This document shows positions 1 to 64,000 of a stretch of DNA of 64,000 nt, one piece after another. Origin of the DNA: a virus. The stretch spans positions 1-64,000 of the IMG/VR virus record IMGVR_UViG_3300048927_000157; one strand, 5' to 3'. Position numbers and translations under genes: made by a program. Positions within the stretch are counted from its first letter, which is position 1, and each line of letters starts with the position of its first letter. The notes below the pieces were generated by a model. It had not been told where the DNA came from and did no database searches. It saw only the letters and a list, made by a program, of their open reading frames with translations.

Positions 1-531
1 CCAGTCCTTACCAACCTTGTCCATCTTGAAGAATGGGTGAATGTTGTCAAGTCCATAATCTACATAATCGGCAATGTTATCTAAGTCTTTTTGGGTTCCT
101 CCAATAACTGAATTAACCCTCAATTCCCCTCCATATTTTGTTGTGGCATTGAATGCTAACCAAGAGGAAATAAATACAGATTTGGTAATCCTTCTGGCTC
201 CTACTCCAACAATTCCTTTATTCTCTTCTTGAGCTCTAAATAAAGCTTGTTGCAGCATCCATTCATTATCTCTTAAATCTGGATTTGCTTTTATAGATGT
301 GAAGTTTCCATTCTCATCTGGTGGTAAATCTTTTAGGAACTTCCAAAAATTTACATGCCAGTATAACCAAGGGTGAATCTTAACTCCTCCAATGGTTATT
401 CCTTTCTGTAACTTTCTAGCTTCCTCAATATAAAACTGCTGAACAATTCTCTTCTGTTCTTCAAAAGTCTTATCCTTAGCCCATTTAGGCTTGTCGGTCA
501 TGTTAATATATAACTGGCTGCTATACTTCAT
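1..531 (-). CDS. putative terminase large subunit, N-terminal fragment (continues beyond window start)
   Basis: Frame open from ATG at 529-531 to position 1 (177 codons; absent from the ORF track because truncated). MKYSSQLY...HPWLYWHVNFWKF...GVGARRITKS is a Walker-A-like loop. Assignment rests on motif memory only. Confidence 0.4.
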   Translation of the reverse strand, partial: MKYSSQLYINMTDKPKWAKDKTFEEQKRIVQQFYIEEARKLQKGITIGGVKIHPWLYWHVNFWKFLKDLPPDENGNFTSIKANPDLRDNEWMLQQALFRAQEENKGIVGVGARRITKSVFISSWLAFNATTKYGGELRVNSVIGGTQKDLDNIADYVDYGLDNIHPFFKMDKVGKDW

Positions 532-540
532 ATACAAGAA

Positions 541-566
541 AACCCACTACTTTTGTAGTGGGAATA
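541..566 (-). terminator. rho-independent terminator-like hairpin
   Basis: On the minus strand, CCCACTAC-AAAA-GTAGTGGG followed by TTTTCTT, immediately after the stop of 572..937. Confidence 0.6.
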
Positions 567-571
567 AATTT

Positions 572-937
572 TTAATAGTCTTCATCGTCATCATTGTCAT
601 CGTCATTCTTATCATCTAACTCCCCAGACTTAAGCATGTCTGCATAAGCACTTTTGTTAGACCCTTTCCTAACCTCTTTCACATCTCCTGTGTTGGTTAA
701 ATCTTTTAATGTGGATACCATACCAGAAAGATCTGCATACTGTGTAATCCACGTTATGTAGTTGTTGAAAAGACCAGATTGGAATTTAAATTCCTTTTCC
801 ATGTCATCTTGATTATCCTTCTCAGTCCATTTAACTGTATTAAGATAATCATTACAGTCTTCTAATCTGTCTTTCAAAAGCTCCAAACAGTGCTCTACAT
901 AATCAATGTGTGGTGTTAAATTCTTAGCCTTTGCCAT
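572..937 (-). CDS. hypothetical protein with poly-acidic C-terminus
   Basis: ORF directly upstream of the terminase-like gene. C-terminal DDKNDDDNDDDEDY. No catalytic motif recognised. Confidence 0.6.
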   Translation of the reverse strand: MAKAKNLTPHIDYVEHCLELLKDRLEDCNDYLNTVKWTEKDNQDDMEKEFKFQSGLFNNYITWITQYADLSGMVSTLKDLTNTGDVKEVRKGSNKSAYADMLKSGELDDKNDDDNDDDEDY

Positions 938-1409
938 CCTCGTTGTTAAAAGTTCTTATTTTTTCAATGTAGTCATCATCCCTAGAATCAGGTTGACTCA
1001 TTTTTTCCATTACAAAATCCTCAGCTTCCTTACTGAAGAATACCACTTCTCCTTTATCCAGGATAAAAGTTGGTTTTACGTTTGCCAGGTTGAACTCTAA
1101 AATTTCAATATCTTCTGGAGGTAGTTGTGGTTCAAAATCTAAGTACTTCATGAATGAGTAAATTTCATTCATTATTCTTACATTTATACCAACTTCGTTA
1201 GATTTAACATAAGAAAAAGAGTTTATCTTTTTCATTTCTGTAACTAACTTTCTGTTATTGTCTCTATCTCTGTCTGTGGTTCCTGAAGCTTTAATCTCGT
1301 TGATGATCTCAGCAGTTCTAAATTTATGCTCAGAAGCCTGGGCTGATAGAGTTTTAGTTACTGTAACTAACTCCTGTAGTCTCTTTTCTAATAAATCTGT
1401 TATCTCCAT
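924..1409 (-). CDS. hypothetical protein
   Basis: Co-directional ORF overlapping its neighbours by a few nt. No motif recognised. Confidence 0.6.
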   Translation of the reverse strand: MEITDLLEKRLQELVTVTKTLSAQASEHKFRTAEIINEIKASGTTDRDRDNNRKLVTEMKKINSFSYVKSNEVGINVRIMNEIYSFMKYLDFEPQLPPEDIEILEFNLANVKPTFILDKGEVVFFSKEAEDFVMEKMSQPDSRDDDYIEKIRTFNNEDGKG

Positions 1410-1645
1410 TATTTAGATTCTTCTGTATTTAAAGGTTCGTCCTGTTCAAATTTTATTGACTTTTCAATTGATTGGTAAATCTCTTGGTCACTTAATGCTC
1501 TTATGTCCTGTAATGTTTTTCCTGACAGCTCATTTTGTCTAAGGAAAGAATACATGATTTCCCCGAAGCTCATTTCAGGAAAAGTAATCTGGAAGTCTTT
1601 AAGTGAGGAAATAATAAGAGTTCCGTAGTTTTTTCTATCACTCAT
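1409..1645 (-). CDS. hypothetical protein
   Basis: Co-directional ORF with ATGA-type overlap with the downstream gene. Confidence 0.55.
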   Translation of the reverse strand: MSDRKNYGTLIISSLKDFQITFPEMSFGEIMYSFLRQNELSGKTLQDIRALSDQEIYQSIEKSIKFEQDEPLNTEESK

Positions 1646-1649
1646 TCTC

Positions 1650-2297
1650 TTATTGTTTAAATCCTGTTAATACTATTGTTGTTCTATGAGGAGTGTTTCC
1701 TACAATATATTCTACACCTACCTCTTTTGCAAACCTCCCTGCTCCAACAAATCCTAAATCAAGTCTAAAGTGAATAGTTCCTCTATTCTCAATTGTATGA
1801 AATTTAGTAACTGTGCAGCCACAAGTTGGGTTTACTGAATGTATTTTAAACGTTTCTGGTGAGTTGATATCTACTAACAATTCTACTTCAGTGGGATCTC
1901 CTAAATGAAGGAGTCCATAATCCAATACAAATTTGTTATTATCTAGCTTCAAATCTACCTTTACGTCTGATACGTTGGTTATATTTAAATCTTCGTTATT
2001 CATTGTTTCTAATCTGGTCTTAAACCATTTTTTTTCTTTATCTGCCATGTAAGCTGCACACTCTTCTAGAGGAGATTGAGTCTTCTCATGAATCTGGCAC
2101 TTGCAGAGAGTACAAAAGGCAGGAGTTATAGTACTTCTAAGATAGTCTATAGGACTTAATTGATCTGATGGTGTATTCACACTATTGTACTCACAGGCTC
2201 CACAAAGAGATCTTCTCTCTTCCTTCACCTTATCTGACACTGTTTCATCAGGAAAAAAGCCTTTGAAAATCTTTCTTGCTTTATTGATTTCCTTCAT
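1650..2297 (-). CDS. Cys-rich protein with DUF1573-like C-terminal domain
   Basis: N-terminal CGACEYN...CTLCKC...EECAAY cysteine cluster. C-terminal ...VNPTCGCTVTKF... resembles the sCGCT motif of Bacteroidetes DUF1573. Confidence 0.55.
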   Translation of the reverse strand: MKEINKARKIFKGFFPDETVSDKVKEERRSLCGACEYNSVNTPSDQLSPIDYLRSTITPAFCTLCKCQIHEKTQSPLEECAAYMADKEKKWFKTRLETMNNEDLNITNVSDVKVDLKLDNNKFVLDYGLLHLGDPTEVELLVDINSPETFKIHSVNPTCGCTVTKFHTIENRGTIHFRLDLGFVGAGRFAKEVGVEYIVGNTPHRTTIVLTGFKQ

Positions 2298-2821
2298 TAG
2301 TGGTTAATTGGCTTACCCTGTTTCTTATACCAGTTGTAAGCATAGTTGTTTTGCTGTTGTTCTGCCTCTTTCAGTTTCACCTTGTTGGTGTAATAACTAG
2401 CCTCAAACTTTGATGGTTTAAACATTGCATTTCTAGTTTTATTCAAAAATACTTTTGAAATCAAATCAGGATAGATGACCTTAAATTTCTCTTGTTCAAC
2501 CCTCATCCTTTTCTCTCTCACCTTAAAATTTTCCAGATATTGTTTGAGCTTTTGTTTTTTTATCTCGTCAGTCTCTTTATAGTGTTTATTGGTAAGTTTT
2601 CTGATGTTTTTATCCAGGTCTTTTTTATTGATAGACATTACTCCAAGGGGAGTTAATCCATAAAATAAATCATCTGTCTCCAGAATATGCTGCTTAAAAT
2701 CTTTCATGAAATCATTAAATACTTCCTTTACTAATGGCTCTTGCACTGAAATCCTCTTAGAAACCTCTCGGAAGATATCATTAGTAAACAAAATTTCTTT
2801 TTTAATTTCACCTTTCTTCAT
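2297..2821 (-). CDS. hypothetical basic protein
   Basis: Co-directional ORF, Lys-rich. No motif recognised. Confidence 0.6.
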   Translation of the reverse strand: MKKGEIKKEILFTNDIFREVSKRISVQEPLVKEVFNDFMKDFKQHILETDDLFYGLTPLGVMSINKKDLDKNIRKLTNKHYKETDEIKKQKLKQYLENFKVREKRMRVEQEKFKVIYPDLISKVFLNKTRNAMFKPSKFEASYYTNKVKLKEAEQQQNNYAYNWYKKQGKPINH

Positions 2822-3216
2822 TATTCAAAGTAGATTAAAATTGCTTTTCTAGTGTCAATTACTGGGGAAGCTAATGTTTCTTTCAATCTCAGAATATCTG
2901 GATGCAAATACTTTTTCCTAAAATTATTTTTATCTCTTATCAGGTATCCATTTCTGGTCAACTCTGCATTAATTTGTGTCAAATTGTCAGCAGAAATACC
3001 CAAGGTTTCAATAATCATTTTTTTAGTGTCAGGATTATATCCATTCAGAGCATAAAAGGCTAAAACATCTTCAAGTTTTCTTCTGATCTTAACTTTTCCT
3101 GTTCTAACTCTTTCCAGTGTAGCAAAGATGGCTACTGCTTTTTTCATAAGATCCAGTCTACTTTCAGTTTTAACTGGGTAGGCATAGACGTTATCTATTT
3201 TCTTTTCGTCACTCAT
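2821..3216 (-). CDS. putative winged-helix transcriptional regulator
   Basis: ...LAFYALNGYNPDTKKMIIETLGISADNLTQINAELTRNGYLIRD... is an HTH/wHTH-like segment. First gene of the minus-strand operon, next to inverted repeats. Confidence 0.5.
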   Translation of the reverse strand: MSDEKKIDNVYAYPVKTESRLDLMKKAVAIFATLERVRTGKVKIRRKLEDVLAFYALNGYNPDTKKMIIETLGISADNLTQINAELTRNGYLIRDKNNFRKKYLHPDILRLKETLASPVIDTRKAILIYFE

Positions 3217-3324
3217 ACTTTTAAGTTAAATAAAACAAAGGTCACCTATTTCTGACTTTTGCATAGTGGTTAATATAGTTATACTAAATAATTTAGATTA
3301 ACTATTACTGAAATAAACCAAAAG

Positions 3325-3368
3325 TTAAACCTAATACTAAAGGTTAAAATTAAACCTTTAAGGTTAAC
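3325..3368. promoter_or_regulatory. two inverted repeats with AACCT/AGGTT half-sites (candidate operator)
   Basis: TTAAACCT-N8-AGGTTAAA at 3325-3348 and TTAAACCT-TTA-AGGTTAA at 3350-3367, in the leader of the minus-strand operon. Confidence 0.45.
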
Positions 3369-3372
3369 GTTT

Positions 3373-3640
3373 GAACACACCTTCCCCTTATAGGGCTATG
3401 ATGTTTTCATTCCCTACTCTTTGGGGTTCGGTTGTGTTACTCTTGATTTTGGATTTAGAGAAACTTTTGCTGATTTAATTTAACTTTTACAATTTCCGAA
3501 CTGACTTATGTTTGAGGTATTTCCTCTCCCAGGCATTAAGTCTGTCACCTTGCCTACTCACTTTAGGGACCCTCATGGTAGTGAGTTTTTATCTTATGTT
3601 GCCACCGTATTCAACCGACCAACATAAGGAGTGTCACATT
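3373..3640 (-). ncRNA. candidate ~270-nt noncoding transcript or long structured 5' leader
   Basis: Consensus phage promoter on the minus strand at 3647-3680. The region is richer in G+C than its surroundings. The longest minus-strand ORF I found by eye is about 29 codons. Local hairpins are present (CTCACT..AGTGAG, GAGG-AAATA-CCTC). Confidence 0.3.
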
Positions 3641-3646
3641 TGACTT

Positions 3647-3680
3647 TGCAAATATAATACTTTTTTTTAACATGACCAAA
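3647..3680 (-). promoter_or_regulatory. phage consensus promoter (minus strand)
   Basis: The reverse complement reads TTTGGTCATGTTAAAAAAAAGTATTATATTTGCA. It matches the TTTGCATATGTCAAAA-N-TAnnTTTGCA motif seen throughout the window. Confidence 0.55.
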
Positions 3681-3791
3681 TACCTAATAAAAAATTTTAT
3701 CTTTTTGGTATTTTAATCAATCGTTTTGCAAATGTACGAAATTAATTTGAATTATGCAAGTATTATTTTTAAAAATATTTTTTGTTATAAA

Positions 3792-3825
3792 TTTGGTAGT
3801 TTCAAAATTTTTATATATCTTTGCA
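3792..3825 (+). promoter_or_regulatory. phage consensus promoter
   Basis: TTTGGTAGTTTCAAAATTTTTATATATCTTTGCA, 15 nt upstream of the ATG at 3840. Confidence 0.6.
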
Positions 3826-3839
3826 CAAAACAAACCACA

Positions 3840-4088
3840 ATGATAGTAAGTTACGATGAATTCTTCAATGACGTTTGGGATTATGTCTCTGAACACATTG
3901 TAGATGACGAATTATGGCAAAAACATGAAGATAAATTCTATGCTATGACCTTTGATCTATACGACTTGTACTCAAAGGCAAGCATCACTTTTCCTAACGG
4001 AGAAAGGCAAGAGTTACTCACACCAAAGGTATGTGCAAGGCTCATAGAATCATTCATAAAAAATTTCAAGTCAAGTATTAATTGTTAG
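3840..4088 (+). CDS. hypothetical protein
   Basis: Track ORF 3726..4088 trimmed to the first ATG downstream of the promoter (MIVSYDEFF...). Confidence 0.55.
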   Translation: MIVSYDEFFNDVWDYVSEHIVDDELWQKHEDKFYAMTFDLYDLYSKASITFPNGERQELLTPKVCARLIESFIKNFKSSINC

Positions 4089-4134
4089 TTAATTTGAGGA
4101 AGTATAAATTTTTTTGTACTTTCTCATTTTTTTA

Positions 4135-4168
4135 TTTGCATATGTCAGATTTTTTTCTTATATTTGCA
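4135..4168 (+). promoter_or_regulatory. phage consensus promoter
   Basis: TTTGCATATGTCAGATTTTTTTCTTATATTTGCA. Confidence 0.65.
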
Positions 4169-4180
4169 AAAAAGTAAATT

Positions 4181-4918
4181 ATGTTTTCAACAATAGATTT
4201 CGAGACAACAGGATTAAATCTCACATTAGATGAGATTTGTGAAGTAGCAGTTGTAAATTTTGACAAAGACTTTAACATAGAGAAAGAGTTTAGAACACTT
4301 TGTAGAACCTATAAACCCATACCTGAGGATGTAAGTAAAATTCATGGGATCACAAATGAAATGGTCCAGGATAAACCTTACTTCCATGAGGTTATTCCAA
4401 CGGTATTGCAGCTAATAAAGGGTAAGATCATCTGTGGACAAAACATCAGAAGATTCGATTTACCACTCTTAGCTGAGAAGTGCCTGTTGAGTGATTTCCC
4501 ATTCGATTTCAATGAATACAAAACTCTAGACACTTTGGTGATTGAGTCTGTATTAAAGCCTAGGAATCTCTCATTTCTGTATAAACAATATACTGGAAAA
4601 GACTTAGAGGATGCACACTCGGCACTGGTTGACTGTAAAGCTTCTATGGAGGTTCTAAAAGCACAAATAGAAACTAATAACCTAGATATTCACTCAGATG
4701 ATTTTAATGCAACTTTTGGCATTAAGGATGATGTTGTAGATCCTCTAGGTAAACTAAAATACATAGATGGAGTAGTTTGTTGGTCTATGGGGAAAAATAA
4801 AGATCAGGCAATCAGTAAAGATGTAGCTTATGCTAGATGGGCTCTTACGGCTGACTTCCCTAAATCAACAAAATTCTACATTCAAAAAGAATTAGACAAA
4901 ATAGACAAAGTAAAATAA
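4181..4918 (+). CDS. DnaQ-like DEDDh 3'-5' exonuclease
   Basis: Exo I IDFETTGL, Exo II CGQNIRRFDLPLL, Exo III HSALVDC. Confidence 0.85.
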   Translation: MFSTIDFETTGLNLTLDEICEVAVVNFDKDFNIEKEFRTLCRTYKPIPEDVSKIHGITNEMVQDKPYFHEVIPTVLQLIKGKIICGQNIRRFDLPLLAEKCLLSDFPFDFNEYKTLDTLVIESVLKPRNLSFLYKQYTGKDLEDAHSALVDCKASMEVLKAQIETNNLDIHSDDFNATFGIKDDVVDPLGKLKYIDGVVCWSMGKNKDQAISKDVAYARWALTADFPKSTKFYIQKELDKIDKVK

Positions 4919-4919
4919 T

Positions 4920-5885
4920 ATGGCAGAAAAGAAATTAAGTTTAGATGAGTTCCTAACATCAATGAATAAAAGTTTTGGGGAAGGAAGTTTAATAGTTCTA
5001 GGAAATGCTAACACTCAGAAAGTAGATTGTAATCCTGTTGGAGTTTATTCTATTGACGATTGTATGGGTGGTGGATTTGCTAAAGGTAGAATCATTGAAA
5101 TCTACGGTCCAGAATCTTCTGGTAAAACTTCATTAACCTTAATGGCTATTGCAGAAGCTCAAAAAGAAGGTAAGATTTGTGCTTTCGTAGACGTTGAGCA
5201 AGCCTTTGATGCAAGCTATGCAAAAAAATTAGGAGTAGATCTAGATAAACTGGTTGTAAACCAACCTGGATTTGGGGAAGAAGCTTTACAGATTTTAGAT
5301 AAAATGATTGAGTCAGGATTGTTTGACATCATTGTATTTGATTCTATTGCAGCAGTAACTCCTAAATCAGAACTAGAGGACGAAATGGGAACCAAGAAAA
5401 TGGGAGAGGTAGCAAGGCTTATGGCTCAGGCACTAAGAAAAATTACAGCTAAGACAAATGAGACCCATACTACTGTAATCTTTATCAATCAGTTGAGAGA
5501 AAAGATTGGTATTATGTTTGGTAATCCAGAGACCACAACAGGTGGTAATGCAATGAAGTTCTATGCTTCTCAAAGAATTGATGTAAGAAAAGGTCAACTA
5601 ATCAAAGAGGGAGACAATGTTATTGGTTATTTGATGAAAATTAAAGTAATCAAAAATAAGATTGCTGCTCCTTTTAAAGAAACAATTGTAAGTGTATATT
5701 ACAACGAGGGAGTTGATAAGATGCAGGACTTACTTGAGTTTGCCATCAAAAATGGTGTTGTCCAAAAGAATGGATCTTGGATAAGCTATGAAGGAACAAA
5801 CATTGCACAAGGGGCTCAGAAGGCAGCACAAATGCTAAAAGATAATCCAGAACTAGTGGATGAGATTATCTCTAAATTAAAATAA
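4920..5885 (+). CDS. recA: RecA recombinase
   Basis: GPESSGKTSLTL Walker A, IIVFDSIAA Walker B, and typical RecA length and L1/L2 region (FINQLREKIG...GNPETTTGGNAMKFYAS). Confidence 0.95.
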   Translation: MAEKKLSLDEFLTSMNKSFGEGSLIVLGNANTQKVDCNPVGVYSIDDCMGGGFAKGRIIEIYGPESSGKTSLTLMAIAEAQKEGKICAFVDVEQAFDASYAKKLGVDLDKLVVNQPGFGEEALQILDKMIESGLFDIIVFDSIAAVTPKSELEDEMGTKKMGEVARLMAQALRKITAKTNETHTTVIFINQLREKIGIMFGNPETTTGGNAMKFYASQRIDVRKGQLIKEGDNVIGYLMKIKVIKNKIAAPFKETIVSVYYNEGVDKMQDLLEFAIKNGVVQKNGSWISYEGTNIAQGAQKAAQMLKDNPELVDEIISKLK

Positions 5886-5891
5886 ACACAA

Positions 5892-6350
5892 ATGAATTGG
5901 ACTCTTAAAGGAAGGGAAGTCAAACACATAAAAGACTTCCCTGAAGGAGCCATCGGATTTATTTACATGCTTCACTTCTCAAACGGGAAGAAATACATTG
6001 GAAGAAAATCTTTATACTCTTATACTAAAAGAAATTTTGGTAAGAAAGAGTTGGCTCTTATTACAGACAAAAGGTTGAAAACTTATGAAATTGTCAAAAA
6101 AGAAGTTAAGTGGCAAAGTTATACTGGTTCCTCTGGAAGAGAAGCTAAAGGAGCAATGGATGACGGTGCTCACCTGGTTAAAAAAGAAATACTAAAAATA
6201 TGCTTTACCAAGAAGCAGATTACATATTATGAGACACAATGTTTGTTTGCATATGGTACTCTTGAAGGTGATGACTACTACAATGACAATATCTTAGGTA
6301 AATTTTATAGAAGAGACTTAGATTATGATAAAGAGATTTTATTGGAATGA
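5892..6350 (+). CDS. GIY-YIG-like nuclease domain protein
   Basis: GFIYMLHFSNGKKYIGRKS (GIY...YIG spacing), with downstream E and N residues. Confidence 0.5.
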   Translation: MNWTLKGREVKHIKDFPEGAIGFIYMLHFSNGKKYIGRKSLYSYTKRNFGKKELALITDKRLKTYEIVKKEVKWQSYTGSSGREAKGAMDDGAHLVKKEILKICFTKKQITYYETQCLFAYGTLEGDDYYNDNILGKFYRRDLDYDKEILLE

Positions 6351-6822
6351 TGAACTAAACGAAGAAACTTTTGAGGCTTTTCTTCAGTTCCAGAATGAAC
6401 TTCCTGAAGGTATGAAGTTCGAAGTGTGGTTAGATTCACCAGGAGGTAAGTGTATTATTGCAGAAATGCTAAGGGAAATCTTTGAGTCATATGACCCAGA
6501 ACAGTTTCAATTGGTTGCTTGTGGTAATATTTTTAGTGCAGCCTTTGATCTATTTGTTACTGTAAAATGTCCGAAGTATCTTGTTCCTGGAACATCAGGA
6601 ATGGTTCATACTACTTCTAGGAGAGTATCAGTAAGACCCGTTACAGGTAAGATAAAATTAGATTTCACAGAGGATAAGTTGCTTTATAAAATGAAGTATC
6701 CTATCGTTGAGGAAGTTGAGGCAAAATTACCAAGTATTCTAAGCAAAGAAGAGTTTGAAGCATACGAAAATGATGAGGACATATTCTTAACAACAGAAGA
6801 GATAAAAAAATTTTTAACATAA
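6325..6822 (+). CDS. ClpP/SppA-family serine protease-like protein (short)
   Basis: WLDSPGGKCIIAEML (ClpP INSPGG-like), GNIFSAAFDLF (Ser) and GMVHTT (His). Confidence 0.55.
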   Translation: MIKRFYWNDELNEETFEAFLQFQNELPEGMKFEVWLDSPGGKCIIAEMLREIFESYDPEQFQLVACGNIFSAAFDLFVTVKCPKYLVPGTSGMVHTTSRRVSVRPVTGKIKLDFTEDKLLYKMKYPIVEEVEAKLPSILSKEEFEAYENDEDIFLTTEEIKKFLT

Positions 6823-6837
6823 AATTAACTTTCATAT

Positions 6838-6871
6838 ATTTGCATATGTCAAAATAATATTGTACATTTGC
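6838..6871 (+). promoter_or_regulatory. phage consensus promoter
   Basis: TTTGCATATGTCAAAATAATATTGTACATTTGCA. Confidence 0.65.
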
Positions 6872-6908
6872 AATCTAATAAATAACTAATTAATAAAAAG
6901 TTTATAAC

Positions 6909-7730
6909 ATGGCAAAAGAATTCGGAACAGGAAGAAATTTCACATTTCTAAGAATCAATTCTAAAGGAGAATTATACGAGAGCTCAAAAGACCCTAAAGA
7001 AGGTTTTAATGAGATAGTTTTAGATCCAGGTACTCCAAATGAAAGAAAGACTTATCAAAAGTCTTATAAAAGTACCGATTATGGTAAGGTATCTTACCTT
7101 GCAATAACTGAGAAAAATTTCCCAAAAGGAAAGGTTAATTATGTGGAATTGTCAGTACAATCAGATGAAGATCCAACTGGAGTAGATGTGATTCAATTAC
7201 CACTAAGAAGCTTGAAAGGTGGATTAAATGATGAGGTAAAAAAATTGATTGCTATCCTACCAAGCTTAGATTACTCTAAGTCGATTATAATCTCTTCTAA
7301 TAGAGAGAAAAATCTGAGAGGATATGTAGACAAAATTTTGTATTTCAGATACAAACAAGAAGAAGGGCAAGATAAAGATACTCCAATTAAATTCTCATTG
7401 AAGTTCGGTGAAAAGGGAAATGTTCCTATGTTCTTAATTGAAGAGGACCCAATTAATCCGAGTCAGAAAACAATGAACTACAAAGATCAAGATAAATTTT
7501 TGTCTCAAGTTCTTATGTATGAGTTAAAAAGATACGAGGACTTTAAAGCTGGAAATGTATACCAATCTGAGTTTTACAAAGAGTGGGAACCAACTGAGGC
7601 TGATACAACAACTCCTCAAGCAACTACAGCACAACCAGCAGCTTCTCAAACTCCAGTTACAGCTACTACAACAGGTGAAAATCCTTTTGCAGCTAATGCA
7701 GTAGAGGAAGACGGGGATCTGCCATTCTAA
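6909..7730 (+). CDS. putative ssDNA-binding protein with SSB-type acidic C-terminal tip
   Basis: A Pro/Thr/Gln/Ala linker followed by ...EEDGDLPF at the extreme C-terminus (compare bacterial SSB DDDIPF). Located next to RecA and the exonuclease. Confidence 0.5.
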   Translation: MAKEFGTGRNFTFLRINSKGELYESSKDPKEGFNEIVLDPGTPNERKTYQKSYKSTDYGKVSYLAITEKNFPKGKVNYVELSVQSDEDPTGVDVIQLPLRSLKGGLNDEVKKLIAILPSLDYSKSIIISSNREKNLRGYVDKILYFRYKQEEGQDKDTPIKFSLKFGEKGNVPMFLIEEDPINPSQKTMNYKDQDKFLSQVLMYELKRYEDFKAGNVYQSEFYKEWEPTEADTTTPQATTAQPAASQTPVTATTTGENPFAANAVEEDGDLPF

Positions 7731-7741
7731 AAATTTGAAGT

Positions 7742-8005
7742 ATGAAAGGCTTATATGATATGGCTTTCCATAATCATTGGCTAAATGTAATAAGAAAAAT
7801 GAAGGGGGTTAAAAGTGTAATGCACATAAGAACTGCTACTAAACCCCCTAAATTCTTACTACATACAGTCTTGAATAATGGAAACGGAAGAGAAGTGATA
7901 AATTATAGATTAGACGAGGAACCTTCTACTAATATGGAAGACGAATATCTATTTATAATTAATGACCTAAAAAAGAAAGGTTATGGAGAACAACCCAAAA
8001 ATTAG
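7742..8005 (+). CDS. hypothetical protein
   Basis: Co-directional ORF with a TAG stop. Confidence 0.5.
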   Translation: MKGLYDMAFHNHWLNVIRKMKGVKSVMHIRTATKPPKFLLHTVLNNGNGREVINYRLDEEPSTNMEDEYLFIINDLKKKGYGEQPKN

Positions 8006-8195
8006 AGATCTGTATGATACGTTTCTTGATTCAGGTGAGTTACTGGTTATTATGCCAGAAGCAACTTGCATTTGGGACAAAGACAAAACTCTATTTAGCA
8101 GCATTTATTCAAATTTAGATGATACCTTGCTGCATATCAATGATTTATATGAAGAAGACGAAGAAGATTTTTTCTTTGATGAAGACTACTTTTAA
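7983..8195 (+). CDS. hypothetical acidic protein
   Basis: Co-directional ORF. C-terminal EEDEEDFFFDEDYF. Confidence 0.5.
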   Translation: MENNPKIRDLYDTFLDSGELLVIMPEATCIWDKDKTLFSSIYSNLDDTLLHINDLYEEDEEDFFFDEDYF

Positions 8196-8211
8196 TAAAA
8201 AGTTTTAGGTA

Positions 8212-8245
8212 TTTGCATTTTAGGATTTTATTTCTTATCTTTGCA
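8212..8245 (+). promoter_or_regulatory. phage consensus promoter (first of a tandem pair)
   Basis: TTTGCATTTTAGGATTTTATTTCTTATCTTTGCA. Confidence 0.55.
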
Positions 8246-8278
8246 TTACTAAAATTTAACAAAAATTTAACCAATTAA

Positions 8279-8313
8279 ATTTGCATATCTCGAAAGTATT
8301 TCGTATCTTTGCA
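8279..8313 (+). promoter_or_regulatory. phage consensus promoter
   Basis: TTTGCATATCTCGAAAGTATTTCGTATCTTTGCA, preceded by TTTAACAAAAATTTAAC. Confidence 0.65.
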
Positions 8314-8329
8314 AAGTAAATAAAACATA

Positions 8330-8446
8330 ATGAAAACATCTTATAACTTTTATTCGTTTGCCTTTAACCCTAGTGTACTGGGGGCAGATAAGTTATGGGA
8401 TAATAGCTCTACAATAGTAGGATTAAATATAAACACACAAACATGA
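8330..8446 (+). CDS. 38-codon ORF, or a short RNA, between promoter and terminator
   Basis: ATG 17 nt after the promoter (MKTSYNFYSFAFNP...). A terminator lies 35 nt downstream. Coding status unproven. Confidence 0.3.
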   Translation: MKTSYNFYSFAFNPSVLGADKLWDNSSTIVGLNINTQT

Positions 8447-8481
8447 TTTTGGTTCATAGTTTTAGTTTTTTGATTATTTAA

Positions 8482-8518
8482 ATCCCTACTTAGTAAAATT
8501 CGTAGGGATTTTTATTTT
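8482..8518 (+). terminator. rho-independent terminator
   Basis: ATCCCTAC-N12-GTAGGGAT followed by TTTTTATTTTT. Confidence 0.7.
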
Positions 8519-8527
8519 TATATAACT

Positions 8528-8603
8528 CGTGGTATATGCTCCATTGGATGGGGATTTAGACTGTCACTCTTCAAAAACGAGGGTTCGAATCCCTCTATCA
8601 CGG
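8528..8603 (+). tRNA. tRNA-Asp(GTC), weak anticodon and D stems (possibly degenerate)
   Basis: Acceptor CGTGGTA/TATCACG, T arm GAGGG-TTCGAAT-CCCTC, anticodon loop CTGTCAC. Only 3 bp of anticodon stem. Confidence 0.55.
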
Positions 8604-8610
8604 CAAACAT

Positions 8611-8682
8611 ACGTCTCTGGTGTTAATGGTAGCATAGGAGTCTCCAAAACTTTTGGTACGGGTTCGAATCCTGTGGGACGTG
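8611..8682 (+). tRNA. tRNA-Trp(CCA)
   Basis: Acceptor ACGTCTC/GGGACGT, loop CTCCAAA, T arm ACGGG-TTCGAAT-CCTGT. Confidence 0.85.
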
Positions 8683-8689
8683 CAAATTC

Positions 8690-8762
8690 GGGAGAATAGC
8701 TCCAGTGGTAGAGCAAGGGGCTGTTAACCTCTAGGTCGTGGGTTCGAATCCCACTTCTCCCT
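8690..8762 (+). tRNA. tRNA-Asn(GTT)
   Basis: GGGAGAA/TTCTCCC, D arm GCTC-CAGTGGTA-GAGC, loop CTGTTAA, T arm GTGGG-TTCGAAT-CCCAC. Confidence 0.9.
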
Positions 8763-8814
8763 CAATGATGTGCAGTCAAGCCTCTTTCCTATTTGGAAAC
8801 GTAACTGTACGATT

Positions 8815-8889
8815 GGGTCTAAGGTGTAATTAAGGTCTGCACGATAGTCTGAAAAACTGTAGGACTGGGTTCGATTCCCAGTGGACCCA
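8815..8889 (+). tRNA. tRNA-Phe(GAA)
   Basis: GGGTCTA/TGGACCC, loop CTGAAAA, T arm CTGGG-TTCGATT-CCCAG. CCA is encoded. Confidence 0.85.
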
Positions 8890-8895
8890 CCAATT

Positions 8896-8960
8896 CGGGT
8901 GGAAAGGTATTAGTGGAGTCGTGCACGGCTTACTAGGAGATTCAATTTCTCCCTGCTCGA
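8896..8960 (+). ncRNA. 65-nt tRNA-like element without an anticodon loop
   Basis: Acceptor CGGGTGG/CTGCTCG (with G-U pairs), T arm GGAGA-TTCAATT-TCTCC. The anticodon arm is replaced by AGTCG-TGCA-CGGCT (tetraloop) and the D region is truncated. Confidence 0.3.
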
Positions 8961-9030
8961 CAATTATGGGACTGTTACTAATTTATAGAATTCCTTAAAT
9001 GGAAATGAGCATAAAATTAGATTTTAAATT

Positions 9031-9111
9031 GGGTACTGAAAGTCATTTGGATATGGCAGCTTGTCTGTAAAACAGGTCTCTAGGGGAGTGGTTCGAGTCC
9101 ACCAGGACCCA
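9031..9111 (+). tRNA. tRNA-Tyr(GTA), long variable arm
   Basis: GGGTACT/AGGACCC (one mismatch), anticodon arm CTTGT-CTGTAAA-ACAGG, T loop TTCGAGT. CCA is encoded. Confidence 0.8.
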
Positions 9112-9117
9112 CCATAA

Positions 9118-9189
9118 CGGGTAGTATATCAATGGTCGATTACTTGCATTGGAAGCAAGAGGATGCAGGTTCGAGTCCTGTCTACCCGA
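9118..9189 (+). tRNA. tRNA-Pro(TGG)
   Basis: CGGGTAG/CTACCCG, CTTGC-ATTGGAA-GCAAG, GCAGG-TTCGAGT-CCTGT. Confidence 0.9.
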
Positions 9190-9301
9190 CAAAAATCCGT
9201 CAGTTAAAGCTGTAAGCCTTGAGGCAAGGTCGTTTTCGAGGATTAAGAAATCTAGGCAGTATATGTTTCGGGTTCGATTTCTGCTCTAAATCGAAAGAAA
9301 A

Positions 9302-9375
9302 GCTCCTATAGCTGAATTGGTTAAAGCAACATCCTTTTAAGATGTAGACTGAAGGTTCGAGTCCTTCTGGGGGCA
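9302..9375 (+). tRNA. tRNA-Lys(TTT)
   Basis: GCTCCTA/TGGGGGC, ACATC-CTTTTAA-GATGT, GAAGG-TTCGAGT-CCTTC. Confidence 0.9.
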
Positions 9376-9392
9376 CAATTAAAATTAATATT

Positions 9393-9590
9393 ATGTGGGC
9401 ACAATGCAACTTTAAGAAAAAAGATTCTGAAAAAACAACCCAAGGATGGATTCCTTTGAAACATGCTAAGGTTGGAAAATTCATGCAATTGCTCGACTTA
9501 GGTACTGACTTTTGGGAGGTAACTTTTGTAGGTACAACTACAGACAAAGATCCATCTATCAGTTATAGAACCTGGAATAACAACATTTAA
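9393..9590 (+). CDS. hypothetical protein
   Basis: 65-aa ORF filling the gap between tRNA-Lys and tRNA-Val. Confidence 0.45.
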   Translation: MWAQCNFKKKDSEKTTQGWIPLKHAKVGKFMQLLDLGTDFWEVTFVGTTTDKDPSISYRTWNNNI

Positions 9591-9648
9591 CTACCTACGG
9601 GTTCCAGTAAAAGTGAGATAAGTTTAGTTAGGACTCACATAGTTGTAT

Positions 9649-9719
9649 GCCTCGTTGATGTAATGGTAGCTTCCTTGTCTTACATACAAGTGGAAAAGGT
9701 TCGATTCCTTTACGAGGTA
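9649..9719 (+). tRNA. tRNA-Val(TAC)
   Basis: GCCTCGT/ACGAGGT, CTTGT-CTTACAT-ACAAG, AAAGG-TTCGATT-CCTTT. Confidence 0.9.
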
Positions 9720-9721
9720 CA

Positions 9722-9991
9722 ATGAAATATATTTGTGATAACAAAAGACATCTAGTCTGTTTGCCATATTCTAAACAGAATCTGCATAAAATGGCTAGAG
9801 ACCTTGGGATAAACATTTGCTGGTTTCATAAAAATCATTACGATATACCCAAGAGTAGAATTCAAGATGTGATGGAACGATGTACAGTAGTATCACCAAA
9901 GGACATAGTAAGAATTATAAAAGGAGAGTATGAAATTAAAGAACATAGTAATAGCATTGAAGGAGCAGCTTCCACTAAAGAGATTTATTAA
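9722..9991 (+). CDS. DUF4031-like protein
   Basis: ...LHKMARDLGINICWFHKNHYDIPKSRIQDVMERCTVVSPKDIVRII matches the remembered DUF4031 pattern (eLh.fA..lGi....f...HYDv). Confidence 0.55.
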   Translation: MKYICDNKRHLVCLPYSKQNLHKMARDLGINICWFHKNHYDIPKSRIQDVMERCTVVSPKDIVRIIKGEYEIKEHSNSIEGAASTKEIY

Positions 9992-10022
9992 GAATTTCTT
10001 TATAACCAGAAATGCCTGGGGA

Positions 10023-10205
10023 ATGTTCCATAAGAATTCTCATCAAAGATCTGATACAGGTAAACCTAAGGTAATGTATAATACCAGGGAGACTGCTTTG
10101 AAGTCAGCAATTAGTATGGGGAAAAAGAAAGGAGTACACTTTAGTACTTACAAATGTGTCTTCTGTGATGGTTATCACATAGGAAGAAACAGAGATAACA
10201 AATAA
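10023..10205 (+). CDS. small basic protein with C-terminal CxxC...H motif
   Basis: Track ORF 9930..10205 trimmed to MFHKNSHQRS... C-terminal YKCVFCDGYHIGRNR. Confidence 0.45.
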   Translation: MFHKNSHQRSDTGKPKVMYNTRETALKSAISMGKKKGVHFSTYKCVFCDGYHIGRNRDNK

Positions 10206-10207
10206 CT

Positions 10208-10280
10208 GGGCTGGTAGTTTAATTGGCTAAAACCAAAGTTTTGCAAACTTTAAACCAGGGTTCGATCCCCTGTCGGTCCA
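10208..10280 (+). tRNA. tRNA-Ala(TGC)
   Basis: GGGCTGG/TCGGTCC with the G3:U70 identity pair, AAAGT-TTTGCAA-ACTTT, CAGGG-TTCGATC-CCCTG. Confidence 0.9.
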
Positions 10281-10286
10281 CAAAAT

Positions 10287-10366
10287 GCTCTCATGGTGGA
10301 ATTGGTAGACACGTAAGACTTAAAATCTTATCCTTCGGGGTCTGGGTTCGAGTCCCAGTGGGAGTA
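10287..10366 (+). tRNA. tRNA-Leu(TAA)
   Basis: GCTCTCA/TGGGAGT, TAAGA-CTTAAAA-TCTTA, long variable arm, CTGGG-TTCGAGT-CCCAG. Confidence 0.9.
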
Positions 10367-10483
10367 CAAAGCCTATCCGAATTGAAGGAGTAGGGTATTG
10401 ATGAACTAGGGGTTCGATTCCCCTGACTTATGAAGGTTCGTAGCCTGACAGTGGTTGGTATCAAAAAGCAATTAGGGGTAATT

Positions 10484-10564
10484 GCCCATATGGTGGAATG
10501 GTAGACACGGCTGTCTTAGAAGCAGTTCCCGAAAGGGGTGTAGGTTCGAGTCCTACTATGGGTA
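10484..10564 (+). tRNA. tRNA-Leu(TAG)
   Basis: GCCCATA/TATGGGT, GCTGT-CTTAGAA-GCAGT, long variable arm, GTAGG-TTCGAGT-CCTAC. Confidence 0.9.
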
Positions 10565-10587
10565 CAATAATAATCAAAAGAGAAATA

Positions 10588-10971
10588 ATGAAAGCAATAG
10601 TAGCAAAAAACAATCTGTCAGTTATTGGTAATCATCATATGTTACCTTGGAAATGTAAGGAAGACTTGAAATTATTTAAGAGTCTAACCTTAGGACAAAA
10701 ATGTTTGGTAGGGTATAACACCTTTATCAACCTTCCTAAGTTAAAAGATAGAGAACTTATCCTGGATAAAAGAGGAGTTGAATTAATTACAGAGCCAGTT
10801 GACTGGTGTATTGGAGGAGCCAAAACTTATGAAAAGTATTGTCACTTATTTACAGAGTTGCACATTTCTATAATTGATAACAATTCTACAGGAGATACAA
10901 TATTTCCTAATCTACAAAACTTAAACAAAGATTGTAAAATAATCTTCCATTATTTCTCGGAAGATAAATAA
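10588..10971 (+). CDS. folA: dihydrofolate reductase
   Basis: MKAIVAKNNLSVIGNHHMLPW..EDLKLFKSLTLGQ..GYNTF...IGGAKTYEKY...GDTIFP is a classic DHFR motif order. The track ORF start at 10498 lies inside tRNA-Leu, so it was trimmed. Confidence 0.9.
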   Translation: MKAIVAKNNLSVIGNHHMLPWKCKEDLKLFKSLTLGQKCLVGYNTFINLPKLKDRELILDKRGVELITEPVDWCIGGAKTYEKYCHLFTELHISIIDNNSTGDTIFPNLQNLNKDCKIIFHYFSEDK

Positions 10972-10982
10972 AAGTTAAAACA

Positions 10983-11495
10983 ATGAAAAAAGTAGATTTT
11001 CGTAAATGCTTGGTACTTGATTCACAGTATTTACCTAGACAAATTGTGACATCTGAAAGAGCTTATGTAGTTTCTCTTAAAGGTAATGCAGATATTCTAC
11101 ATGAACACCCTGAGAGATTCGGGTTAGTAAACCCAGAATTGGAGATCTTCAGACCGTCCGTAATAAGAGTTCCGAGATTCATCAATCTGGATATCCACAA
11201 GGTTCCTTGTAACAGGGACAATGTTTTCAAAAGAGATAATTACACATGTGTGTACTGTGGAGAGGATGATGCAAGAGCAATGACTATTGACCACGTAATC
11301 CCTAAATCTAAAGGTGGAAAGGATACTTGGGACAACTTAGTAACTGCTTGTAAACCTTGTAACTCAGACAAAAATGACTTAACAATAGAAGAGTGGGGTA
11401 AGGAGAATCCAAATCCTAGAAGACCACACTACTTGATGTTTATCAAACATCTAGGTGCTATTCCAAAAGATTGGGAGCAGTACTTACTAAAATAA
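10983..11495 (+). CDS. HNH endonuclease
   Basis: CVYCGEDDARAMTIDHVIPKSKGGKDTWDNLVTACKPCNSDKN. Confidence 0.9.
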   Translation: MKKVDFRKCLVLDSQYLPRQIVTSERAYVVSLKGNADILHEHPERFGLVNPELEIFRPSVIRVPRFINLDIHKVPCNRDNVFKRDNYTCVYCGEDDARAMTIDHVIPKSKGGKDTWDNLVTACKPCNSDKNDLTIEEWGKENPNPRRPHYLMFIKHLGAIPKDWEQYLLK

Positions 11496-11579
11496 AAATA
11501 TCAATCCCCCAGATGCCTCTGCTTGTATGCACACTTTCTGGGGCTTGTAATCGGAGGGAATCTGGCTGGATGAAGAGCT

Positions 11580-11936
11580 ATGGATAATAAAACAATGTAT
11601 TCTCAATTAGGTGAGATAAAAGTAATGGCTGATTTAGCTAGTAAAGGTTATCACATTTTTAATCAAGTGAGTGGTAAAGCACCTTTTGATTTGTTCGTCT
11701 ATAAAGATGGAGAGTCTAAAAGAGTATCTGTTAAATCAACTATCAAAGATCCAAATAGTTTGGGCAAATATAACATAGAGCTAAGAAGAATTAGATCAAA
11801 CAAAAATACTAATACTATCTATAAAATAGAAGTTGATGAGTTTGACATTTTAGCCATCTATATACAAAAAGAAGATAGAATTGTCTACCTAAATATAGAC
11901 GAAGTTATTGGTAAGACGGCTATCTTTGTAAAATAA
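11580..11936 (+). CDS. PD-(D/E)XK-family endonuclease-like protein
   Basis: GEIKVMADLASKGYHIF...APFDLFVYKDGESKRVSVKST shows the D...(S/E)-x-K core typical of small PD-(D/E)XK or Hjc-like nucleases. Confidence 0.55.
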   Translation: MDNKTMYSQLGEIKVMADLASKGYHIFNQVSGKAPFDLFVYKDGESKRVSVKSTIKDPNSLGKYNIELRRIRSNKNTNTIYKIEVDEFDILAIYIQKEDRIVYLNIDEVIGKTAIFVK

Positions 11937-11942
11937 CAATTC

Positions 11943-12023
11943 GGAGGATTGGCAGAATGGTATTGCAGCAGTCTTGAAAACTGTGACCCTCTGGGTCTGA
12001 GAGTTCGAATCTCTCATCCTCCT
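11943..12023 (+). tRNA. tRNA-Ser(TGA)
   Basis: GGAGGAT/ATCCTCC, GCAGT-CTTGAAA-ACTGT, long variable arm, GAGAG-TTCGAAT-CTCTC. Confidence 0.9.
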
Positions 12024-12031
12024 CATATTAT

Positions 12032-12115
12032 GGAAGTTAAATCTATCGGGGTATAGACTTTGTTTGCTAAACAAATGGGACCTCAGGGTCTGGGAATCGT
12101 GCTCTCTGGCTTCCT
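12032..12115 (+). tRNA. tRNA-Ser(GCT) with a non-canonical T loop
   Basis: GGAAGTT/GGCTTCC, D arm TCTA-TCGGGGTA-TAGA, TTTGT-TTGCTAA-ACAAA, long variable arm. The T arm GGGA-ATCGTGC-TCTC lacks TTC. Confidence 0.55.
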
Positions 12116-12132
12116 CACTTAAATTATTTTTT

Positions 12133-12381
12133 ATGAGTAGAACTTACAGAAGACCATCTCAACATAGATGGATGGGTGTAAATCACTTAAAAACAGTAAG
12201 AGATGGTAGTAGAACGAGACCATCTAAATTTTGTGAGCATAATGGTGGATGCAATATTTGTGAGGGCAATAGAATGCATAAACATCAGAAACAGAGAACA
12301 TTAACACAGGAGATAGACCTATTTAACGAAGAGGAATACTGGATGTTTTTCGAGGATGAATACTGGGTTTATTTCTTTTAA
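12133..12381 (+). CDS. small basic protein with Cys/His cluster and aromatic-acidic tail
   Basis: Track ORF trimmed to MSRTYRRPSQHR... Contains CEHNGGCNICEGNRMHKH. The original start lay inside tRNA-Ser. Confidence 0.5.
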   Translation: MSRTYRRPSQHRWMGVNHLKTVRDGSRTRPSKFCEHNGGCNICEGNRMHKHQKQRTLTQEIDLFNEEEYWMFFEDEYWVYFF

Positions 12382-12412
12382 CAAAACTTTAACTAATAAT
12401 TTCTATTAGAAA

Positions 12413-12446
12413 TTTGCATATGTCAAAAACATTTTGTATATTTGCA
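12413..12446 (+). promoter_or_regulatory. phage consensus promoter
   Basis: TTTGCATATGTCAAAAACATTTTGTATATTTGCA, with upstream AACAAAACTTTAAC. Confidence 0.7.
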
Positions 12447-12463
12447 GAAGTAAAAATTTAAAC

Positions 12464-12553
12464 ATGACAACAACTAGACAACATATTGAGATAACTATTG
12501 GCTGCCAAGGGCAATCAACAGGGATTAGTTTGTCTGATGTCATCTATGATTAG
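12464..12553 (+). CDS. 29-codon ORF, or a short RNA, between promoter and terminator
   Basis: MTTTRQHIEITIGCQGQSTGISLSDVIYD with a TAG stop. Same cassette layout as 8279-8518. Confidence 0.3.
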   Translation: MTTTRQHIEITIGCQGQSTGISLSDVIYD

Positions 12554-12583
12554 ACAAATCAAATTTATTCTTCATAAATTTTA

Positions 12584-12628
12584 ATCCCTTGTGAATCCTC
12601 AACCGACTTTGCAGGGGATTTTTTATTT
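12584..12628 (+). terminator. rho-independent terminator
   Basis: ATCCCTTG...CAGGGGAT followed by TTTTTATTTT. Confidence 0.6.
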
Positions 12629-12629
12629 T

Positions 12630-12700
12630 GCCTCATTAGTATAATGGTATTATAGCTGCTTTGTAACCAGTAGATGTAGGTTCGATTCCTACATGAGGCT
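12630..12700 (+). tRNA. tRNA-Thr(TGT)
   Basis: GCCTCAT/ATGAGGC, loop TTTGTAA, GTAGG-TTCGATT-CCTAC. CCA is encoded. Confidence 0.8.
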
Positions 12701-12706
12701 CCAAAT

Positions 12707-12777
12707 GTGCTGTTGGTCGAGTGGTTAGACACTGCTCTGCAAAAGCAGGTACACTGGTTCGAATCCAGTACAGCACT
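12707..12777 (+). tRNA. tRNA-Cys(GCA)
   Basis: GTGCTGT/ACAGCAC, CTGCT-CTGCAAA-AGCAG, ACTGG-TTCGAAT-CCAGT. Confidence 0.9.
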
Positions 12778-12783
12778 CTAAAC

Positions 12784-12855
12784 AGACCTATCGTACAACG
12801 GTTAGTACACCTGACTTTGACTCAGGGTATCTAGGTTCGAATCCTAGTAGGTCTA
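12784..12855 (+). tRNA. tRNA-Gln(TTG)
   Basis: AGACCTA/TAGGTCT, CCTGA-CTTTGAC-TCAGG, CTAGG-TTCGAAT-CCTAG. Confidence 0.9.
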
Positions 12856-12877
12856 CAATGTTAAAGTTTGTTAAAAA

Positions 12878-12910
12878 CTTGCATATGTGAAAAAGTTTTT
12901 TTATCTTTGT
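12878..12910 (+). promoter_or_regulatory. phage consensus promoter
   Basis: CTTGCATATGTGAAAAAGTTTTTTTATCTTTGT. Confidence 0.6.
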
Positions 12911-12926
12911 AAAATTAATATCACAA

Positions 12927-13685
12927 ATGATACAAAAAAAATTTTATACAGAAAAAGAAGGAAGAGATCCAAATATCTACTTAGGTATTGATGAAAGTCA
13001 CATTCCTATTGAGTATGTAAAAGGAATATTTAGTGATGCAGGAAATGTCTACACTGATGACCCATTATGGGGAGAAGTACAATTTATAGTAACAGAAGAT
13101 GAAAAATCTTTAATACTGGTAACTACTAATCCTAACAGTTATGTAACAAAAGAAGATTTACAAAGCACTGATGTTTGGCATAAAATAGGATTTGCCTTTC
13201 CAGAGTATCAGGAGTTCACAAACTGGAGAAGTATCCAGGAATCCTTTGACTTAACTCCATTAGGTATATTGCTTAAAAGGTATAAAGCAGGAGAAACAGG
13301 TCTTTTAGAGTACGAAGAAAAGAAGTTTAATGATAAGGGTGAGTACATGAGGATTTATAGATCTTTTGATACAAGACCTCATCCAACAACTCCAGATGTT
13401 AGGGATACATTAAGAAGACACATTAATTTTGTGTATGCTGATGAACCCACTACAATGTGGCAGGACAGAGAAATGATTGTTAAGAGTAATACTAATAACA
13501 TCATGGAGCTTCTAAATTTAGAAGTTAAACCTCAGATTGATACATTGGCAGCAAATGGATTATTAAAGGTTTCAGAAGACCAAGAAAATAAAATTCAATT
13601 TATAATGGTCCCTAGTATGGGTAAACTCCAACTAGAATTTGATGAAACAATAGAAGATTTCTTCGTAACTAAAATAGATAAATAA
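12927..13685 (+). CDS. hypothetical protein
   Basis: 252-aa ORF following a promoter. No motif recognised. Confidence 0.65.
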   Translation: MIQKKFYTEKEGRDPNIYLGIDESHIPIEYVKGIFSDAGNVYTDDPLWGEVQFIVTEDEKSLILVTTNPNSYVTKEDLQSTDVWHKIGFAFPEYQEFTNWRSIQESFDLTPLGILLKRYKAGETGLLEYEEKKFNDKGEYMRIYRSFDTRPHPTTPDVRDTLRRHINFVYADEPTTMWQDREMIVKSNTNNIMELLNLEVKPQIDTLAANGLLKVSEDQENKIQFIMVPSMGKLQLEFDETIEDFFVTKIDK

Positions 13686-13922
13686 ATGAGTAAAACATTA
13701 GGACAAAAAAGAATTGGTGATTTCAACCCTTCAGGTGAAGGAGTAATTGATGGAATTAAACAAAGAGCTATTGAGCTTTTCGACTACATTAATGATAATG
13801 TGACAGCAGATTTAAATCCAGATGAAGCTTCTGAAATTTTGAGTTTGAAAACTTTAGCTTTGAGACTTGTAGAAGATGCAGCCATGAAAGGAGTGAAATC
13901 TTACATTCACTACAAAAAATAA
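13686..13922 (+). CDS. hypothetical protein
   Basis: The ORF abuts the previous stop. A hairpin ACCAGG-GAAA-CCTGGT follows it. Confidence 0.55.
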   Translation: MSKTLGQKRIGDFNPSGEGVIDGIKQRAIELFDYINDNVTADLNPDEASEILSLKTLALRLVEDAAMKGVKSYIHYKK

Positions 13923-13947
13923 AACATACCAGGGAAACCTGGTTTAA

Positions 13948-14021
13948 CTCCAGTTAGCTCAGTCTGGTAGAGCACTTCTCTGATAAGGAAGTTGTCATAG
14001 GTTCAAATCCTATACTGGAGA
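13948..14021 (+). tRNA. tRNA-Ile(GAT)
   Basis: CTCCAGT/ACTGGAG, GCTC-AGTCTGGTA-GAGC, CTTCT-CTGATAA-GGAAG, ATAGG-TTCAAAT-CCTAT. Confidence 0.9.
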
Positions 14022-14118
14022 CAAATAATAGTTGCCCACAAAACTTTCTACTTATGGACGGATGTCTATTAGGTGCACGAATCACTTTAATGTGAGAGTA
14101 GTTTGTCTATTATTAATT

Positions 14119-14190
14119 GCAGAATTCGTATAGGGGTTAATACTTCTGACTTCCAATCAGAAGACGTGAGTTCGAGTCTCACATTCTGCA
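14119..14190 (+). tRNA. tRNA-Gly(TCC)
   Basis: GCAGAAT/ATTCTGC, TCTGA-CTTCCAA-TCAGA, GTGAG-TTCGAGT-CTCAC. Confidence 0.9.
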
Positions 14191-14204
14191 CAAAATAAAA
14201 AACA

Positions 14205-14513
14205 ATGGATAGCTTATACTACGAATACAAAGATGTTTATGACACTTCAATGAAACAAATTCAAAACCTATTATTAATAGATTTGAAGCTTTCAGCATCA
14301 GGTAATACTCCAAAGGATTATATGCCACTTCACTCTGAAGATATAAAGTTTGAAGGAGATGTATTGAAGTCAATAAAGGTAAGACAAATGCCATTCTTAA
14401 TAAGTCCAAAGTTTGTTGACCAAGTAGATAATTTGTTAGGGTTAGCAAGATGGGCAAAGGAAAAAATGGAAAAAGAGCATATTAATGGGATTAGATATTC
14501 TACCTTACCATAA
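14205..14513 (+). CDS. hypothetical protein
   Basis: Co-directional ORF. The antisense ORF 14179..14457 is discounted. Confidence 0.55.
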   Translation: MDSLYYEYKDVYDTSMKQIQNLLLIDLKLSASGNTPKDYMPLHSEDIKFEGDVLKSIKVRQMPFLISPKFVDQVDNLLGLARWAKEKMEKEHINGIRYSTLP

Positions 14514-14514
14514 T

Positions 14515-14757
14515 ATGGCTGAAGTAAAAATTACAAATAAAGAAAAGCCTACTACATTCTTTGGGTTTAAAAGTAGACACTTTAAACTCTTAACAGATTT
14601 GTATTGGGTAGTAGATGTAAATTTTGAATCTGATACTAATTTTTATAACTATGTATGGCAAGGATTCAACCCAGAAATTTGGGAACTTAAAAATAGAAAT
14701 TATGTCCTTATAAAAGGACAACCCTATAGGGAATATTTATCAAGCAGAAAATTTTAA
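14515..14757 (+). CDS. hypothetical protein
   Basis: Track ORF trimmed to MAEVKITNKEK..., starting 1 nt after the previous stop. Confidence 0.55.
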   Translation: MAEVKITNKEKPTTFFGFKSRHFKLLTDLYWVVDVNFESDTNFYNYVWQGFNPEIWELKNRNYVLIKGQPYREYLSSRKF

Positions 14758-14777
14758 AATCAAAAAATAAAAGTAAA

Positions 14778-15200
14778 ATGGAATCAAAAATCAGAGAAGA
14801 CTATGTAAAAGCTTTAAAAGCAAAAGATGCAGTAACAAAGAGCACACTATCACTTTTAATTAGTGCAGTGGATAATGAAAAGATTGCTCTTAGAAGAGAT
14901 TTAACAGTAGATGAAGTTACCAAACTTATCTCAAGGGAAATAAAGAAAAGGAATCAATCTATTGAAGCCTACACCCTTTCCAAGAGAATTGATCTTGCTG
15001 TTAAGGAAGAATCAGAATTAAAAGTTCTTGAGTCTTACCTACCTCAGGCTTTAACTTATCCTGAATTAATCTCTTTGGTTAGACTAACTAAAGCAACTAA
15101 CCCAGGAATCCATGAAGGTAAACTATTTGGTTTAATCAACAAGGAATGTAAAGGTGTTACAAAAGCAGAGGAAATTAAAAAAGCAATAGCTGAAGCTTAA
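14778..15200 (+). CDS. GatB/YqeY-domain protein
   Basis: IREDYVKALKAKD...TLSLLISAV...EVTKLISREIKKRNQSIEAY...ELKVLESYLPQ follows the YqeY family pattern. Confidence 0.8.
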   Translation: MESKIREDYVKALKAKDAVTKSTLSLLISAVDNEKIALRRDLTVDEVTKLISREIKKRNQSIEAYTLSKRIDLAVKEESELKVLESYLPQALTYPELISLVRLTKATNPGIHEGKLFGLINKECKGVTKAEEIKKAIAEA

Positions 15201-15592
15201 TGAAAGTTATTATTGCAGGAGGAAGAGAGTTCAATAATTATGGACTTGTTAAAACCAAGTGTGATTACTTTCTAAAGAATCATGGTGACATCGAAATAGT
15301 TTCAGGCAGATGTTCTACGGGAATAAAAACATTCACAACATCAGACGGTATTAACGTATTTGGTGCAGATGGTCTCGGAGAATTATATGCTGCCGAAAAC
15401 AATTATAAAGTTCTACCCTATCCAGCCGATTGGAAAATGCATGGTAAAGCAGCAGGACCGATCAGAAATGAGCAAATGGCTCAGGAAGCTCATGTGCTTA
15501 TAGCTTTCTGGGACGGGATTAGCAAAGGAACAAAAGGAATGATAGATTATATGAAAAGTATGGGTAAACCAGTACGAGTAGTGTACTACTGA
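15200..15592 (+). CDS. SLOG-family (DUF2493-like) protein
   Basis: MKVIIAGGR...VSGRCSTG..GADGLGELYA...PADWKMHGKAAGPIRNEQM...LIAFWDGISKGTKGMI. Confidence 0.65.
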   Translation: MKVIIAGGREFNNYGLVKTKCDYFLKNHGDIEIVSGRCSTGIKTFTTSDGINVFGADGLGELYAAENNYKVLPYPADWKMHGKAAGPIRNEQMAQEAHVLIAFWDGISKGTKGMIDYMKSMGKPVRVVYY

Positions 15593-15648
15593 TAAACTTC
15601 GGGATAGTTTTGTATCTTTCAACCCCGTAAATAAAAGATACTTTATAT

Positions 15649-15721
15649 GGTGGTATTATTGTAGTGGTTAGCATGTTAGACTGTGACTCTGACGGGAAGG
15701 GTTCGAATCCCTTATATCACC
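15649..15721 (+). tRNA. tRNA-His(GTG) with encoded G-1
   Basis: G-1 plus GTGGTAT/ATATCAC and discriminator C, TTAGA-CTGTGAC-TCTGA, AAGGG-TTCGAAT-CCCTT. Confidence 0.85.
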
Positions 15722-15744
15722 CAAACTACAAGAAGGTAGATTAG

Positions 15745-15790
15745 ATGTTGTTAGTATGTGAAGTCTTATATTAACAACATTTTTATTTTA
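15745..15790 (+). terminator. rho-independent terminator
   Basis: ATGTTGTTA...TAACAACAT followed by TTTTTATTTT. Confidence 0.65.
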
Positions 15791-15891
15791 AAAAACATTA
15801 TGAGTTGGATTTATAAAATACCAGTCGAGAACATTGTTTTCATTGTCTTCTCAATCATCGAAAAACTTTAACAAAATTTTAACAAAAAATA

Positions 15892-15925
15892 TTTGCATAT
15901 TAAGAAAAGTTTTTATATCTTTGCA
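15892..15925 (+). promoter_or_regulatory. phage consensus promoter with upstream TTTAACAAAATTTTAAC element
   Basis: TTTGCATATTAAGAAAAGTTTTTATATCTTTGCA. The upstream element lies at 15866-15883. Confidence 0.7.
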
Positions 15926-15962
15926 AAGTAATAATTAATCAATAACCAAAAATCATAATAAG

Positions 15963-17639
15963 ATGTTCGACAGCAAACAAAAAAGTTTATTTGAAGTTAC
16001 TTCAAAAAACAAACCAGCAACATCTGCATTCGTTAATGCAGCTTTAAAGAAAGGAGCAGAAACACTATCGGGTAACGGAGCCCTAAAATATTCCTCAACA
16101 GGATCAGCATTAGTTGACCAGTTCGGAGTTATGGGTAAGTTCAAAGCACCAAGATCTTTCCAGGATATCAGTAGAGATGCTGAATTACTTTGGGCAGACG
16201 ATAAGTGGGATGCAGTAGCATTCTCTGTCTTCGTGAGAATGATCTCAAGACAGACTATGTATCAGGATGGTACAATGACTTCTGTTTCACAAAAAGGAGG
16301 AGAGCTTAGACATGAAGGTATCATGAGATTCTTATGGTTACACTTCAAGGATGAGAAAACTTTCTGGACTAACGTAGGTCTAATGATCTCAGCAGGATCA
16401 TGGAAAGATATCTTCACGATGCTTTCTTATGACTTAGTACACCACGGGTGGAATGGAAGAAAGTTAAACTGGAAAAAGTTTGGAGAACTTATCCTTTCAG
16501 GATTAGAAAATTCAAACACTAGTGACTTAATTAAAAAGTATCTTCCACAGATCAAAGCTAAATCTTCTTGCAAAACTGTTGAGGCTCAGGCTGATACAAT
16601 CATTGCTAAATGGATTTGCTCATTAGTATTCGGTACAAAAGAAAATGCAGGATCTACTTACAAACAGTACAGAAAATTAAAAACTTCTGGTACTGCTCAT
16701 GAATGGCAGAAGTTAATTTCTACAAAGCAATTTGATAGAATTGATTTCAACAAAGTTCATGGTAGAGCTCTTTCTAAACTTGTACAAGGTAAGTTCTTGT
16801 TCAACCAAAAACTTTCTGACAAGTATGCAGAGTGGATCAAGGCTCCAGAAACTAAAGAAGTTAAATACACAGGTTTCGTTCACGAGTTGTTCGAAGGTCT
16901 AGGTAAGAGAGCTAGAAGAAAAGTTACTTCTCAAGAGGAAGAAACTATTAACAAGCAATTTGCTACTCTTGTTAAAAAAGGTGGAGAGACTGGTCAAACT
17001 AGTCTAATTGTAGTAAGAGATACATCAGGATCTATGAGCTCACCAGCTACTGGAACTACGATGAGCTGCTACGATATTGCTAAGGCACTTGCCCTTTACT
17101 TCTCTGAATTCTTAACAGGTAGATTTGCAGATGCATGGATCGAGTTCAACTCAGATGCTCAGATGCATACTTGGAAAGGTCAGACTCCAGTAGACAAGTG
17201 GAAAAACGATCACTCAAGTTACGTTGGTGGTACTAACTTCCAATCAGTAATTAACCTTTTCGTTAATCTGAAGCAAAAAGGAATTTCAGAAGAAGATTTC
17301 CCAACAGGAATCTTATGTATCTCTGATAGTGAATTCAACCCAACTTCGTTAGGTAAAACTAACGTTGAAACTGCAAAGGAAACTTTGAGAAGAGCTGGGT
17401 TCTCTAAAGAGTATGTGGATAACTTTGTGATTGTTCTTTGGAACCTACAGTCAGGATACTACGGTAGAGGGACTGGAGAGAAGTTTGAAACTTATGGAGA
17501 CGTTAAAAACGTATTCTATTTCAGTGGATACTCTGCTACCACTGTAGGATTCTTGACTAACACCAAGATCAAAACAGCAGAAGAATTAGTAAGAGAGGCA
17601 TTGTCTCAGGAGCTGATTCAAAGAGTAGAAGTTCTATAA
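15963..17639 (+). CDS. DUF2828-like protein: helical N-terminal domain plus C-terminal vWA/MIDAS domain (Ro60-like architecture)
   Basis: N-terminal ...LSGNGALKYSSTGSALVDQFG... (remembered DUF2828 signature). A vWA MIDAS motif VVRDTSGSMSS sits near residue 350. 558 aa. Confidence 0.7.
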   Translation: MFDSKQKSLFEVTSKNKPATSAFVNAALKKGAETLSGNGALKYSSTGSALVDQFGVMGKFKAPRSFQDISRDAELLWADDKWDAVAFSVFVRMISRQTMYQDGTMTSVSQKGGELRHEGIMRFLWLHFKDEKTFWTNVGLMISAGSWKDIFTMLSYDLVHHGWNGRKLNWKKFGELILSGLENSNTSDLIKKYLPQIKAKSSCKTVEAQADTIIAKWICSLVFGTKENAGSTYKQYRKLKTSGTAHEWQKLISTKQFDRIDFNKVHGRALSKLVQGKFLFNQKLSDKYAEWIKAPETKEVKYTGFVHELFEGLGKRARRKVTSQEEETINKQFATLVKKGGETGQTSLIVVRDTSGSMSSPATGTTMSCYDIAKALALYFSEFLTGRFADAWIEFNSDAQMHTWKGQTPVDKWKNDHSSYVGGTNFQSVINLFVNLKQKGISEEDFPTGILCISDSEFNPTSLGKTNVETAKETLRRAGFSKEYVDNFVIVLWNLQSGYYGRGTGEKFETYGDVKNVFYFSGYSATTVGFLTNTKIKTAEELVREALSQELIQRVEVL

Positions 17640-17676
17640 GGTGAAAATCCTTTAACATAAAATTAACACTGCAAAA

Positions 17677-17710
17677 TTTGCATATCTCAAAAAGATTTTG
17701 TATCTTTGCA
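17677..17710 (+). promoter_or_regulatory. phage consensus promoter driving the tRNA-like array
   Basis: TTTGCATATCTCAAAAAGATTTTGTATCTTTGCA, with upstream TTTAACATAAAATTAAC. No ORF follows for about 1.06 kb. Confidence 0.7.
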
Positions 17711-17935
17711 GTGTTATTAATGAGGTTACTATCAGCAAATACACAACAAAAACATATAATTGATTCAAAAATAAGTAACGTAGAATGCAAAAGCACAGCC
17801 ATCTCTACACTTCGAGTCCTGTATGTGAGAAGTAAAATTGTATAGGAAGGTCTTGAGATGACTTTAAAAGCAAGCAGAGGATTAAAACCCTTGGTAACCT
17901 GTCTATAAAAACTCATACAGCAACTATAAAGCAAC

Positions 17936-18032
17936 GGTATCATAAACCCCAGTCAGAGGTTCGAATCCTCTCCTCCCAACAAAGTTAAATCTTAAAAAAT
18001 ACATCGGGAGGTAGTGAAGTGGTTATCACGGG
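17936..18032 (+). ncRNA. circularly permuted tRNA gene, initiator-like tRNA-Met(CAT): 3' half, 25-nt linker, 5' half
   Basis: 17936-17979 GGT-ATCATAA-ACCCC-AGTC-AGAGG-TTCGAAT-CCTCT-CCTCCCA-A; 18005-18032 CGGGAGG-TA-GTGA-AGTGGTTA-TCAC-G-GG. Joined, they give a 72-nt cloverleaf with a C1xA72 mismatch and anticodon stem GGGGT/ACCCC. Confidence 0.65.
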
Positions 18033-18085
18033 TAAAAGCAAAAAGTGAGTTTTGATAAAGTTTCATACAGCAAACACACAGTTAA

Positions 18086-18179
18086 GCATTGAAAGCCGTT
18101 GGTCGGGGGTTCGAGTCCTTCCTCCCAAACAAAGTTAAATCTAGAAATCTTTGGGAGTAGCTCAGTTGGTAGAGCAACG
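18086..18179 (+). ncRNA. circularly permuted tRNA gene, anticodon TGA with short variable arm: 3' half, 21-nt linker, 5' half
   Basis: 18086-18129 GC-ATTGAAA-GCCGT-TGGTC-GGGGG-TTCGAGT-CCTTC-CTCCCAA-A; 18151-18179 TTGGGAG-TA-GCTC-AGTTGGTA-GAGC-A-ACG. Joined, every stem is fully paired (73 nt; G-U pairs in the T stem). Confidence 0.65.
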
Positions 18180-18497
18180 TTAAAACAAAAAATGAAACTT
18201 GAATAAGAACAGTAACAGCAAATTTTATCACAGAAACTACCATCTTAAGTTTTATGGTGTAACAGGTAGCACACTGGGAATAAGAATCCCAGAGGTTTTG
18301 GTTCGAATCCATCTTAGATAATCTGTTCTGACAAGATTGCTAACAGCAAATTAAACAAACACTTGAATTTTAATCAAACCTAGTTTAGTATGCAATCTGA
18401 AAAAATTACCTACAGCAAACTAAAACAAAATCAAAATAGGAAATTTGAAAAACAAAAGGTAATTTGATAAAGCTACACACAGCAAATAAACGTTTAT

Positions 18498-18599
18498 AAA
18501 TTTTTATTTGGATTAAAAACGATTTGGGTTCGAATCCCGAAGCCCTTGACCGAGGCACTTGGATGTGGAATATCGGTGTCAACAAGACCTGTAGCTTGT
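18498..18599 (+). ncRNA. degenerate permuted tRNA-like module (anticodon arm, T arm, closed helix, D-like hairpin)
   Basis: TTTTA-TTTGGAT-TAAAA (TGG loop), TTGGG-TTCGAAT-CCCGA, helix TTGACCGA/TCGG(TG)TCAA capped by a 19-nt loop, then CAAG-ACCTGTAG-CTTG. The geometry is imperfect. Confidence 0.3.
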
Positions 18600-18603
18600 A
18601 TTT

Positions 18604-18675
18604 GGTCCGTTCGTCTATCGGTGAGGACATTAGATTTTCGATCTAAGAAGATGGGTTCGATTCCCATACGGACTA
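18604..18675 (+). tRNA. tRNA-Glu(TTC)
   Basis: GGTCCGT/ACGGACT, TTAGA-TTTTCGA-TCTAA, ATGGG-TTCGATT-CCCAT. Confidence 0.9.
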
Positions 18676-18680
18676 CAATT

Positions 18681-18754
18681 GGTTCTTTAGCTCAACTAGG
18701 TAGAGCAGCAGTCTCTAAAACTGTGTGTTATGGGTTCGAATCCCATAAGAATCA
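18681..18754 (+). tRNA. amber suppressor tRNA, anticodon CTA
   Basis: GGTTCTT/AAGAATC, GCTC-AACTAGGTA-GAGC, GCAGT-CTCTAAA-ACTGT, GTGTT, ATGGG-TTCGAAT-CCCAT. The 7-nt loop has U33, CTA and A37. Confidence 0.85.
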
Positions 18755-18774
18755 CAACCAAAATTTTATACATT

Positions 18775-19134
18775 ATGAAAAAAGGAGACGAATTAGTAGG
18801 TTAGGTTGGAAATGAATTCCTAACTATTATTACAAGAGAAGACCTGAAACCAGGTTACAAATGTGTGCAAAGTGCACATGCATTGGCTGATTTTGCAGTC
18901 AAGTTTGAAGATGAATTTAAGCAGTGGCAGTTGGGTAGTAATTACCTGTGTTGCCTGGAAGCTTCGGAATCCAAAATTGAAAGGATACTCCACAGATTAG
19001 ATGACTTAAAAATTAAGTACCATAAATTCTTGGAACCTGATATCGGAAACCAAATGACAGCAGTAGCTGTTGAAGCAATCTCCAGAGAACAACATAAAAA
19101 ACTTTTTAAGAATTTACAACTAACATTAAATTAA
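18775..19134 (+). CDS. PTH2-like (peptidyl-tRNA hydrolase 2 family) protein with an in-frame TAG at codon 10
   Basis: ATG 18775, then MKKGDELVG-TAG(18802)-VGNEFLTIITREDLKPGYKCVQSAHA... The LTIITREDL..G.K.VQSAHA block matches the PTH2 N-terminus and lies upstream of the GTG (18865) used in the track. There is no in-frame start between 18805 and 18864. Confidence 0.5.
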
Positions 19135-19141
19135 AATTATC

Positions 19142-19417
19142 ATGAAAAAATTTGAGGCAATCAGACAAGCAATAAAAACATTATCAGAGGACCAAAAAAA
19201 ATACAAGCCTTTGAGAAAACCTTCTAACATTAAAGCAGATGACCCAGACTCTCCAGAATGGTATCAGCAAGCTGTTAGAAGTAACAAATATGAGCTAAGA
19301 CACTTATTCCAGGCTTACTCTGTACTGAAAGGAAAGCAAAGGCAGGAAACAAAAAGAAAGGAGATCTCCGAATCTTATGTAACTAAACTTGTGCAGCAGT
19401 ATGGAGACAATTTGTAA
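19142..19417 (+). CDS. hypothetical protein
   Basis: Co-directional ORF. No motif recognised. Confidence 0.55.
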   Translation: MKKFEAIRQAIKTLSEDQKKYKPLRKPSNIKADDPDSPEWYQQAVRSNKYELRHLFQAYSVLKGKQRQETKRKEISESYVTKLVQQYGDNL

Positions 19418-19649
19418 AAGTTCCAGGATAGTGTTCCACTTCAATAAGAAACACAATGAAGACAAAGATGTCCCAGCATGGGTGGTGAAGTGTAAAGGTG
19501 AGACGTACTATGTGGATCATTTAGATTCCAGGGTCGGCTTCACAACTAAGGAGACTCCAGACAACAGTCATACAAAAGGAAGTCTTCAGTTTAAAGGCTC
19601 ATTAAAAATTATTAAAGAAAACAACATGACTACTGCTCTTATTGAGTAG
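19401..19649 (+). CDS. hypothetical protein
   Basis: Track ORF 19389 trimmed to METICKSS... Ends in a tandem TAG TAG. Confidence 0.55.
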   Translation: METICKSSRIVFHFNKKHNEDKDVPAWVVKCKGETYYVDHLDSRVGFTTKETPDNSHTKGSLQFKGSLKIIKENNMTTALIE

Positions 19650-19827
19650 TAGTCTATTATAAGCAGAGTGTACCATTAGGTGTGGGTTTAGTGTGCAAGC
19701 TAAACGAAAGTTTGCTGCCGAGTAGAAAGAATTCAAAGTTACAAAGGAGTCATGACTGGAGTAATGAGAAGGGCAACTACAGAGTTTCAAACGGAAGTGG
19801 TTCGATTCCTCCTCTCTGCTCCAATAT

Positions 19828-19900
19828 TGCTACATGGAGAAATAGGTTACCTCGTCAGTCTCATAAGCTGAAGATCCAGGTTCGAGTCCTGGTGGAGCTA
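19828..19900 (+). tRNA. tRNA-Met(CAT)-like, weak acceptor stem
   Basis: TCAGT-CTCATAA-GCTGA and CCAGG-TTCGAGT-CCTGG are perfect. Acceptor TGCTACA/TGGAGCT pairs at only 5 of 7 positions. Alternative 5' strand TGCTCCA at 19817. Confidence 0.55.
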
Positions 19901-20089
19901 CTAATCCCTTGAAAGAGTTCAGCCTTTGAGTGAGGTGTGTAAGGTTAAATAACACTGGGCACGAGAGGTACTTTATGAGTTTTTGTGTTTAAAAAACTTA
20001 GGTTTGGTTGCAGTGTGCTGCCTTTCCCTTAAAAATGGAAGCAAGAAGTAAAAGAGGATATCAGCCTGATTAGCTTCACGTCCTCATTT

Positions 20090-20161
20090 CCTGATATGGT
20101 ATAGTGGCTATTACGTGACCCTCATAAAGTCAACAGCCAAGTTCGATTCTTGGTATCGGGA
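20090..20161 (+). tRNA. tRNA with CAT anticodon (elongator Met or Ile2)
   Basis: CCTGATA/TATCGGG, loop CTCATAA, CCAAG-TTCGATT-CTTGG. Confidence 0.8.
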
Positions 20162-20269
20162 CAAAAATAACTGAAGTAAAATAGAGTATCTGAGGAGTCC
20201 TTTTTAGGGGGTGTTGATACAGAGAGGGTAGCCCTGTTACAAGGGTGTAGTTTGAAAGTTATTTTATTT

Positions 20270-20342
20270 GCCCTCATAGCTCAACTGCATAGAGCAACTC
20301 CCTTCTAAGGTGTCGATACAGGTTGGAATCCTGTTGGGGGCT
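20270..20342 (+). tRNA. tRNA-Arg(TCT)
   Basis: GCCCTCA/TGGGGGC, GCTC-AACTGCATA-GAGC, loop CTTCTAA, ACAGG-TTGGAAT-CCTGT. Confidence 0.85.
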
Positions 20343-20355
20343 CAAAATTAAAATT

Positions 20356-20865
20356 ATGAATAATTGTTTGCACTGTGGTACAGAGACTACAAATCCAAAA
20401 TATTGTTGTAGGTCATGTTCTGCTAAGCATACAAATGTTAAATTTCCTAAAAAGAAATTAACTAGGACTTGTAGTAAGTGTAGCTCAGTTGTAAAATCTT
20501 ATAAACATAGTTTATGTGAATTCCATCATGAAGAATTAAAACAAACAAAGTATGAGGTTACAAAAAATTTAACTCTACAAGATTACTGGAATAAAAAATC
20601 ATTAGATGGTTTACATACTTCTTCAAAAAATGCACATATAAGACAGTTAGGTCGAACTAAATTTAAAGACCTTTTGAGAAAGCCTTGTGCTAATTGTGGG
20701 TATTCTAAACATGTGGAGTTATGTCATATTAAACCAATAAGGGATTTTAAACCAACTGATAAAGTAGACCTAGTCAATGCAAGAGATAATGTGATACAAC
20801 TTTGTCCAAACTGTCACTGGGAATTTGATAATGGATATTTAAAATTGTTAAGGCAATTATTATAA
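20356..20865 (+). CDS. HNH homing-type endonuclease
   Basis: N-terminal Cys clusters. C-terminal CANCGYSKHVELCHIKP...NVIQLCPNCHWEFDNG. Sits between two tRNA genes. The track start at 20323 is inside tRNA-Arg. Confidence 0.75.
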   Translation: MNNCLHCGTETTNPKYCCRSCSAKHTNVKFPKKKLTRTCSKCSSVVKSYKHSLCEFHHEELKQTKYEVTKNLTLQDYWNKKSLDGLHTSSKNAHIRQLGRTKFKDLLRKPCANCGYSKHVELCHIKPIRDFKPTDKVDLVNARDNVIQLCPNCHWEFDNGYLKLLRQLL

Positions 20866-20940
20866 GGCTTCTTAGCTCAGCCTGGTCAGAGCAGCTCCCT
20901 CATAAGGAGAAGGTCACAGGTTCAAATCCTGTAGGAGCCA
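20866..20940 (+). tRNA. tRNA-Met(CAT)
   Basis: GGCTTCT/AGGAGCC, GCTC-AGCCTGGTCA-GAGC, loop CTCATAA, ACAGG-TTCAAAT-CCTGT. Starts 1 nt after the HNH stop. Confidence 0.85.
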
Positions 20941-20956
20941 CATCAAAAATTTAAAA

Positions 20957-21241
20957 ATGAAACAAGAGAGATTAAATGAACTAGGATTTCATGTCCATGT
21001 GATAAAAAAAGAAACTCCTATGCTTGGAAAAGTAATATTCAGAAAAAAAGGATTTTCTCACGGGTGGGAACTTACTCTTCCTTATACAACACATCACGGA
21101 TCTTTTCTTGGGAATGACATCCAACTTACTTCCACACTATATAAAGTAACAGGAGACCAAAGAGAACTTTTAGTTCAAGTTAAAGGAGATCTTTCTGATG
21201 CAGCTATGGAAGAAATAATCACCAATGCAATAAGGGAGTAA
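20957..21241 (+). CDS. hypothetical protein
   Basis: Co-directional ORF. Confidence 0.55.
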   Translation: MKQERLNELGFHVHVIKKETPMLGKVIFRKKGFSHGWELTLPYTTHHGSFLGNDIQLTSTLYKVTGDQRELLVQVKGDLSDAAMEEIITNAIRE

Positions 21242-21714
21242 TGTACGAAGCAAGAAAATTTTCTCAGGAGAGTTACAATAAGTACAATGACTCTACAATC
21301 AATAAAGTAATCACTCACTTAGAATCATTAGGTTACAAAATAATCAGAAGAGATGAAACTTTCTCCCATGATTTAATCATTCAAAAAGCTGATGGACCAG
21401 AAGTATACGTTGAAGTAGAAGCAAGTGCTGCCTGGGAATTTACAACAAGGGACACTTACAAATATCCAAATGTTAACTTTCTTGGAAGAAAACAAAAGAT
21501 GCACATTGAACATCCCTTCATGTATATCATTGTCTGTGTAAAAACAGACTGGGCTTTAGCATGTGATTCTAATGTTATCTATAATACAGGAAGAAGAAAA
21601 GAGATTCATGTAAACTCTCAATTCAAGAAAGGCTCTGATGAAGTCTTCTATCTTCCAAAAGATAAAGTATCATTTTTCAAATTAAATCTTGATGGGTCCA
21701 AACAGACACAATAA
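21241..21714 (+). CDS. hypothetical protein (possible PD-(D/E)XK-like core)
   Basis: ...SHDLIIQKADGPEVYVEVEAS... is weakly nuclease-like. Otherwise unassigned. Confidence 0.55.
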   Translation: MYEARKFSQESYNKYNDSTINKVITHLESLGYKIIRRDETFSHDLIIQKADGPEVYVEVEASAAWEFTTRDTYKYPNVNFLGRKQKMHIEHPFMYIIVCVKTDWALACDSNVIYNTGRRKEIHVNSQFKKGSDEVFYLPKDKVSFFKLNLDGSKQTQ

Positions 21715-21847
21715 AAGAAAACAGAAGAAAGGTTGTGGATGCAAACTCTGCAAACCTCATAAAGGAGTTTGGGCTCCTTTCCATAAAGAAAAATTCAGAG
21801 CCAAAATGAAGGCTCAGTTACAAGACATTACCAATCCAATCTGGTAA
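21692..21847 (+). CDS. small basic Cys-containing protein
   Basis: MGPNRHNKRKQKKGCGCKLCKPHKGVW..., 51 aa, not in the track (<60 aa). A terminator follows. Confidence 0.4.
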   Translation: MGPNRHNKRKQKKGCGCKLCKPHKGVWAPFHKEKFRAKMKAQLQDITNPIW

Positions 21848-21859
21848 TTTTCATTTTGT

Positions 21860-21889
21860 CCTATCTGCACTAACAGGTAGGATTTTTTA
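21860..21889 (+). terminator. rho-independent terminator
   Basis: CCTATCTG-CACTAA-CAGGTAGG followed by ATTTTTT. Confidence 0.7.
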
Positions 21890-21896
21890 TTAGATA

Positions 21897-21929
21897 CTTG
21901 CACATAACAAAAAAATTTCTTATCTTTGT
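21897..21929 (+). promoter_or_regulatory. phage consensus promoter
   Basis: CTTGCACATAACAAAAAAATTTCTTATCTTTGT. Confidence 0.6.
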
Positions 21930-21949
21930 GATATAAAAATCAATAATAC

Positions 21950-23869
21950 ATGGCAACATTTCAGGGACCTGGAATCAAGGTCTTAAAACAATATCAAGGG
22001 CAGGACGGTAAAACTTATGTGCAGTTAAGCACAGGAGAAACCCTGGCAACCGATTCTATGGACTACCAGGATTACTATGCAGAAGGTCTTCTTTACGGTG
22101 AAGATGAAAGAGGAAATTTCTATCCTCAGGAAGGAGCACACGATATACTGAAACAATATCAGCAGCTTACCCAACAAAACAGTTTTGAAAATTATATGAA
22201 GCCTTACTTTGAGGATGAGATGACTGGAGCAATAGCCAGAGGTCTTGGTCAAAGTATGGACAAGTTCTGGGATGTGAATCCTTCTTATAAACAAAACTAT
22301 GATAATCAGATCCAGCAGCAACTGGTAGATCAATATCTGAAAAACAATCCAAGACAGGATGATGAAGCTAGAGGAGCCTACTTCAACAGAATAAATAAAA
22401 TGCTTCCAAATGAAGTAAGAGACTTTATCATGGACTCAGGAAACCCTGGAGTAGAACCTGGATACTGGGCAGATTTCAGAAGAGGTCTTTACACGACTCT
22501 TGCAGACCAAATGGGTGGAGGAGATCAGCAGCTTATCAGAAGTATAAACCAAGATCCTAACCTAACCAATAGTGAAAGAAACAGATTAAGCTATGACATT
22601 CAAGAAGGCAGCTATGGTGGGATGAGAAAGGTAGGAGATAAGCTTGGAATACTTGCTCCCCTGGCAGTTCCAGCAAAGGTTGTGCAGTCTGCTTACATGA
22701 ATGACTATCAATTTGAGGATGCCATAGCTGGTAGAAAGAACAATGCAACTTTGGCTGAAGATATCTTAACTGACCCACTAACTTATGCAGGTCTTGGAAT
22801 AGCTGAGAATGCTGGAAAGATTTCAGGAGCAGTAGGTAGAGTTGCCAGTAAGATCCCAACTGAAGCAGAAGCAATAGCAGCCATCGACAGGTTTGGTAAT
22901 GCCAATCTTCCTAATGCTTACAAGTACAATCCATTTGCTTTCAGACCAAAATCAAATGCTTTCTACAGACAGCTTGAAGGAGATGCAGTAGGAGCCCTGG
23001 ATGAAACTATGGGACTAGTGAAAGGATCAGACTATGGTCCAGCCTCATTTACCAAAGGGTCTCTTTACACAGGAAACAATACTCCAGAGATGTTGATTGA
23101 AGCCAGAAACCAAGCAAGTAACTTTACTCCTGTCGATGATCTTATTTCTGATGCCAACAATGTTTACCTATCAAACAGAGATGTAGACATTCTAGGACCA
23201 GATGTATCCAGATACGAGAGAAACTGGCTATCAGGTTACAAAAGAATGGGACAGCCTAATGGAGTAGAAGTAGATCTAGGAGGAGGGCAAAAGATGAGAA
23301 GAATGGCTTCTAATCCAAATGATATTTCGGTCTACCAAAGAGTACCAGAGTGGGACCCGATAGACGAGATGGAATATCTAAAGGCAGAAGAGGTAAGGCT
23401 CCAAAAGTACGAACATGAAGGAGAGGATTTCTATAACTTCTATGCCAACATGCCCTCATCAAAACTTAAAGCAGGAAAGGCTTATCATGCATTAGATAAA
23501 TTCATTCCAGTAGGAGGTAAGCTAAGAGAACCAGGCTCACTAAGCTGGGACTCCTTCCAGAACATTCTAAAGAAAGCCCAGGAAGGTAAAAAGTTTGAAG
23601 CCTCTCAGGATGGGTTTATCCCAATGAATGGAATGAGCCAGAATGAGAAAAAGGCATATCCTTTCTTTGGGAGCCAGGAAAAGATGGACGAAGTTCTAGG
23701 AGAGCTTTACCCTAAACTAGATGAGTTAGGATTTGACAGACCTAGGCTGCTGGAAGACAGTAATGACAAATTCAAGTCGATTAGAAAGAGAGCCAATTTT
23801 CCAAACATTGTACTGAAGAAAAACTATGAACAGGGAGGAATGATCCTGCCTGACTGGTTGTTCGAATAA
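21950..23869 (+). CDS. large hypothetical protein (639 aa)
   Basis: Long uninterrupted ORF with its own promoter. No motif recognised. Antisense ORFs inside it are discounted. Confidence 0.75.
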   Translation: MATFQGPGIKVLKQYQGQDGKTYVQLSTGETLATDSMDYQDYYAEGLLYGEDERGNFYPQEGAHDILKQYQQLTQQNSFENYMKPYFEDEMTGAIARGLGQSMDKFWDVNPSYKQNYDNQIQQQLVDQYLKNNPRQDDEARGAYFNRINKMLPNEVRDFIMDSGNPGVEPGYWADFRRGLYTTLADQMGGGDQQLIRSINQDPNLTNSERNRLSYDIQEGSYGGMRKVGDKLGILAPLAVPAKVVQSAYMNDYQFEDAIAGRKNNATLAEDILTDPLTYAGLGIAENAGKISGAVGRVASKIPTEAEAIAAIDRFGNANLPNAYKYNPFAFRPKSNAFYRQLEGDAVGALDETMGLVKGSDYGPASFTKGSLYTGNNTPEMLIEARNQASNFTPVDDLISDANNVYLSNRDVDILGPDVSRYERNWLSGYKRMGQPNGVEVDLGGGQKMRRMASNPNDISVYQRVPEWDPIDEMEYLKAEEVRLQKYEHEGEDFYNFYANMPSSKLKAGKAYHALDKFIPVGGKLREPGSLSWDSFQNILKKAQEGKKFEASQDGFIPMNGMSQNEKKAYPFFGSQEKMDEVLGELYPKLDELGFDRPRLLEDSNDKFKSIRKRANFPNIVLKKNYEQGGMILPDWLFE

Positions 23870-24272
23870 TATTTATACTTAAGCCCTGGGGAGAGATCCC
23901 TGGGGTTTTCTATTTTATTACTGATACCCCTGTATTATTTAAGGTCGAATTTTAATGGTAAGTGATACCCTGATAGCATTTAGTGAAACCCCATTATATG
24001 TGTACTTCGAGTACCCATATAGAAAACAACCCCTCCCCCTCTTCAGACTTTTTGGCACACCCCCATGAAATGAAGTGACTTTTTGGCAGGGATTTTTATC
24101 CAGTCTAAATAAATTTAATTTTCTGAGTTTTTATTTTTTGGGTTTTCTGGTTTTATCTGTGCTCAGTGGTAGCCGTGAGAGGTGACAATGTGACAGCCTG
24201 AAAAGTCCATTTTGACATTCTGACAAAAACAAATGTGATGACTAATTTATATTTAGTCTAAATAATAATTTT

Positions 24273-24534
24273 AATTGCAAATTGATTTTAACAAATTTTA
24301 ACTAAATTGCTATTGTGTATTCCAAATTGCCTTTAAATTGCTTATCTCTTCATAGGTGGATACGTAACACATAATAATTATTTGAGGCTTTATTTGAGCT
24401 TATAAACTATGTTTTTAACACTTTAATTTGTCAGAATTGAGTGAAGCCGTTATTTAATTGCTGGATAGTATGCAATGAATAGTTAAAAAAGCAAAAGTTT
24501 AAACTAAATAGTTTGGTGATGTCATTTTAATTGC
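24273..24534 (+). repeat. six same-orientation (A/T)AATTGC repeats in an ORF-free region (iteron-like)
   Basis: AATTGC at 24273, 24305, 24325, 24336, 24456 and 24529. Confidence 0.5.
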
Positions 24535-25090
24535 TTAAAGGGATCACAAATAAAAAAATCGGGTCAATCATACTGACAAAACAAAAGAGGTACACAAATA
24601 CACATACACACTAAACACTCTCACGGGGTCGGGTCGGCACAGGCTAAAAGCCTGTTTATAGGGGTTTACACTGTGTTGGATTCGGTTTAAACATTATCAA
24701 ATCAATAATAAATCAATTGTTTTGTTAAATTATTTACATTGAAGGCTCGATTTTCCACGGGGTTAATACTTTAATGTAACAGAAATTAATTGTTTTCATT
24801 ACGAAATTCATAATTATTATTTTTAATTGGGTTTTATGTCGGTGAAAAGTGGGGTGTATCCCTTTCGAGGGGTGGGAATGTATAATTGTTTCTGAACTTT
24901 CAATAATTACTGAAACTTTGATAAATTACCCTTGTAAAGCCACACATCTAATATTTTACATATTAACACACTGATAATCAATGAGTTATTAAAAACAAAT
25001 GGCAGATTGATAAAAATATGTTCCCTTTTATGCTGGTTTACATTATCAATGCTATATCTTTGCACCACTAACAAACAAATACATATTATC

Positions 25091-25282
25091 ATGACTACAT
25101 TTAAAAGCTATTCCGATTTATTACAGGCTATTCCAGAGGCTCAGTATTGTGACATTGAATTTAACCAATTAACGGGCTTATGGGAGTACAATAAACAGGA
25201 ATCTAAAACAGAGTTGTTTTTATTGGGGCTTGCTTCCATTGTGTTAACTCTTATTAGTATTACTATTTATACACTGTGTTAA
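25091..25282 (+). CDS. small membrane protein
   Basis: MTTFKSYSDLL... with a C-terminal hydrophobic helix LFLLGLASIVLTLISITIYTL. A -7 element TATATCTTTGCA lies at 25053-25064. Confidence 0.45.
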   Translation: MTTFKSYSDLLQAIPEAQYCDIEFNQLTGLWEYNKQESKTELFLLGLASIVLTLISITIYTLC

Positions 25283-25304
25283 ACACTATCTGAAACAAAA
25301 CCTT

Positions 25305-25336
25305 TAAGGCTTGCATTAACTTGTAAGCCTTTTTTA
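25305..25336 (+). terminator. rho-independent terminator
   Basis: TAAGGCTT...AAGCCTT followed by TTTTAT. Confidence 0.6.
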
Positions 25337-25826
25337 TGTTTTAAGGGGTAAATAAGCCTGTTTAATGGCTTCAATCTATTTAGTAAGGTGTTTATACTAC
25401 TTTAAAAAGATAATTGATTTTAGAGGGGTTTATGTGTGTTTTAATGTATTCTATTGTATTGTATTATAACTACTCTTTTATTTCAGTAAGGATTTGCCCA
25501 TTTTTCAGGGTTATTTAATCACATTCAACACTCACAACATAAGAGCCAAAAAATAAATGAAATTTTTCTCACTGATTTTCAATCACTTACATAAAAAAGA
25601 TAAAATTTTTTCAAATCTATTTTTAAAAATTGAGGTCCCTATTCATGGGCTTTTCCAAAGGTTTTTCTTCTGTAACACCGATAAACAGGGCATTTGTTTG
25701 GTATTACTTAATTTCACATCTTTGCAATGTCAAAACGACAGAGCAACAGTTTTTAAACATCAAAACCACGGGAACACTGATTAATACAGGGTTTTTAAAA
25801 ATAAATGAAAATTTTTTTACATTTTA

Positions 25827-25859
25827 TTTGGTGGTTTAAAATTTAATTGTAACTTTGCA
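25827..25859 (+). promoter_or_regulatory. phage promoter variant (TTTGGTGGT type)
   Basis: TTTGGTGGTTTAAAATTTAATTGTAACTTTGCA. The same -33 variant occurs at 55988. Confidence 0.55.
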
Positions 25860-26583
25860 ACAGAAACACAGAGAGACAATAAGTAAGGCACTGACAGCCA
25901 AGTCACTATATAATAGTTATAAGCCTTATTAAAACTCTGAAACGTAGGGTAAAACCGAGAGCAGAATTCTTTGAAAATTGGGACTTTATAAAATAGATTA
26001 ACTTATCAGCCCTCACGGGTTTAATGTTTAAGTATTGGGATTAATAAAGTCGTTTTTGTTTGAAATTTCAGGTGAAGGAAATATAGCAGAAAATCTACTA
26101 TATGACAATGCAAAAGATAATGAATACCTGACAGAGTAAAGAATGAAACAAACTAATAAGTAGGAGTTTTCCCACCCTTTGGGGTCGGGGTCTTTGAATT
26201 CAACGGGATAAATAGGTGTGCAACGGGATTGCATAGGTTTTTAGTAATAGGCAAGCATATTAAAGAGGGTACGAATTATGGCAAATTCTGAGGGGCTTTA
26301 ATACATAGATTTTTGTTTGCTGAAAGGTGTAGCTCTAATAAAGGCAGTAAGAGGCACGGGACTATTAAGAAAATCTGATTTTATCAGCACGGGCATGACG
26401 TGTTTAAAGCAAACATGCAACGGGTGTACTCATAGGAGTTATTTCTCACACATGAAATTAAGTGAAGTGCCGTCCCTAATGGCAGACGGTCTTACCCAAC
26501 GAAGTACGTACAAAGTAATGATACAGAATAGGGGCATTCGGTTGCCTCACACCCACAATATTAATCAAAAAATACATACAAAA
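25860..26583 (+). ncRNA. candidate ~720-nt structured noncoding RNA or long leader
   Basis: Promoter-proximal, with no convincing ORF (the only long frame needs a TTG start at 26317). Locally higher G+C. Six CA(A)CGGG motifs and several local hairpins (CCGTC..GACGG, GCATG..CATGC, GCAA-CGGGA-TTGC). Confidence 0.3.
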
Positions 26584-27018
26584 ATGAATACAGGAGCTAT
26601 TAAAACAGGTTACGAATATGCACAACTACATGGAGGGGTGACATTCAACGGATTTGAATTAAATCCAGATTTGGGGTACATGGTATCATTCCCAGGATTA
26701 GAGCTAAAATTGAATATAAATGAGTTTAGTTTAAGAGCCCTTGAAAGGTTTGTCAGTGAGAATTTACCGATTTTAGAGAGTGTTTCAAACTCATTTGTCG
26801 GTGTGTGGCTTAATCCAGACGATAATTGCTATTATTTAGACATATCTGAGCAGTTATTTGACAAAGAACATGCTTTAAGAACTGGTATGTTAAGGGATCA
26901 ACTTGCAATTTTCGACCTGAGTGAAGGTAAAACAATCAATCTGCCTTCCAGACAGAAAACAGGCACAGAATATCAGCAAAAAACATACATTAATCAGGTA
27001 GTAAGAGGGCTTTTATAA
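26584..27018 (+). CDS. hypothetical protein
   Basis: Track ORF 26317..27018 trimmed to the first ATG (MNTGAIKTGYEY...). Confidence 0.55.
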   Translation: MNTGAIKTGYEYAQLHGGVTFNGFELNPDLGYMVSFPGLELKLNINEFSLRALERFVSENLPILESVSNSFVGVWLNPDDNCYYLDISEQLFDKEHALRTGMLRDQLAIFDLSEGKTINLPSRQKTGTEYQQKTYINQVVRGLL

Positions 27019-27045
27019 GTCCTCTTTAACCATAAATTAAACAAA

Positions 27046-27267
27046 ATGAAATTAGATCACTTTAATTTTGCAATTCGTATTATTACGTTTCATCATACCT
27101 CAGAAATAGTTATAAATCATACTGAGCCGAATGGACAGGTAAAAAACGACCCAGAAAATCCCACACTACACATAAAAAAATGCTGTCCTTCGGTGGTATC
27201 AAAACTCATTGAAAATGGCTATTCACTTGGTATGGATGGGGGATTAATGAGTGTAAATAAGTATTAA
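27046..27267 (+). CDS. hypothetical protein
   Basis: Co-directional ORF. Confidence 0.5.
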   Translation: MKLDHFNFAIRIITFHHTSEIVINHTEPNGQVKNDPENPTLHIKKCCPSVVSKLIENGYSLGMDGGLMSVNKY

Positions 27268-27338
27268 ACAACACCCGTTTGAACGTTAATAACGTGCATT
27301 ACACAGTGAGAGTGTAAACGGGTCAAAATATTAGTAAA

Positions 27339-27581
27339 ATGGATCTAGTAATACAATTTCTAAACAAGTTCGGGTTCCAATATGTACCTGAAAATGCAGA
27401 AGACGAAACAGAATATTTCACGTTTACAGATTTTCAGCATGAGTGTGAAGAGGCTTTTGCAGATAATCCAGAGTTAAGAGAGAAATTTGCAGATAGTAAT
27501 GCACTATTGTCTCACATGATAGATAATATAGAATGGGAATTCCCTTCTACCTTTATTGAAGACCAAATAAATTTCGACTAA
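27339..27581 (+). CDS. hypothetical acidic protein
   Basis: Co-directional ORF. Confidence 0.5.
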   Translation: MDLVIQFLNKFGFQYVPENAEDETEYFTFTDFQHECEEAFADNPELREKFADSNALLSHMIDNIEWEFPSTFIEDQINFD

Positions 27582-27766
27582 TGGAGGAAATTAACAAATT
27601 AAAGAAGGGTGACGTTTTTAAACGTACAGAAAAGGCAAAAGAGGTTTATGTGTATGACGGTTATAACCGTTTTACACGTAAATATTCGGCACATAAATTT
27701 GACGATATTAGTGCCTATATGGAATTTAAAAAGGGAAAACAAGTATTTATTAACTTTGAATTTTAA
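27581..27766 (+). CDS. hypothetical protein
   Basis: ATGA overlap with the previous gene. Confidence 0.5.
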   Translation: MEEINKLKKGDVFKRTEKAKEVYVYDGYNRFTRKYSAHKFDDISAYMEFKKGKQVFINFEF

Positions 27767-27769
27767 GCA

Positions 27770-28378
27770 ATGGCAGCAAAGATCACATTTAAGCATAAGG
27801 AGTATACATTGAACAAAGTAACTAAAAACATAATGAGTGTTTTCATGTTGTGTAGTGATAAGGATAAATATGACTGGTATAAAGAAGCTCACAATTTTGC
27901 TATCTATTTAAGTCAGGCATATAATGTACAATTGTTTGTTGCATGTGGTGTAATTGCTGCCCTATCACCTGTCAAAAGATGGGACGATAATAAAAGAATT
28001 GCAGAATTGTTTATTAAATCCAGAGGCAAAGAACGTTCTCATATGAGACAATTCTGTGAAAAGGCTCAAAACATTATGGATTTGGCATTAAATGAAGAGC
28101 AGGTTTATAAAATCCTTAATGGTAGAAAAATAACTGCCTTTTGTAAGAATATATTGCACCCTAACAATGGAGAAAATATCACCATTGACAGGCATGCTTT
28201 AAGCATTGCAACGGGTATTGTTTGCACTGATGACTTTTATCAGGGTATGACAAAGATACAATACGAGTTCTTTGTATCTGCTTATCAAAAGGCAGGTGAA
28301 AAACTAAATGTAAGCCCTTTAATTGTACAGTCTGCTACATGGGTTTATTTCAGAAATAATAAAACCGATTTTAAATAG
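27770..28378 (+). CDS. hypothetical protein
   Basis: 202-aa ORF with a TAG stop. Confidence 0.6.
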   Translation: MAAKITFKHKEYTLNKVTKNIMSVFMLCSDKDKYDWYKEAHNFAIYLSQAYNVQLFVACGVIAALSPVKRWDDNKRIAELFIKSRGKERSHMRQFCEKAQNIMDLALNEEQVYKILNGRKITAFCKNILHPNNGENITIDRHALSIATGIVCTDDFYQGMTKIQYEFFVSAYQKAGEKLNVSPLIVQSATWVYFRNNKTDFK

Positions 28379-28384
28379 AATATC

Positions 28385-28558
28385 ATGGTACGGGATAACT
28401 CATATAAGATCACAGAAAAACAGTACAATTATTTATTGCCTGTGTTTGGTCTATCTGCAAAAGGAGTGACTAAATTGCACACTTCTAGAGGTCAATATTA
28501 CTTTATTGGAACCTATGAAGACTACAAAGATATGTTAAACAGATGTAAATACCTTTAA
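28385..28558 (+). CDS. hypothetical small protein
   Basis: 57-aa ORF MVRDNSYKITEKQ..., in frame with and 2 codons after the TAG at 28376. Confidence 0.4.
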   Translation: MVRDNSYKITEKQYNYLLPVFGLSAKGVTKLHTSRGQYYFIGTYEDYKDMLNRCKYL

Positions 28559-28560
28559 TC

Positions 28561-28935
28561 ATGGATAATATCATTGAAAATAACTTATTAATTGCCCAAT
28601 TTATGGGTGGAAAACTCAAAGATAAAACTATCATAAGCATAGATCAGAATGAAATTTGGCTGCCTTATCATGGGGTTTGTAGGTTTGATAGATACGGCAT
28701 AGGTAGTGGAAAATCCCTCCTATATCACACATCATGGGACTGGCTTATTCCTGTAGCTATAAAGTGTAGAAACACAATGCAATTTCATGAGAAGGATCAC
28801 CCAGATGAAATAAAAAATATGGCAGGGTGGTTTGGTATATCTTTAACAACATTAGACATTGAAAGAATATACAACTCTATAATTGAGTTTATAAATTGGT
28901 TTAATACAAACATTCAAAACAATGAAACTAATTAA
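28561..28935 (+). CDS. hypothetical protein, paralog of 34886..35224
   Basis: Shares SWDW...and ...IEFI(N/K)WFN... with the ORF at 34886. Confidence 0.6.
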   Translation: MDNIIENNLLIAQFMGGKLKDKTIISIDQNEIWLPYHGVCRFDRYGIGSGKSLLYHTSWDWLIPVAIKCRNTMQFHEKDHPDEIKNMAGWFGISLTTLDIERIYNSIIEFINWFNTNIQNNETN

Positions 28936-29278
28936 AACAGAGAAGGTTAACACCTGTAACGGTTGGGGTTTTGGTGGCTGGGCTGGTAAGGCTGAGACAT
29001 ATGATAATGGAATGGTTTTTGAGAGTGGTAAACAATATTACAGGCATTCAAAACCTTCTACCTTCAAACGTTGGTTGTTTCCTTATAATGACTATCTCTG
29101 GGATCTTCGTAATGATAAGACAGCAAAGCATAAATTTGCAGTCATGTATCATTGTGTTACTCCTGAGTATACGAGTAGAAAGGCAGCACTTTTCACTGAA
29201 ACAGAAATTGAGCCTTTTACAGAAGAGTACAGAGGCATTAACCTCGAATACGAAATTGTTAAAATCATAGAGTTATGA
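28922..29278 (+). CDS. hypothetical protein
   Basis: Co-directional ORF. The alternative-frame ORF 28971..29270 is discounted. Confidence 0.55.
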   Translation: MKLIKTEKVNTCNGWGFGGWAGKAETYDNGMVFESGKQYYRHSKPSTFKRWLFPYNDYLWDLRNDKTAKHKFAVMYHCVTPEYTSRKAALFTETEIEPFTEEYRGINLEYEIVKIIEL

Positions 29279-29436
29279 CAAATTATAAAGTAACTATTGA
29301 GACTTCAATCTCACAACGTAGACATTTTATTAACCAGAAAGAAACGGCTGACTGGTTAAACATAAAGAACTCATCTAAAAAGGCAATAGAAGCCCGTGCA
29401 AAGAAATTCGGGTACACTGTAATATATAACGATTAA
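29275..29436 (+). CDS. small hypothetical protein
   Basis: 53-aa ORF MTNYKVTIETS... with ATGA overlap. Confidence 0.35.
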   Translation: MTNYKVTIETSISQRRHFINQKETADWLNIKNSSKKAIEARAKKFGYTVIYND

Positions 29437-29440
29437 AATC

Positions 29441-29746
29441 ATGGCAGAAAAAATAACTTCTGAGCAGTTCAAAGAAAACACTTTAAGGCTTAAAATTGAG
29501 AGCCGTGGGGGTGGAATAGAGATTGATCTAAAAGACTTCGGTTTTGCAGGTCGTATGACAGCACACCAACATTATTTGGGTGGTGGTATGTTGGGTAGCA
29601 TTAAGAATGATTGCACCATAAAAGACTGGAAAACTATTCCTGAATTAAATCAGATAGCCTCACAATTAGCTGAATATTATCACCAATTAAGAGAAGACGG
29701 CACAGAGTTTGAAGAGGTTCAAACATTGCCTCACAGTGCTTATTAA
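29441..29746 (+). CDS. hypothetical protein
   Basis: Co-directional ORF. Confidence 0.55.
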   Translation: MAEKITSEQFKENTLRLKIESRGGGIEIDLKDFGFAGRMTAHQHYLGGGMLGSIKNDCTIKDWKTIPELNQIASQLAEYYHQLREDGTEFEEVQTLPHSAY

Positions 29747-29772
29747 ATTGTATAATCTAAAAATTAAATATC

Positions 29773-29898
29773 ATGTCACTAGAATCATTAGAAATAGAAA
29801 AAGAAGAGTTTATCATTGCAGGTGAAATTGCATTGAGTGAAATTGAAAAAGAATATCCTGAGCCTGTAGAAGACGAAAGGGAAGCAATAATTTTTTAA
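29773..29898 (+). CDS. small acidic hypothetical protein
   Basis: 41-aa ORF MSLESLEIEKEE... Confidence 0.3.
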   Translation: MSLESLEIEKEEFIIAGEIALSEIEKEYPEPVEDEREAIIF

Positions 29899-29981
29899 CC
29901 AAAATCATTTTGACTGGTAAAAGGAGGGGATAAATTTTCCCCTCTGTATTCCAGCCTGTAAACATCAAAAAACGAAGTATC

Positions 29982-30749
29982 ATGGCAAGTAGAAAAGAAA
30001 TATTAGCACAGTACTTAAAAGTAAATAGTGATCTTATTGAATATTTAGGCAGTGGCAACTTTGCAGAGGCTTATTTATACAATAAGAGAGTATATAAAAT
30101 TACTCGTGATTTGGATGACTACCTTATGGCAACAAAGCTAGTTAAGGAGGGCAAAAGATTTGATTGTTTTGTCAAAGTATATAAGACTAGAATATTCAAC
30201 GTACTGGAAAATAACAGAACTCAGGAACTGTATCTAATTGTTTCAGAACATGTTACACCACTTGACAAGTCACCTGACAGGACAGCTAAAAGAATATGGC
30301 AGGAACTTTGTGAAACCAATGATACTAGGGATATTTTGAGTGGTGAGCAGGATGAATTGGCATTTCCTTTATTCCTTTCCAGAACTCCATTAGCAGAACA
30401 TCTTTATAATGAAATGGACAGAATATTGAAGCTTTACAAAAGATGGGGTATGAAGTGTTGGGATAATCCACCACGTAATCTTGCCTACATTGATGGTAAA
30501 ATAAAGATCTTTGACTTCGGATTCTCTGCCCTGAAAGGTAAGGGTAATTATAGATACAGTAAAAGAAAAACTGTTACCTTTAATTTTAAAAAGGAGATTC
30601 CTAAGAAAGATCCCATTCCAGAGCCTGAACTTGAAAGTACAACTTTCAGATTAATTGATCTTAAATCTTCACCATTATTCACAACAGGTAGAAGACCTTC
30701 ATTAACCTTTCCTACTTTTACAGAATTTTGTAGAATGTTACAACACTAA
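29982..30749 (+). CDS. protein kinase-like fold protein
   Basis: Gly-rich loop LGSGNFAEAY, Lys in RVYKITRD, catalytic-loop-like CWDNPPRNL, and DFG in KIFDFGFS. Confidence 0.55.
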   Translation: MASRKEILAQYLKVNSDLIEYLGSGNFAEAYLYNKRVYKITRDLDDYLMATKLVKEGKRFDCFVKVYKTRIFNVLENNRTQELYLIVSEHVTPLDKSPDRTAKRIWQELCETNDTRDILSGEQDELAFPLFLSRTPLAEHLYNEMDRILKLYKRWGMKCWDNPPRNLAYIDGKIKIFDFGFSALKGKGNYRYSKRKTVTFNFKKEIPKKDPIPEPELESTTFRLIDLKSSPLFTTGRRPSLTFPTFTEFCRMLQH

Positions 30750-30763
30750 TAAATTACATCATT

Positions 30764-31657
30764 ATGAAACCAAGAGAAACAGTTTTTTTAAACAAAGAAT
30801 TCCAGAATGATAATGTCTATGGAGACGTTATTGCAGTGCCAACCTCTGATTATTTTGGAGGTATGCCAGTGGCAAAGAAAATGTCACAAACAATTATCTC
30901 GAATGGTACAGTGGTACACACAGGCTCACCGACCTACGGATTGCTACCAAATAAGGACTTTTTCGGCAGAATGGAACACGAACTCATTGAGCAGAATATA
31001 AACTACAAACAACGTTCTTTTAACCTTGAGGAAAGCCGTTTCTATGTAGACTACATTCTGGATGATGAAAGTAAGATCATCACCATCAATGGCAACACTC
31101 AGGCAGGTGTAGATGATACCATTGTACCAATGATAAGATTAACAAACTCTTATGACGGTACATTGAAGAAAGCAGGTTATCTTGGTTTTTTCAGAAAGGT
31201 TTGTCACAACGGTATGCACATGACCCACACACAGATTGAGTTCTCAATCAAAGCTACCAAAGGTAACATGCAGTCATTCGTTCCGAAGATTGATGACATT
31301 GTGAAACGTTTTCTGGATAATGAAATGTACTCAATCAAAGATAAGATTGATAAGATGAAAGTATGTTTCATTGATGAGAAAAAGATCTTTGACTGGATTA
31401 AAGATCTTAATGAGCAGGACAAAGTTTTCAGGTTTGATAAATCAGATAAGAATGATGCTCCTTCTCTGAATTCGGAACTGGTTCACGACATTGTTATTCG
31501 TGATGCTATTGCCACGGGAACCGAGCCTAATGCATGGCTTGTTTACTCTGCCTTCAATGAATTAATTCATGGTAAATTGCAGAAAAACTTCACAGATCAG
31601 AAGGCACTGGATACAAAAGTCTTCAATACTATTAATCAAATGGTGGGGGCTTTATAG
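30764..31657 (+). CDS. DUF932-like protein
   Basis: ...IVPMIRLTNSYDGTLKKAGYLGFFRKVCHNGM... matches the remembered DUF932 core (l.NShDGs...G.fR.vC.NG). Confidence 0.55.
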   Translation: MKPRETVFLNKEFQNDNVYGDVIAVPTSDYFGGMPVAKKMSQTIISNGTVVHTGSPTYGLLPNKDFFGRMEHELIEQNINYKQRSFNLEESRFYVDYILDDESKIITINGNTQAGVDDTIVPMIRLTNSYDGTLKKAGYLGFFRKVCHNGMHMTHTQIEFSIKATKGNMQSFVPKIDDIVKRFLDNEMYSIKDKIDKMKVCFIDEKKIFDWIKDLNEQDKVFRFDKSDKNDAPSLNSELVHDIVIRDAIATGTEPNAWLVYSAFNELIHGKLQKNFTDQKALDTKVFNTINQMVGAL

Positions 31658-31681
31658 CCTCTACCTTTAAAACTAAATAAA

Positions 31682-32056
31682 ATGAAAAAGTCAACATTTA
31701 TAGCAATGGTTCAGAAGGAACTGGACAATATAAAGGAAAAGGCTACACCAAAAGAATTAAAAAGACTTGTCTTCAAAGATTTTAATCCTGCAAGTGGTTT
31801 TGGTTGTGTGTATGGTTTATTAACAGGAGTGTGGCATACAAAAAGAGCTAAAGAGTTTCAAAAGAAATTCTTTCAGCATCTACATGGGTTTGGTGGTAAT
31901 TCTTTTGACTGTCATAACCTAGATAAGAAAGTAGCAGGTACTACAGGTTACACAGCCCTTGAAAAATATATTCTGATGGTGAAGCCTTCTAAGAATAGAG
32001 AGATCTTCCAATACCTAAAAGGAAAAAGAGAAACAATTGATTTAAACGTTATATAA
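31682..32056 (+). CDS. hypothetical protein, tandem paralog 1 of 3
   Basis: Shared pattern F(I/V)..VQKEL..IK..ATP.EL..L......C(V/I)YG(L/Q)(L/M)TG...RA..F......(Y/F)TALEK(Y/F)...........YLKGK.ETI.L. Confidence 0.65.
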   Translation: MKKSTFIAMVQKELDNIKEKATPKELKRLVFKDFNPASGFGCVYGLLTGVWHTKRAKEFQKKFFQHLHGFGGNSFDCHNLDKKVAGTTGYTALEKYILMVKPSKNREIFQYLKGKRETIDLNVI

Positions 32057-32065
32057 ATTATCATC

Positions 32066-32446
32066 ATGAAAAAAGAGAAATTCATAGCAAAAGTGCAAAA
32101 AGAGTTAGCAAAAATTAAAAAATTAGCAACTCCTGAGGAATTAGCCAAGTTAAAATTCAAAATGTATGATCCAAATGATCCAAGCTATTGCATTTATGGA
32201 TTGATGACAGGAAATGCTGGTAGTGACAGGGCTAAGGTATTTAAAAAGAAACAATTCCAGTTTGTAGGTCAACTTCCTAATTCAGGTAAAGACTCAAGAA
32301 AATTTGAAGATCACTCTTTTGATAAAGGAGAGAAATTCACAGCCCTTGAGAAGTTCCTAATGATGGTTGAAGGTAAGAAAGAAGTAAAGGGACTTTTTAA
32401 ATACCTTAAAGGTAAAACAGAAACCATTAACTTAGATCTTATTTAA
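32066..32446 (+). CDS. hypothetical protein, tandem paralog 2 of 3
   Basis: Same family as 31682..32056. Confidence 0.65.
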   Translation: MKKEKFIAKVQKELAKIKKLATPEELAKLKFKMYDPNDPSYCIYGLMTGNAGSDRAKVFKKKQFQFVGQLPNSGKDSRKFEDHSFDKGEKFTALEKFLMMVEGKKEVKGLFKYLKGKTETINLDLI

Positions 32447-32449
32447 ATC

Positions 32450-32815
32450 ATGGAAAGAACAGAATTTGTACAACAGGTAATTGCAGAAGTTGAAAATCTC
32501 AAACTAAATGCAACAGAAGTGGAGAAGGCAAAGCTAGATAGATCTAGTTTAAGACATTATACAGCAGGAGGCTGTATCTATGGTCAATTAACAGGTGCTT
32601 CATTTAGTGAGAGAGCTCACGAATTAAGCCCAAAAATTTATGAGAATGCAACTGGGAAAATGAAATTATTTGATACTCAATATGAGGACTTAGATTTCAG
32701 TAAAGGTGTATGGTTCACAGCCTTAGAGAAATACCTGTATATCATCACACAGGAAGAGAGAATTCACATACTGGATTACATCAAAGGAGATACTGAAACC
32801 TTAAATATCAAATAG
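32450..32815 (+). CDS. hypothetical protein, tandem paralog 3 of 3
   Basis: Same family, more divergent. TAG stop. Confidence 0.65.
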   Translation: MERTEFVQQVIAEVENLKLNATEVEKAKLDRSSLRHYTAGGCIYGQLTGASFSERAHELSPKIYENATGKMKLFDTQYEDLDFSKGVWFTALEKYLYIITQEERIHILDYIKGDTETLNIK

Positions 32816-32816
32816 A

Positions 32817-32921
32817 ATGGAAAAACTAAAATTAAAACCACAGTTTGCAGAGGTTATAAATAACACAGATAAAGTCAGATACATTGAGGCACGATTTATA
32901 ACACAAAACGAGGGGAAATAA
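32817..32921 (+). CDS. 34-codon ORF
   Basis: MEKLKLKPQFAEV... The stop lies in the loop of hairpin AGGGG-AAATAA-CCCCT. Confidence 0.25.
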   Translation: MEKLKLKPQFAEVINNTDKVRYIEARFITQNEGK

Positions 32922-32931
32922 CCCCTCACAC

Positions 32932-32994
32932 ACCACTTCTCAGGTTTGAGGTTCTGAAATAATAGGAACGGAGGTTCGATTCCTTCTTGTGGTA
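32932..32994 (+). ncRNA. compact 63-nt tRNA-like element (pseudo-tRNA or att-like relic)
   Basis: T arm GGAGG-TTCGATT-CCTTC, acceptor ACCACTT/TTGTGGT (5 of 7), short D hairpin CTCA-GGTT-TGAG, and GTTC-(11-nt loop)-GAAC in place of an anticodon arm. Confidence 0.3.
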
Positions 32995-33013
32995 CTAAAT
33001 AAAATAAGAAATC

Positions 33014-33253
33014 ATGACAATATTAGAAATTACAGGGAGTTTAGAGTTAATATTCTCTGACCCTCACTCAGGAAAACCATTATCAGCAGAAGAAACTTCT
33101 ATGATAACAGAGAAATTGCAGACAGGTGAATTTTGTATCACCTTAGCACAGGGAGAAGTTAGAGATGTTGAAACAATGAGACATGTAGCTGACTTCACCT
33201 TTGAGGTACTGGATGACACAGAGTATAATTTTGTAGAAGAAAAAGAAGATTAA
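33014..33253 (+). CDS. hypothetical protein
   Basis: Co-directional ORF. Confidence 0.5.
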   Translation: MTILEITGSLELIFSDPHSGKPLSAEETSMITEKLQTGEFCITLAQGEVRDVETMRHVADFTFEVLDDTEYNFVEEKED

Positions 33254-33254
33254 C

Positions 33255-33509
33255 ATGAAAAATTTCTTATCAATCTTAGGAATGATTGCACTTGTAATAT
33301 TTGCATTCTCCTTTTCAGACAGTGGTGTGATGGTTACAAAACCTGCTACACCTAGACAAACAGCCTTTCTAACTGTAGATACTTTTGGAAATCATATTGA
33401 GCAAAGTAAAGCTGATTTGTTAAAGTATGCCAAGGCAGGTTGGATAGTATCAGAGACTATTACAAATGGTCAGTCAGATAGAGTAATTGTAGTACTTGTT
33501 AAATATTAA
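33255..33509 (+). CDS. hypothetical protein with N-terminal signal/TM segment
   Basis: MKNFLSILGMIALVIFAFSF... Confidence 0.55.
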   Translation: MKNFLSILGMIALVIFAFSFSDSGVMVTKPATPRQTAFLTVDTFGNHIEQSKADLLKYAKAGWIVSETITNGQSDRVIVVLVKY

Positions 33510-33513
33510 GATC

Positions 33514-34302
33514 ATGGGAAGACCTAAAAGAGTCATATTTGAGAACTTTTCTCAATACAACAAATTTCATACAATCAAACAAAAAATGTATTGTGGTGTG
33601 GAATTAACAGTTTTACATCCAATTAAAGAAACAGCTCAATTCTGGATGAGTCCTGAGGTTTGGGCTTGGTGTGCTACTAAGTTTAGAAAGAAAAAGAAAT
33701 TTCTTTCAGAATTGAGTGTTGATATTCCTGTTTTAACTGATGAAAAGGCTTTAGCACACCTTGATAAAAGGGCTTGGCATGATTGGGTTGCTAAAGAAAG
33801 AAAGGACACGGATATTAAAGAGGCTATCCAATATATGAAACAACTTTTCCCTAACCATGAGTACATTTATTTTTATGAGTTAGACAGAATAATTTCAGAA
33901 TTTACTAATGGTAGTCTAATTCCAGATAAAACCCCTACAGAACATATGAAGTGGGTTAATATGCACATTGGGAATAAAAATGACTGGATGATTCAATACC
34001 CAGAAGTTAAAGCTAAATTTGAGGCTTATTCAAATTGCAAGGGTAGTGAAGATAAAAAGTCAAAACTTTATTCTGAATACTCAGATTTAGCAGAACAAGT
34101 AGCATGGGATAAACAAAATATGATGTCTGTTCTAAACACAATAGGTGAGAACACAGTTTGTTATCCTGTAGCCTTTTCAAGAGGTACAGCAGAATGGGCA
34201 ATTGAAAAATATGGTAAACCAATGTCCTATTCAAATGCAGGAGAGATATTCTTCATAGTAACTCCTGATAGAATATACTTTGAAACTAAAAGACACTATT
34301 AA
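33514..34302 (+). CDS. hypothetical protein
   Basis: Track ORF trimmed to MGRPKRVIFENF... Confidence 0.6.
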   Translation: MGRPKRVIFENFSQYNKFHTIKQKMYCGVELTVLHPIKETAQFWMSPEVWAWCATKFRKKKKFLSELSVDIPVLTDEKALAHLDKRAWHDWVAKERKDTDIKEAIQYMKQLFPNHEYIYFYELDRIISEFTNGSLIPDKTPTEHMKWVNMHIGNKNDWMIQYPEVKAKFEAYSNCKGSEDKKSKLYSEYSDLAEQVAWDKQNMMSVLNTIGENTVCYPVAFSRGTAEWAIEKYGKPMSYSNAGEIFFIVTPDRIYFETKRHY

Positions 34303-34304
34303 TC

Positions 34305-34448
34305 ATGTCAAAAACTAGAAAAGACAATACACTTAGAGAGGTGACATTCACCATGCAAGAGATCTGGCAACACACAATGCCAAAGGTACAAAAATCAAAG
34401 AAAGCTTATCAACGTAAACCAAAACATAAAAACAAAGGTTATGAATAA
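34305..34448 (+). CDS. small basic hypothetical protein
   Basis: 47-aa ORF MSKTRKDNTLRE...KPKHKNKGYE. Confidence 0.3.
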   Translation: MSKTRKDNTLREVTFTMQEIWQHTMPKVQKSKKAYQRKPKHKNKGYE

Positions 34449-34875
34449 TACAAGAATACCTTCTGTAGTAATATGTGCCAATTGTAAAACCTTTTGGCAC
34501 TCTTCCAAAGAAGTATGCACTGAATGTGGATGCTCTACATTAGAACCAACCTCAGAACTCAATGCTGAAAGAATTAAATGGATTCTCACAGATCCTGATA
34601 ACTTTCAATTAGGTAGACAGATTGGTGACAGGTTATATGAATTCAAAGAATTCACAGGAATGATAACTGAGGGGATGTCTCTAGATGAGGCATTAACCAG
34701 ACAGTTTGACTGGACTGAATATAACGTTGATTTAGATGACTATTCAGAGGCTGAAAGGGAAAAGGTAGCCGAAGGCTATTATGGAAGCTTAGATGAGCTA
34801 AAAGAGCAATGTGGAGACTCATGGGAGTGGATACTTGCTGAGTGTATCTTTGAACAGGAAACAGGTTTATATTAA
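34441..34875 (+). CDS. hypothetical protein with N-terminal zinc-ribbon-like CxxC...CxxC
   Basis: CANCKTFWHSSKEVCTECGC. Confidence 0.6.
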   Translation: MNNTRIPSVVICANCKTFWHSSKEVCTECGCSTLEPTSELNAERIKWILTDPDNFQLGRQIGDRLYEFKEFTGMITEGMSLDEALTRQFDWTEYNVDLDDYSEAEREKVAEGYYGSLDELKEQCGDSWEWILAECIFEQETGLY

Positions 34876-34885
34876 ACAACATATT

Positions 34886-35224
34886 ATGACTAGAGATAAC
34901 GAGAAACTAATTGAAGGCTTCTTTGGATTTAAAGACTGTCCTTGTGGGTGTAGCTTACTACTAACTGGTGAGGGAGATCCCATGTATGATTTTTACACTG
35001 AATCCTGGGACTGGGTTATGGCTGTAGTTTCTAAGATTGAGGAACTGGGATATGATGTAGACATTACTTATTCCAGAATTGAGAAGACTCATTTTTGTAA
35101 AATCACAGATGATGCTGACGTTATTTTCTCATCTAGTGATAATGACAAGATGGTAGCCATTCAAGATGCTACTATAGAGTTTATTAAATGGTTTAACGAA
35201 AAAAATATAATTACCCATGAGTAA
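34886..35224 (+). CDS. hypothetical protein, paralog of 28561..28935
   Basis: Track ORF trimmed to MTRDNEKLIEGF... Contains ESWDWVMAVVSKIE and ATIEFIKWFNEKN. Confidence 0.6.
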   Translation: MTRDNEKLIEGFFGFKDCPCGCSLLLTGEGDPMYDFYTESWDWVMAVVSKIEELGYDVDITYSRIEKTHFCKITDDADVIFSSSDNDKMVAIQDATIEFIKWFNEKNIITHE

Positions 35225-35465
35225 GAGAATGTTTTTAATAGTACTATTAGGTGAGAGAAAAGATGATAAAGTTTACACCTTTTCTTTTTCCCTAGACACA
35301 GTGTTTGACAAGTTCAATAATAATCAGGAGTTGTGTGATACAGAATTGGCATACACTTTGATAGATGACATTGACTTCCTTTTAGATTTAAAGGAAGGAG
35401 AAACAGTCCAGTATTTCTCTGATAGAGCAAAAGAATTTCCTTGCCTACTAAAGAGAACAAATTAG
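35217..35465 (+). CDS. hypothetical protein
   Basis: Co-directional ORF with a TAG stop. Confidence 0.5.
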   Translation: MSKRMFLIVLLGERKDDKVYTFSFSLDTVFDKFNNNQELCDTELAYTLIDDIDFLLDLKEGETVQYFSDRAKEFPCLLKRTN

Positions 35466-35505
35466 TCACAATAATTATTCAAAAAACTAAATACATTTTT
35501 CTATT

Positions 35506-35832
35506 ATGAAAATTTCAATCAAACAAATTTATATTGTTGGAATCGTAAAGCCAGTGGCTTTTGTATCAGAAGGATTATTCGGAAATAATCATTCAACAGG
35601 TTATAAGTGTGTAGTTGGTGTTGGTGTAATGGTAGTAGGGGTAAATGTAGCTCACCTAGCTGAGGTTGTACATTTTGGTGGTCAAGTATTCGATTTAATT
35701 GGATATTTGATTCACGGTGCAGGTGGAATTCCTTTTATTGAAGGAATTCACAAGTGGACAGACAAAATGATGTCTGAGTCAGAACAAGAGGTTCAAGAAA
35801 TTAAAAGCTTTGAAAATCATGGTGCTGAATAG
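35506..35832 (+). CDS. membrane protein, Gly/Val-rich
   Basis: GYKCVVGVGVMVVGVNVAHLAEVVHFGG... Confidence 0.55.
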   Translation: MKISIKQIYIVGIVKPVAFVSEGLFGNNHSTGYKCVVGVGVMVVGVNVAHLAEVVHFGGQVFDLIGYLIHGAGGIPFIEGIHKWTDKMMSESEQEVQEIKSFENHGAE

Positions 35833-35972
35833 AAAGAAAAAACAAACCGTTAAGCAAGAGCTTGACGAGTTTAAACAGGACGTAGAGTTTGAGATTCACC
35901 ATGTATTTTTCATGGTGATCTCTCTACTAGGATTATGTGTAGTCTTTTCATGTGTAGCTTAAATTATACAAA

Positions 35973-36146
35973 ATGAAATTCAAATTACTTAAAATAAAAA
36001 AGAGAACTCCAAAGGTTCAAGATACTACGAATGATTTAATTCCTCAGGGAATAAACAAAACAGTAGGAGAGAAATTACCATTCAATGAAATGGGAGCAAA
36101 GCAATTACCATCAACAACAAAGTACACTAACATTTCAAATGATTAA
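35973..36146 (+). CDS. small hypothetical protein
   Basis: 57-aa ORF MKFKLLKIKKRTPKV..., not in the track. Confidence 0.3.
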   Translation: MKFKLLKIKKRTPKVQDTTNDLIPQGINKTVGEKLPFNEMGAKQLPSTTKYTNISND

Positions 36147-36312
36147 TATGAGAGGATTATTAATAGCAGGAATAGTTTGTACATTATTAGGGTTCACATT
36201 TTGTTATGTGATAGCTGATACTATGTTTGAGTTATCATATTGGTGTGGTGTAATAATGTGTTCAATAGGAGGATCTATGATTGGATCATATGTATTTAGT
36301 AGAAAAAATTAA
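36085..36312 (+). CDS. small membrane protein
   Basis: Two hydrophobic helices (LLIAGIVCTLLGFTFCYVIA, WCGVIMCSIGGSMIGSYVF). The true start may be the ATG at 36139. Confidence 0.5.
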   Translation: MKWEQSNYHQQQSTLTFQMINMRGLLIAGIVCTLLGFTFCYVIADTMFELSYWCGVIMCSIGGSMIGSYVFSRKN

Positions 36313-36332
36313 CTAAAGTTTAACAGATAAAA

Positions 36333-36366
36333 TTTGGCATTGTCAAATTTTTTAATAATATTTGCA
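36333..36366 (+). promoter_or_regulatory. phage consensus promoter
   Basis: TTTGGCATTGTCAAATTTTTTAATAATATTTGCA. Confidence 0.6.
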
Positions 36367-36368
36367 AA

Positions 36369-36926
36369 ATGAAAGTAGAAGTAAACGTTGAAAACATACT
36401 GAAACAGATCGGAGAAGGTGACAAACCAGCTTATTCATTAAAAGTCGTAAAAGAAGTAGCCAATAAAGTTGAGTACTTATTCAGAAAAGCTGGATATGGT
36501 ATTGACACTGGATCACCTGTAATTGTACAGCCTGTTACTCTTCCAACAGTAGTTGAGTCTGAGGCAGACAAGTGTGATAATGATCCTCACTCTTATGTAC
36601 CGAAATTTAAAAGGTGTAAACCTAACCATATTAAGAAAGGAGACCTGTTCTTAGGATTCTCAGTCAATGGTAAGGGACGACCTGTGGTAGTAGCCAAAAT
36701 TGTTAAGGACATTGCCTATTGTATTGCCCTTACAACTACCGAAGATGAGTACACATTGATGCCTCACAATTCAAGATTCTTGGAAGAAGGGTTTTTCTCT
36801 AACTCATTCATGGTGGCTAAGACTTCCTACATCAAACAAAACTTTATTGGGGTGATGGATGACACCAGAACTCTGAATAAAGCAATCAAAATCATCAAAG
36901 AAAAAGTAAAAGCAGATCTAAAATGA
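36369..36926 (+). CDS. hypothetical protein
   Basis: ORF 3 nt after the promoter's -7 element region. No motif recognised. Confidence 0.6.
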   Translation: MKVEVNVENILKQIGEGDKPAYSLKVVKEVANKVEYLFRKAGYGIDTGSPVIVQPVTLPTVVESEADKCDNDPHSYVPKFKRCKPNHIKKGDLFLGFSVNGKGRPVVVAKIVKDIAYCIALTTTEDEYTLMPHNSRFLEEGFFSNSFMVAKTSYIKQNFIGVMDDTRTLNKAIKIIKEKVKADLK

Positions 36927-37456
36927 AAAAAGCATACCTAGACAACGTAAATAAGAGACTTAAAGTAGAAATAGTAGGGGAAACTTTCACTATTGAACTT
37001 AAAGGAGAGGCAGTAGAATCTGGTTTAATTAGAACCAAGCAAGGTAATTATATCACTAGGTTTGATTTCAGTGATGTTCTGCCTGAATTTTCAATTATAA
37101 AAGACAATGTGGTTGGAGAGTACCTTCAAAAGGGTGATTTTAGTGCTCTTCTTGGAGAAAGAGAAGACTACAATGTCATTCAAGACAGAGGCTCTCGTGA
37201 GGATTACTTTGGACTATCATTTCCGAATGGATACATTTCATACATGGAAACCTATGGAATTATGATGAGAGAAATTTCTTATTCTCCTGAGTATGACAGA
37301 TGGGCTTCTAATCAGGGTTCTATATACATGTTAGAGGTAGTAAGAAAGTGGGCTTTAGAGTTTGAAAAAGCCCACGAAAACACTCAGTGGGAAGAAGAGG
37401 AAACTGATTGGGACGAACAAGTAATTCAATTTTTAGACCTAAAATTAAGAGACTAA
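36923..37456 (+). CDS. hypothetical protein
   Basis: ATGA overlap. No motif recognised. Confidence 0.6.
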   Translation: MKKAYLDNVNKRLKVEIVGETFTIELKGEAVESGLIRTKQGNYITRFDFSDVLPEFSIIKDNVVGEYLQKGDFSALLGEREDYNVIQDRGSREDYFGLSFPNGYISYMETYGIMMREISYSPEYDRWASNQGSIYMLEVVRKWALEFEKAHENTQWEEEETDWDEQVIQFLDLKLRD

Positions 37457-37653
37457 TGAAAAACAAAGGAAGACGACATAAATCAGGTCGAGGTCCCTAT
37501 GCTGATGGTAATTGTAAAGGGATGTTGTGTGGTATCACTAGACCCATCAATCAAATGGGACATAGAGATTCTTTTGATAAATTTGCTAAGAGTAAATGGC
37601 AAAAAAGAATTCGAGGGTATTTCAAATCTAAAATTAAATCACTTTTAAACTAA
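37456..37653 (+). CDS. small basic Cys-containing protein
   Basis: MKNKGRRHKSGRGPYADGNCKGMLCG... Resembles the 21692 and 12133 products in composition. Confidence 0.45.
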   Translation: MKNKGRRHKSGRGPYADGNCKGMLCGITRPINQMGHRDSFDKFAKSKWQKRIRGYFKSKIKSLLN

Positions 37654-37658
37654 ACAAA

Positions 37659-37928
37659 ATGAACTACAGAGATATTAGCACAATTGTGCAACAACAATCA
37701 GTACCAACAGATATTCAAACTGATGTACTAAAGAAAGCCAAAGCATTCATCAACGATGGATTAGAAGTAGAGGCTGTAGTGAGCACCAACACCATTACTT
37801 TAGATGTGTATGATGAGCAAGGTGTGAGAGTAGATAGAATCAACACTACCTTCTCCAAGATGCCAGTGATCCAAGACGACTCAGACGAAGAAATTATTAA
37901 CCCAGAAGATGTAGAAATTACAGATTAA
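37659..37928 (+). CDS. hypothetical acidic protein
   Basis: Co-directional ORF. Confidence 0.55.
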   Translation: MNYRDISTIVQQQSVPTDIQTDVLKKAKAFINDGLEVEAVVSTNTITLDVYDEQGVRVDRINTTFSKMPVIQDDSDEEIINPEDVEITD

Positions 37929-38033
37929 TGAAGATACTATTTTTAATTATCCTTGTCTTCGTTATTCTTCCCCTTGCAGTAGGAAACCAAGTAGAATACA
38001 AAAAAAGAGAATTTAAAAATCATAATAAAAACA

Positions 38034-38543
38034 ATGAGAAATCCAAACAGAATTCCAATACTCCTTGATGTGTATCAAAGAGAGACAGTGAAAGAGTCCT
38101 ACCTTAAAAACGTGGTGGGATTGGCTTCCAAAGCTGATGTCACACGATTCCTTAACAAATGGAACTTGAAAGAGTCCCAAGGTGAGGTTGAAAAGGTGTG
38201 GAAAGAGAATCCAGACTTTAGAATGAGTCAGGTTCTTATAGCTGCCAAAGTTCTACCTAATTTTGCAGGGTCTTGGTTTAACACAGAAGACGAAAAGTTC
38301 ATGAAACAGTACGGTATTGCTGATGAAAGGCTTACCACAGTCTGGAACAAGAAAGATGGAGACCTAAAAGAAAGAGGAATCCCTTTGAAAAGTATCTCTG
38401 ATAGAGATTTATTTCTACTTAAACAAGAAGTTGGAGAGGAAAACTTCCCTGTTTACTTAGAAAAAGAGATTGAATACCGAAAAGGAAACGGTATCAAAGT
38501 AACAGAAACAAATAACCCGTATTATAGTTTAGACATTGACTAA
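38034..38543 (+). CDS. hypothetical protein
   Basis: Co-directional ORF. Confidence 0.6.
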   Translation: MRNPNRIPILLDVYQRETVKESYLKNVVGLASKADVTRFLNKWNLKESQGEVEKVWKENPDFRMSQVLIAAKVLPNFAGSWFNTEDEKFMKQYGIADERLTTVWNKKDGDLKERGIPLKSISDRDLFLLKQEVGEENFPVYLEKEIEYRKGNGIKVTETNNPYYSLDID

Positions 38544-39181
38544 TGCAAGAAACATTTACAGTAACTAAAGATCAAGTATTAGAGGCATTTGATGCCTCTA
38601 ATCATACTTGGAAGATTAAGATCAAAGAGTGGTTTCCAGAAGCCTTTAAAACCGAGTTAATTATCGGAAATTGGTACAAAACCCACATTAATTCAAGTGG
38701 AGGATTTCTACTTTTCATTTGGAGTGGTAATTATGGAAACTATACTCAGAAAGGCTTTGATATAAATGGAGATTGGAAAGATAAACTTGGATTTCATGAA
38801 TATGATACAGTAGAAGATGCTGATGAAGATGAAGTTGTAGTTGCTCTTACTGAGGAATATAAAAAGAGAGGTTTCAATAAAGGAGCTAAGTTCAAGTGTT
38901 TATCTGCTCCAACCGAAACCTACACTGTGACTGTGGAGAACCCTATATTTTGGAATTTAGATGATCCAAAAGTAGAGAATGATCCAAACAAATATAACAT
39001 TTCAGGAACTAAAACTCCTGGGGGTGTAATATTTAGAAAGGGTGAGTGGGCTAAACTTGTGTCTCCAGTGGTTGAAGACTCATCAGCCAGTATGAAAGAG
39101 GAAGAAGTACCTCCTACTCAGGAAGAAATTCAGAGAGTTCTTAAACATCTAATTAGTGAAAGAGTTTCTAAACAAAATTAA
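38543..39181 (+). CDS. hypothetical protein
   Basis: Co-directional ORF with ATGA-type junction. Confidence 0.6.
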   Translation: MQETFTVTKDQVLEAFDASNHTWKIKIKEWFPEAFKTELIIGNWYKTHINSSGGFLLFIWSGNYGNYTQKGFDINGDWKDKLGFHEYDTVEDADEDEVVVALTEEYKKRGFNKGAKFKCLSAPTETYTVTVENPIFWNLDDPKVENDPNKYNISGTKTPGGVIFRKGEWAKLVSPVVEDSSASMKEEEVPPTQEEIQRVLKHLISERVSKQN

Positions 39182-39194
39182 AAAAGAAAATTAA

Positions 39195-39704
39195 ATGAAA
39201 TTAACAGTAGACGAAAATTCATTAAACTATCCTTGCTCAGTGGTTACCATTGGGCAGGTGTATGATATTCCTAAAGCAGATCCGTTTAACTACGGAAATG
39301 GTAGAGTATATGATGAAACGACTAGTCCTACAGGAAAAGAGTTAAAAGAGTTTTTCTCTAAAATTGAAGCTAATACAGCCAATCAACATGAAATAAAAAA
39401 GTTCAAAGAATTTTTAATTAAACCAAACAAAATTATGACTATTACAAAAGAAAATTTATTAGCATTAGGATTTGATGCTAGAGAGGATGATGACACAGTT
39501 TTTGGATTAGATTTAAAACAATCTGATGTAGAAAATGGACTAACAACTGAGAAATCTATGTTAGAAGTAGATTTGGAGCTAGAGCTTGTATCACTGTTTA
39601 TATTTAACACAGATACTGAGGAAGAGGGAAGATTGGTTTTTTTCAACAATATTCAAACAGATGCCCAACTGACAAGTTTTGTCAATCTGATAGTTAAGAA
39701 ATAA
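39195..39704 (+). CDS. chimeric protein: first ~28 aa duplicate the RNA ligase N-terminus, remainder unrelated
   Basis: MKLTVDENSLNYPCSVVTIGQVYDIPKAD versus MRLSVSEDSLNYPCSVVTIGQVFDIKNAD at 40450. Confidence 0.55.
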   Translation: MKLTVDENSLNYPCSVVTIGQVYDIPKADPFNYGNGRVYDETTSPTGKELKEFFSKIEANTANQHEIKKFKEFLIKPNKIMTITKENLLALGFDAREDDDTVFGLDLKQSDVENGLTTEKSMLEVDLELELVSLFIFNTDTEEEGRLVFFNNIQTDAQLTSFVNLIVKK

Positions 39705-39763
39705 TTTTATCTATTTGGATTTGTAAGTAAAATGTAGTACTTTTGTATTACAAATTACCTATA

Positions 39764-39916
39764 ATGAAAGATGAACTTTTACAAGTGAGGGTTTCCACCG
39801 AGACAAAGGAAACCCTCCAAATTATGGCAAAACAGTTGGGATTAACCACCAGTGCATTTATCAGAATGATATTACTTCAAAAAATAAAAGATGAAGCAAA
39901 GAAAACTAATAGATGA
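39764..39916 (+). CDS. ribbon-helix-helix (CopG/Arc-like) small protein
   Basis: MKDELLQVRVSTETKETLQIMAKQLGLTTSAFIRMILLQKI... shows a beta-alpha-alpha RHH pattern. 50 aa, not in the track. Confidence 0.45.
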   Translation: MKDELLQVRVSTETKETLQIMAKQLGLTTSAFIRMILLQKIKDEAKKTNR

Positions 39917-40460
39917 GACTGGTAATGTTTATGGTAAACTAACAGTAGTATCAAGAGCTGACAATGACAAAAATGGATTTGGAAAATGGATATGTAAATG
40001 TGATTGTGGAAATAAGTCTATAGTAGCAGGGATTAATCTGAGAAAAGAAAAAGGAACAAGGTCTTGTGGGTGCTTAAAAAATGAAATAATGTTTACTAAA
40101 AGGAGTGGGAATGCAGTTTTTGGAATCATCCTAAGAAACATTAAAAGTGATTGTAAAAAGAGAAATCTACCTTTTAACATAACCTTAGAGGATGTAAAAG
40201 AGATTACTGTTCAACCTTGTAGTTATTGTAAGAGAGAACCTTATGAATTAAAATGTAGGTATCAAAGACCAGATTCCACTGTAGAGAATGACTGTTTACT
40301 TTTGAATGGTATAGATAGAATCATACCATCAAAAGGTTATACTAAAGGAAATATTACTCCCTGTTGTAAGTACTGTAACAGAGCTAAAAGTGATTTGACT
40401 TTAGATGAATTTAAAAATTTAATCAAATTAATTTATAAAAACTATATTAATGAGACTTAG
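39891..40460 (+). CDS. HNH-type homing endonuclease-like protein
   Basis: CKCDCGN...CGC Cys cluster. C-terminal NGIDRIIPSKGYTKGNITPCCKYCNRAKSD. Confidence 0.6.
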   Translation: MKQRKLIDETGNVYGKLTVVSRADNDKNGFGKWICKCDCGNKSIVAGINLRKEKGTRSCGCLKNEIMFTKRSGNAVFGIILRNIKSDCKKRNLPFNITLEDVKEITVQPCSYCKREPYELKCRYQRPDSTVENDCLLLNGIDRIIPSKGYTKGNITPCCKYCNRAKSDLTLDEFKNLIKLIYKNYINET

Positions 40461-41736
40461 TGTTAGTGAAGATTCACTTAATTACCCTTGTTCAGTTGTA
40501 ACAATTGGACAAGTTTTCGATATAAAAAATGCCGATAACATCAAAAGAGTAGTTCTGTATGGAAACAACGTAATTGTCTCTAAAGACGTTAAACAGGGAG
40601 ACACAATGCTTTACTTTGTAGCAGGTACACAATTGTCAGAGGATCTTTGCTTCAATAACAACCTTTATGATGAGGTCCAGCTTAACAAAGATGTGACAGA
40701 TAAGAAAGGTTACATTTCTGCCAAAAGAAGACTTGTAAAAACTCTTAAACTAAAAGAAACTCTTTCTGATGGAATGTTACTTCCTATTGAAGCTCTAAAC
40801 TACTTAGAGGAGGGTAAACTTGATGCTAAAGGATTCTTGAAAATTGGGGATACATTCACTCACATTGGAGACACTATGATTTGTCAGAAATATGTTCCAC
40901 CAGTTAAGCAATCTGGACTACCAAAAGGTGAGAAGCAGCCTAAAGAAAATAGATTGAAAGATCTACTATTGGATAATCAATTCAGATTCCACTCAGACAC
41001 AGCTCATTTTGCCAGAAATCTGGATAAGTTTGGAGCAGGAACTCAAATTGTTGTGACTAGGAAGTATCATGGGTCTTCATTGATCCTAAGTCATGTGTTA
41101 GTGAAGAAAGAGCTTAACTGGTTTGAGAAATTGATTGACAAGTATATTACTCCACTTCCTAAAACTCAATGGGGGTACATTCACTCATCTGGTAAACCTA
41201 AATCAAGACTGCCTAAAGGGGTGGAAGCTGAGCAGGTTGGATGGACTTCTCACACTCCTAGTTTCTACTCTGCCAATATTTGGAAGAGAGCAATGGAAAT
41301 GCATAAACACAACCTTGAGAAAGGAATCACTATTTATGGTGAAATTGTGGGTCAGGGAGTTCAGGGTGAGGGTTTCACTTATGGTTTCGAGTATGAGATC
41401 TTTGTGTATAGAATCACTTATACCAACCCAGATGGACAGGTTTACGAGTTCTCATGGGAGGCAGTGAAGAGGTACTGTGATAAGTATGGAATCAAGTATG
41501 TTGAAGAGTACTTCTCAGGTAAAGTACATGAAATAGTAGGAAAACAAGGAACTACAGAAGATCTGTTGGAGAGATTAAAGGATGCTTATCTTGATAAATC
41601 CTACCCAGACTGTAAGGTTGATGAGGGAATCTGTATCAGAGTAGCTGAGACGGATGAGATCTTCAAACTAAAATCTCCTAAGTTTATTGATGGGGAATCT
41701 AAGGAATTAGAGCAAGGAATCTCCGATGGAGAATAA
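40450..41736 (+). CDS. RNA ligase (Rnl-family nucleotidyltransferase)
   Basis: Motif I TRKYHGSS (K-x-H-G, as in Rnl2 KIHGTN), motif IV-like DEGICIRV, motif V FKLKSPKF. Confidence 0.7.
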   Translation: MRLSVSEDSLNYPCSVVTIGQVFDIKNADNIKRVVLYGNNVIVSKDVKQGDTMLYFVAGTQLSEDLCFNNNLYDEVQLNKDVTDKKGYISAKRRLVKTLKLKETLSDGMLLPIEALNYLEEGKLDAKGFLKIGDTFTHIGDTMICQKYVPPVKQSGLPKGEKQPKENRLKDLLLDNQFRFHSDTAHFARNLDKFGAGTQIVVTRKYHGSSLILSHVLVKKELNWFEKLIDKYITPLPKTQWGYIHSSGKPKSRLPKGVEAEQVGWTSHTPSFYSANIWKRAMEMHKHNLEKGITIYGEIVGQGVQGEGFTYGFEYEIFVYRITYTNPDGQVYEFSWEAVKRYCDKYGIKYVEEYFSGKVHEIVGKQGTTEDLLERLKDAYLDKSYPDCKVDEGICIRVAETDEIFKLKSPKFIDGESKELEQGISDGE

Positions 41737-41771
41737 TTAACAAAACTTTAACATAAAAGACACCTGTAAAA

Positions 41772-41805
41772 TTTGCAGGTGTCAATTTTTTTACATATAT
41801 TTGCA
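41772..41805 (+). promoter_or_regulatory. phage consensus promoter
   Basis: TTTGCAGGTGTCAATTTTTTTACATATATTTGCA, with upstream AACAAAACTTTAAC. Confidence 0.65.
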
Positions 41806-41823
41806 TCATTAAATTAAAAAAAT

Positions 41824-42516
41824 ATGAAACCAACATCAAAACATTCACAATACGTTGTAATCTGTAAGAGTTCTTACGAAGTAAACACAGTTTTATCATT
41901 CCTGAAAGGAAAAGTAACACATTATGGTAATTGGGTGTATGTCTTCAACTCTGAGAAAAAAGCTGGAGCAACCAGTAAATTAGTCGGGTATCAAAAGAAG
42001 CTGCCAGTGTTAACCTTTGGAGAATGGCAAACATTACCAGATTCAGAACTTGGTACTTTTAAGTTTCCAACAGAAACTGCTCCTTTACAGGAGAAAAACT
42101 TAATGGTACAGCCAAGATTTAAGAAAGTATTTGAAACTCTGGTTGCTGCCGAATTCCCGTTCAAAATCAATCCTGATAGAATCTTCGGAGCCACTGAGCA
42201 GGTTGTTAGAACAATCAACAAATTAGGATTCTCAAGTATCTTCACTGAGATTAGAGCCCCAAGGCTGCCAAGACTACATTTATTCCCTAACATTGACGGG
42301 GTGGTAGAAAAGGCTGAGAACCTTACAGTTTTTAGATACGGAAAGAATCTTCTTAATAGGGGTTGGTTCATTGGCAACTCGGCAGGAGCACCACTGGCAA
42401 TCACTCTTCAAAATGGATTAGTTATCCAAGAAGGAGACATCACACGAATCAGAGAATATCTGAAAGAAGTGTACAACTACGAAACATTAGCATCAACTAA
42501 AATCAATAAAAATTAA
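41824..42516 (+). CDS. hypothetical protein
   Basis: 230-aa ORF. The antisense ORF is discounted. Confidence 0.65.
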   Translation: MKPTSKHSQYVVICKSSYEVNTVLSFLKGKVTHYGNWVYVFNSEKKAGATSKLVGYQKKLPVLTFGEWQTLPDSELGTFKFPTETAPLQEKNLMVQPRFKKVFETLVAAEFPFKINPDRIFGATEQVVRTINKLGFSSIFTEIRAPRLPRLHLFPNIDGVVEKAENLTVFRYGKNLLNRGWFIGNSAGAPLAITLQNGLVIQEGDITRIREYLKEVYNYETLASTKINKN

Positions 42517-42520
42517 TTTT

Positions 42521-42733
42521 ATGGCAATTTACAATCCAATCGAAACACCTGAACAAACAGAACAATGGATCAACTGGCTAGAAAACGTAGCTAAAGATCT
42601 TAACGGAATGGAGCCTAATGGTGAACCTTCCAGAGAAATTCTGAACACGGAGGAAGGAGACCTGCATGAGTTCAAAAACATGGTAGGTAATTTCCTAGCA
42701 ACGTTGAAAAAGCAAATCGTAATCATTCAATAA
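42521..42733 (+). CDS. hypothetical protein
   Basis: Co-directional ORF. Confidence 0.5.
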   Translation: MAIYNPIETPEQTEQWINWLENVAKDLNGMEPNGEPSREILNTEEGDLHEFKNMVGNFLATLKKQIVIIQ

Positions 42734-42750
42734 AACAAGCAACTAAATTT

Positions 42751-43545
42751 ATGAAAAACATATTCAAACTCCTTTTAGGATTAACACTATTTATTAGCAC
42801 AGTATCGTGCAGACAGAACAGACAGCCGTATCATGAGGTGGTTTACAATGCTCAGGGAGAGCAAATGGTTAAAGTCCAGGACTATGACCAGAATGGTAAT
42901 CTGATCGAGTATTACATTGCTTATGCAATGTTCAACCAATTGTATAACAATGGTGGCTACAGATCGGTGAATCATTACTATTATGACAACAGACCTGCTT
43001 TTGATAGAAGCTATGTAAATTATGACAGAGCCTATCAATATGATACTAATCCAAGGCAGACATACCAAGATCAGAATGTAGCTGTTACTGAGCCTCAGAA
43101 ACCAGCTTACAGACCATCTTCACCGAAAACCTCGAATGTAACATATACTGATAGTAAACCAACGAAAGTAACTTACAGACCAAGTAGTCCTACAACTTCA
43201 AGTTATACAACTACAAAACCTGTGACTTATAGACCTTCGTCTCCAACTACTACATCAAGTTATAGACCGAGCAGCCCGTCATCAACAACTTCTTCTTACA
43301 GGTCTTCTTCACCGAGTTCCAGTTACAAGAGCAGCTCTTCATACAGTAGTTCATCATACAGAAGTAGCTCACCAAGTTCTTCAAGTTCAAGTAGCTATAG
43401 AAGTAGTTCACCTTCTTCTTATTCATCTTCATCATCTTCTTCGTATAGGAGTTCTTCACCAAGTTCTTACTCTTCATCAAGTAGTTCTTACAGAAGTTCG
43501 TCTCCAAGCTCTAGTTCAAGCTACAGCTCATCTTCAAGAAGATAA
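42751..43545 (+). CDS. lipoprotein with a long Ser/Pro/Tyr/Arg tandem-repeat tail
   Basis: Lipobox MKNIFKLLLGLTLFISTVSC. C-terminal half consists of YRPSSP / YRSSSPSS(S)n repeats. Confidence 0.7.
   Translation: MKNIFKLLLGLTLFISTVSCRQNRQPYHEVVYNAQGEQMVKVQDYDQNGNLIEYYIAYAMFNQLYNNGGYRSVNHYYYDNRPAFDRSYVNYDRAYQYDTNPRQTYQDQNVAVTEPQKPAYRPSSPKTSNVTYTDSKPTKVTYRPSSPTTSSYTTTKPVTYRPSSPTTTSSYRPSSPSSTTSSYRSSSPSSSYKSSSSYSSSSYRSSSPSSSSSSSYRSSSPSSYSSSSSSSYRSSSPSSYSSSSSSYRSSSPSSSSSYSSSSRR
43108..43545 (+). repeat. coding low-complexity tandem repeats (YR[PS]SSP-Sn)
   Basis: At least 10 iterations of TAYAGR-(C/A)CN-AGY-TCN-CCN followed by Ser codons. Confidence 0.8.
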
Positions 43546-43555
43546 TTATATGGAT

Positions 43556-43641
43556 CAGTGTATAACTCAATGGTAGAGTCTTGCTGGGATGAGTAGAAAT
43601 ACTCGGAGTGAGGTTAGGGGGTTCGATTCCCCCTTACACTA
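43556..43641 (+). ncRNA. tRNA-like gene whose anticodon loop is replaced by a GAAA-capped extension
   Basis: Acceptor (C)AGTGTA/TACACT(A), D arm ACTC-AATGGTA-GAGT, T arm GGGGG-TTCGATT-CCCCC, stem TTGCT/AGTGA enclosing GGGAT-[GAGTA-GAAA-TACTC]-GG. No 7-nt anticodon loop. Confidence 0.4.
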
Positions 43642-43654
43642 CAAATTTTAGAGT

Positions 43655-43861
43655 ATGATTATAAAAATAACTAATTGTACAACAACTACAGGTGGTGGTA
43701 AAGGTACACCACTTAGATGGAGACAAAATCAGAATGTCACTATTGTAATTTCTGATAATAGTGATCCTTATAAATGGGCTAAACCTAACAGAATGTTTAT
43801 TATTCGAGGTAGACCATATTATACCACAAAAGAGTCAAAAAGTATTATAATAAAAAATTAA
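43655..43861 (+). CDS. hypothetical protein
   Basis: Co-directional ORF. Confidence 0.5.
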   Translation: MIIKITNCTTTTGGGKGTPLRWRQNQNVTIVISDNSDPYKWAKPNRMFIIRGRPYYTTKESKSIIIKN

Positions 43862-43864
43862 ATT

Positions 43865-44206
43865 ATGACACATACAATAACTTTAGACACTCCAATGAAT
43901 TTTTTGGAAGCCATGCAGTATCTTGCTGATGGTAAATGTGTGGGAATTAAACCAAAGGGAAACTCTCATTATTTAGTTCCATACAGACCTCATTTTTGGA
44001 ATGCTAAGGATAAAAGAATAGCTTTAGCTTGGTATAGGTCTTACAAAGATGGAACAGTTAGCAACACAATATCTGATGAGTCTTATTTAGGAGAGTGGTT
44101 TCCTGTAGTACTTGATACTAGAAGGTTACCAATAGAAATTAAACACAGCTTATTGCTGGAGAATATTACAGGGGTTTTAGATAATTTAACCTACGAAAAA
44201 AATTAA
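43865..44206 (+). CDS. hypothetical protein (possibly DUF2829-like)
   Basis: MNFLEAMQYLADGKCVGIKPKG... resembles the remembered DUF2829 N-terminus. Weak. Confidence 0.5.
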   Translation: MTHTITLDTPMNFLEAMQYLADGKCVGIKPKGNSHYLVPYRPHFWNAKDKRIALAWYRSYKDGTVSNTISDESYLGEWFPVVLDTRRLPIEIKHSLLLENITGVLDNLTYEKN

Positions 44207-44208
44207 AT

Positions 44209-44394
44209 ATGACAAAGTTAACACTATTTAGAATCACATTAATTGTCACAGTTGTGATGATGATGCTTGGAGGAGCCTTGATGACAGCTAAGACTGTAGG
44301 CTTGGGAATTATATTGGTGGTATTAGGAATTGTAGGATTTATCTGTTCTCCTTTTATCAGTCAATTAGGAAAAGATGACGATAATAAATCTTAA
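44209..44394 (+). CDS. small membrane protein
   Basis: Two hydrophobic helices. Confidence 0.5.
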   Translation: MTKLTLFRITLIVTVVMMMLGGALMTAKTVGLGIILVVLGIVGFICSPFISQLGKDDDNKS

Positions 44395-44398
44395 AATT

Positions 44399-44797
44399 AT
44401 GAAAAAATTACTTTTAATACTGATGATGACACTATCTTTTATTGGGTGTTCTTCATCAAATGACGAACAATTAGTTCAACCTAACAAACAGTACTTTCAC
44501 CCACCAACGTGGATTCAAGGTACTTGGGTTATTTCTGGAACTAACACTCAGTATTTCAAATTCACCTTGGATGACTTCATCCTGATATCACCATATACTA
44601 GCTATACTGAAGTGATGCAGAAAGCAGCAGCCACAGGACAAACAGCCAAAGTTGATGAGCAAATAAGTGAGACAAATTACACATTCTCAATGACAGCAGG
44701 AATATCATATGGGACTTATATCTTCACAAAGATCAGTCCAACAAAGATACAGAGATCTGGGAATGGTTCATCAATTGTTTACTTTGATAAATTATAA
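44399..44797 (+). CDS. lipoprotein
   Basis: MKKLLLILMMTLSFIGCSSS lipobox. Track start trimmed. Confidence 0.6.
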   Translation: MKKLLLILMMTLSFIGCSSSNDEQLVQPNKQYFHPPTWIQGTWVISGTNTQYFKFTLDDFILISPYTSYTEVMQKAAATGQTAKVDEQISETNYTFSMTAGISYGTYIFTKISPTKIQRSGNGSSIVYFDKL

Positions 44798-44803
44798 AAT
44801 TAT

Positions 44804-45169
44804 ATGAGCTTAATTTTCAATCCAGAAGTTAGAAAATGCTTTGCACCATGTGCAGAATCTCTCAGAGGAGAGTGGTGTCAATGCCAAATGCCACGACCTG
44901 TAGAAAATGTTGAGGTAAATAAAGTAAAAACCTTTGAAGAAGTTGCAGAAGCCTTTAAGCAGCAGATGATAAAAGAAAACAAAGACAATGCTGAGAAGGG
45001 AGATATTTTAACATTCACCAACGTAGATCAGGCTTTATTAGAGCTTGAGTATCACAAGTCAAAGTTATACTTTGCATTAAAAGCCCAGAAGCCTGAAAGG
45101 GTTAAGGAGTATCTAGCAGACTGTGCTAACTTCCTTCTTACTATTGGTAATGCCTGGGAATTATATTAA
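44804..45169 (+). CDS. hypothetical protein
   Basis: Co-directional ORF. Confidence 0.55.
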   Translation: MSLIFNPEVRKCFAPCAESLRGEWCQCQMPRPVENVEVNKVKTFEEVAEAFKQQMIKENKDNAEKGDILTFTNVDQALLELEYHKSKLYFALKAQKPERVKEYLADCANFLLTIGNAWELY

Positions 45170-45189
45170 TCAAAATCAAAATTAAAACT

Positions 45190-45585
45190 ATGTTAACACA
45201 CATTTTTTACCTTATAGGAGGGTTCTTAATTATTATGGAACTCAGTGATCTTTTCAACGTCAAAGCAGTAGTCAAAAAGACTGAGGAGTTGGAGAAGTGG
45301 GATATGGATAATCCTGATGTAGATTATGAAAACAAACCTAAGTTCTACATAGATTTCATCCAGTCAAGAACGGTATTCACTTGGACATTCTTACTGTGGG
45401 CTATTTTAGGCTTATTTACGAAGTATTATATGGATTTCATATTCTTCTTCGTCATGACTCTTTTGGTTTATCCTAAGGTCTCTAGTGCACTACATGGAAG
45501 ACCATTCAGATTAATATTCAGTGCTGTGAATTCACTTTTTGTCATTGGATTCATAATGTACGAAATCATAAAACATTATCATTAA
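45190..45585 (+). CDS. integral membrane protein
   Basis: Four predicted hydrophobic segments. Confidence 0.6.
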   Translation: MLTHIFYLIGGFLIIMELSDLFNVKAVVKKTEELEKWDMDNPDVDYENKPKFYIDFIQSRTVFTWTFLLWAILGLFTKYYMDFIFFFVMTLLVYPKVSSALHGRPFRLIFSAVNSLFVIGFIMYEIIKHYH

Positions 45586-46364
45586 TGAAAAATTACAAAT
45601 TATATAAAGTAGGAGGGTGTATCAGAGATGCACTATTGGGAGTCAGAAGTAAGGACATTGATTTTACTTTTGAATTTTCACAAGAGTTTGTGGATTCAAT
45701 CCATAGAAAATCTGATGTTACGGCTGAGTGGTTTTACCATTCAATGAACAACATTCTAAAACAAGATGGATTCGATATCAAGCTTGAAGTTCCAGAAGCC
45801 TTTACTACAAGAGCTTTATTTCCAAAGGATCACAAGTATGCTGGACTAGGAGCAGACTTCGTTCTGGCTAGAAAAGAGACTTACCCTGATCCTGAAACAA
45901 GAATGCCAAAGGTAGAAATTGGCACACTGTTTGATGATCTACAGAGAAGGGATTTTACAGTAAATGCTATTGCTGAAGATGAAGATGGTATTTTGATTGA
46001 CCCATTTGGAGGTCAGGCAGATTTGAAGCAAGGCATTTTGAGATGTCCCATTTCAGCCCAAACCTCTTTCAATGATGATCCTCTAAGAATGTTGAGAGCT
46101 CTTAGATTCTCTATCACAAAGAACTTTACAATGGATTCATCTATTGAGAGAGTGATTCTTAAAGATCAGGAGATGTGGATGAAGTTTTTAAATGTAGTTT
46201 CTGAAGAAAGAATTAGAGATGAAGTTTATAAGATGTTCAAGCATGACACGATAAAGACACTTAGATTACTAAGTGATCTGGAAAAATTGACAGATATTTC
46301 TGTATTAAAATACATATTCGGTGAAAACATGTGGTTGGAGCCGACAACTAAAAAAAGAAAGTAA
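45585..46364 (+). CDS. tRNA nucleotidyltransferase (CCA-adding enzyme / poly(A) polymerase family), short form
   Basis: YKVGGCIRDALLG...KDIDF, RRDFTVNAIA, DPLRMLRALRF. Confidence 0.85.
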   Translation: MKNYKLYKVGGCIRDALLGVRSKDIDFTFEFSQEFVDSIHRKSDVTAEWFYHSMNNILKQDGFDIKLEVPEAFTTRALFPKDHKYAGLGADFVLARKETYPDPETRMPKVEIGTLFDDLQRRDFTVNAIAEDEDGILIDPFGGQADLKQGILRCPISAQTSFNDDPLRMLRALRFSITKNFTMDSSIERVILKDQEMWMKFLNVVSEERIRDEVYKMFKHDTIKTLRLLSDLEKLTDISVLKYIFGENMWLEPTTKKRK

Positions 46365-46576
46365 TGAAAATTTTATCAATTGAGGAAGAAGTACCAAGAC
46401 CAAGTAAGTTGCCTAATGGTAGATATACAGGAACTTGGGGAGGAAATATAATTAAAATCTTCTGGGAAGGAAGAGCTTATAGTCTTACAACAGAAGAAGG
46501 GGTAAGAGGTATAGGATTCAGGGTTGTAGTAACCATTGATGGTGAAAATATGACATTCGAAGAACTTAAAAATTAA
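46364..46576 (+). CDS. hypothetical protein
   Basis: ATGA overlap. Confidence 0.5.
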   Translation: MKILSIEEEVPRPSKLPNGRYTGTWGGNIIKIFWEGRAYSLTTEEGVRGIGFRVVVTIDGENMTFEELKN

Positions 46577-46592
46577 CCTAAATAGAAAATAA

Positions 46593-46814
46593 ATGAACAA
46601 AATTGTCGAAACCATTGTACTAGGTTTAATAGTACTAGTTATTGTAGCATTCTTTGCTTTACTACTGGCATTCCCAACTATGGTGTTGTGGAACTGGTTA
46701 ATGCCTGTGATCTTTGGATTAACCAAGATTACATTCTGGCAAGCTGTAGGGATTAACTTTTTGAGTGGGATTCTGTTTAAAAGCAGCTCCAGCTCAGCTA
46801 AATCTTCTAGCTAA
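46593..46814 (+). CDS. small membrane protein
   Basis: Two to three hydrophobic helices and a Ser-rich tail. Confidence 0.5.
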   Translation: MNKIVETIVLGLIVLVIVAFFALLLAFPTMVLWNWLMPVIFGLTKITFWQAVGINFLSGILFKSSSSSAKSSS

Positions 46815-47515
46815 TGGATAAGAAAACAAGGATTTTCTTGATTGTGATTGGAGCACTACTACTTTGTAGTGCTCTTCTTACCTTGAAGACATGTAGAGAT
46901 GCTGATAAAGTTGCTGAGCAATCAGGACTTATCAATAGTTTGAATGACACAGTGAAGATTTGGAAGGATAAAAACGGTTTAAGCAACACAAAAACATCTG
47001 TTGTTACTACACAAGACCCGAAAGATTTCATCAAACTGAAAAATCAGGATGAGACTATCCAAAAACTTCAAGCTGAAGTAAAAAAATACGAGAAACAACT
47101 TAAAAAAGGAGGTAATGTTACCAACTTTACAAGTGAAACTAAGATATCTACTACTGTTCCGACCAAAGTTGACACAGTTTATACTGTAGAACAGGCTAAA
47201 AAGTTAATATATAGAAGTGAATTCAATAAAGAAGGGTGGGTATTTGGTAATACAGTGGCTACTCCAGACTCTACTACTATCAATATTCATACTAAAGATG
47301 AGTACACTGTAGTGGTAGGATTTGAGAATACTGGCTTCCTAGGACTAGGTAAAGGTACACCATTTAGTTTGGTGAATAATAAAAACCCATATTCTACTAC
47401 TCCTGAGCTTAAAACCTATCAGGTTACTATCCAAAATAAGAAATACACTTGGGTGATGCCTGTAGCAGTAGCTTTAGCTTTGGGGATTATAGGAGGAGTT
47501 TTAATAGCAAAATAA
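46814..47515 (+). CDS. membrane-anchored protein (N- and C-terminal TM segments)
   Basis: IFLIVIGALLLCSALL at the N-terminus, MPVAVALALGIIGGVLIA at the C-terminus, and a coiled-coil segment. Confidence 0.6.
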   Translation: MDKKTRIFLIVIGALLLCSALLTLKTCRDADKVAEQSGLINSLNDTVKIWKDKNGLSNTKTSVVTTQDPKDFIKLKNQDETIQKLQAEVKKYEKQLKKGGNVTNFTSETKISTTVPTKVDTVYTVEQAKKLIYRSEFNKEGWVFGNTVATPDSTTINIHTKDEYTVVVGFENTGFLGLGKGTPFSLVNNKNPYSTTPELKTYQVTIQNKKYTWVMPVAVALALGIIGGVLIAK

Positions 47516-48177
47516 TGGATAACACACTAGAAAACAAAGAGAAGTTTATATCTCAATACTGGGGTCAAGTTTTAATTTCTGATTTAACGAATGGAGGAGT
47601 AAGGACTTTATATCCTATAGGACATAGTAACTTATATAATTTAGATGAGATCTACTTAGAATTGAAACCTATTTCTCAGATGACTCTGAAGGAAGGTCAG
47701 AAATTTTTAGAGGCTTTCTTTAGATTCAATACAAAAAGTGAAGTTGTCAACATTATTGTGATACCTGAAAAATGCTTCATTATTGAGTTTAAATATCCAG
47801 ACAACGAAACTCCTGAAGATGACGAAGGATTTTCTTACAGTTCAGTAACTATTGATGCAGAAAGAACTTCTTATGAACATATTGATTGGTTAAGGTATCA
47901 TGGTTTTGCCGTAACTTGGATGGGATTAGATGTTCCCACACTTTTAAGCTATGGTTGGATCAAACTAAAAGAGCTGCCCAGTTTACGAAAGCATGTTACC
48001 AAAAAGAGAAAGGTTGATGAAAAACCAGAGTATTGTCCTGAGGAAGATGGTGATGGAGATACTTGCAAAGAATGTTCTTTTCTTAGTTCTGAGAGAGTAG
48101 GACACCCAGGAGGTTCCAGTTATCATTCAGTAGACAAATTCACATGTACTCTAGGGTACTGGGAAGATAATTTTTAA
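47515..48177 (+). CDS. hypothetical protein
   Basis: Track ORF trimmed to MDNTLENKEKF... C-terminal Cys cluster CPEEDGDGDTCKEC. Confidence 0.6.
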   Translation: MDNTLENKEKFISQYWGQVLISDLTNGGVRTLYPIGHSNLYNLDEIYLELKPISQMTLKEGQKFLEAFFRFNTKSEVVNIIVIPEKCFIIEFKYPDNETPEDDEGFSYSSVTIDAERTSYEHIDWLRYHGFAVTWMGLDVPTLLSYGWIKLKELPSLRKHVTKKRKVDEKPEYCPEEDGDGDTCKECSFLSSERVGHPGGSSYHSVDKFTCTLGYWEDNF

Positions 48178-48187
48178 ACTAAACATT

Positions 48188-48370
48188 ATGATTTACATTT
48201 TAATTGCACTCGTATGGGTTATGTATGGAGCTATTGCTGCTATACAAGATAAAACTACTGAAGATAGTACTCAAGATGTGATAATATTCAAGTGGTGTGT
48301 AATGATTGTTCTAGCCCCTGCAATTTTTGTAGGCAAATGTTTGTATGGAGCATTTAAAGAATATCATTAA
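48188..48370 (+). CDS. small membrane protein
   Basis: Two hydrophobic helices. Confidence 0.5.
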   Translation: MIYILIALVWVMYGAIAAIQDKTTEDSTQDVIIFKWCVMIVLAPAIFVGKCLYGAFKEYH

Positions 48371-48390
48371 TTTTAACAAAATTTTAACAG

Positions 48391-48419
48391 TGAGATTCTT
48401 GTGAGTCTCATTTTTTTTA
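48391..48419 (+). terminator. rho-independent terminator
   Basis: TGAGA...TCTCA hairpin followed by T8. A -7 element TTATATTTGCA follows at 48420-48431. Confidence 0.65.
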
Positions 48420-48449
48420 TTTATATTTGCACTATCAATAATCGAAACT

Positions 48450-48740
48450 ATGGAAAGACCAAATTTAAAAATAGCAAAGTTTACCAATCCAAACCAAACT
48501 TTCATCACTGAAAGGTATGTGGTAGAGAATGAAGAAGATCTCAAACTCTTACTGGCAGAATTCCCTCAGTTAGATAACAATGCAATGGGAGTAGCTGGCA
48601 ATTGGCAGCAAGCCTTAGATGAAGGTAGAATTCTATTAATCACAGATGAATCTTGGATTGGGTATCCAACTTATCAATTCGAGTCTCCAGTAGGATCAAC
48701 TCATCCAAGTTGTTTAATTAGAGTAACACTTGATACATAA
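48450..48740 (+). CDS. hypothetical protein
   Basis: Co-directional ORF. Confidence 0.55.
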   Translation: MERPNLKIAKFTNPNQTFITERYVVENEEDLKLLLAEFPQLDNNAMGVAGNWQQALDEGRILLITDESWIGYPTYQFESPVGSTHPSCLIRVTLDT

Positions 48741-48991
48741 TGAATCCAAAGGTTAAGAAACTGTACAAAGACACTCTGAAAGATTTGTTATCTCAATGTA
48801 CAGAAGATGAGCAAATGGTTTTTAAGAGAATGTATTCTCACAAAAACTTAGAGTTGGATATCAATACAGTTGTTGACAACATGGATGAGAGTAAGTATGA
48901 TTGGGCTATCACCCAGTGTGAGCAAACTATAGCAAGCAAAAAGAAAGTATTAAGTAAATCTTTAACCAATGACACCAATACAAAAACTTAA
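48740..48991 (+). CDS. hypothetical protein
   Basis: Co-directional ORF. Confidence 0.55.
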   Translation: MNPKVKKLYKDTLKDLLSQCTEDEQMVFKRMYSHKNLELDINTVVDNMDESKYDWAITQCEQTIASKKKVLSKSLTNDTNTKT

Positions 48992-49292
48992 AGAAGAGAA
49001 TATGATTCTTAGAAAAGGTTTGAACGATACCTTAGAAAAATTGAATCAAGTTCATGATGAGTCTGTCAGAGCTATTGAAAAATTGAATCACAATGAAAGA
49101 GAGTATGATAAGTTCAATAAAATAAATAATATGTATGATGTTGATCTTAGCTATATGATGAGAACTGGAAGATTTGCTTGGGGAGAAAGAGGAAAACAAA
49201 TAGCAGGATTTTATGTAAGACCTGTAATCATGAACACATTAGACAAATTAAAAAAATTAAATGAAAGTACTAGTAATTCATCCACAGGATAG
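48969..49292 (+). CDS. hypothetical protein
   Basis: Co-directional ORF. Alternative start at 49002. Confidence 0.55.
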   Translation: MTPIQKLKEENMILRKGLNDTLEKLNQVHDESVRAIEKLNHNEREYDKFNKINNMYDVDLSYMMRTGRFAWGERGKQIAGFYVRPVIMNTLDKLKKLNESTSNSSTG

Positions 49293-49782
49293 CACAACAG
49301 ATTTCTTATGTCCTACTTACACAAAGGACTTCACAGTAATTAGAACTGAAATTGGAGATTCCTTGTTAAAAAGTTTAATTAGGCAACATGATGTCATCAT
49401 AATGATGGGTCACGGGGATACCAGAGGACTATATGGATTTGATAGACACATTGTAGATGCTTCCTTTGTTGATGAGTTAAGAAAGAAGATCTGTATTTGT
49501 ATCTGGTGCTATGCTGCTGACTTTGTTGAACATTATGATCTTAAATCTCCATTTTCAACTGGAATGTTTATTTCAGAATCAGAAGAAGCCGATGCTTTAG
49601 GAGAAGAGTATGATGAGGGAGACATAGAAGAGTCAAACTTTTGGTTTACAGAAGCTTTGAAAGGTTTTTTCTCAGACTTAGAAAAATACGATTACAAGAA
49701 ACTAAACCGATGCTACAACGTAGGATTAAACAGTATCACAGAATATAACAGAAAACAATTTATACAAACATGGCACACTTAA
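49261..49782 (+). CDS. hypothetical protein with His-Gly ... Cys pattern
   Basis: VIIMMGHGDTRGLY ... ICICIWCYAADF. Very tentatively caspase-fold-like. Confidence 0.55.
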   Translation: MKVLVIHPQDSTTDFLCPTYTKDFTVIRTEIGDSLLKSLIRQHDVIIMMGHGDTRGLYGFDRHIVDASFVDELRKKICICIWCYAADFVEHYDLKSPFSTGMFISESEEADALGEEYDEGDIEESNFWFTEALKGFFSDLEKYDYKKLNRCYNVGLNSITEYNRKQFIQTWHT

Positions 49783-50912
49783 AAGCACAGGATTTCGAGA
49801 CAGAGAAGGAAAACTTCAGAAAGATGATTCCTTGGATTGAAGAGTCAAGAAACGTTAAAATCCTTCTGGCATTCGTAAGAGGAAGCCATATGTATGGAAC
49901 CAACACGGAGCAGTCAGATGTAGACATTACTTTTGTTTATCAGCAGCCAACCAATGAGATCCTGAAAAACAATTACAAGAAAGATATGAGTATTGGGGGA
50001 GATGATGTAGTTGGGTTTGAGATCCAGAATTTCATGGAACTTCTGGTTAAGAACAACCCAAACATGATTGAGGCTCTTGATATTCCAGATGAGTGTATAA
50101 TCTACAAAAACCCAGTAATGCATGTATTTGATGATTCCAAGCCTTGGATCACAACACTTACTGAAAAAACCATTTTGGGTTATGCAGACTCTCAGATCAA
50201 GAAAGCAACAGGACTTAATAAGAAGATGAATAATCCTCAGCCAAAAGAGAGAAAATCAATTTTGGATTTCTGTTATGTTATCTCAGGTCATAATTCAATT
50301 CCACTCCTAAGATGGGCAGACCAGTTGAATATCAATTTGGATACTTGTGGATTAGTGGATCTTCCAGTAGGAAAAGGACTTCATGGTCTTTATGTAGACA
50401 ATGAAAATAAGTATCAGCTTAGAGGTCTGATTAAAGATGAGGATTCAGTTAACCTGAGACTTTCTTCTATCCCTAAAGAGCTGGCAACAAATTTTGAAGC
50501 TGTCACCATGTATTACAACTTAGATGGTTTCCAAGTTCATTGTAAGGATCATAAAGAGTACTGGGAATGGGAAGCTAAAAGAAATGAAGAAAGATTCAAT
50601 GCTAACCAAAAGGCAGGGCAAGGAGTTGATCTTAAAAATATGTCTCACCTATTCAGACTTCTTGATATGGCTGATAACATTTCCACAGGAAAAGGTCTTA
50701 AAGTGAAATCAGATAACGTGGAGTTCTTGAGAGCTATTAGAGCAGGAGAGTACAACTATGAAGATCTGATGAAACAGGCTGAGGAAAGGTTTCATACCAT
50801 CAAAGGAAATTACATCACAGTTGATCTTCCAGAAGAAGTGGATATCAGCAGGATGAAAGATCTTCTATTACAGTTTAGATTAAATACAGTAAACAGTGGA
50901 ACAAAGTTTTAA
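49770..50912 (+). CDS. RlaP-like nucleotidyltransferase (Pol-beta superfamily, RNA-repair associated)
   Basis: LLAFVRGSHMYGTNTEQSDVDITFVY fits the GS..YG......SD.D motif of the ligase-associated nucleotidyltransferase family. Confidence 0.6.
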   Translation: MAHLKAQDFETEKENFRKMIPWIEESRNVKILLAFVRGSHMYGTNTEQSDVDITFVYQQPTNEILKNNYKKDMSIGGDDVVGFEIQNFMELLVKNNPNMIEALDIPDECIIYKNPVMHVFDDSKPWITTLTEKTILGYADSQIKKATGLNKKMNNPQPKERKSILDFCYVISGHNSIPLLRWADQLNINLDTCGLVDLPVGKGLHGLYVDNENKYQLRGLIKDEDSVNLRLSSIPKELATNFEAVTMYYNLDGFQVHCKDHKEYWEWEAKRNEERFNANQKAGQGVDLKNMSHLFRLLDMADNISTGKGLKVKSDNVEFLRAIRAGEYNYEDLMKQAEERFHTIKGNYITVDLPEEVDISRMKDLLLQFRLNTVNSGTKF

Positions 50913-51186
50913 AATAGAAACAGTTTGGGGAGATAAGTTAATTCCCACCGTTAGAACAACAAACGGTAGGACAGATTATTCTCCTAAAGATTTAGAAGGT
51001 AAACTGGTCTATAACAAAAGTCAAGATGTTACAGGGATCTTCAGAGCAGCAGGAAGTCATACTTCCAGAGGTGGTCATGGAGAAGGAGACTGGACAACAA
51101 ATGACTATGTTATAGTAACAGGGAAATATGAACTCAAGTGGGTTCGAGATGGAAATATCTTAATCCTTAAAAACGGTAAAATTTAA
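50896..51186 (+). CDS. hypothetical protein
   Basis: Co-directional ORF. Confidence 0.55.
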   Translation: MEQSFKIETVWGDKLIPTVRTTNGRTDYSPKDLEGKLVYNKSQDVTGIFRAAGSHTSRGGHGEGDWTTNDYVIVTGKYELKWVRDGNILILKNGKI

Positions 51187-51190
51187 TGCA

Positions 51191-51967
51191 ATGAGTGCAA
51201 AATTAAAATCAGAATTACAAAAAGTAAAACAAAAAGAAAATGCTCCTATTGAGAGTGTTATGGACCAAGTAAAAACTCTACTTATCGGATATGATAATGA
51301 GTCTGAGAAGATTCTAAAGCAAGCTGGATTGTCAAGTAATCCTGTTGAGCCTAGGCTCACAGAAGACTACAAGAGAACCAAAGCAGTTGAAGAAAGATAC
51401 AAAGTAGAGTCTTATACTGGATCTCAGATTAAAGAGCTTTGTAATATGTATAACTTGAGAATGCTGCCAACTTCTTATTACAAGGGAACTGTTCCTGCTG
51501 ATACGGCTGACTACATCAAGGATTTCTGTGATAAAAACAACCTAGTGATTACCAACAGAGATATGTTTATCCTGGCTCCAGTAGAAATGTTTGAAACTAA
51601 ACAATTTTATGTGGATAGAGACCCCATTCTGTTTTATAGAACAGACAAGAGAAACTCTTACAATGATAAAGCTCAACTAGATGATGTTTTCTCTCAGGTT
51701 CACAATTGGGGAAATGATTTTCAAGAATCAAGAAAATTATGGTTCTTAGGGGATAGAGTTAACAGGGATTTTATGTCTAATAGAGCAAGATTCATACTAT
51801 TTATGGCTATGATAACTTTATTTTTAGTATCTATAGCTATTGGGTTTGGTCCTTTTATAGGAATTGCTGCATTTAGTTTATTAACAGCTACCCTGTTTTT
51901 TTCATTCACTAATATTTCTAACCTTAAAAATGACGAGCCGTGGAATACAGACGTAATATTCTCCTAA
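51191..51967 (+). CDS. hypothetical protein with C-terminal TM segments
   Basis: FILFMAMITLFLVSIAIGFGPFIGIAAFSLLTATLFF. Confidence 0.6.
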   Translation: MSAKLKSELQKVKQKENAPIESVMDQVKTLLIGYDNESEKILKQAGLSSNPVEPRLTEDYKRTKAVEERYKVESYTGSQIKELCNMYNLRMLPTSYYKGTVPADTADYIKDFCDKNNLVITNRDMFILAPVEMFETKQFYVDRDPILFYRTDKRNSYNDKAQLDDVFSQVHNWGNDFQESRKLWFLGDRVNRDFMSNRARFILFMAMITLFLVSIAIGFGPFIGIAAFSLLTATLFFSFTNISNLKNDEPWNTDVIFS

Positions 51968-51969
51968 AA

Positions 51970-52236
51970 ATGATTCTTCCTGTCCTGATTTTAATACCTA
52001 TTTTAATCTGGTTTAGACTAACTCCATCAAGTTATGAACAAATGGTTACTGTCAGAGAAGTTGTACCTCAGGAGAAGCTAATCAAAAACAACAAAGAAAT
52101 TGACATCAACAAAGAGTATTATACTGAGGAAATGATGCTGGTTAAAAAAGAAAGAACTTGGATTCCTTTCTATACCAGAACAGTAGATACAATTCAAACA
52201 ACAGGTAAAAAGGGCTGGAGCAGACCAAGAGAATGA
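51970..52236 (+). CDS. small membrane-anchored protein
   Basis: Track ORF trimmed to MILPVLILIPILIWF... Confidence 0.5.
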   Translation: MILPVLILIPILIWFRLTPSSYEQMVTVREVVPQEKLIKNNKEIDINKEYYTEEMMLVKKERTWIPFYTRTVDTIQTTGKKGWSRPRE

Positions 52237-52439
52237 TAAAAATAATCACATTTTGTATAGGAGTGGATGTCCTAGGATTTCCACTCTTTCATCAGCACAG
52301 GTTAAAGTTTAGAACTGAAAGTAAATATATCATAGGTTATGATAAAATTTCAGGAACTGGTGACAGTATAGGTGCTTTTTATAATACTCAAACAGGGGAA
52401 AGAGGAATAATTCAAAGAAAACATTTAGATAAAGAATAA
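52233..52439 (+). CDS. hypothetical protein
   Basis: ATGA overlap. Confidence 0.5.
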   Translation: MIKIITFCIGVDVLGFPLFHQHRLKFRTESKYIIGYDKISGTGDSIGAFYNTQTGERGIIQRKHLDKE

Positions 52440-52465
52440 ATTTAACAAAGTTTTAACTAAAAAGA

Positions 52466-52499
52466 TTTGCATATGTCAATTATTTTTCCTACCTTTGCA
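52466..52499 (+). promoter_or_regulatory. phage consensus promoter
   Basis: TTTGCATATGTCAATTATTTTTCCTACCTTTGCA, with upstream TTTAACAAAGTTTTAAC. Confidence 0.7.
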
Positions 52500-52533
52500 A
52501 TCTAATTAATCAACTAACTAAAACATCAAGCCT

Positions 52534-53460
52534 ATGAGTTTAATCACCGTTTTAATCGGTATATCTGGAGCAGGAAAAACAACATTTTCAACTCCTTTAC
52601 TAAAAGATAAAAATACTATCAGAGTAAACAGGGATGATGCCAGAACCATGTTATTTGGAGTAAGTCAATCAGATCAGACTTATTACAACAGAAAAGACAT
52701 TAGAGCATGTGAGGATCTGGTTTCAGAAACCATTGAAGACACAGTTTATAATGCCTTGAATAAAGGAAAAAACATTGTTTTCGATAACACTCATCTTCAA
52801 AAGAAGTATATTGATGAGATTTTATTCAAGTATAATCACTTGGCTGACATTGAGTTAGTATTTTGTGATGTTCCTTTGAAGGAAGCTCAAGATAGAGTTG
52901 TTAAAAGAAACTCATTGGCTTCAGTCCCTGTATACATTGAGAAACACTACAATGACTACATCAAGCTTAAAAAAGCAATGCATGGTCAGCAGTTATTCTA
53001 CCCTCAAACAGCTCCCCAAGTTAAATTCAATTCTTCTCTTCCAGACACTTACATAGTGGATATTGATGGAACGGTTGCTTTGAAAGGAGATAGAGATATC
53101 TTTGATGACTCTAAGCTTCACTTGGATACTGAAATTAAAGAGGTTGGGCACATTATTAGAGCACTCCATAAAGATGGTTTCAAGATAGTGTTTGTATCGG
53201 GAAGACAAGATTCCTGCAAAGATACTACCACTCAATGGTTAAAGGATAAAAACCTCTGGATGACAGATTCTGAAATCTTCATGAGGAAAGCCAAAGACCA
53301 AAGAAATGACAGTATTGTCAAAGAAGAAATAGTATTAAGAGACTTGCTACCAAGATTCAACGTTGTTGGAGTATTGGATGACAGAATAGGGGTGACTAGA
53401 AACTTCCACAAGTTGGGAATGTTCGTCCTGAATGTAAATCAAGGTTTCGTAAAATTTTAA
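52534..53460 (+). CDS. polynucleotide 5'-kinase / 3'-phosphatase (Pnkp, T4 Pnk-like)
   Basis: N-terminal P-loop LIGISGAGKTTF. C-terminal HAD phosphatase motifs IVDIDGTVA, VSGR and LDDR. Confidence 0.85.
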   Translation: MSLITVLIGISGAGKTTFSTPLLKDKNTIRVNRDDARTMLFGVSQSDQTYYNRKDIRACEDLVSETIEDTVYNALNKGKNIVFDNTHLQKKYIDEILFKYNHLADIELVFCDVPLKEAQDRVVKRNSLASVPVYIEKHYNDYIKLKKAMHGQQLFYPQTAPQVKFNSSLPDTYIVDIDGTVALKGDRDIFDDSKLHLDTEIKEVGHIIRALHKDGFKIVFVSGRQDSCKDTTTQWLKDKNLWMTDSEIFMRKAKDQRNDSIVKEEIVLRDLLPRFNVVGVLDDRIGVTRNFHKLGMFVLNVNQGFVKF

Positions 53461-53474
53461 AAGTAATTATTATA

Positions 53475-54329
53475 ATGAGTATCAAATTTTTTGAAAAAGC
53501 ATTAGCTTCATTTAAGAAAGCTAATTTATTAAGAAGAGACAAATTAGCTAAGGAAGCTGGGTATGCAAATGCAGATCTTTATAAGGCTTTCTTAGAGGGC
53601 ATGATTGGATCACCATCACAAACCATTTCTGATGCTAAAGTAGATGCAACACCAAAACCAGCCAAAGTTAAAAAAGAAAAAGTGGTAAAGGTAAAACCAA
53701 GGATCGTTATGATTGACATCTTAGATGTTAGTACTTCAATGAGAGATGGTGATAAAATTGGAAAAGCTGTATCTGGAATTAAAGAAGCATTAGTAGCCTT
53801 AAAAGGCAGCAAAGAACCAGTAGATTATTTCTATGGAATTACAACTTTCAGTTACCCTCAATACATTGATGTAGCTAGAATTGAGAAATTATCTAGCAGT
53901 ACAGCAGTTCCAAAGTTTGAAATGAGAGGTGCAACAGCCCTTTACGATGCTATTGGAAAAACTCTCAACATGTTAACTGACATGAAAAGATCTGCTGACT
54001 TCAAGGATGCTAAAGTTCTGGTAAACATCTACACGGATGGAGAAGAAAATTCTTCTAAAGCATTCAGAAGTGCAACCATCAAAAGTATGATTTCTGAGTT
54101 GGAAAAAGATGGATTTACCATCACTTTCGTAGGAACTCATGAGGATGTAAAAGAGATTCAAAAAGACATCAACATCCATGCTTCAAACACATTAGGATAT
54201 GATGGTACAGCAAAAGGTTTACAGACAGCTATGTCAGTAACATTAGACTCTAGGTTTGCCTACGTTTCAAATGTAGTTCAAGGAAAAGAGGTAACAAGAG
54301 GATTTTACAAAACAGTTAACAAAAAGTAA
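53475..54329 (+). CDS. vWA-domain protein
   Basis: MIDAS DILDVSTSM...; ...YTDGEENSS. Confidence 0.7.
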   Translation: MSIKFFEKALASFKKANLLRRDKLAKEAGYANADLYKAFLEGMIGSPSQTISDAKVDATPKPAKVKKEKVVKVKPRIVMIDILDVSTSMRDGDKIGKAVSGIKEALVALKGSKEPVDYFYGITTFSYPQYIDVARIEKLSSSTAVPKFEMRGATALYDAIGKTLNMLTDMKRSADFKDAKVLVNIYTDGEENSSKAFRSATIKSMISELEKDGFTITFVGTHEDVKEIQKDINIHASNTLGYDGTAKGLQTAMSVTLDSRFAYVSNVVQGKEVTRGFYKTVNKK

Positions 54330-54339
54330 TATTACAGCA

Positions 54340-54927
54340 ATGAGTAAACAAACATTCAAAAAAGGAGACATTTTATCAGAAACAGCTTATTATGTTGTTG
54401 AAAAATCTGATGGTAAAGGAGGAGTTATCGTAAATGATGACATGGGTAACGAGATTACCTTGAGTAAAGATTATGTGGATAGTGATATCCTAGTTTCAGG
54501 AGACTACTTTGCTTCTCAAGAAGACAAGACTGCCACTGAATTAGCCGAGCTTTTCTTGGCAAATCCTTACAGAGTTCTGACAGTGTGTTTCATCCCACAA
54601 GGAAAAGAAAAAGGTAAAACTGCCTTAGCAAAAGAAAGAGCAGCATGGGCTGAGGAAGTTGGAAAAGCTTTCATGGCTAAAGGTGCAAGTGCAATCGAGG
54701 AGTATGCTTCAAAGCCAGTTGAACTGAGAGAGAAGACAGATCCAAGAGTCATGAGAGGAAGATGGCACGGAGCTCAGGATAACTTTGGTAGAGTAAACTT
54801 CGTTGATATGGAGAAACCTCTTCCAGCTCCAGGAGCTACTTATGACAGTAGACTAAGACAGGTTGATACAAGAACGATCCAGTATCTAATTGTAGACAAC
54901 GTGAAGTACAACTTGAAAAAGAAGTAA
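54340..54927 (+). CDS. hypothetical protein
   Basis: Co-directional ORF. Confidence 0.6.
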   Translation: MSKQTFKKGDILSETAYYVVEKSDGKGGVIVNDDMGNEITLSKDYVDSDILVSGDYFASQEDKTATELAELFLANPYRVLTVCFIPQGKEKGKTALAKERAAWAEEVGKAFMAKGASAIEEYASKPVELREKTDPRVMRGRWHGAQDNFGRVNFVDMEKPLPAPGATYDSRLRQVDTRTIQYLIVDNVKYNLKKK

Positions 54928-54928
54928 G

Positions 54929-55222
54929 ATGCAGAAACTCATTAGAATTTTAGATCATAATCCACATGATGCTGATGAGTTGAATGAATACCTTTCAACT
55001 GGGTGGGAAGTAGTAAACTTTATTACTTTCCCCCACGGTACTCATTTTTTAATTCAAGAAAAGGATGATTCTAACGTAACCTTAAAACTCTTGATGGGTA
55101 ATAAAGGTTTGAATTACAAAGGAAACATTGAAGTTGAGCATCCACAAATTCCAGAAGGCAGTTTAATAATCACAGATCTGGACAAAAGAATAACAACCTG
55201 CTACTCAGTAGGTAAAAAATAA
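54929..55222 (+). CDS. hypothetical protein
   Basis: Co-directional ORF. Confidence 0.55.
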   Translation: MQKLIRILDHNPHDADELNEYLSTGWEVVNFITFPHGTHFLIQEKDDSNVTLKLLMGNKGLNYKGNIEVEHPQIPEGSLIITDLDKRITTCYSVGKK

Positions 55223-55273
55223 AAGAACAATTCAAATTTAAACAAAACAATTTTTTAAAACATTTTAATTATT

Positions 55274-55909
55274 ATGGCAAATCCTAAAGCAACAACAGCA
55301 AGAAAAACAAACGTAGCAACAGAAACAGTAATCGGAGCATCGGCTCAGGCTCTATCTAAGGCAGTGTCTGAATTCAAGTCAGCAATCTCTCATGTAGATG
55401 GGTTAGAAGACAGAGCAGCAGAGCTTTCTCTTCAAGTAGCAAACAAAACTGCTGAAGTAGAAGGGTTGGATACAATCTACTCTGAGAAATTAAGACAAAA
55501 AGAAGTTGAATTTGGATTGCAGTTCAAAGAAAATTCGGAAAAAGTAGTAAACGATCATCTGGCAACAAGTGGTAAGATAGCTATCTCAAAGGCTGACTTC
55601 CAAGCTCTTCAAAGTGACCTAGAAGCTGCTAGAGCAAACACTAAGAAAGAAGTAGATGCTGCTACAGCTATCGTAGGAAACACGTTGAAGTCTCAGTATG
55701 AAGCAGCAGCTAAATTAGCTGAAGCCAACCACAAGACTGATACAATTGAGAGCAAGTCTCAAATTGCTTCTCTAACTGAGAAAAATGAGTTCTTGGAAAA
55801 ACAGAACAACCAGTTAATTGAACAGTTAAATGCTGAAAGACAGGCTTCTATCGAAAGAGCAAAAGCTGGTGCAATCGGTACTATTAGTGTTAACGGTGCT
55901 GCAAAGTAA
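55274..55909 (+). CDS. Ala-rich coiled-coil protein
   Basis: Heptad-like, low-complexity A/E/K/Q sequence. A terminator follows. Confidence 0.6.
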   Translation: MANPKATTARKTNVATETVIGASAQALSKAVSEFKSAISHVDGLEDRAAELSLQVANKTAEVEGLDTIYSEKLRQKEVEFGLQFKENSEKVVNDHLATSGKIAISKADFQALQSDLEAARANTKKEVDAATAIVGNTLKSQYEAAAKLAEANHKTDTIESKSQIASLTEKNEFLEKQNNQLIEQLNAERQASIERAKAGAIGTISVNGAAK

Positions 55910-55930
55910 TCGTACACTCTCTAAACAATT

Positions 55931-55958
55931 ATCCCTTGCTTCGGTGAGGGATTTTTTG
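55931..55958 (+). terminator. rho-independent terminator
   Basis: ATCCCT-TGCTTCGGTG-AGGGAT followed by TTTTTGTTT. Confidence 0.75.
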
Positions 55959-55987
55959 TTTATAAAGGTAAAATTAATTCAAATAAA

Positions 55988-56021
55988 TTTGGTGGTCTGG
56001 ATATTTTTTCGTATCTTTGCC
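55988..56021 (+). promoter_or_regulatory. phage promoter variant (TTTGGTGGT type)
   Basis: TTTGGTGGTCTGGATATTTTTTCGTATCTTTGCC. Confidence 0.6.
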
Positions 56022-56037
56022 TTCTAACAGTAACGAG

Positions 56038-56676
56038 ATGAGAAAATTATTATTAAAGCTTCAAGGGTATGTTCAGATTGACGAGGTGAATGCTGAGTGG
56101 GAGATCTTACAATACAACCTAGATGGAGAAGCTGTGAGTGATGTAGACTACTCTAAATACTATATATTTTACAACCCAAGAAAAGATCATTACGACATGA
56201 TTGTAGGAGGATTCAGACCTTTCAAGAATCTTATGCATACAGAACTTAGATCAATTCTGAATTTCATCAATACAAAGCCAGCAGCCAGTAAGATTAAATT
56301 CTGGGAAAATAGCCAAGACTACTTCATTCAAAAGGCAAACCTTGAGAAGATGATTCAAGAATCTTATGAAGTGGACATGGAATCTAAACAACCCGAACAA
56401 AAGGAACCTGAGCAGAATAACACTGACATGATGAACAGAGTAAGGGTGGTTAGGGCAGATCTCACCAACTACAAGGATAACTTAGATAAAATGAGGTCCA
56501 AAGATCAGAGATTAATTAATACTATGCAGGAGTACAAGAAAAATGTACTTCAAAAAAATCCAACAGTTGATATCTGGGAAGATTACGGAAACGTGATTAT
56601 CACTTCAGAAGGATGCTACTTTTCAACTTACCACAAATATTTAGATTTTAATGGGGACAACAACGAAAAAGAATAA
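56038..56676 (+). CDS. hypothetical protein
   Basis: Track ORF trimmed to MRKLLLKLQGYV... Confidence 0.6.
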   Translation: MRKLLLKLQGYVQIDEVNAEWEILQYNLDGEAVSDVDYSKYYIFYNPRKDHYDMIVGGFRPFKNLMHTELRSILNFINTKPAASKIKFWENSQDYFIQKANLEKMIQESYEVDMESKQPEQKEPEQNNTDMMNRVRVVRADLTNYKDNLDKMRSKDQRLINTMQEYKKNVLQKNPTVDIWEDYGNVIITSEGCYFSTYHKYLDFNGDNNEKE

Positions 56677-57613
56677 CAGTTTTGTTTTAACACAAAAGGA
56701 TGAGAAATCAGAGTTTACTTTGATAGAAGAACCTTTAAAAGAACTACCAAAAAAGATATACGGAGAAATTGATAAAAAGGCTACCAAAATTCTGACAACT
56801 TTCAAAGATAGACCAACTAACCTGGGAGTTCTTTGTTCAGGTCTTAAAGGTAACGGAAAAACCCTTGTGTGCCTTATGACATGTAGAATGGCAATGGAGC
56901 AGGGAACCAGAATTGTAATGATAACAGAAGCCTTCACAGGAGATAAGTTCAAAAACTTTGTCAATACCTCAGAGAATACTCTTTTCTTTATTGATGAGTT
57001 TGAGAAGATTTATAACACTCAGGAACTGCAAGATGAATTCTTAACGATCCTAGATGGAGCCTCTGGAGGAAAAAAACTTTTTCTCTTCACTTCTAATAGT
57101 GGAAAGATCAGTCAATATCTGAAGAATAGACCAAACAGGATTTTCTATCACCTAGAATATGAGAATCTAGCTGAATCTACAGTAGATGACATCATAGATA
57201 AGGAGTTAAAAGAAAAGCAGTTTGAGCAGGATTTAAGAGAACTTCTTATTATCCTTGGGACAGTTTCTTTTGATGTACTCCTTAATTTGATAGATGAAAT
57301 CAATAGGTACAAAGAGTCTCCTAAAAAATTAATTCAGGATTTGAATATCCAAGTCGAGCAGACTAACTTCGATGTAACAATGTTCCTTAACGGAAAAAGG
57401 TATAAAACTCAGATTGAGTATAATCCTCTTACTGTTCAAAGGTTTGACATTGACTATAAGAAGCCAGGAAAAGAAGGTTGGGAAGCTTGGGGATACTTCA
57501 ATGATGCCGTTTCCAATTATGAAATGTACACTGACAGGGGTGCTTTCATCTTTGAGAATGGAACCAACAAACTGGTCTTTAGACCATATAAACCATTTAA
57601 ATTTCAATTATGA
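56651..57613 (+). CDS. AAA+ ATPase
   Basis: Walker A GLKGNGKTLV, Walker B LFFIDEFE. Confidence 0.75.
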   Translation: MGTTTKKNNSFVLTQKDEKSEFTLIEEPLKELPKKIYGEIDKKATKILTTFKDRPTNLGVLCSGLKGNGKTLVCLMTCRMAMEQGTRIVMITEAFTGDKFKNFVNTSENTLFFIDEFEKIYNTQELQDEFLTILDGASGGKKLFLFTSNSGKISQYLKNRPNRIFYHLEYENLAESTVDDIIDKELKEKQFEQDLRELLIILGTVSFDVLLNLIDEINRYKESPKKLIQDLNIQVEQTNFDVTMFLNGKRYKTQIEYNPLTVQRFDIDYKKPGKEGWEAWGYFNDAVSNYEMYTDRGAFIFENGTNKLVFRPYKPFKFQL

Positions 57614-57861
57614 GTAAAACAGAGTATTTAGCAACCGTATTAAAGTTGGCAGGATTTAGTAATATCAAAATAGATATGGAAAGAGGTGATGGAGTTTCTT
57701 ATTCAGGAGAGGGACATAGAATCCATCCAGACGGTGAAAGAGAAGTTGTATCTTTTCATGGAACTAATTTTCCTACAGCTTTGGCTAGTTTACTAGCAAT
57801 TTTGTATGATACAGATAATATTGATTTTGAAACAAATGCTGCTCTTATATTTGGAGATTAA
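57610..57861 (+). CDS. hypothetical protein
   Basis: ATGA overlap. Confidence 0.5.
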   Translation: MSKTEYLATVLKLAGFSNIKIDMERGDGVSYSGEGHRIHPDGEREVVSFHGTNFPTALASLLAILYDTDNIDFETNAALIFGD

Positions 57862-57863
57862 TT

Positions 57864-58394
57864 ATGATAAGAAAATTGCCAATCAAAACCAAAAAGAAAA
57901 AGTGTGTGATCTGTGGGGAAGAGACAATCATCTGGAGTAAACACAGATGTAAGGCTTGCACCATGAAACAGGATGCTAAACCTCTCACCAGATCCACTAC
58001 AACAACTATTAAAAAGACTCCTAAACCTAAAAACAAACAGTTGGAAACATATTTTGAGAAGCACATTGAGGAATTATATAAATTTAAAGTAAGTGAGGAA
58101 TCGGGACAGAGAATTCCTTATCCAACAAAAGTCAACATCTGTCATCTTTTCCCAAAGAGAAATCATAAGTCAGTTGAATCTCACGATCAAAACTGTATCT
58201 ATCTAACTTGGGATGAACATACTAAATTGGACTCTACTTATCTTGATAAGCACAACTTTGCTGGATTGAAAGAAGGATTCCCCAACTCATGGAAGCTAAT
58301 AATTAGAAGAATGAGGATTGTGAGATTAGGTATTACAGAAAAGACCAATTTCGTAGAATCTTTTGATAAGTTTAATGAAACTTTAGACTTTTAA
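57864..58394 (+). CDS. zinc-finger protein, possibly NinG/Rap-like endonuclease
   Basis: CVICGEE...HRCKAC at the N-terminus and ICHLFPKRNHKSVESHDQNCIYLTWDEH at the C-terminus. Weak family assignment. Confidence 0.45.
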   Translation: MIRKLPIKTKKKKCVICGEETIIWSKHRCKACTMKQDAKPLTRSTTTTIKKTPKPKNKQLETYFEKHIEELYKFKVSEESGQRIPYPTKVNICHLFPKRNHKSVESHDQNCIYLTWDEHTKLDSTYLDKHNFAGLKEGFPNSWKLIIRRMRIVRLGITEKTNFVESFDKFNETLDF

Positions 58395-58416
58395 CAAAAT
58401 TTTAACACAAAGAAAC

Positions 58417-58449
58417 TTGCAGGATTCAAAAATTATACGTAGATTTGCA
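58417..58449 (+). promoter_or_regulatory. phage consensus promoter
   Basis: CTTGCAGGATTCAAAAATTATACGTAGATTTGCA, with upstream TTAACAAAATTTTAAC. Confidence 0.6.
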
Positions 58450-58498
58450 GAGTTAAGTTTTCAAAGAAACAATAAAATTAATTAAAACAAACAAAATT

Positions 58499-59086
58499 AT
58501 GAGTACACACGATCAAAATCAAACAGACAACCAAAGTGCACTAATTCTTGCTTTAATGCAAGCAGCAGCAAAATCGGCTGAACTTAGAAAAAGAGCAGCT
58601 TTGGAAGGTAAGGAAGTAAGAACAAATATTGAAGATGCTGCCCATGTACCACCAGCAGAAATTAGAAATGCTGCATTAAATGCAATAGGTACTACACAGC
58701 CAGAAGGACACATAACTCCAGGTGCTCCAGTACATGATAAGTCTGACTTTATGAACAGTCCTTTTGTTCAGCATTTAATTGAGTTAGCAGAAATTCAAAA
58801 TAGACCTACAGGAACAGAATTGAAAGGAGAGATTGAGTTTCTTAAAGAGGACTACAGAAATAAAAAAATCTCTATCAAGATTGCTGTTACAGACACAGAG
58901 ACTGGAGACAAGCAAAAATCTAAAATCAATATTGGAGTTAATAAGAATGGATCTGCCTCTTTCAAAGGAGATACAGGACTTACAGAAGCTGAAACTCCTT
59001 TAGAGAGAGCCAGTGTAGTTGTCTTCTCAACAGTAGTTGATGCCTTGAAAGACTTTGTAGAAGAATTAACCTCAGGAGACGACTAA
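58499..59086 (+). CDS. hypothetical protein
   Basis: Co-directional ORF. Confidence 0.6.
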   Translation: MSTHDQNQTDNQSALILALMQAAAKSAELRKRAALEGKEVRTNIEDAAHVPPAEIRNAALNAIGTTQPEGHITPGAPVHDKSDFMNSPFVQHLIELAEIQNRPTGTELKGEIEFLKEDYRNKKISIKIAVTDTETGDKQKSKINIGVNKNGSASFKGDTGLTEAETPLERASVVVFSTVVDALKDFVEELTSGDD

Positions 59087-59087
59087 T

Positions 59088-59534
59088 TTGGAAATCTACA
59101 CTGATGGAGCATGTCAAATGTCCACCCGAAATGGAGGGTGGGCTTTTGTTGTAGTTAAGGATGACGAAGCTTTATCTGAGTTGTGGGGGAATACTAAAGA
59201 GACGACCAACAATGTTATGGAACTGACAGCTTTAAGAAATGGGCTGTTATTTGGTCTTGAAACTTTAGAAAAAGAATCCACCACAAAAGATAAGTTCTCA
59301 GAGATAACGATTTTTACAGATTCTCAGTATTGCTCGAAAGGGTACAATGAATGGTGTAAGAATTGGGAGAAAAAGAATTGGAAAACTTCTACCAATAAGA
59401 AAGTTGAAAATTTGGAATTGTGGCAAGAAATTCACAAACTGAGGCATCCTTATATTAAGGTTCAGTGGGTGAGAGGTCATGATGGAAATAAATGGAATGA
59501 ATATTGTGACAGTTTAACTAGAAATTATGAGTAA
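59088..59534 (+). CDS. rnhA: ribonuclease HI
   Basis: EIYTDGAC, NNVMELTAL, FTDSQY, VQWVRGHDGN..NEYCDSL (DEDD residues in order). TTG start. Confidence 0.9.
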   Translation: MEIYTDGACQMSTRNGGWAFVVVKDDEALSELWGNTKETTNNVMELTALRNGLLFGLETLEKESTTKDKFSEITIFTDSQYCSKGYNEWCKNWEKKNWKTSTNKKVENLELWQEIHKLRHPYIKVQWVRGHDGNKWNEYCDSLTRNYE

Positions 59535-59949
59535 CCAACTAATAAAATTTAAAACAGCCCAATTAGCCAAGAAAAAAGGTTTTGACATTCCTGTGAATAA
59601 CTACTACGACAGAATTTCTGGATTAGATAACGGGGATGGAGACTGTGAGTTTATTAATTTGAACCACAACAAGTATGATGAGCTGCATTCAGCTCCTACA
59701 CAAACTACCTTACAAACATGGTTAAGAGTCGAGCATAACATAGAAGTAGTTGTGCATAGAGATTTAGAAGTTCATTATCAAAATGAAGTCAAATGGGTAG
59801 TTTCAGTTAATAACTGGAATGCTGTAGCAGAGATTAATACTCCTATAGCTGTTCTATCCAGACCTCAATATACAAATAAAATTGACTTTACTTCTTATGA
59901 AGATGCTTTAGAAGAAGGATTAAGAATTGGATTAAACTATATACCATGA
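59527..59949 (+). CDS. hypothetical protein
   Basis: Co-directional ORF. Confidence 0.55.
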   Translation: MSNQLIKFKTAQLAKKKGFDIPVNNYYDRISGLDNGDGDCEFINLNHNKYDELHSAPTQTTLQTWLRVEHNIEVVVHRDLEVHYQNEVKWVVSVNNWNAVAEINTPIAVLSRPQYTNKIDFTSYEDALEEGLRIGLNYIP

Positions 59950-60194
59950 AAAAGATAATTGCAGTTGTAGGATTATTTAGTTTAATAGCTTGTACTCCTT
60001 CTACCCCGAACAAAGGGGACACAACACAGACCTATGGAGACTTTAAACTTAGAGTCATTGATAGCTGTGAATACATTGAGTATGATAGGACTTTAGGAGT
60101 TGATGGTCAATACTCACTAACTCATAAAGGAAATTGTAAATTTTGTAAAGAAAGAAACGAAAAAGTATGGAAAGGTTTAATTCAAAAGCATTAA
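59946..60194 (+). CDS. lipoprotein
   Basis: MKKIIAVVGLFSLIAC lipobox. Confidence 0.55.
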   Translation: MKKIIAVVGLFSLIACTPSTPNKGDTTQTYGDFKLRVIDSCEYIEYDRTLGVDGQYSLTHKGNCKFCKERNEKVWKGLIQKH

Positions 60195-60694
60195 CATCGG
60201 CTATTAATAAAGCTGTATCAGAGACAAGTTATACTCTTAAAGGTACTAGTTATAGTTCAGAAAGAGAAGTAATACCAGCAATTTTACATGAACCATATGG
60301 TGAACTAAGATCCCAATTCGTCCCATTTATAGAGGCTTTTCAATTGAAACAATTAGGATTTGATGAAGAGTGTTTTGGGGCTTGGATAAAAGATAGTCGT
60401 CACCCATCAATGGGTTATTATAGAGATCAAGTAATGGCAGACCTATCTAATGGTTGTTTAGCTCCACTTTGGGAACAGGCTTTTGACTTCTTTTTTAAAA
60501 AGTATAAACTTAGTAGTTTTAGGAGGCAATCTAAATCTTTGGCTCCTACAGAGCATATTCTTTATTGGTGGACAATTAAAATACTAGAAACTGAAAAAGA
60601 AATAAAAGGTTATTCAAATCACAGTATTAATCTTGAGATGTCAAAATTAGATTGTTTAAGAAAATTAATTGATTTAGCAGAGAATGGATACTAA
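60167..60694 (+). CDS. hypothetical protein
   Basis: Co-directional ORF. Confidence 0.55.
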   Translation: MERFNSKALTSAINKAVSETSYTLKGTSYSSEREVIPAILHEPYGELRSQFVPFIEAFQLKQLGFDEECFGAWIKDSRHPSMGYYRDQVMADLSNGCLAPLWEQAFDFFFKKYKLSSFRRQSKSLAPTEHILYWWTIKILETEKEIKGYSNHSINLEMSKLDCLRKLIDLAENGY

Positions 60695-62987
60695 AACTTA
60701 CTTCGTTGCCAAGTATAAAGTAGAGGGAGTTGAAGATTATGCCACCATTCAGGACTGTTATGAGTTCATCAAAAATAAGAAGCTCCTAGGACTCGATATA
60801 GAGACCACAAGGAAGTTCCAGGATAGGAAAGAAGCCAAGGGAGAGGTTTACAAAGGAGGTTTAGATCCTTATCTATCAAATGTAGTAATGCTTCAGATAG
60901 GGAACCTTGAGAGAATCTACGTTATAGACGTTAGAGATTTTAGCAAAAAAGAGCTTAAACCTATCATCAAGTTCATCAATTGGAATAAGCAATGTACCTT
61001 CATTGGAGTTAATCTAAAGTTTGAGGGAAAACACTTGAGACACACTTATGGAATCAGGTTGAAAAAAGTCTGGGATTGTATGATTGCTGAAATGTGTTTA
61101 TACAATGGAATGCAGAGAGGTTTCTCCTTGGCTGGTATGGCTGCCGAATACTTAGGAGTTAAAAAGGTTGAGGATATCAACTTATTTGAGTCTGAGAAAG
61201 AAGCAACTCTTAATGATGAATTCATTGCTGAGAATGAATACTTACTGACTCCTTTCGAGATTGCTAACACAGAACAGATTGACAAGTCTACAAGGATGGA
61301 GTTTGTTACAATTGGTATCAGAAACTTTACAGCAAAACAAATTCTCTATGGATCGGATGACATTTTGTATCCTATCCTAATAATGGAGAGACAACTACTG
61401 GGAAGAAAACTTCCAAATGGTGAGGTTTATTTGCCTCATAAATTATTCAGAATGGAAAATTCCTTTACTCAGTGTATTGCTGACATGGAGTTGAACGGAA
61501 TGCCATTCAGTGAAGAGGTTTGGTTAGAGATAGCAGTAGCTCAGGAGGCTATTTATGATGAAAGATTTGCTATCATCAATAAGTATGTAGAGCAGCTTTA
61601 TCCTAAATTTGTTGAACCACCCAATCTTTTCGATTTCCATCAAAGATGTAAAATTGAATGGACCTCATCAACCCAGGTTGTGGAATTCTTCAGATACCTT
61701 GAAATATGCCCGAAAGAGTTCAGTAAACAGACTAAAAAGATGGATTGGACAGTAGGAGCCACAGCCTTACTAAAAACCCTAGGAAATGACCTTAAAACGG
61801 CTTATCTGGAACAGACATGGTTAGGGTTTGAAACCAATGAAGATGGAACTTATGTTGAAGATCACCAGAGACTGATTCTAGCTTATCTCTTATTTAAGAG
61901 ATCAGAACAGAACACAACTACCTTTGGAAGAAAATGGCTTAAGTATGTTCATCCAATCACTGGAAGAGTTCACACCAACTTTAGACAGATCCTTAACTCA
62001 GGAAGGATGGCAAGTTCCTCTCCAAATGTCCAACAAATTCCTGGAGGTATCTATAGAGATGCTTTCAAGGTGCTTGAGGACTTTAAAACTTTGATCTTTG
62101 CCGATTTCAGTAACCAGGAGGTTAGAACAGTGGCATGTTTGGCTGAAGAGGACGTAATGATTGATTTCTTCATTAACGGTCACCCGATCTATGGAGATGA
62201 TATGCACACGTATACAGCTAACAACATGAATAAGGCTCACGACCCAGGTGCTGCTGATTTTCCTCATGCTAAAGATCCGTCATTTACTTCTTTCCACAAA
62301 AAGAAAAGAGGAGAAGCTAAGATTATCTCTTTTGGTCTTCTGTATGGAAAAGAAGCCAAGGGCTTTGCTGAAGACTTTGGTCTTACTCCTGATGAAGCTC
62401 AGGTATTCATTGATAACTTCTTTGATGCTTACCCTAAGTTAAGAGAAGCAATGGAGAAATGGGCTGCCCACACCTTCAAGAATCAATACATCCAGATTGA
62501 CCAAGTGGTTGACAGAAGATGGTTTAGTGTTGATTTCGAGGAGATGGAAGCAACTAATGAAGAGGTAAGAGAATACTATCCTGAAGAGTATTTCAAAAGA
62601 GGAGAAATGAGTAAGGAAGAAAAGGCTGCCTTAAAAGAGGAATTAAATGAGCAGTATCCTGAGATTAAACAACTTTGGAGAAAATTCTTTGGTATCAAAG
62701 GTTCTCTTCAGAGAAAATCAACCAACTACAGAATTCAGGGAACAAGTAGTTCGGAAACTAAGACAGCTCTAATCATGATGAGAAATGAATTGATTGAGAA
62801 AGAGATTGAAGATGTCTTATTAATCGTTGCAGTCCATGATGAAATTGGATTGGAATCGTTAAACCCAGAAAGAAATGATTTCTGTAAAGAGTTTATTGAA
62901 AGAAATATGATGGAGGGAGCCAATGTGTTCTTAAATCCTCCTATTATGAAAGCAGAAGCTGTTCAAGGAAATCACTGGATTCACTAA
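60684..62987 (+). CDS. polA: family-A DNA polymerase with 3'-5' exonuclease domain
   Basis: Exo LGLDIETT, motif A IFADFSNQEVR, motif B RGEAKIISFGLLYG, motif C VAVHDEI. Confidence 0.95.
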   Translation: MDTKTYFVAKYKVEGVEDYATIQDCYEFIKNKKLLGLDIETTRKFQDRKEAKGEVYKGGLDPYLSNVVMLQIGNLERIYVIDVRDFSKKELKPIIKFINWNKQCTFIGVNLKFEGKHLRHTYGIRLKKVWDCMIAEMCLYNGMQRGFSLAGMAAEYLGVKKVEDINLFESEKEATLNDEFIAENEYLLTPFEIANTEQIDKSTRMEFVTIGIRNFTAKQILYGSDDILYPILIMERQLLGRKLPNGEVYLPHKLFRMENSFTQCIADMELNGMPFSEEVWLEIAVAQEAIYDERFAIINKYVEQLYPKFVEPPNLFDFHQRCKIEWTSSTQVVEFFRYLEICPKEFSKQTKKMDWTVGATALLKTLGNDLKTAYLEQTWLGFETNEDGTYVEDHQRLILAYLLFKRSEQNTTTFGRKWLKYVHPITGRVHTNFRQILNSGRMASSSPNVQQIPGGIYRDAFKVLEDFKTLIFADFSNQEVRTVACLAEEDVMIDFFINGHPIYGDDMHTYTANNMNKAHDPGAADFPHAKDPSFTSFHKKKRGEAKIISFGLLYGKEAKGFAEDFGLTPDEAQVFIDNFFDAYPKLREAMEKWAAHTFKNQYIQIDQVVDRRWFSVDFEEMEATNEEVREYYPEEYFKRGEMSKEEKAALKEELNEQYPEIKQLWRKFFGIKGSLQRKSTNYRIQGTSSSETKTALIMMRNELIEKEIEDVLLIVAVHDEIGLESLNPERNDFCKEFIERNMMEGANVFLNPPIMKAEAVQGNHWIH

Positions 62988-62988
62988 T

Positions 62989-63315
62989 ATGAAGAAAGTA
63001 TATACAGTTAGAGAGTACTTTGTAAGCCCAGTACTCGGACCTATGTATGCAGGTCAAAATGTCCAAGAGTATCTTCTTGGATATTTAACCCCTGCTGAAA
63101 GATCAAAACTAGATGTTAAGGAACTATCTACAGATTTTTCAGTATTTGGTTATGGCTTAATTTTCTACAGTACCGAGATGCCGTTCCCAGATGAAGTACC
63201 AGATGAGACGTATGAAGAAATGGAATGTAGAATATTGAATGAAATGAATGATTGTTGTCCACCTGGCAACGATAAACCCTTTTTAAACGAAGAAACAAAT
63301 GGAGAGACAAATTAA
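62989..63315 (+). CDS. hypothetical protein
   Basis: Co-directional ORF. Confidence 0.55.
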   Translation: MKKVYTVREYFVSPVLGPMYAGQNVQEYLLGYLTPAERSKLDVKELSTDFSVFGYGLIFYSTEMPFPDEVPDETYEEMECRILNEMNDCCPPGNDKPFLNEETNGETN

Positions 63316-63691
63316 ACACATTAGAGAATTTCAAGAGAAAATTGCTGAAAAAGAAGAAGGCAGCCTAGTAAAAGATTTACCAACAGGAACACTACTGGAA
63401 GCAATTAAACTCAGAGAAGATCTTTTGATGGAGGAAGTAAGAGAGCTTAACAAAGCCATGAATGAATTGGATGAGGTTGAAATTCTGGATGCTGGAGTAG
63501 ATATCCTGTACATTGTTCTTGGAACAATGCATGAAGCAGGAGTACTGGATAAGTTTTCACAAGCTTGGGATCTGGTACACTTCAATAACATGACTAAACT
63601 TGATGAACATGGAAAAGTTCACAAAAATGAAAACGGAAAGGTCATCAAACCAGCAAATTACAAACCAGTTAATTTAAACCAACTATTCTAA
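63299..63691 (+). CDS. MazG-like nucleotide pyrophosphohydrolase family protein
   Basis: LMEEVRELNKA...EILDAGVDILYIVLG is an all-alpha NTP-PPase EExxE...D pattern. Confidence 0.55.
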   Translation: MERQIKHIREFQEKIAEKEEGSLVKDLPTGTLLEAIKLREDLLMEEVRELNKAMNELDEVEILDAGVDILYIVLGTMHEAGVLDKFSQAWDLVHFNNMTKLDEHGKVHKNENGKVIKPANYKPVNLNQLF

Positions 63692-63954
63692 TGACAATCT
63701 TAAAATTTTACGGAGACTGGTGTGCTCCTTGCAGAACACTAACAACAATGCTAGATGGAGCAAATTTTCCCATCAAATCAATCAACACAGACTTAGAACC
63801 AGAACAATCAATAAAGTACAATATTAGGAAAGTTCCTACTCTTGTGTTTGTCAACGAAGCTGGAGACGAACTACACAGAGAAACAGGAATAGTTTCTATG
63901 GAAAAAGTAAAAGAGATTCTGGATGGATTACAAGACAATAAAACAGCACAATAA
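63691..63954 (+). CDS. thioredoxin-fold protein
   Basis: KFYGDWCAPCRTL (WCxxC) and VPTLVF (cis-Pro loop). Confidence 0.85.
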   Translation: MTILKFYGDWCAPCRTLTTMLDGANFPIKSINTDLEPEQSIKYNIRKVPTLVFVNEAGDELHRETGIVSMEKVKEILDGLQDNKTAQ

Positions 63955-64000
63955 GAAACTAAAAGAACCATTTAAAAAAGTAAATTTCACGGAAGAGGGT

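What the first reader, a model, noticed from the sequence alone, without database searches (positions are those of the whole stretch)
18775..19134. In-frame TAG in a PTH2-like gene 21 nt downstream of the suppressor tRNA
Translation from ATG 18775 gives MKKGDELVG-[TAG 18802]-VGNEFLTIITREDLKPGYKCVQSAHALADF... The segment LTIITREDL..G.K.VQSAHA corresponds to beta-strand 1 and the conserved (A)Q..HA motif at the N-terminus of peptidyl-tRNA hydrolase 2 proteins. It lies upstream of the GTG (18865) that a standard-code ORF finder must use. There is no ATG, GTG or TTG in frame between 18805 and 18864. A full-length fold therefore seems to require reading through the TAG, and the tRNA that can do this is encoded immediately upstream in the same transcription unit.
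Basis: partly seen in the sequence, partly recalled or inferred. Interest (0 to 1): 0.8.

Follow-up and report, generated by a model that had tools for sequence, protein, structure and literature searches.

The report
Amber-gated tRNA hydrolase beside suppressor tRNA
A phage gene for a peptidyl-tRNA-hydrolase-like enzyme carries a stop codon (TAG) at its tenth codon and sits 19 bases after a tRNA gene that can read TAG. The same pairing recurs across many large phages, including cultured ones, which gives the so-called orphan phage suppressor tRNAs a conserved target.

Summary
tRNA(CUA) lies at 18681-18755, ATG at 18775, an in-frame TAG at 18802-18804, and the next canonical in-frame start is GTG 18865.

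The post-TAG product is a confident PTH2 fold (AlphaFold pLDDT 94.6; Foldseek TM 0.74-0.82 to solved PTH2 structures). Its first core beta strand (18817-18837) lies upstream of GTG 18865, so a complete fold needs translation through the TAG.

- **Conservation:** 61 of 64 distinct homologues from IMG/VR and huge-phage genomes have ATG, 0-8 codons, TAG, then 1-10 codons before beta1. The pattern is always in frame and never uses TAA or TGA.
- **TAG placement:** TAG is one codon in eight of the leader and almost absent from the gene body (3 of 6396 codons).
- **Codon context:** the base after the TAG is a purine in 60 of 61.
- **tRNA linkage:** tRNA(CUA) is the nearest tRNA to the gene in 43 of 52 loci that hold any tRNA, always on the same strand.
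- **Cultured phages:** Acinetobacter ME3, Ralstonia RsoM2USA, Serratia BF, Tenacibaculum pT24, Xanthomonas XacN1 and Stenotrophomonas RAS14 show the pattern. Published papers report no target for these suppressor tRNAs.

The window itself is not genome-wide TAG-recoded. The most likely mechanism is a translational gate that couples hydrolase synthesis to suppressor-tRNA activity. That mechanism is inferred, not shown.

The parts
18604..18676 (+). tRNA-Glu(UUC), immediately upstream of the suppressor tRNA. The pair is syntenic in close relatives.
   Evidence: ARAGORN; Rfam 58.7 bits
18681..18755 (+). Amber suppressor tRNA with anticodon CUA. It is elongator type: G1-C72, canonical CUCUAAA anticodon loop, 5-nt variable loop and A73. 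The amino acid it carries is undetermined.
   Evidence: (67.2 bits)
18775..18801 (+). Nine-codon leader MKKGDELVG, starting at ATG 18775. The upstream context is the A-rich, Shine-Dalgarno-less kind typical of this window's genes.
   Evidence: The leader is conserved as a peptide in relatives. L090 has ATG AAA AAA GGT AGT GAC GAG TTA ATC GGT TAG, which differs from the window by synonymous changes and an in-frame 3-nt indel.
18802..18804 (+). In-frame amber codon (codon 10) followed by G (TAG-G). This is the proposed translational gate read by the tRNA(CUA).
18805..19134 (+). PTH2-like domain (109 aa) plus the TAA stop.
   Evidence: Pfam PF01981; phrog_1866 at 1e-10; profile against solved PTH2 structures, E 3e-9 to 6e-2; AlphaFold pLDDT 94.6; Foldseek top 13 hits all PTH2, TM 0.71-0.82
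18817..18837 (+). Codes beta strand 1 (FLTIITR) of the fold. It lies upstream of the only canonical standard-code start.
   Evidence: Model secondary structure E5-11; aligned to strand 1 of PTH2 structures
18865..18867 (+). GTG, the start a standard-code ORF finder must use. A product starting here would lack strand 1 and the first turn of helix 1.
19401..19649 (+). 82-aa ORF of unknown function (METICKSSRIVFHFNKKH...). It belongs to a family that follows the PTH2-like gene in many relatives. In 6 of 15 distinct copies that family itself starts MK*I or MM*I. The window copy has no TAG.

Best explanation
The gene at 18775-19134 encodes a phage-specific PTH2-fold hydrolase, probably acting on peptidyl- or N-acyl-aminoacyl-tRNA. 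Translation starts at ATG 18775. It yields a complete fold only if the UAG at codon 10 is decoded by the phage's own elongator tRNA(CUA), encoded 19 nt upstream on the same strand.

The early amber codon works as a translational gate. Without active suppressor tRNA the ribosome releases a 9-residue peptide. With it, full-length enzyme is made. Hydrolase synthesis is thereby coupled to the balance between suppressor tRNA and release factor 1.

The tRNA(CUA) and the PTH2-like gene form a conserved two-gene module in large phages whose genomes otherwise use TAG as a stop.

Shown here: the sequence anatomy, the fold, the position of strand 1, the conservation and codon specificity of the TAG, and the tRNA linkage.

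Inferred: that readthrough occurs, that the gate is regulatory, the enzyme's substrate, and the amino acid inserted. Gln is suggested only by precedent and by one homologue with CAG at that site.
For: - **Fold and start.** Strand 1 lies upstream of the only canonical start.
- **Conservation.** 61 of 64 distinct homologues have ATG, 0-8 codons, then TAG ahead of strand 1. None show this in other frames or with TAA/TGA. 50 of the 61 have no ATG/GTG/TTG before the third residue of strand 1.
- **Codon-level selection.** There are 61 TAG in 509 leader codons, against 3 TAG and 388 CAA/CAG in 6396 body codons. The real stops of these genes are TAA 50, TGA 14 and TAG 0.
- **Context.** The base after the TAG is A in 47, G in 13, C in 1 and T in 0. 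From my own knowledge (Bossi 1983; Miller and Albertini 1983), a 3' purine favours amber suppression in E. coli.
- **tRNA linkage.** tRNA(CUA) is present in 46 of 63 related loci (the next commonest anticodon is in 20). It is the nearest tRNA to the gene in 43 of 52 loci, always on the same strand, at a median distance of 696 nt.
- **Leader is coding.** Its differences from L090 are synonymous changes and an in-frame indel.
- **Shine-Dalgarno sites before the upstream ATG.** These occur in phages of hosts that use them. RsoM2USA has AAAGGAG, 7 nt, ATG TTG TAG. Serratia BF has GAGGA, 7 nt, ATG ACG CAC TAG.
- **Not background recoding.**
  - In the window, coding density gains no more from TAG recoding than from a TGA control.
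  - TAG ends several well-defined genes in the window.
  - This gene is the only convincing N-terminal or in-frame TAG gene in 64 kb.
  - The same holds for 50 kb of LR756500 and 50 kb of pT24.
- **Independent gene callers.** Callers using code 15 produced proteins with Q at this site. P0001 does not translate under the standard code, and its DNA has TAG.
Against: - There is no experimental evidence of readthrough, or of expression or charging of the tRNA.
- The gate is not universal.
  - About 40% of a sample of 40 family representatives have plain N-termini.
  - Several TAG-less homologues still sit 8-700 nt from a tRNA(CUA): L109, L110, L111, L117 and L118. The tRNA-hydrolase linkage therefore does not depend on the gate.
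- In 11 of 61 gated homologues a canonical start follows the TAG. In L091 and L093 an ATG follows it directly.
- In mycobacteriophages the annotated GTG directly after the TAG has good Shine-Dalgarno spacing.
- The codon after the TAG is AUH or GUH in 48 of 61. This would also fit reinitiation at a near-cognate codon.
- The conserved Lys of canonical PTH2 (GK..AQ..HA) aligns to Tyr or Gln in this family, so the substrate may differ from classical peptidyl-tRNA.
- 17 of 64 loci show no tRNA(CUA) within 6 kb.
Confidence: 0.8

Rival explanations
1. The phage uses genetic code 15 throughout (TAG = Gln). On this reading the TAG is an ordinary sense codon with no special role, and its closeness to the tRNA is incidental to the tRNA array.
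For: TAG-recoded phages with tRNA(CUA) are well documented (Borges et al. preprint; Peters et al. PMC9523058, listed). Some relatives have extra internal TAGs (L003, L012, L018, L106, L108). One TAG-less homologue has CAG at the site. The window is only part of a larger genome, and its late genes are unseen.
Against: The window shows no excess coding-density gain from TAG recoding over the TGA control. TAG terminates several real genes in it. Within the family TAG is about 250-fold enriched in the leader over the body. The many conserved Gln residues are coded CAA/CAG (388) and not TAG (3). The surrounding leader residues are poorly conserved, yet the TAG is kept. The selection therefore acts on the codon, not on a Gln residue.
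Confidence: 0.1
2. The ATG...TAG is a genuine short upstream ORF that terminates at TAG. The hydrolase is then made by reinitiation, or by independent initiation, at a non-canonical codon just downstream: the GTT after the TAG, ATT 18826/18829 or CTG 18844 in the window.
For: The codon after the TAG is AUH or GUH in 48 of 61 homologues. AUU and GUN can serve as weak bacterial starts (own knowledge; infC uses AUU). In L091 and L093 an ATG directly follows the TAG. In mycobacteriophages GTG follows it with a well-spaced Shine-Dalgarno site.
Against: A coupling uORF could end in any stop codon. These AT-rich phages prefer TAA, yet the leader stop is TAG in 61 of 61 and TAA/TGA in none. 13 of 61 have codons after the TAG that cannot initiate, such as AAC, AAT, AAA, AGC, GAA, CTT and ACN. 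The strong linkage to tRNA(CUA) is unexplained on this view. The leader peptide is conserved across the TAG in the window's clade.
Confidence: 0.07
3. The gene is a decaying pseudogene or carries a sequencing error. Alternatively, only a truncated product from GTG 18865 is made.
For: A standard ORF finder yields only the 89-aa GTG product. Several GenBank records leave the homologue unannotated or N-terminally truncated.
Against: The same TAG is present in dozens of independent assemblies and cultured-phage genomes. The body is under clear purifying selection: 794 family clusters at E<=1e-10 and a high-confidence fold. The GTG product lacks a core strand.
Confidence: 0.03

Closest known systems
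Stop-codon-recoded phages (genetic code 15, TAG to Gln) with phage-encoded tRNA(CUA), and the proposed 'code change module' of suppressor tRNA, aaRS and release factor (Borges et al. 2021 preprint / 2022; Peters et al. 2022)
   Same: A phage-encoded amber suppressor tRNA is needed to translate phage genes with in-frame TAG. Gating of expression by suppressor availability was already proposed.
   Different: In those phages dozens of late, structural or lysis genes are recoded and coding density collapses under the standard code. Here the surroundings are standard-code, TAG still ends genes, and the amber is one codon at a conserved N-terminal site of a tRNA-metabolism gene next to the tRNA. The preprint mentions neither a hydrolase nor an N-terminal bias.
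'Orphan' or 'non-functioning' suppressor tRNAs of standard-code jumbo and crAss-like phages (XacN1, RsoM2USA, Zeta crAss-like phages)
   Same: These are the same kind of phage. XacN1 and RsoM2USA are themselves carriers of the gated gene.
   Different: The papers report no identifiable target. [quoted passage not shown] RsoM2USA: only a guess. [quoted passage not shown]'. Those searches looked for C-terminal extensions, whereas the target found here is N-terminal.
PTH2 (PF01981), the archaeo-eukaryotic peptidyl-tRNA hydrolase, noted in jumbo phages by Iyer et al. 2021
   Same: Same fold, the RxDL and Q..HA motifs, and an acidic residue in the strand-4 loop. Iyer et al. proposed a role in recycling peptidyl-tRNA during ribosome rescue.
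   Different: This is a phage-only subfamily. The pattern coding for EPDIGNQMTA has 0 hits in 185,579 species genomes. It has a 2-residue deletion at the GK loop (Lys aligned to Tyr/Gln) and EPD(I/L) in place of DAG.T. The single sequence scores just below Pfam's cut-off. No link to amber codons or suppressor tRNA is described in that paper.
prfB (RF2) autoregulation through an early in-frame UGA (own knowledge: Craigen and Caskey 1986)
   Same: A translation-factor gene carries an early in-frame stop codon. The fate of that codon (termination versus recoding) reports the activity of the termination/decoding machinery and sets the gene's own output.
   Different: prfB uses a +1 frameshift and senses RF2 itself. 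Here the event would be tRNA-mediated readthrough that senses suppressor tRNA against RF1. No feedback from the hydrolase to the tRNA is shown.
Lambda bar minigenes and Pth (own knowledge)
   Same: Two- or three-codon ORFs (ATG-NNN-stop) cause peptidyl-tRNA drop-off that only peptidyl-tRNA hydrolase can clear. Most gated homologues begin ATG-NNN-TAG (37 of 61).
   Different: This is a resemblance only. The window's leader is 9 codons, and no evidence links drop-off to this gene.

Membership tests
PTH2 peptidyl-tRNA hydrolase (Pfam PF01981) | Sequence match to the Pfam model at or above the gathering score | tested here: not met
   21.5 bits against a cut-off of 23 for the readthrough product, and 16.1 bits for the GTG product. 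Many close homologues carry a precomputed PF01981 hit. A family profile hits solved PTH2 chains at E 3e-9 and 1e-8. The sequence is a borderline, divergent member.
PTH2 peptidyl-tRNA hydrolase (Pfam PF01981) | PTH2 alpha/beta fold, with the N-terminal strand part of the central sheet | tested here: met
   AlphaFold pLDDT 94.6, pTM 0.88, strand 1 at residues 5-11. The top 13 Foldseek hits are all PTH2 (3erj, 1q7s, 1wn2, 1rlk, 1xty, 2zv3, 1rzw), TM 0.63-0.82.
PTH2 peptidyl-tRNA hydrolase (Pfam PF01981) | Conserved active-site residues. From my own knowledge of the S. solfataricus Pth2 mutagenesis, these are the Lys of GK..AQ..HA and the Asp (and Thr) of DAG.T. | tested here: inconclusive
   Q32, H35, R21 and D23 are invariant, and an acidic E87/D89 aligns near the catalytic Asp. 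The Lys position aligns to Y28 (Tyr or Gln across the family), although the window has K29 next to it. The DAG.T loop is replaced by EPDIGNQ with a 4-residue deletion.
PTH2 peptidyl-tRNA hydrolase (Pfam PF01981) | Hydrolysis of peptidyl-tRNA or N-acyl-aminoacyl-tRNA | not testable with these tools
   Needs an enzyme assay.
Genome-wide TAG-recoded phage (code 15) | Marked gain in coding density when TAG is read as sense, beyond a control stop codon | tested here: not met
   Window: 0.767 standard, 0.805 with TAG as sense, 0.834 with TGA as sense (control). Mean of 53 loci (the window and 52 relatives): 0.73, 0.79 and 0.79. Only 64 kb of the genome was seen.
Genome-wide TAG-recoded phage (code 15) | In-frame TAG in many conserved genes, with TAG not used as a terminator | tested here: not met
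   This is the only gene with a convincing in-frame TAG. TAG ends 30764-31657, which is followed by a separate paralogous gene with its own ATG. It also ends 27770-28378 and other genes.
Genome-wide TAG-recoded phage (code 15) | Phage-encoded tRNA with anticodon CUA | tested here: met
Suppressor-tRNA-dependent (amber-gated) gene | Full-length product requires decoding of the in-frame UAG, with no alternative canonical start that preserves the fold | tested here: met
Suppressor-tRNA-dependent (amber-gated) gene | Demonstrated readthrough product, and dependence on the tRNA | not testable with these tools
   Needs proteomics, a reporter or genetics.

The most novel reading that the evidence does not exclude
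The 'orphan' amber suppressor tRNAs of standard-code large phages exist mainly to operate a small amber-gated regulon of tRNA-maintenance enzymes. The regulon comprises the PTH2-like hydrolase, its frequently fused HD-domain partner, and an 81-aa protein. On this reading the PTH2-like enzyme acts on the suppressor tRNA's own acylated or peptidyl form. This closes a feedback loop that sets the level of UAG readthrough in the infected cell. Such a module would also be the evolutionary seed from which full TAG recoding of late genes grows.
Probability: 0.25. Interest if true: 0.9.

Novelty: new variant of a known kind. Interest (0 to 1): 0.8.

Why it matters
Papers on cultured jumbo phages and on crAss-like phages state that their amber suppressor tRNAs have no identifiable target, or appear non-functional. 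This finding supplies a conserved target that can be tested directly. It was overlooked because the stop codon sits at the N-terminus. Standard gene callers therefore truncate the gene (ME3, pT24, RAS14) or omit it (RsoM2USA, Serratia BF).

The module links a suppressor tRNA physically and translationally to a tRNA-ester hydrolase. That suggests a control circuit for readthrough, and a possible intermediate stage on the way to stop-codon reassignment. It occurs in phages with culturable hosts (Acinetobacter, Ralstonia, Serratia, Xanthomonas, Stenotrophomonas, Tenacibaculum and possibly Mycobacterium), so experiments are feasible now. It also flags a systematic annotation error.

Tried and rejected
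- **Initiator-type tRNA(CUA) starting translation at UAG.** Rejected. The tRNA has a G1-C72 pair and lacks three G-C pairs in its anticodon stem, and an in-frame ATG precedes every TAG.
- **Amino-acid identity of the tRNA(CUA) by similarity to other tRNAs.** Inconclusive. The best matches scatter over Ile, Met, Leu, Arg and others, and the discriminator is mostly A.
- **Shine-Dalgarno evidence for ATG 18775.** Not applicable. Only 5 of 55 window genes have such a motif. The AAAGGAG inside the leader is absent from relatives. The A-rich upstream context does fit the window's genes.
- **Other readthrough candidates in the window** (27770-28558, 30764-32056, 43226-43861). Rejected. The downstream parts have their own ATG, one is a paralogue of the neighbouring gene, and the third looks non-coding.
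- **Megablast of the region against GenBank phages.** No match.
- **Cellular homologues.** None were found with one protein query and one degenerate DNA pattern.
- **Simple covariation 'no TAG means no tRNA(CUA)'.** It held for 3 of 3 cases in the first sample. It failed in a more divergent clade, where TAG-less genes abut tRNA(CUA), so I dropped it as an argument.
- **Short contigs for TAG-less representatives**. They gave no context.
- **Opal-suppressor counterpart (Atu_ph07).** Not examined, because its homologue was not retrieved.

Full report
**1. The observation**

ARAGORN finds 23 tRNA genes on the + strand of the window. One, at 18681-18755, has anticodon CTA and directly follows tRNA-Glu at 18604-18676. 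Rfam's tRNA model gives it 67.2 bits, the highest tRNA score between 17000 and 21500.

The gene starts 19 nt after the tRNA: ATG AAA AAA GGA GAC GAA TTA GTA GGT TAG GTT GGA AAT GAA TTC CTA ACT ATT ATT ACA AGA.... This translates to MKKGDELVG*VGNEFLTIITREDLKPGYKCVQSAHA... and ends at TAA 19132-19134. The first ATG/GTG/TTG in frame after the TAG is GTG 18865, 20 codons later.

**2. The protein, and where it must start**

Pfam PTH2 (PF01981) aligns residues 17-116 of the readthrough product to profile positions 4-114 of 115. The score is 21.5 bits, just under the cut-off of 23. The GTG-start product scores 16.1 bits. PHROG 1866 (unknown function) matches residues 15-116 at 1e-10.

A profile of ten family members hits solved PTH2 structures: 24bt at 3e-9, 2zv3 at 1e-8, then 1rzw, 1q7s/Bit1, 1wn2, 1rlk and 1xty. 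Those alignments begin at the family's first strand and at residues 2-7 of the solved chains.

AlphaFold, run on an alignment of 43 sequences, gives pLDDT 94.6 and pTM 0.88. Strand 1 falls at residues 5-11 of the post-TAG product (FLTIITR, window 18817-18837). The best 13 Foldseek matches in the PDB are all PTH2, with TM 0.63-0.82. GTG 18865 is residue 21 of that product. A protein starting there would lack a core strand and the start of helix 1.

The family is divergent in its active-site region. The conserved Lys of GK..AQ..HA aligns to Tyr or Gln, and DAG.T is replaced by EPD(I/L)GNQ. It is also phage-specific. A DNA pattern coding for EPDIGNQMTA has no match in 185,579 species genomes, while 794 clusters at 50% identity match the family profile at E<=1e-10.

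**3. The TAG is conserved**

A tblastn search of GenBank phages first found huge uncultured phages (LR756500, LR756501, LR745206). All three read ATG, 1-3 codons, TAG, then strand 1.

Two IMG/VR scans gave 82 further loci. Walking upstream in frame from strand 1 gave the following results.
- 83 of 86 loci, or 61 of 64 distinct genes, have ATG, 0-8 codons, TAG, then 1-10 codons before strand 1. The commonest form is MK*I.
- The same pattern occurs 0 times in the other two frames, and 0 times with TAA or TGA.
- 50 of the 61 have no ATG/GTG/TTG between the TAG and the third residue of strand 1.
- The leaders hold 61 TAG in 509 codons. The gene bodies hold 3 TAG and 388 CAA/CAG in 6396 codons.
- The true stops of these genes are TAA (50) or TGA (14), never TAG.

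Selection is therefore on the codon TAG at that place, not on a Gln residue.

The base after the TAG is A in 47, G in 13, C in 1 and T in 0. From my own knowledge, a 3' purine is the context that favours amber suppression in E. coli.

In the window's own clade the leader is conserved as a peptide. Against L090 the differences are synonymous changes plus an in-frame 3-nt indel, on both sides of the TAG.

Public protein sets already contain these proteins with Q at the site, because some gene callers used code 15. P0001 'does not translate' under the standard code, and its DNA has TAG.

**4. Linkage to the suppressor tRNA**

Among 63 distinct related loci, tRNA(CUA) is present in 46. The next commonest anticodon, Met-CAT, is in 20. 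The tRNA(CUA) is the nearest tRNA to the gene in 43 of the 52 loci that hold any tRNA. It is always on the same strand, at a median distance of 696 nt, either upstream or downstream. 40 of 47 scored tRNAs have the canonical loop CUCUAAA.

**5. This is not background recoding**

In the window, reading TAG as sense raises ORF coverage from 0.767 to 0.805. A TGA control raises it to 0.834. TAG terminates several well-defined genes. For example, 30764-31657 is followed by a separate paralogous gene with its own ATG. The PTH2-like gene is the only convincing N-terminal or in-frame TAG gene in the 64 kb.

The same is true of 50 kb around the gene in LR756500 and in Tenacibaculum phage pT24, and on average of 52 related loci.

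In the related loci, other ORFs with an N-terminal TAG are enriched about four-fold over the TAA and TGA controls (22 of 200, against 17 of 603 and 5 of 204). Many of them belong to a few recurring families.
- An HD-like domain protein. All 7 distinct stand-alone copies start M-x(1-7)-TAG-I. The domain is fused to the PTH2-like domain in XacN1, RAS14, pT24, L029 and L041.
- An 81-aa protein that follows the hydrolase gene. It is gated in 6 of 15 distinct copies. The window's copy at 19401-19649 is not gated.

**6. Cultured phages**

| Phage | Sequence at the gene start | tRNA(CUA) | GenBank annotation |
|---|---|---|---|
| Acinetobacter ME3 | ATG ACT TAG ATT | 420 nt upstream | start is a GTG inside strand 1 |
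| Ralstonia RsoM2USA | AAAGGAG, 7 nt, ATG TTG TAG ATT | one in the genome | gene unannotated |
| Serratia BF | GAGGA, 7 nt, ATG ACG CAC TAG | not seen within 3 kb | gene unannotated |
| Tenacibaculum pT24 | MK*, PTH2-HD fusion | 2.6 kb upstream | start truncated |
| Xanthomonas XacN1 | MK*, HD-PTH2 fusion | two, in the terminal repeats | starts at an ATG four codons after the TAG |
| Stenotrophomonas RAS14 | MK*, HD-PTH2 fusion | none within 2.5 kb (genome not scanned) | start truncated |

Mycobacteriophages Bxz1 and ScoobyDoobyDoo have ATG/GTG TAG GTG at the annotated GTG start, and a tRNA(CUA) 180-300 nt downstream. There the Shine-Dalgarno spacing fits the GTG, so the gate is ambiguous. RaK2 has no gate.

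The papers on XacN1, RsoM2USA and Zeta crAss-like phages state that no target of the suppressor tRNA is known. The recoding preprint mentions neither a hydrolase nor an N-terminal bias. The jumbo-phage survey notes PTH2 but no amber link. I found no description of this module in five full-text searches (and the reads above). That is absence from the held library, not proof of novelty.

**7. Limits and nuances**

- My 61 of 64 is biased toward the gated clade.
  - Of 40 family representatives, about 60% have M-x-Q-(I/V) N-termini, where Q is probably a code-15 rendering of TAG. About 40% have plain starts.
  - Two of the plain-start proteins were checked and translate under the standard code.
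- In a more divergent clade (EPDLDN) the tRNA linkage is broader than the gate.
  - TAG-less genes still sit 8-700 nt from a tRNA(CUA): L109, L110, L111, L117 and L118. Gated ones (L107, L113, L104) have the tRNA 9-44 nt downstream.
  - The gate is therefore an added layer. That points to a functional partnership between enzyme and tRNA which I cannot specify.
- The codon after the TAG is AUH or GUH in 48 of 61. I cannot explain this. It leaves a small place for reinitiation at a near-cognate codon, although the exclusive use of TAG argues against that.
- The inserted amino acid is unknown. The only hints are one homologue with CAG at the site and the code-15 precedent.

**8. Context**

The window is a standard-code early or replication region of a large phage with low GC content (35%). 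Its gene starts lack Shine-Dalgarno motifs and are A-rich upstream, which suggests a Bacteroidota host. It carries a tRNA-repair toolkit:
- RNA ligase at 40450-41736;
- nucleotidyltransferase at 49770-50912;
- polynucleotide kinase at 52534-53460;
- an RNA-binding, Ro-like protein at 15963-17639.

The closest relatives are IMG/VR contigs of 157-180 kb. No terminator-like or promoter-like site separates the tRNA from the ATG.

**9. Verdict**

It extends to a conserved tRNA(CUA)/PTH2-like module with an N-terminal amber gate.

The mechanism I think most likely, at about 0.8, is suppressor-dependent translation of the hydrolase. That the gate is regulatory, meaning that it couples enzyme supply to suppressor activity, is an inference I hold at about 0.5-0.6. 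The enzyme's substrate is open.

I rate this a new variant of a known kind (phage stop-codon recoding), with high interest. It answers a question that has been put in print, and it can be tested in culturable systems.

Noticed in passing
window 15963-17639 and 18097-18180: A 558-aa ORF matches PHROG 850 'RNA-binding protein' (1e-38) and Pfam DUF7788, and has a vWA/MIDAS-like DTSGS motif. It is followed by a sub-threshold Rfam YrlA (Y RNA-like) match (36 bits, E 2e-5, gathering score 69). This may be a Ro60/Rsr-like protein with its Y-RNA partner beside the tRNA array.
   Followed up: partly
window 40450-41736, 49770-50912, 52534-53460: RNA ligase, nucleotidyltransferase (CCA-adding type) and polynucleotide kinase. 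Together these form a tRNA-repair toolkit in the same window as the 23 tRNA genes and the PTH2-like gene.
   Followed up: partly
window 30764-32056: The 297-aa gene ends in TAG at 31655-31657 and is in frame with the next gene, whose ATG is at 31682 (8 codons later). An active amber suppressor would fuse the two. The downstream gene is a paralogue of 32450-32815, which also ends in TAG.
   Followed up: partly
related loci L002, L009, L058, L063, L064, L072, L074; L086-L088 (XacN1, RAS14, pT24): An HD-like domain protein (weak Pfam HD hit) always starts M-x(1-7)-TAG-I when stand-alone. It is fused to the PTH2-like domain, in either order, in several phages. This is a second amber-gated family functionally tied to the first. 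The window has no copy.
   Followed up: partly
L016 3033-4040, L037 2098-3120, L080 5246-5992: These ORFs begin with a PTH2-like leader, TAG and strand 1 (M[ST]*IYKLTTVTRRDLTPGY). They then switch to homing-endonuclease-like sequence (HNH in L080) and lie just upstream of a complete PTH2-like gene. The arrangement looks like homing-endonuclease insertion with duplication of the gene's 5' end.
   Followed up: no
GenBank records MG752970 (RsoM2USA) 68877-69194, NC_041917 (Serratia phage BF) 286107-286406, NC_041884 (ME3), LC168164 (pT24), OP752703 (RAS14): The PTH2-like gene is unannotated in RsoM2USA and Serratia phage BF. In ME3, pT24 and RAS14 it is given a start inside the fold. The cause is the N-terminal TAG, so this is a systematic annotation error.
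   Followed up: yes
L105 (IMGVR_UViG_3300027985_000843): A high-GC phage contig has a PTH2-like gene with a tRNA(UUA), an ochre suppressor, about 900 nt downstream. No gate is visible, but the N-terminal flank is cut off by the end of the locus.
   Followed up: no
61 gated homologues, codon after the TAG: The codon following the TAG is ATT in 31, and AUH or GUH in 48 of 61, coding Ile or Val. The rest of the leader is poorly conserved. This is not explained by the purine preference at +4 alone.
   Followed up: partly
window 20350-20865: An HNH endonuclease gene (Pfam HNH_2, 1e-8) sits between tRNA-Arg and tRNA-Met inside the tRNA array. Relatives also carry HNH genes among their tRNAs.
   Followed up: no
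window 18248-18321: tRNA-Leu(AAG) scores only 32.8 bits with Rfam, against 48-67 bits for its neighbours. A terminator-like hairpin is predicted inside it, so it may be degenerate.
   Followed up: no

What the first reader, a model, noticed from the sequence alone, without database searches (positions are those of the whole stretch)
40450..53460. Dispersed but complete RNA-repair and tRNA-maturation toolkit
The window encodes an Rnl-family RNA ligase (40450), a CCA-adding enzyme (45585), an RlaP-like Pol-beta nucleotidyltransferase of the kind found with RNA ligases (49770), and a T4-type Pnkp kinase/phosphatase (52534). Elsewhere in the window are a PTH2-like protein, YqeY and a SLOG protein. 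Pnkp plus Rnl is the classical T4 system for resealing tRNAs cut in the anticodon loop. The same chemistry (healing 2',3'-cyclic-P and 5'-OH ends, then sealing) is what would be needed to join the termini of the permuted tRNA halves. Neither permuted 3' half encodes CCA, so CCA addition would also be needed.
Basis: inference. Interest (0 to 1): 0.65.

Follow-up and report, generated by a model that had tools for sequence, protein, structure and literature searches.

The report
Phage RNA-repair gene kit, already-known kind
A large tRNA-rich phage carries four genuine RNA end-repair enzymes of a kind already described in big phages, and the "split tRNA halves" they were proposed to join are better explained as tRNA-shaped small RNAs that partner a neighbouring Ro60-like protein.

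Summary
ORFs at 40450, 45585, 49770 and 52534 are an RNA ligase, a class-II tRNA nucleotidyltransferase, an RlaP nucleotidyltransferase and a T4-type kinase/phosphatase (Pnkp). All have intact catalytic motifs and the same gene order in two related phages.

The ligase is not T4 Rnl1. By profile and predicted fold it is an Rnl5 (DraRnl/NgrRnl) nick-sealing ligase.

This kit (tRNAs, ligase, Pnkp, RlaP, CCA enzyme, plus a TROVE protein and a SLOG protein) has been described for large phages (PMC7824862), so it is a new member of a known kind.

The proposed link to "permuted tRNA halves" is not supported:
- The halves (17908-18200) are two of six tiled units, each closed by a covarying terminal helix followed by ACAGCAA.
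- The array lies directly downstream of a 558-aa protein whose only full-length structural match is Ro60.
- The topology matches YrlA-type Y RNAs, which are known tRNA mimics.
- In relatives the acceptor stem is often closed by a 3-6 nt loop.
- Two phages carry this gene and array without any homologue of the kit.
- The tRNA set is complete without these units.

Side lead: this Ro-like protein plus ACAGCAA RNA module is widespread, unannotated, absent from Rfam, and resembles Dictyostelium Class I RNAs.

The parts
40450..41736 (+). Rnl5-type (DraRnl/NgrRnl-like) ATP-dependent RNA ligase: N-terminal OB domain plus NTase domain, motif I Lys205
   Evidence: AF2 model pLDDT 84.3. The top 13 Foldseek hits are NgrRnl over the full length, E about 1e-13 to 1e-14; T4 Rnl2 matches through the NTase domain only (1e-8); T4 Rnl1 1e-3.
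45585..46364 (+). Short (259 aa) class-II tRNA nucleotidyltransferase, head and neck only; presumed CCA-adding or CCA-repair enzyme
   Evidence: PF01743 1.6e-19; phrog_24229 2e-57; NCBIfam CCA models score far below their cutoffs. Motifs GGCIRD, DID, RRDFTVNA, DDPLR.
49770..50912 (+). RlaP (RNA-ligase-associated Pol-beta) nucleotidyltransferase
   Evidence: PF10127 56.6 bits against a cutoff of 23; phrog_388 3e-47. GSHMYG...DVD.
52534..53460 (+). T4-type bifunctional polynucleotide 5'-kinase / 3'-phosphatase (Pnkp)
   Evidence: PF25109 5e-35 plus PF13671 2e-18; phrog_505 4e-67; PDB 4XRP 6e-29 and 1LTQ 7e-20. Walker A, RDDAR and DIDGT motifs.
43557..43641 (+). Non-decoding tRNA-like gene inside the kit region: normal acceptor, D and T arms, anticodon arm replaced by a 29-nt insert containing a GAAA-tetraloop hairpin
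   Evidence: Rfam tRNA 28.7 bits against a cutoff of 29. Conserved at 84% in the closest relative.
39891..40460 (+). HNH / endonuclease VII-like homing endonuclease abutting the ligase gene (context, probably not part of the kit)
   Evidence: phrog_3322, phrog_374 and phrog_1035, 1e-16 to 5e-18.
15963..17639 (+). Divergent Ro60-like RNA-binding protein (DUF7788/DUF2828 family): helical-repeat N-terminal part plus vWA domain
   Evidence: phrog_850 'RNA-binding protein' 1e-38; PF25043. AF2 pLDDT 79.6. The only full-length Foldseek hit is Xenopus Ro60 1YVR, probability 1.00, E 3e-4, 597 columns, TM 0.39-0.42.
17908..18053 (+). Y-RNA-like unit U1 (the first 'permuted tRNA'): terminal helix AAAACTCA/TGAGTTTT, ACAGCAA motif, anticodon-like hairpin (CAU), T-arm, acceptor 3' strand, 26-nt loop, acceptor 5' strand (C1:A72 mismatch), D-arm
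18058..18200 (+). Y-RNA-like unit U2 (the second 'permuted tRNA'): terminal helix AAGTTTCAT/ATGAAACTT, ACAGCAA motif, hairpin GC-AUUGAAA-GC (anticodon-like UGA), class-I tRNA-like body
   Evidence: Rfam YrlA RF02553 36.2 bits, E 5e-6, below the cutoff of 69.
18206..18597 (+). Y-RNA-like units U3-U6 (18206-18329, 18334-18398, 18403-18465, 18470-18597): same terminal helix plus ACAGCAA, with cargo being a poor tRNA-like element, a short hairpin, a short hairpin, and a T-arm element
   Evidence: A covariance model trained only on relatives finds U4 at 46.3 bits (E 3e-9) and U5 at 40.7 bits (E 8e-8).
14778..15592 (+). YqeY-like protein (14778-15200) and YAcAr SLOG protein (15200-15592), immediately upstream of the Ro60-like gene
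   Evidence: PF09424 5e-27; PF10686 1.7e-13.
8611..20941 (+). tRNA region: 23 ARAGORN calls plus one Rfam-only call (8815-8889, Phe GAA read by eye), including a suppressor tRNA(CUA) at 18681-18755. By my reading, about 22 of the 24 lack encoded CCA

Best explanation
The four genes form a conventional phage RNA heal-and-seal and tRNA 3'-end maintenance kit. It protects the translation apparatus, host tRNAs and the phage's own 24 tRNAs, against host ribonuclease defences.

Inferred mechanism: Pnkp converts 2',3'-cyclic-phosphate or 3'-phosphate and 5'-OH ends to 3'-OH and 5'-phosphate. RlaP adds back one or two nucleotides lost from the 3' end. The Rnl5-type ligase seals the break where the ends are held in a duplex. 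The short class-II nucleotidyltransferase builds or rebuilds CCA, which nearly all phage tRNAs need in any case.

Shown here: the gene identities, the intact catalytic motifs, the ligase family and the conserved synteny. Inferred: the substrates and the order of reactions.

The so-called permuted tRNA halves are not substrates waiting to be joined. They are tRNA-mimicking modules of a Y-RNA-like array that partners the adjacent Ro60-like protein. At most they are trimmed at the acceptor end by RNase P or RNase Z and CCA-tailed, as shown for M. smegmatis YrlA.
For: - Family assignments and motifs.
- Rnl5 fold.
- Synteny in two relatives.
- Published descriptions: the same kit in large phages (PMC7824862); RlaP adds 1-2 NMP to damaged RNA 3' ends and is needed to restore aminoacylation of over-damaged tRNA (PMC12776372).
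- Pnkp homologues occur in 2,086 phage records, often next to an RNA ligase. Ligase homologues occur in 379 phage records.
- Y-RNA reading of the 'halves': six tiled, helix-enclosed units; the terminal helix is 93% paired across 52 relatives, with all 8 pairs changing on both sides and 0 of 500 shuffles reaching the observed score; Ro60 is the only full-length fold hit of the neighbouring protein; YrlA model alignment; the gene-array association recurs in 23 of 36 related loci and in two cultured phages.
Against: - No expression or biochemical data are available.
- The physiological substrates of Rnl5 ligases are unknown (PMC4408790, PMC5397189), and Rnl5 is poor on single-stranded ends. Resealing of anticodon-loop cuts, the T4 paradigm, is therefore not the obvious job of this ligase.
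- The four genes are not an operon-like cluster; they are spread over 13 kb among ORFans.
- The NTase lacks the body and tail domains that bind tRNA in cellular CCA enzymes.
- The Ro60 fold match has a low TM-score (0.39-0.42).
- The RNAs lack the known bacterial Ro-binding motif GNCGAAN0-1G.
Confidence: 0.68

Rival explanations
1. First reader's model. U1 and U2 are true permuted tRNA genes. The transcript is cut at both sides of the 29|30 junction, Pnkp heals the ends, the ligase seals them (possibly via a circular intermediate), RNase P and RNase Z open the acceptor end, and the NTase adds CCA, giving functional tRNAs.
For: - Joined in silico, U1 and U2 give canonical cloverleaves that ARAGORN calls tRNA-Met(CAU) and tRNA(UGA).
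- The anticodon-like loops across the family keep U33 and R37.
- In the window the acceptor strands are full 7-bp stems separated by 22-26 nt that begin with the same CAAA trailer as genuine tRNAs.
- The junction lies inside a duplex, which is the preferred context of Rnl5 ligases (PMC4408790).
- At least 11 of 36 contigs with the Ro-like gene also carry an Rnl5-type ligase.
Against: - No endonuclease, BHB motif or known ribozyme was found at the junctions (inspection).
- The same topology occurs with acceptor stems closed by 3-6 nt loops in 7 of the 20 parsed units.
- EFDG1 and Lbo-JY46 have the array but none of the four kit genes.
- Units with no tRNA-like cargo share the same helix and motif.
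- The apparently corresponding unit (same terminal helix) differs in its anticodon arm and 'anticodon' between close relatives: CAU in the window against UCA in L001.
- U2 has a class-I body, which is incompatible with Ser identity.
- The tRNA set is complete without these units.
Confidence: 0.06
2. The kit and the Ro60-like/Y-like RNP form one integrated RNA-surveillance and repair platform, analogous to the bacterial rsr-yrlBA-rtcBA operon. The tRNA-shaped RNAs act as scaffolds, sensors or decoys for anticodon nucleases, and the ligase and Pnkp repair what is cut, possibly including the decoys themselves. No new tRNAs are produced.
For: - Ro60/Y RNA and RNA ligases are linked in bacteria (PMC4201824; PMC7790460 was listed and only its abstract was read).
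- TROVE proteins are listed among phage RNA-repair components (PMC7824862).
- The ligase and the Ro-like gene share at least 11 of 36 contigs.
- EFDG1 pairs the Ro-like module with a gene annotated 'tRNA splicing ligase', which I take to be RtcB-like.
- The variable anticodon-like loops with conserved U33 and R37 fit a decoy or mimic role.
Against: - The two modules are 22 kb apart here.
- Lbo-JY46 has no homologue of any of the four kit proteins, and I saw no annotated RNA ligase in its record, which is mostly 'hypothetical protein'.
- Many array-rich contigs are absent from the listed ligase loci.
- There is no direct evidence for any interaction.
Confidence: 0.18
3. The enzymes act in separate, non-tRNA pathways. 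For example, the Rnl5 ligase and Pnkp could seal RNA-primed nicks or RNA patches in phage DNA replication or repair, and the NTase could act as a poly(A) or A-adding enzyme. Their co-occurrence would then be incidental to large genome size.
For: - Rnl5 enzymes seal nicks whose 3'-OH strand is RNA, including RNA:DNA contexts, and DraRnl loss sensitises D. radiodurans to radiation (PMC5397189; PMC4408790).
- The genes are dispersed among ORFans.
- The NTase scores comparably against PcnB models.
Against: - RlaP distribution tracks RNA ligases in phages, and its biochemistry is RNA-specific (PMC7824862; PMC12776372).
- The gene order of all four is conserved while the intervening ORFs turn over.
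- The genome context is heavily tRNA-centred: 24 tRNAs, YqeY, a PTH2-like protein and the Ro-like gene.
Confidence: 0.08

Closest known systems
Phage T4 Pnkp + Rnl1 tRNA repair (counter-defence to the PrrC anticodon nuclease)
   Same: A bifunctional kinase/phosphatase with the same two-domain architecture and motifs (1LTQ 7e-20), paired with an ATP-dependent RNA ligase. T4 also has an RlaP (NrdC.11; PMC12776372).
   Different: The ligase here is Rnl5-type (N-terminal OB domain, no C-terminal tRNA-specificity domain). T4 Rnl1 is only a weak NTase-domain match. The genes are dispersed.
RNA-repair complement of jumbo and other large phages (Iyer, Anantharaman, Krishnan, Burroughs, Aravind 2021, PMC7824862)
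   Same: The same parts list: many tRNAs, ATP-dependent RNA ligase, polynucleotide kinase/phosphoesterase, RlaP, CCA-adding enzyme, a ROT/TROVE protein with a tRNA-like partner, and YAcAr SLOG domains.
   Different: That survey says most phage ligases belong to Rnl1 or Rnl2. This one is Rnl5-type. The phage here is about 160 kb (longest contig) and is uncultured.
Rnl5 family nick-sealing RNA ligases (DraRnl, NgrRnl; PMC4408790, PMC5397189)
   Same: Signature N-terminal domain plus NTase domain with no C-terminal appendage. Full-length fold match to NgrRnl, and TIGR02306-family homologues.
   Different: About 85 extra residues lie between the OB and NTase domains (114-198, low pLDDT at 152-166). 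Activity has not been tested.
Bacterial Pnkp1-Rnl-Hen1 repair system (PDB 4XRP/4XRU, Capnocytophaga; details from my own knowledge)
   Same: Pnkp1 is the closest solved sequence relative of the window's Pnkp (6e-29).
   Different: No Hen1 methyltransferase was detected among the ORFs scanned in the region.
Ro60 (Rsr) with YrlA/YrlB Y RNAs, and the rsr-yrlBA-rtcBA operon (PMC4201824; PMC7790460)
   Same: Small RNAs on the same strand within 1 kb of a Ro60-like gene. The 5' and 3' ends pair in a terminal stem. A tRNA-like module has the order T-arm, acceptor, D-arm. [quoted passage not shown]
   Different: The protein is not a Pfam TROVE match (DUF7788/DUF2828 only). The conserved RNA motif is ACAGCAA, not GNCGAAN0-1G. 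The units sit in tandem arrays of up to about 10. Many units include a complete anticodon-arm mimic. All are below Rfam's YrlA cutoff.
Circularly permuted tRNA genes of Cyanidioschyzon merolae and other algae (from my own knowledge)
   Same: The 3' half lies upstream of the 5' half, with a short spacer between the acceptor strands.
   Different: Those rely on a BHB motif, the splicing endonuclease and a circular intermediate. None of these is evident here, and the phage units are embedded in a protein-associated RNA family.
Dictyostelid Class I RNAs (Rfam RF01414; PMC7919456)
   Same: About 60 nt long, 5' A-R-G start, short covarying terminal stem, unstructured conserved motif ending ACAGCAA right after the 5' strand, and a ...CUG 3' end. 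U4 scores 27.9 bits (E 0.008).
   Different: Below the Rfam cutoff of 41.5. A different kingdom. No Pol III/DUSE promoter context. Homology is untested.

Membership tests
T4-type Pnkp | N-terminal P-loop polynucleotide kinase domain with Walker A and the catalytic Asp/Arg | tested here: met
   AAA_33 2e-18; GISGAGKT and RDDAR aligned to 4XRP and 1LTQ.
T4-type Pnkp | C-terminal HAD-type 3'-phosphatase domain with DxDGT | tested here: met
   PF25109 121 bits against a cutoff of 27.6; DIDGT.
T4-type Pnkp | 5'-kinase and 2',3'-cyclic / 3'-phosphatase activity on RNA ends | not testable with these tools
   Needs an enzyme assay.
Rnl1 (T4 RNA ligase 1) | NTase domain followed by a C-terminal helical domain that confers tRNA anticodon-loop specificity | tested here: not met
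   No C-terminal domain; the protein has an N-terminal OB domain instead. The Foldseek match to 2C5U is E 1e-3 over 224 columns only. No Rnl1 profile hit.
Rnl5 (DraRnl/NgrRnl) | Signature N-terminal domain plus C-terminal NTase domain, with no C-terminal appendage | tested here: met
   PF21189 at residues 16-113 (24.3 bits, below the cutoff of 27 here but above it in the homologues) plus PF09414 at 199-408. Profile hit to NgrRnl 2e-6. Full-length Foldseek match at 1e-13 to 1e-14.
Rnl5 (DraRnl/NgrRnl) | Covalent nucleotidyltransferase motifs I, III, IV and V | tested here: met
   K205-YHG, YGEIVG, EGICIR, KLK. K205, G208, E298, E392, G393 and K406 are invariant in 35 homologues, and K408 is nearly invariant.
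Rnl5 (DraRnl/NgrRnl) | Seals 3'-OH/5'-PO4 nicks in duplexes whose 3'-OH strand is RNA | not testable with these tools
   Needs an enzyme assay.
Class-II CCA-adding enzyme | Head-domain motifs A (GGxxRD...DxD), B (RRD) and D (EDxxR) | tested here: met
   GGCIRD, DID, RRDFTVNA, and DDPLR (E replaced by D). PF01743 70.9 bits.
Class-II CCA-adding enzyme | Body and tail domains that bind tRNA, and a full-length match to curated CCA equivalogs | tested here: not met
   Only 259 aa. NCBIfam CCA models score 116 bits or less against cutoffs of 290-606, and PcnB scores similarly. It is a member of a short phage-specific NTase family (phrog_24229).
RlaP (PF10127) | Pfam score above the gathering threshold and the Pol-beta GS...DxD active site | tested here: met
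   56.6 bits against a cutoff of 23; GSHMYG and DVD.
RlaP (PF10127) | Gene neighbourhood with an RNA ligase | tested here: inconclusive
   Same strand and 8 kb downstream of the ligase, not adjacent. The relative order is conserved in two relatives.
Permuted tRNA gene (algal type) | 3' half upstream of its own 5' half, re-joining to a canonical cloverleaf | tested here: met
   (ARAGORN on the re-joined U1 and U2).
Permuted tRNA gene (algal type) | BHB motif at the junction, a splicing endonuclease, and a circular intermediate | tested here: not met
   No BHB could be drawn from the flanks (inspection). No endonuclease or ribozyme family was found. The circular intermediate is not testable here.
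YrlA-type Y RNA | Encoded within about 4 kb of a Ro60 orthologue and on the same strand | tested here: met
   The array starts 268 nt after the stop codon of the Ro60-like gene. The association recurs in 23 of 36 loci.
YrlA-type Y RNA | 5' and 3' ends pair in a terminal stem; the tRNA-like module has the order T-arm, acceptor stem-loop, D-arm | tested here: met
YrlA-type Y RNA | Ro-binding motif GNCGAAN0-1G near the 5' end, and a score above Rfam's gathering threshold | tested here: not met
   The motif is ACAGCAA instead. The best YrlA score is 36.2 bits against a cutoff of 69, and no unit in 7 related loci passes.
Ro60 / TROVE protein | Helical-repeat ring plus a C-terminal vWA domain | tested here: inconclusive
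   The only full-length Foldseek hit is Ro60 1YVR (probability 1.00, E 3e-4), but the TM-score is 0.39-0.42. There is no TROVE Pfam hit and no PDB sequence hit.
Dictyostelid Class I RNA | Short terminal stem plus the 11-nt CCUUACAGCAA motif, and a score above Rfam's gathering threshold | tested here: not met
   The architecture matches, but the scores are 27.9 and 21.3 bits against a cutoff of 41.5.

The most novel reading that the evidence does not exclude
The kit and the Ro60-like/Y-like array work together to manufacture tRNAs. Tandem tRNA-shaped units U1 and U2 would be excised at the conserved UUAA|GC ... ACG|UA junction. Their ends, held as a nick in the anticodon-stem duplex, would be healed by Pnkp and sealed by the nick-specific Rnl5 ligase. 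The acceptor would then be opened and CCA-tailed. This would give the first circularly permuted, ligase-dependent tRNAs known in a bacterial virus (an initiator-like tRNA(CAU) and a class-I tRNA(UGA)).
Probability: 0.06. Interest if true: 0.85.

Novelty: new member of a known kind. Interest (0 to 1): 0.3.

Why it matters
As a repair kit it is ordinary. It adds one more uncultured large phage to a described pattern, and it corrects the ligase assignment to Rnl5. Rnl5 physiological substrates remain an open question, and a phage that pairs Rnl5 with Pnkp, RlaP and a tRNA NTase is a tractable place to look for them.

The more valuable outcome is the explanation of the "permuted tRNAs". They belong to a widespread, unannotated family of helix-plus-ACAGCAA small RNAs arrayed next to a DUF2828/DUF7788 Ro60-like protein. 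That protein family has more than 2,100 members and occurs in 535 phage records. If the RNA-protein pairing is confirmed, it would assign a function to a large domain-of-unknown-function family, extend Y RNA biology to many well-studied phages (Felixounavirus, Enterococcus Schiekvirus), and offer a lead on the unexplained Dictyostelium Class I RNAs.

Tried and rejected
- Megablast of the kit region against GenBank phages gave no match, so identification relied on proteins.
- Known ribozymes, group I introns or BHB-type processing signals at the U1 and U2 junctions: Rfam at gathering and at E<=10 found none, and I could not draw a BHB by hand.
- Permuted (two-piece) tmRNA: only 16-17 bit hits against cutoffs of 47-84. 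Rejected.
- Reading the units as offset intron-containing tRNAs (5' half of U1 with 3' half of U2): rejected because the acceptor strands are complementary only within a unit.
- Exhaustive circular-permutation scan with ARAGORN on U3-U6 and on seven other orphan T-arm regions: no convincing extra permuted tRNAs. The U6 'tRNA-Pro' call is structurally poor.
- My first reading of the U2 anticodon as GAA (Phe) was wrong by one position. It is UGA.
- Pfam and PHROGs scans of 10 ORFs lying between and next to the kit genes: apart from the homing endonuclease and one function-unknown PHROG, nothing. No Hen1, RtcB, RtcA or endoribonuclease was seen.
- The hunt for PTH2 among 20 small ORFs failed. It was found only by reading through an in-frame TAG.
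- Single-protein locus scans for the ligase and Pnkp reached only two relatives. A profile scan was needed, and its listing is capped at 80, so co-occurrence figures are lower bounds.
- Whether Dictyostelium encodes a DUF2828 protein could not be tested with the tools available.

Full report
**1. What the window is**

All long ORFs from about 3.7 kb onward lie on the + strand and GC is about 35%. ARAGORN finds 23 tRNAs between 8.6 and 20.9 kb and Rfam adds one more at 8815-8889. This is a large tRNA-rich phage. The proteins occur on contigs of up to about 160 kb. The two closest relatives are IMG/VR contigs of 157 and 159 kb. Megablast against GenBank phages finds nothing. Promoter-like TTTG ... 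TAnnTTTG elements (read by eye) and a Capnocytophaga Pnkp1 as the closest solved relative hint at a Bacteroidota host. That is inference only.

**2. The observation**

The four assignments survive profile searches.
- 40450-41736 is an RNA ligase: PF09414 above threshold, a sub-threshold N-terminal PHA02142 OB domain, and phrog_968 at 2e-65.
- 45585-46364 is a class-II nucleotidyltransferase: PF01743, and phrog_24229 'tRNA nucleotidyltransferase'.
- 49770-50912 is RlaP: PF10127, 56.6 bits against a cutoff of 23.
- 52534-53460 is a bifunctional Pnkp: PF25109 plus AAA_33, with T4 Pnk 1LTQ at 7e-20 and Pnkp1 4XRP at 6e-29.

Catalytic residues are present in all four. In both close relatives the four genes keep the same order and strand at 57-94% identity, while the ORFans between them turn over. 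YqeY and a YAcAr SLOG protein are confirmed. The PTH2-like protein is weak and interrupted by an in-frame TAG.

**3. Which ligase**

The ligase is not Rnl1.
- NCBIfam's best model is TIGR02306 (DRB0094, that is DraRnl).
- Homologues carry PF21189 plus PF09414, and JGI names them 'RNA ligase (TIGR02306 family)'.
- A profile of 35 homologues hits only Naegleria NgrRnl convincingly in the PDB (2e-6).
- An AlphaFold model (pLDDT 84.3) matches NgrRnl over its full length for the top 13 Foldseek hits (E about 1e-13 to 1e-14). T4 Rnl2 matches through the NTase domain only (1e-8), and T4 Rnl1 reaches 1e-3.

Rnl5 enzymes seal nicks in duplexes whose 3'-OH strand is RNA. They are feeble on single strands, have known phage homologues, and have no known physiological substrate. 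Rnl1 and Rnl4 are the stem-loop break specialists (PMC4408790; PMC5397189).

**4. Is the kit unusual?**

No.
- Iyer et al. 2021 (PMC7824862) describe the same complement in large phages: many tRNAs, ATP-dependent RNA ligases, polynucleotide kinase/phosphoesterases, RlaP tracking the ligases, a CCA-adding enzyme, a ROT/TROVE protein with a tRNA-like partner, and YAcAr SLOG domains.
- RlaP has since been shown to add one or two nucleotides to damaged RNA 3' ends and to be needed to restore aminoacylation of over-damaged tRNA (PMC12776372).
- Homologues of this Pnkp occur in 2,086 GenBank phage records, often next to an RNA ligase. Homologues of the ligase occur in 379.

**5. The 'permuted tRNA halves'**

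They do exist as a topology. At 17937-17979 and 18086-18129 there are 3' halves: part of the anticodon arm, variable loop, T-arm, acceptor 3' strand and discriminator. After 22-26 nt, each is followed by its own 5' half (acceptor 5' strand and D-arm, 18005-18032 and 18151-18179). Joined in silico, they are called as tRNA-Met(CAU), with a C1:A72 mismatch, and as a class-I tRNA with anticodon UGA.

They are not isolated, however. ACAGCAA occurs six times between 17917 and 18485. Each occurrence is enclosed by a perfect 7-9 bp helix of different sequence. The six units tile exactly (17908-18053, 18058-18200, 18206-18329, 18334-18398, 18403-18465, 18470-18597), with 4-5 nt GAnA linkers between them. 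About 15% of random positions give a helix of 7 bp or more. U4 and U5 carry only a small hairpin. U3 carries a poor normal-order tRNA-like element. U6 carries a T-arm element.

**6. What the array belongs to**

The array begins 268 nt after the stop codon of a 558-aa ORF (15963-17639).
- That ORF matches phrog_850 'RNA-binding protein' and DUF7788.
- It has no sequence match in the PDB.
- Its model (pLDDT 79.6) has one full-length Foldseek hit, Xenopus Ro60 (1YVR; probability 1.00, E 3e-4, 597 columns, TM 0.39-0.42). Every other hit covers the vWA domain only.

Bacterial Ro60 partners are Y RNAs. YrlA-type Y RNAs are tRNA mimics in which the 5' and 3' ends form the protein-binding stem and the body runs T-arm, acceptor stem-loop, D-arm. 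M. smegmatis YrlA has a 7-bp acceptor stem and is cut by RNase P and CCA-tailed in vivo (PMC4201824). Rfam's YrlA model aligns to U2 over exactly that topology (36.2 bits, E 5e-6, below the cutoff of 69).

**7. Comparative support**

- Homologues of the 558-aa protein were found on 36 IMG/VR contigs at 40-93% identity.
- On the gene's strand, ACAGCAA is about 8 times denser than chance within 3 kb of the gene. 70-79% of occurrences are helix-enclosed. 23 of 36 loci have at least two enclosed units near the gene.
- In an alignment of 52 short units from relatives, the terminal helix is 93% paired. All 8 pairs change on both sides, and 0 of 500 shuffles reach the observed score. The slid controls give 29-45% pairing. 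The units were selected for complementarity, so the tiling and the gene association are the independent evidence.
- A covariance model trained without window sequence finds U4 (46.3 bits, E 3e-9) and U5 (40.7 bits, E 8e-8). All other window hits lie within 15.9-18.6 kb. There are none in the kit region, nor in the kit regions of the relatives.
- The same unannotated arrays flank the homologous gene in two cultured phages: Leptolyngbya phage Lbo-JY46 (five units, PP438436.1 6923-7274) and Enterococcus phage EFDG1 (three units upstream of gp143).

**8. Does the array need the kit?**

My parser classed 20 of 141 distinct units as having the permuted topology; two or three of these are doubtful.
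- The segment between the acceptor strands is 3-6 nt in 7 of them, including both EFDG1 units. It is 14-26 nt in 12 and 73 nt in one.
- Many share a conserved junction, UUAA|GC-N7-GC-CGU ... ACG|UA(A)AAAC.
- Their 7-nt loops always keep U33 and R37, but the 'anticodon' varies (UCA, UGA, UCU, UGU, AUG, CAU). It differs even between the apparently corresponding units of close relatives, which share the same terminal helix.

This is what a mimic looks like, not a decoding tRNA under identity constraint.

EFDG1 and Lbo-JY46 have the gene and array but no tblastn-detectable homologue of the ligase, NTase, RlaP or Pnkp. EFDG1 does carry a gene annotated 'tRNA splicing ligase'. At least 11 of 36 Ro-like contigs also carry an Rnl5-type ligase. 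Several large array-rich contigs are not among the 80 listed ligase loci. The two modules are frequent companions in tRNA-rich phages, but they are not obligate partners.

The tRNA complement is complete without U1 and U2. Phe(GAA) is the Rfam-only tRNA at 8815-8889 and an Asp-like element lies at 8529-8605 (both read by eye). By my reading, about 22 of 24 tRNAs lack encoded CCA, and most are followed by the same CAA(A) trailer that begins the U1 and U2 inter-strand segment. So lacking CCA is general, not special.

**9. Mechanism and verdict**

*Most likely (0.68).* This is a standard heal, fill, seal and re-tail kit that maintains tRNAs and other RNAs against host nucleases. U1 and U2 are modules of a Y-RNA-like array bound by the Ro60-like protein. 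They are possibly opened at the acceptor end and CCA-tailed, as M. smegmatis YrlA is.

*Integrated Ro/Y plus repair platform (about 0.18).* This is plausible and is not exclusive of the first explanation.

Against it, there is no cleavage machinery or signal, and the family-wide features argue the other way.

*Unrelated pathways (about 0.08).* This cannot be excluded.

The finding is real but ordinary: a new member of a known kind.

**10. By-product**

The by-product is more interesting than the finding. DUF2828/DUF7788 Ro-like proteins form a family of more than 2,100 proteins and occur in 535 phage records. They appear to have a dedicated, undescribed RNA partner family defined by a terminal helix plus ACAGCAA. 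That family is absent from Rfam at curated thresholds. Its architecture closely parallels the Dictyostelid Class I RNAs, which have been reported only from Dictyostelia (PMC7919456).

Noticed in passing
window 15963-18597; also L001-L007, L017, L019-L022, L027-L033; L041 (PP438436.1) 6923-7274; L042 (NC_029009.1) locus 4389-4900: A conserved, unannotated module: a DUF7788/DUF2828 protein whose only full-length fold match is Ro60, flanked by tandem small-RNA units. Each unit has a 5' A-R-R start, a 7-9 bp covarying terminal helix, ACAGCAA, a variable cargo and a GAnA linker. No unit reaches any Rfam curated threshold. The known bacterial Ro-binding motif GNCGAAN0-1G is absent. This looks like a new Y-RNA-like family, and the protein occurs in 535 GenBank phage records.
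   Followed up: partly
window 18334-18398 and 18403-18465 (U4, U5): The short units resemble Dictyostelium Class I RNAs (Rfam RF01414, 27.9 and 21.3 bits against a cutoff of 41.5). Shared features are a length of about 60 nt, an A-R-G start, a short covarying stem, a motif ending ACAGCAA right after the 5' strand, and a ...CUG end. Class I RNAs were reported as restricted to Dictyostelia with unknown function, and DUF2828 proteins also occur in eukaryotes. Whether Dictyostelium has a DUF2828 protein was not tested.
   Followed up: partly
window 18775-19134, with tRNA(CUA) at 18681-18755: The PTH2-like ORF starts 20 nt after an amber-suppressor tRNA and has an in-frame TAG at codon 10 (18802-18804). 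TAG ends only 5 of 60 sampled genes (TAA ends 49). Two TAG stops are in frame with the next ORF (27770-28378 with 28385-28558; 30764-31657 with 31682-32056), which suggests suppressor-dependent read-through rather than wholesale recoding.
   Followed up: partly
window 43557-43641: A tRNA-like gene (Rfam tRNA 28.7 bits, cutoff 29) with normal acceptor, D and T arms but a 29-nt insert containing a GAGUA-GAAA-UACUC hairpin in place of a normal anticodon arm. It is conserved (84%) in the closest relative and lies between the ligase and NTase genes.
   Followed up: partly
window 8529-8605, 8890-8965, 9190-9300, 10367-10483, 32925-32995: Further orphan T-arm or tRNA-like fragments outside the called tRNAs. 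They include an Asp-like element (CUGUCAC loop, irregular anticodon stem) and a tRNA-like structure following a terminator-like hairpin at 32.9 kb. No permuted tRNA could be assembled from any of them.
   Followed up: partly
window 18248-18321 (inside U3): ARAGORN's 'tRNA-Leu(AAG)' is a weak call (Rfam 32.8 bits, several mispaired acceptor and T-stem positions, 9-nt loop). It sits inside a helix-enclosed ACAGCAA unit, so it is more likely a tRNA-like cargo than a decoding tRNA.
   Followed up: partly
window 10983-11495, 11580-11936, 20323-20865, 39891-40460: Several homing-endonuclease-like genes (HNH, PD-(D/E)XK, EndoVII-like) are interspersed in the tRNA region and abut the ligase gene.
   Followed up: no
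window 23870-25006: A stretch of about 1.1 kb without ORFs, with the lowest GC in the window (0.305 for 24-26 kb) and short A/T-rich tandem repeats. It may be a regulatory or origin region.
   Followed up: no
L031 16824-17111 and 17310-17551; L007 13028-13088: A relative carries two group I introns near its array (Rfam 92 and 51 bits). Another relative has a Y-like unit whose cargo matches tRNA model positions 6-65 (52.6 bits), that is, a normal-order tRNA body lacking acceptor ends.
   Followed up: no
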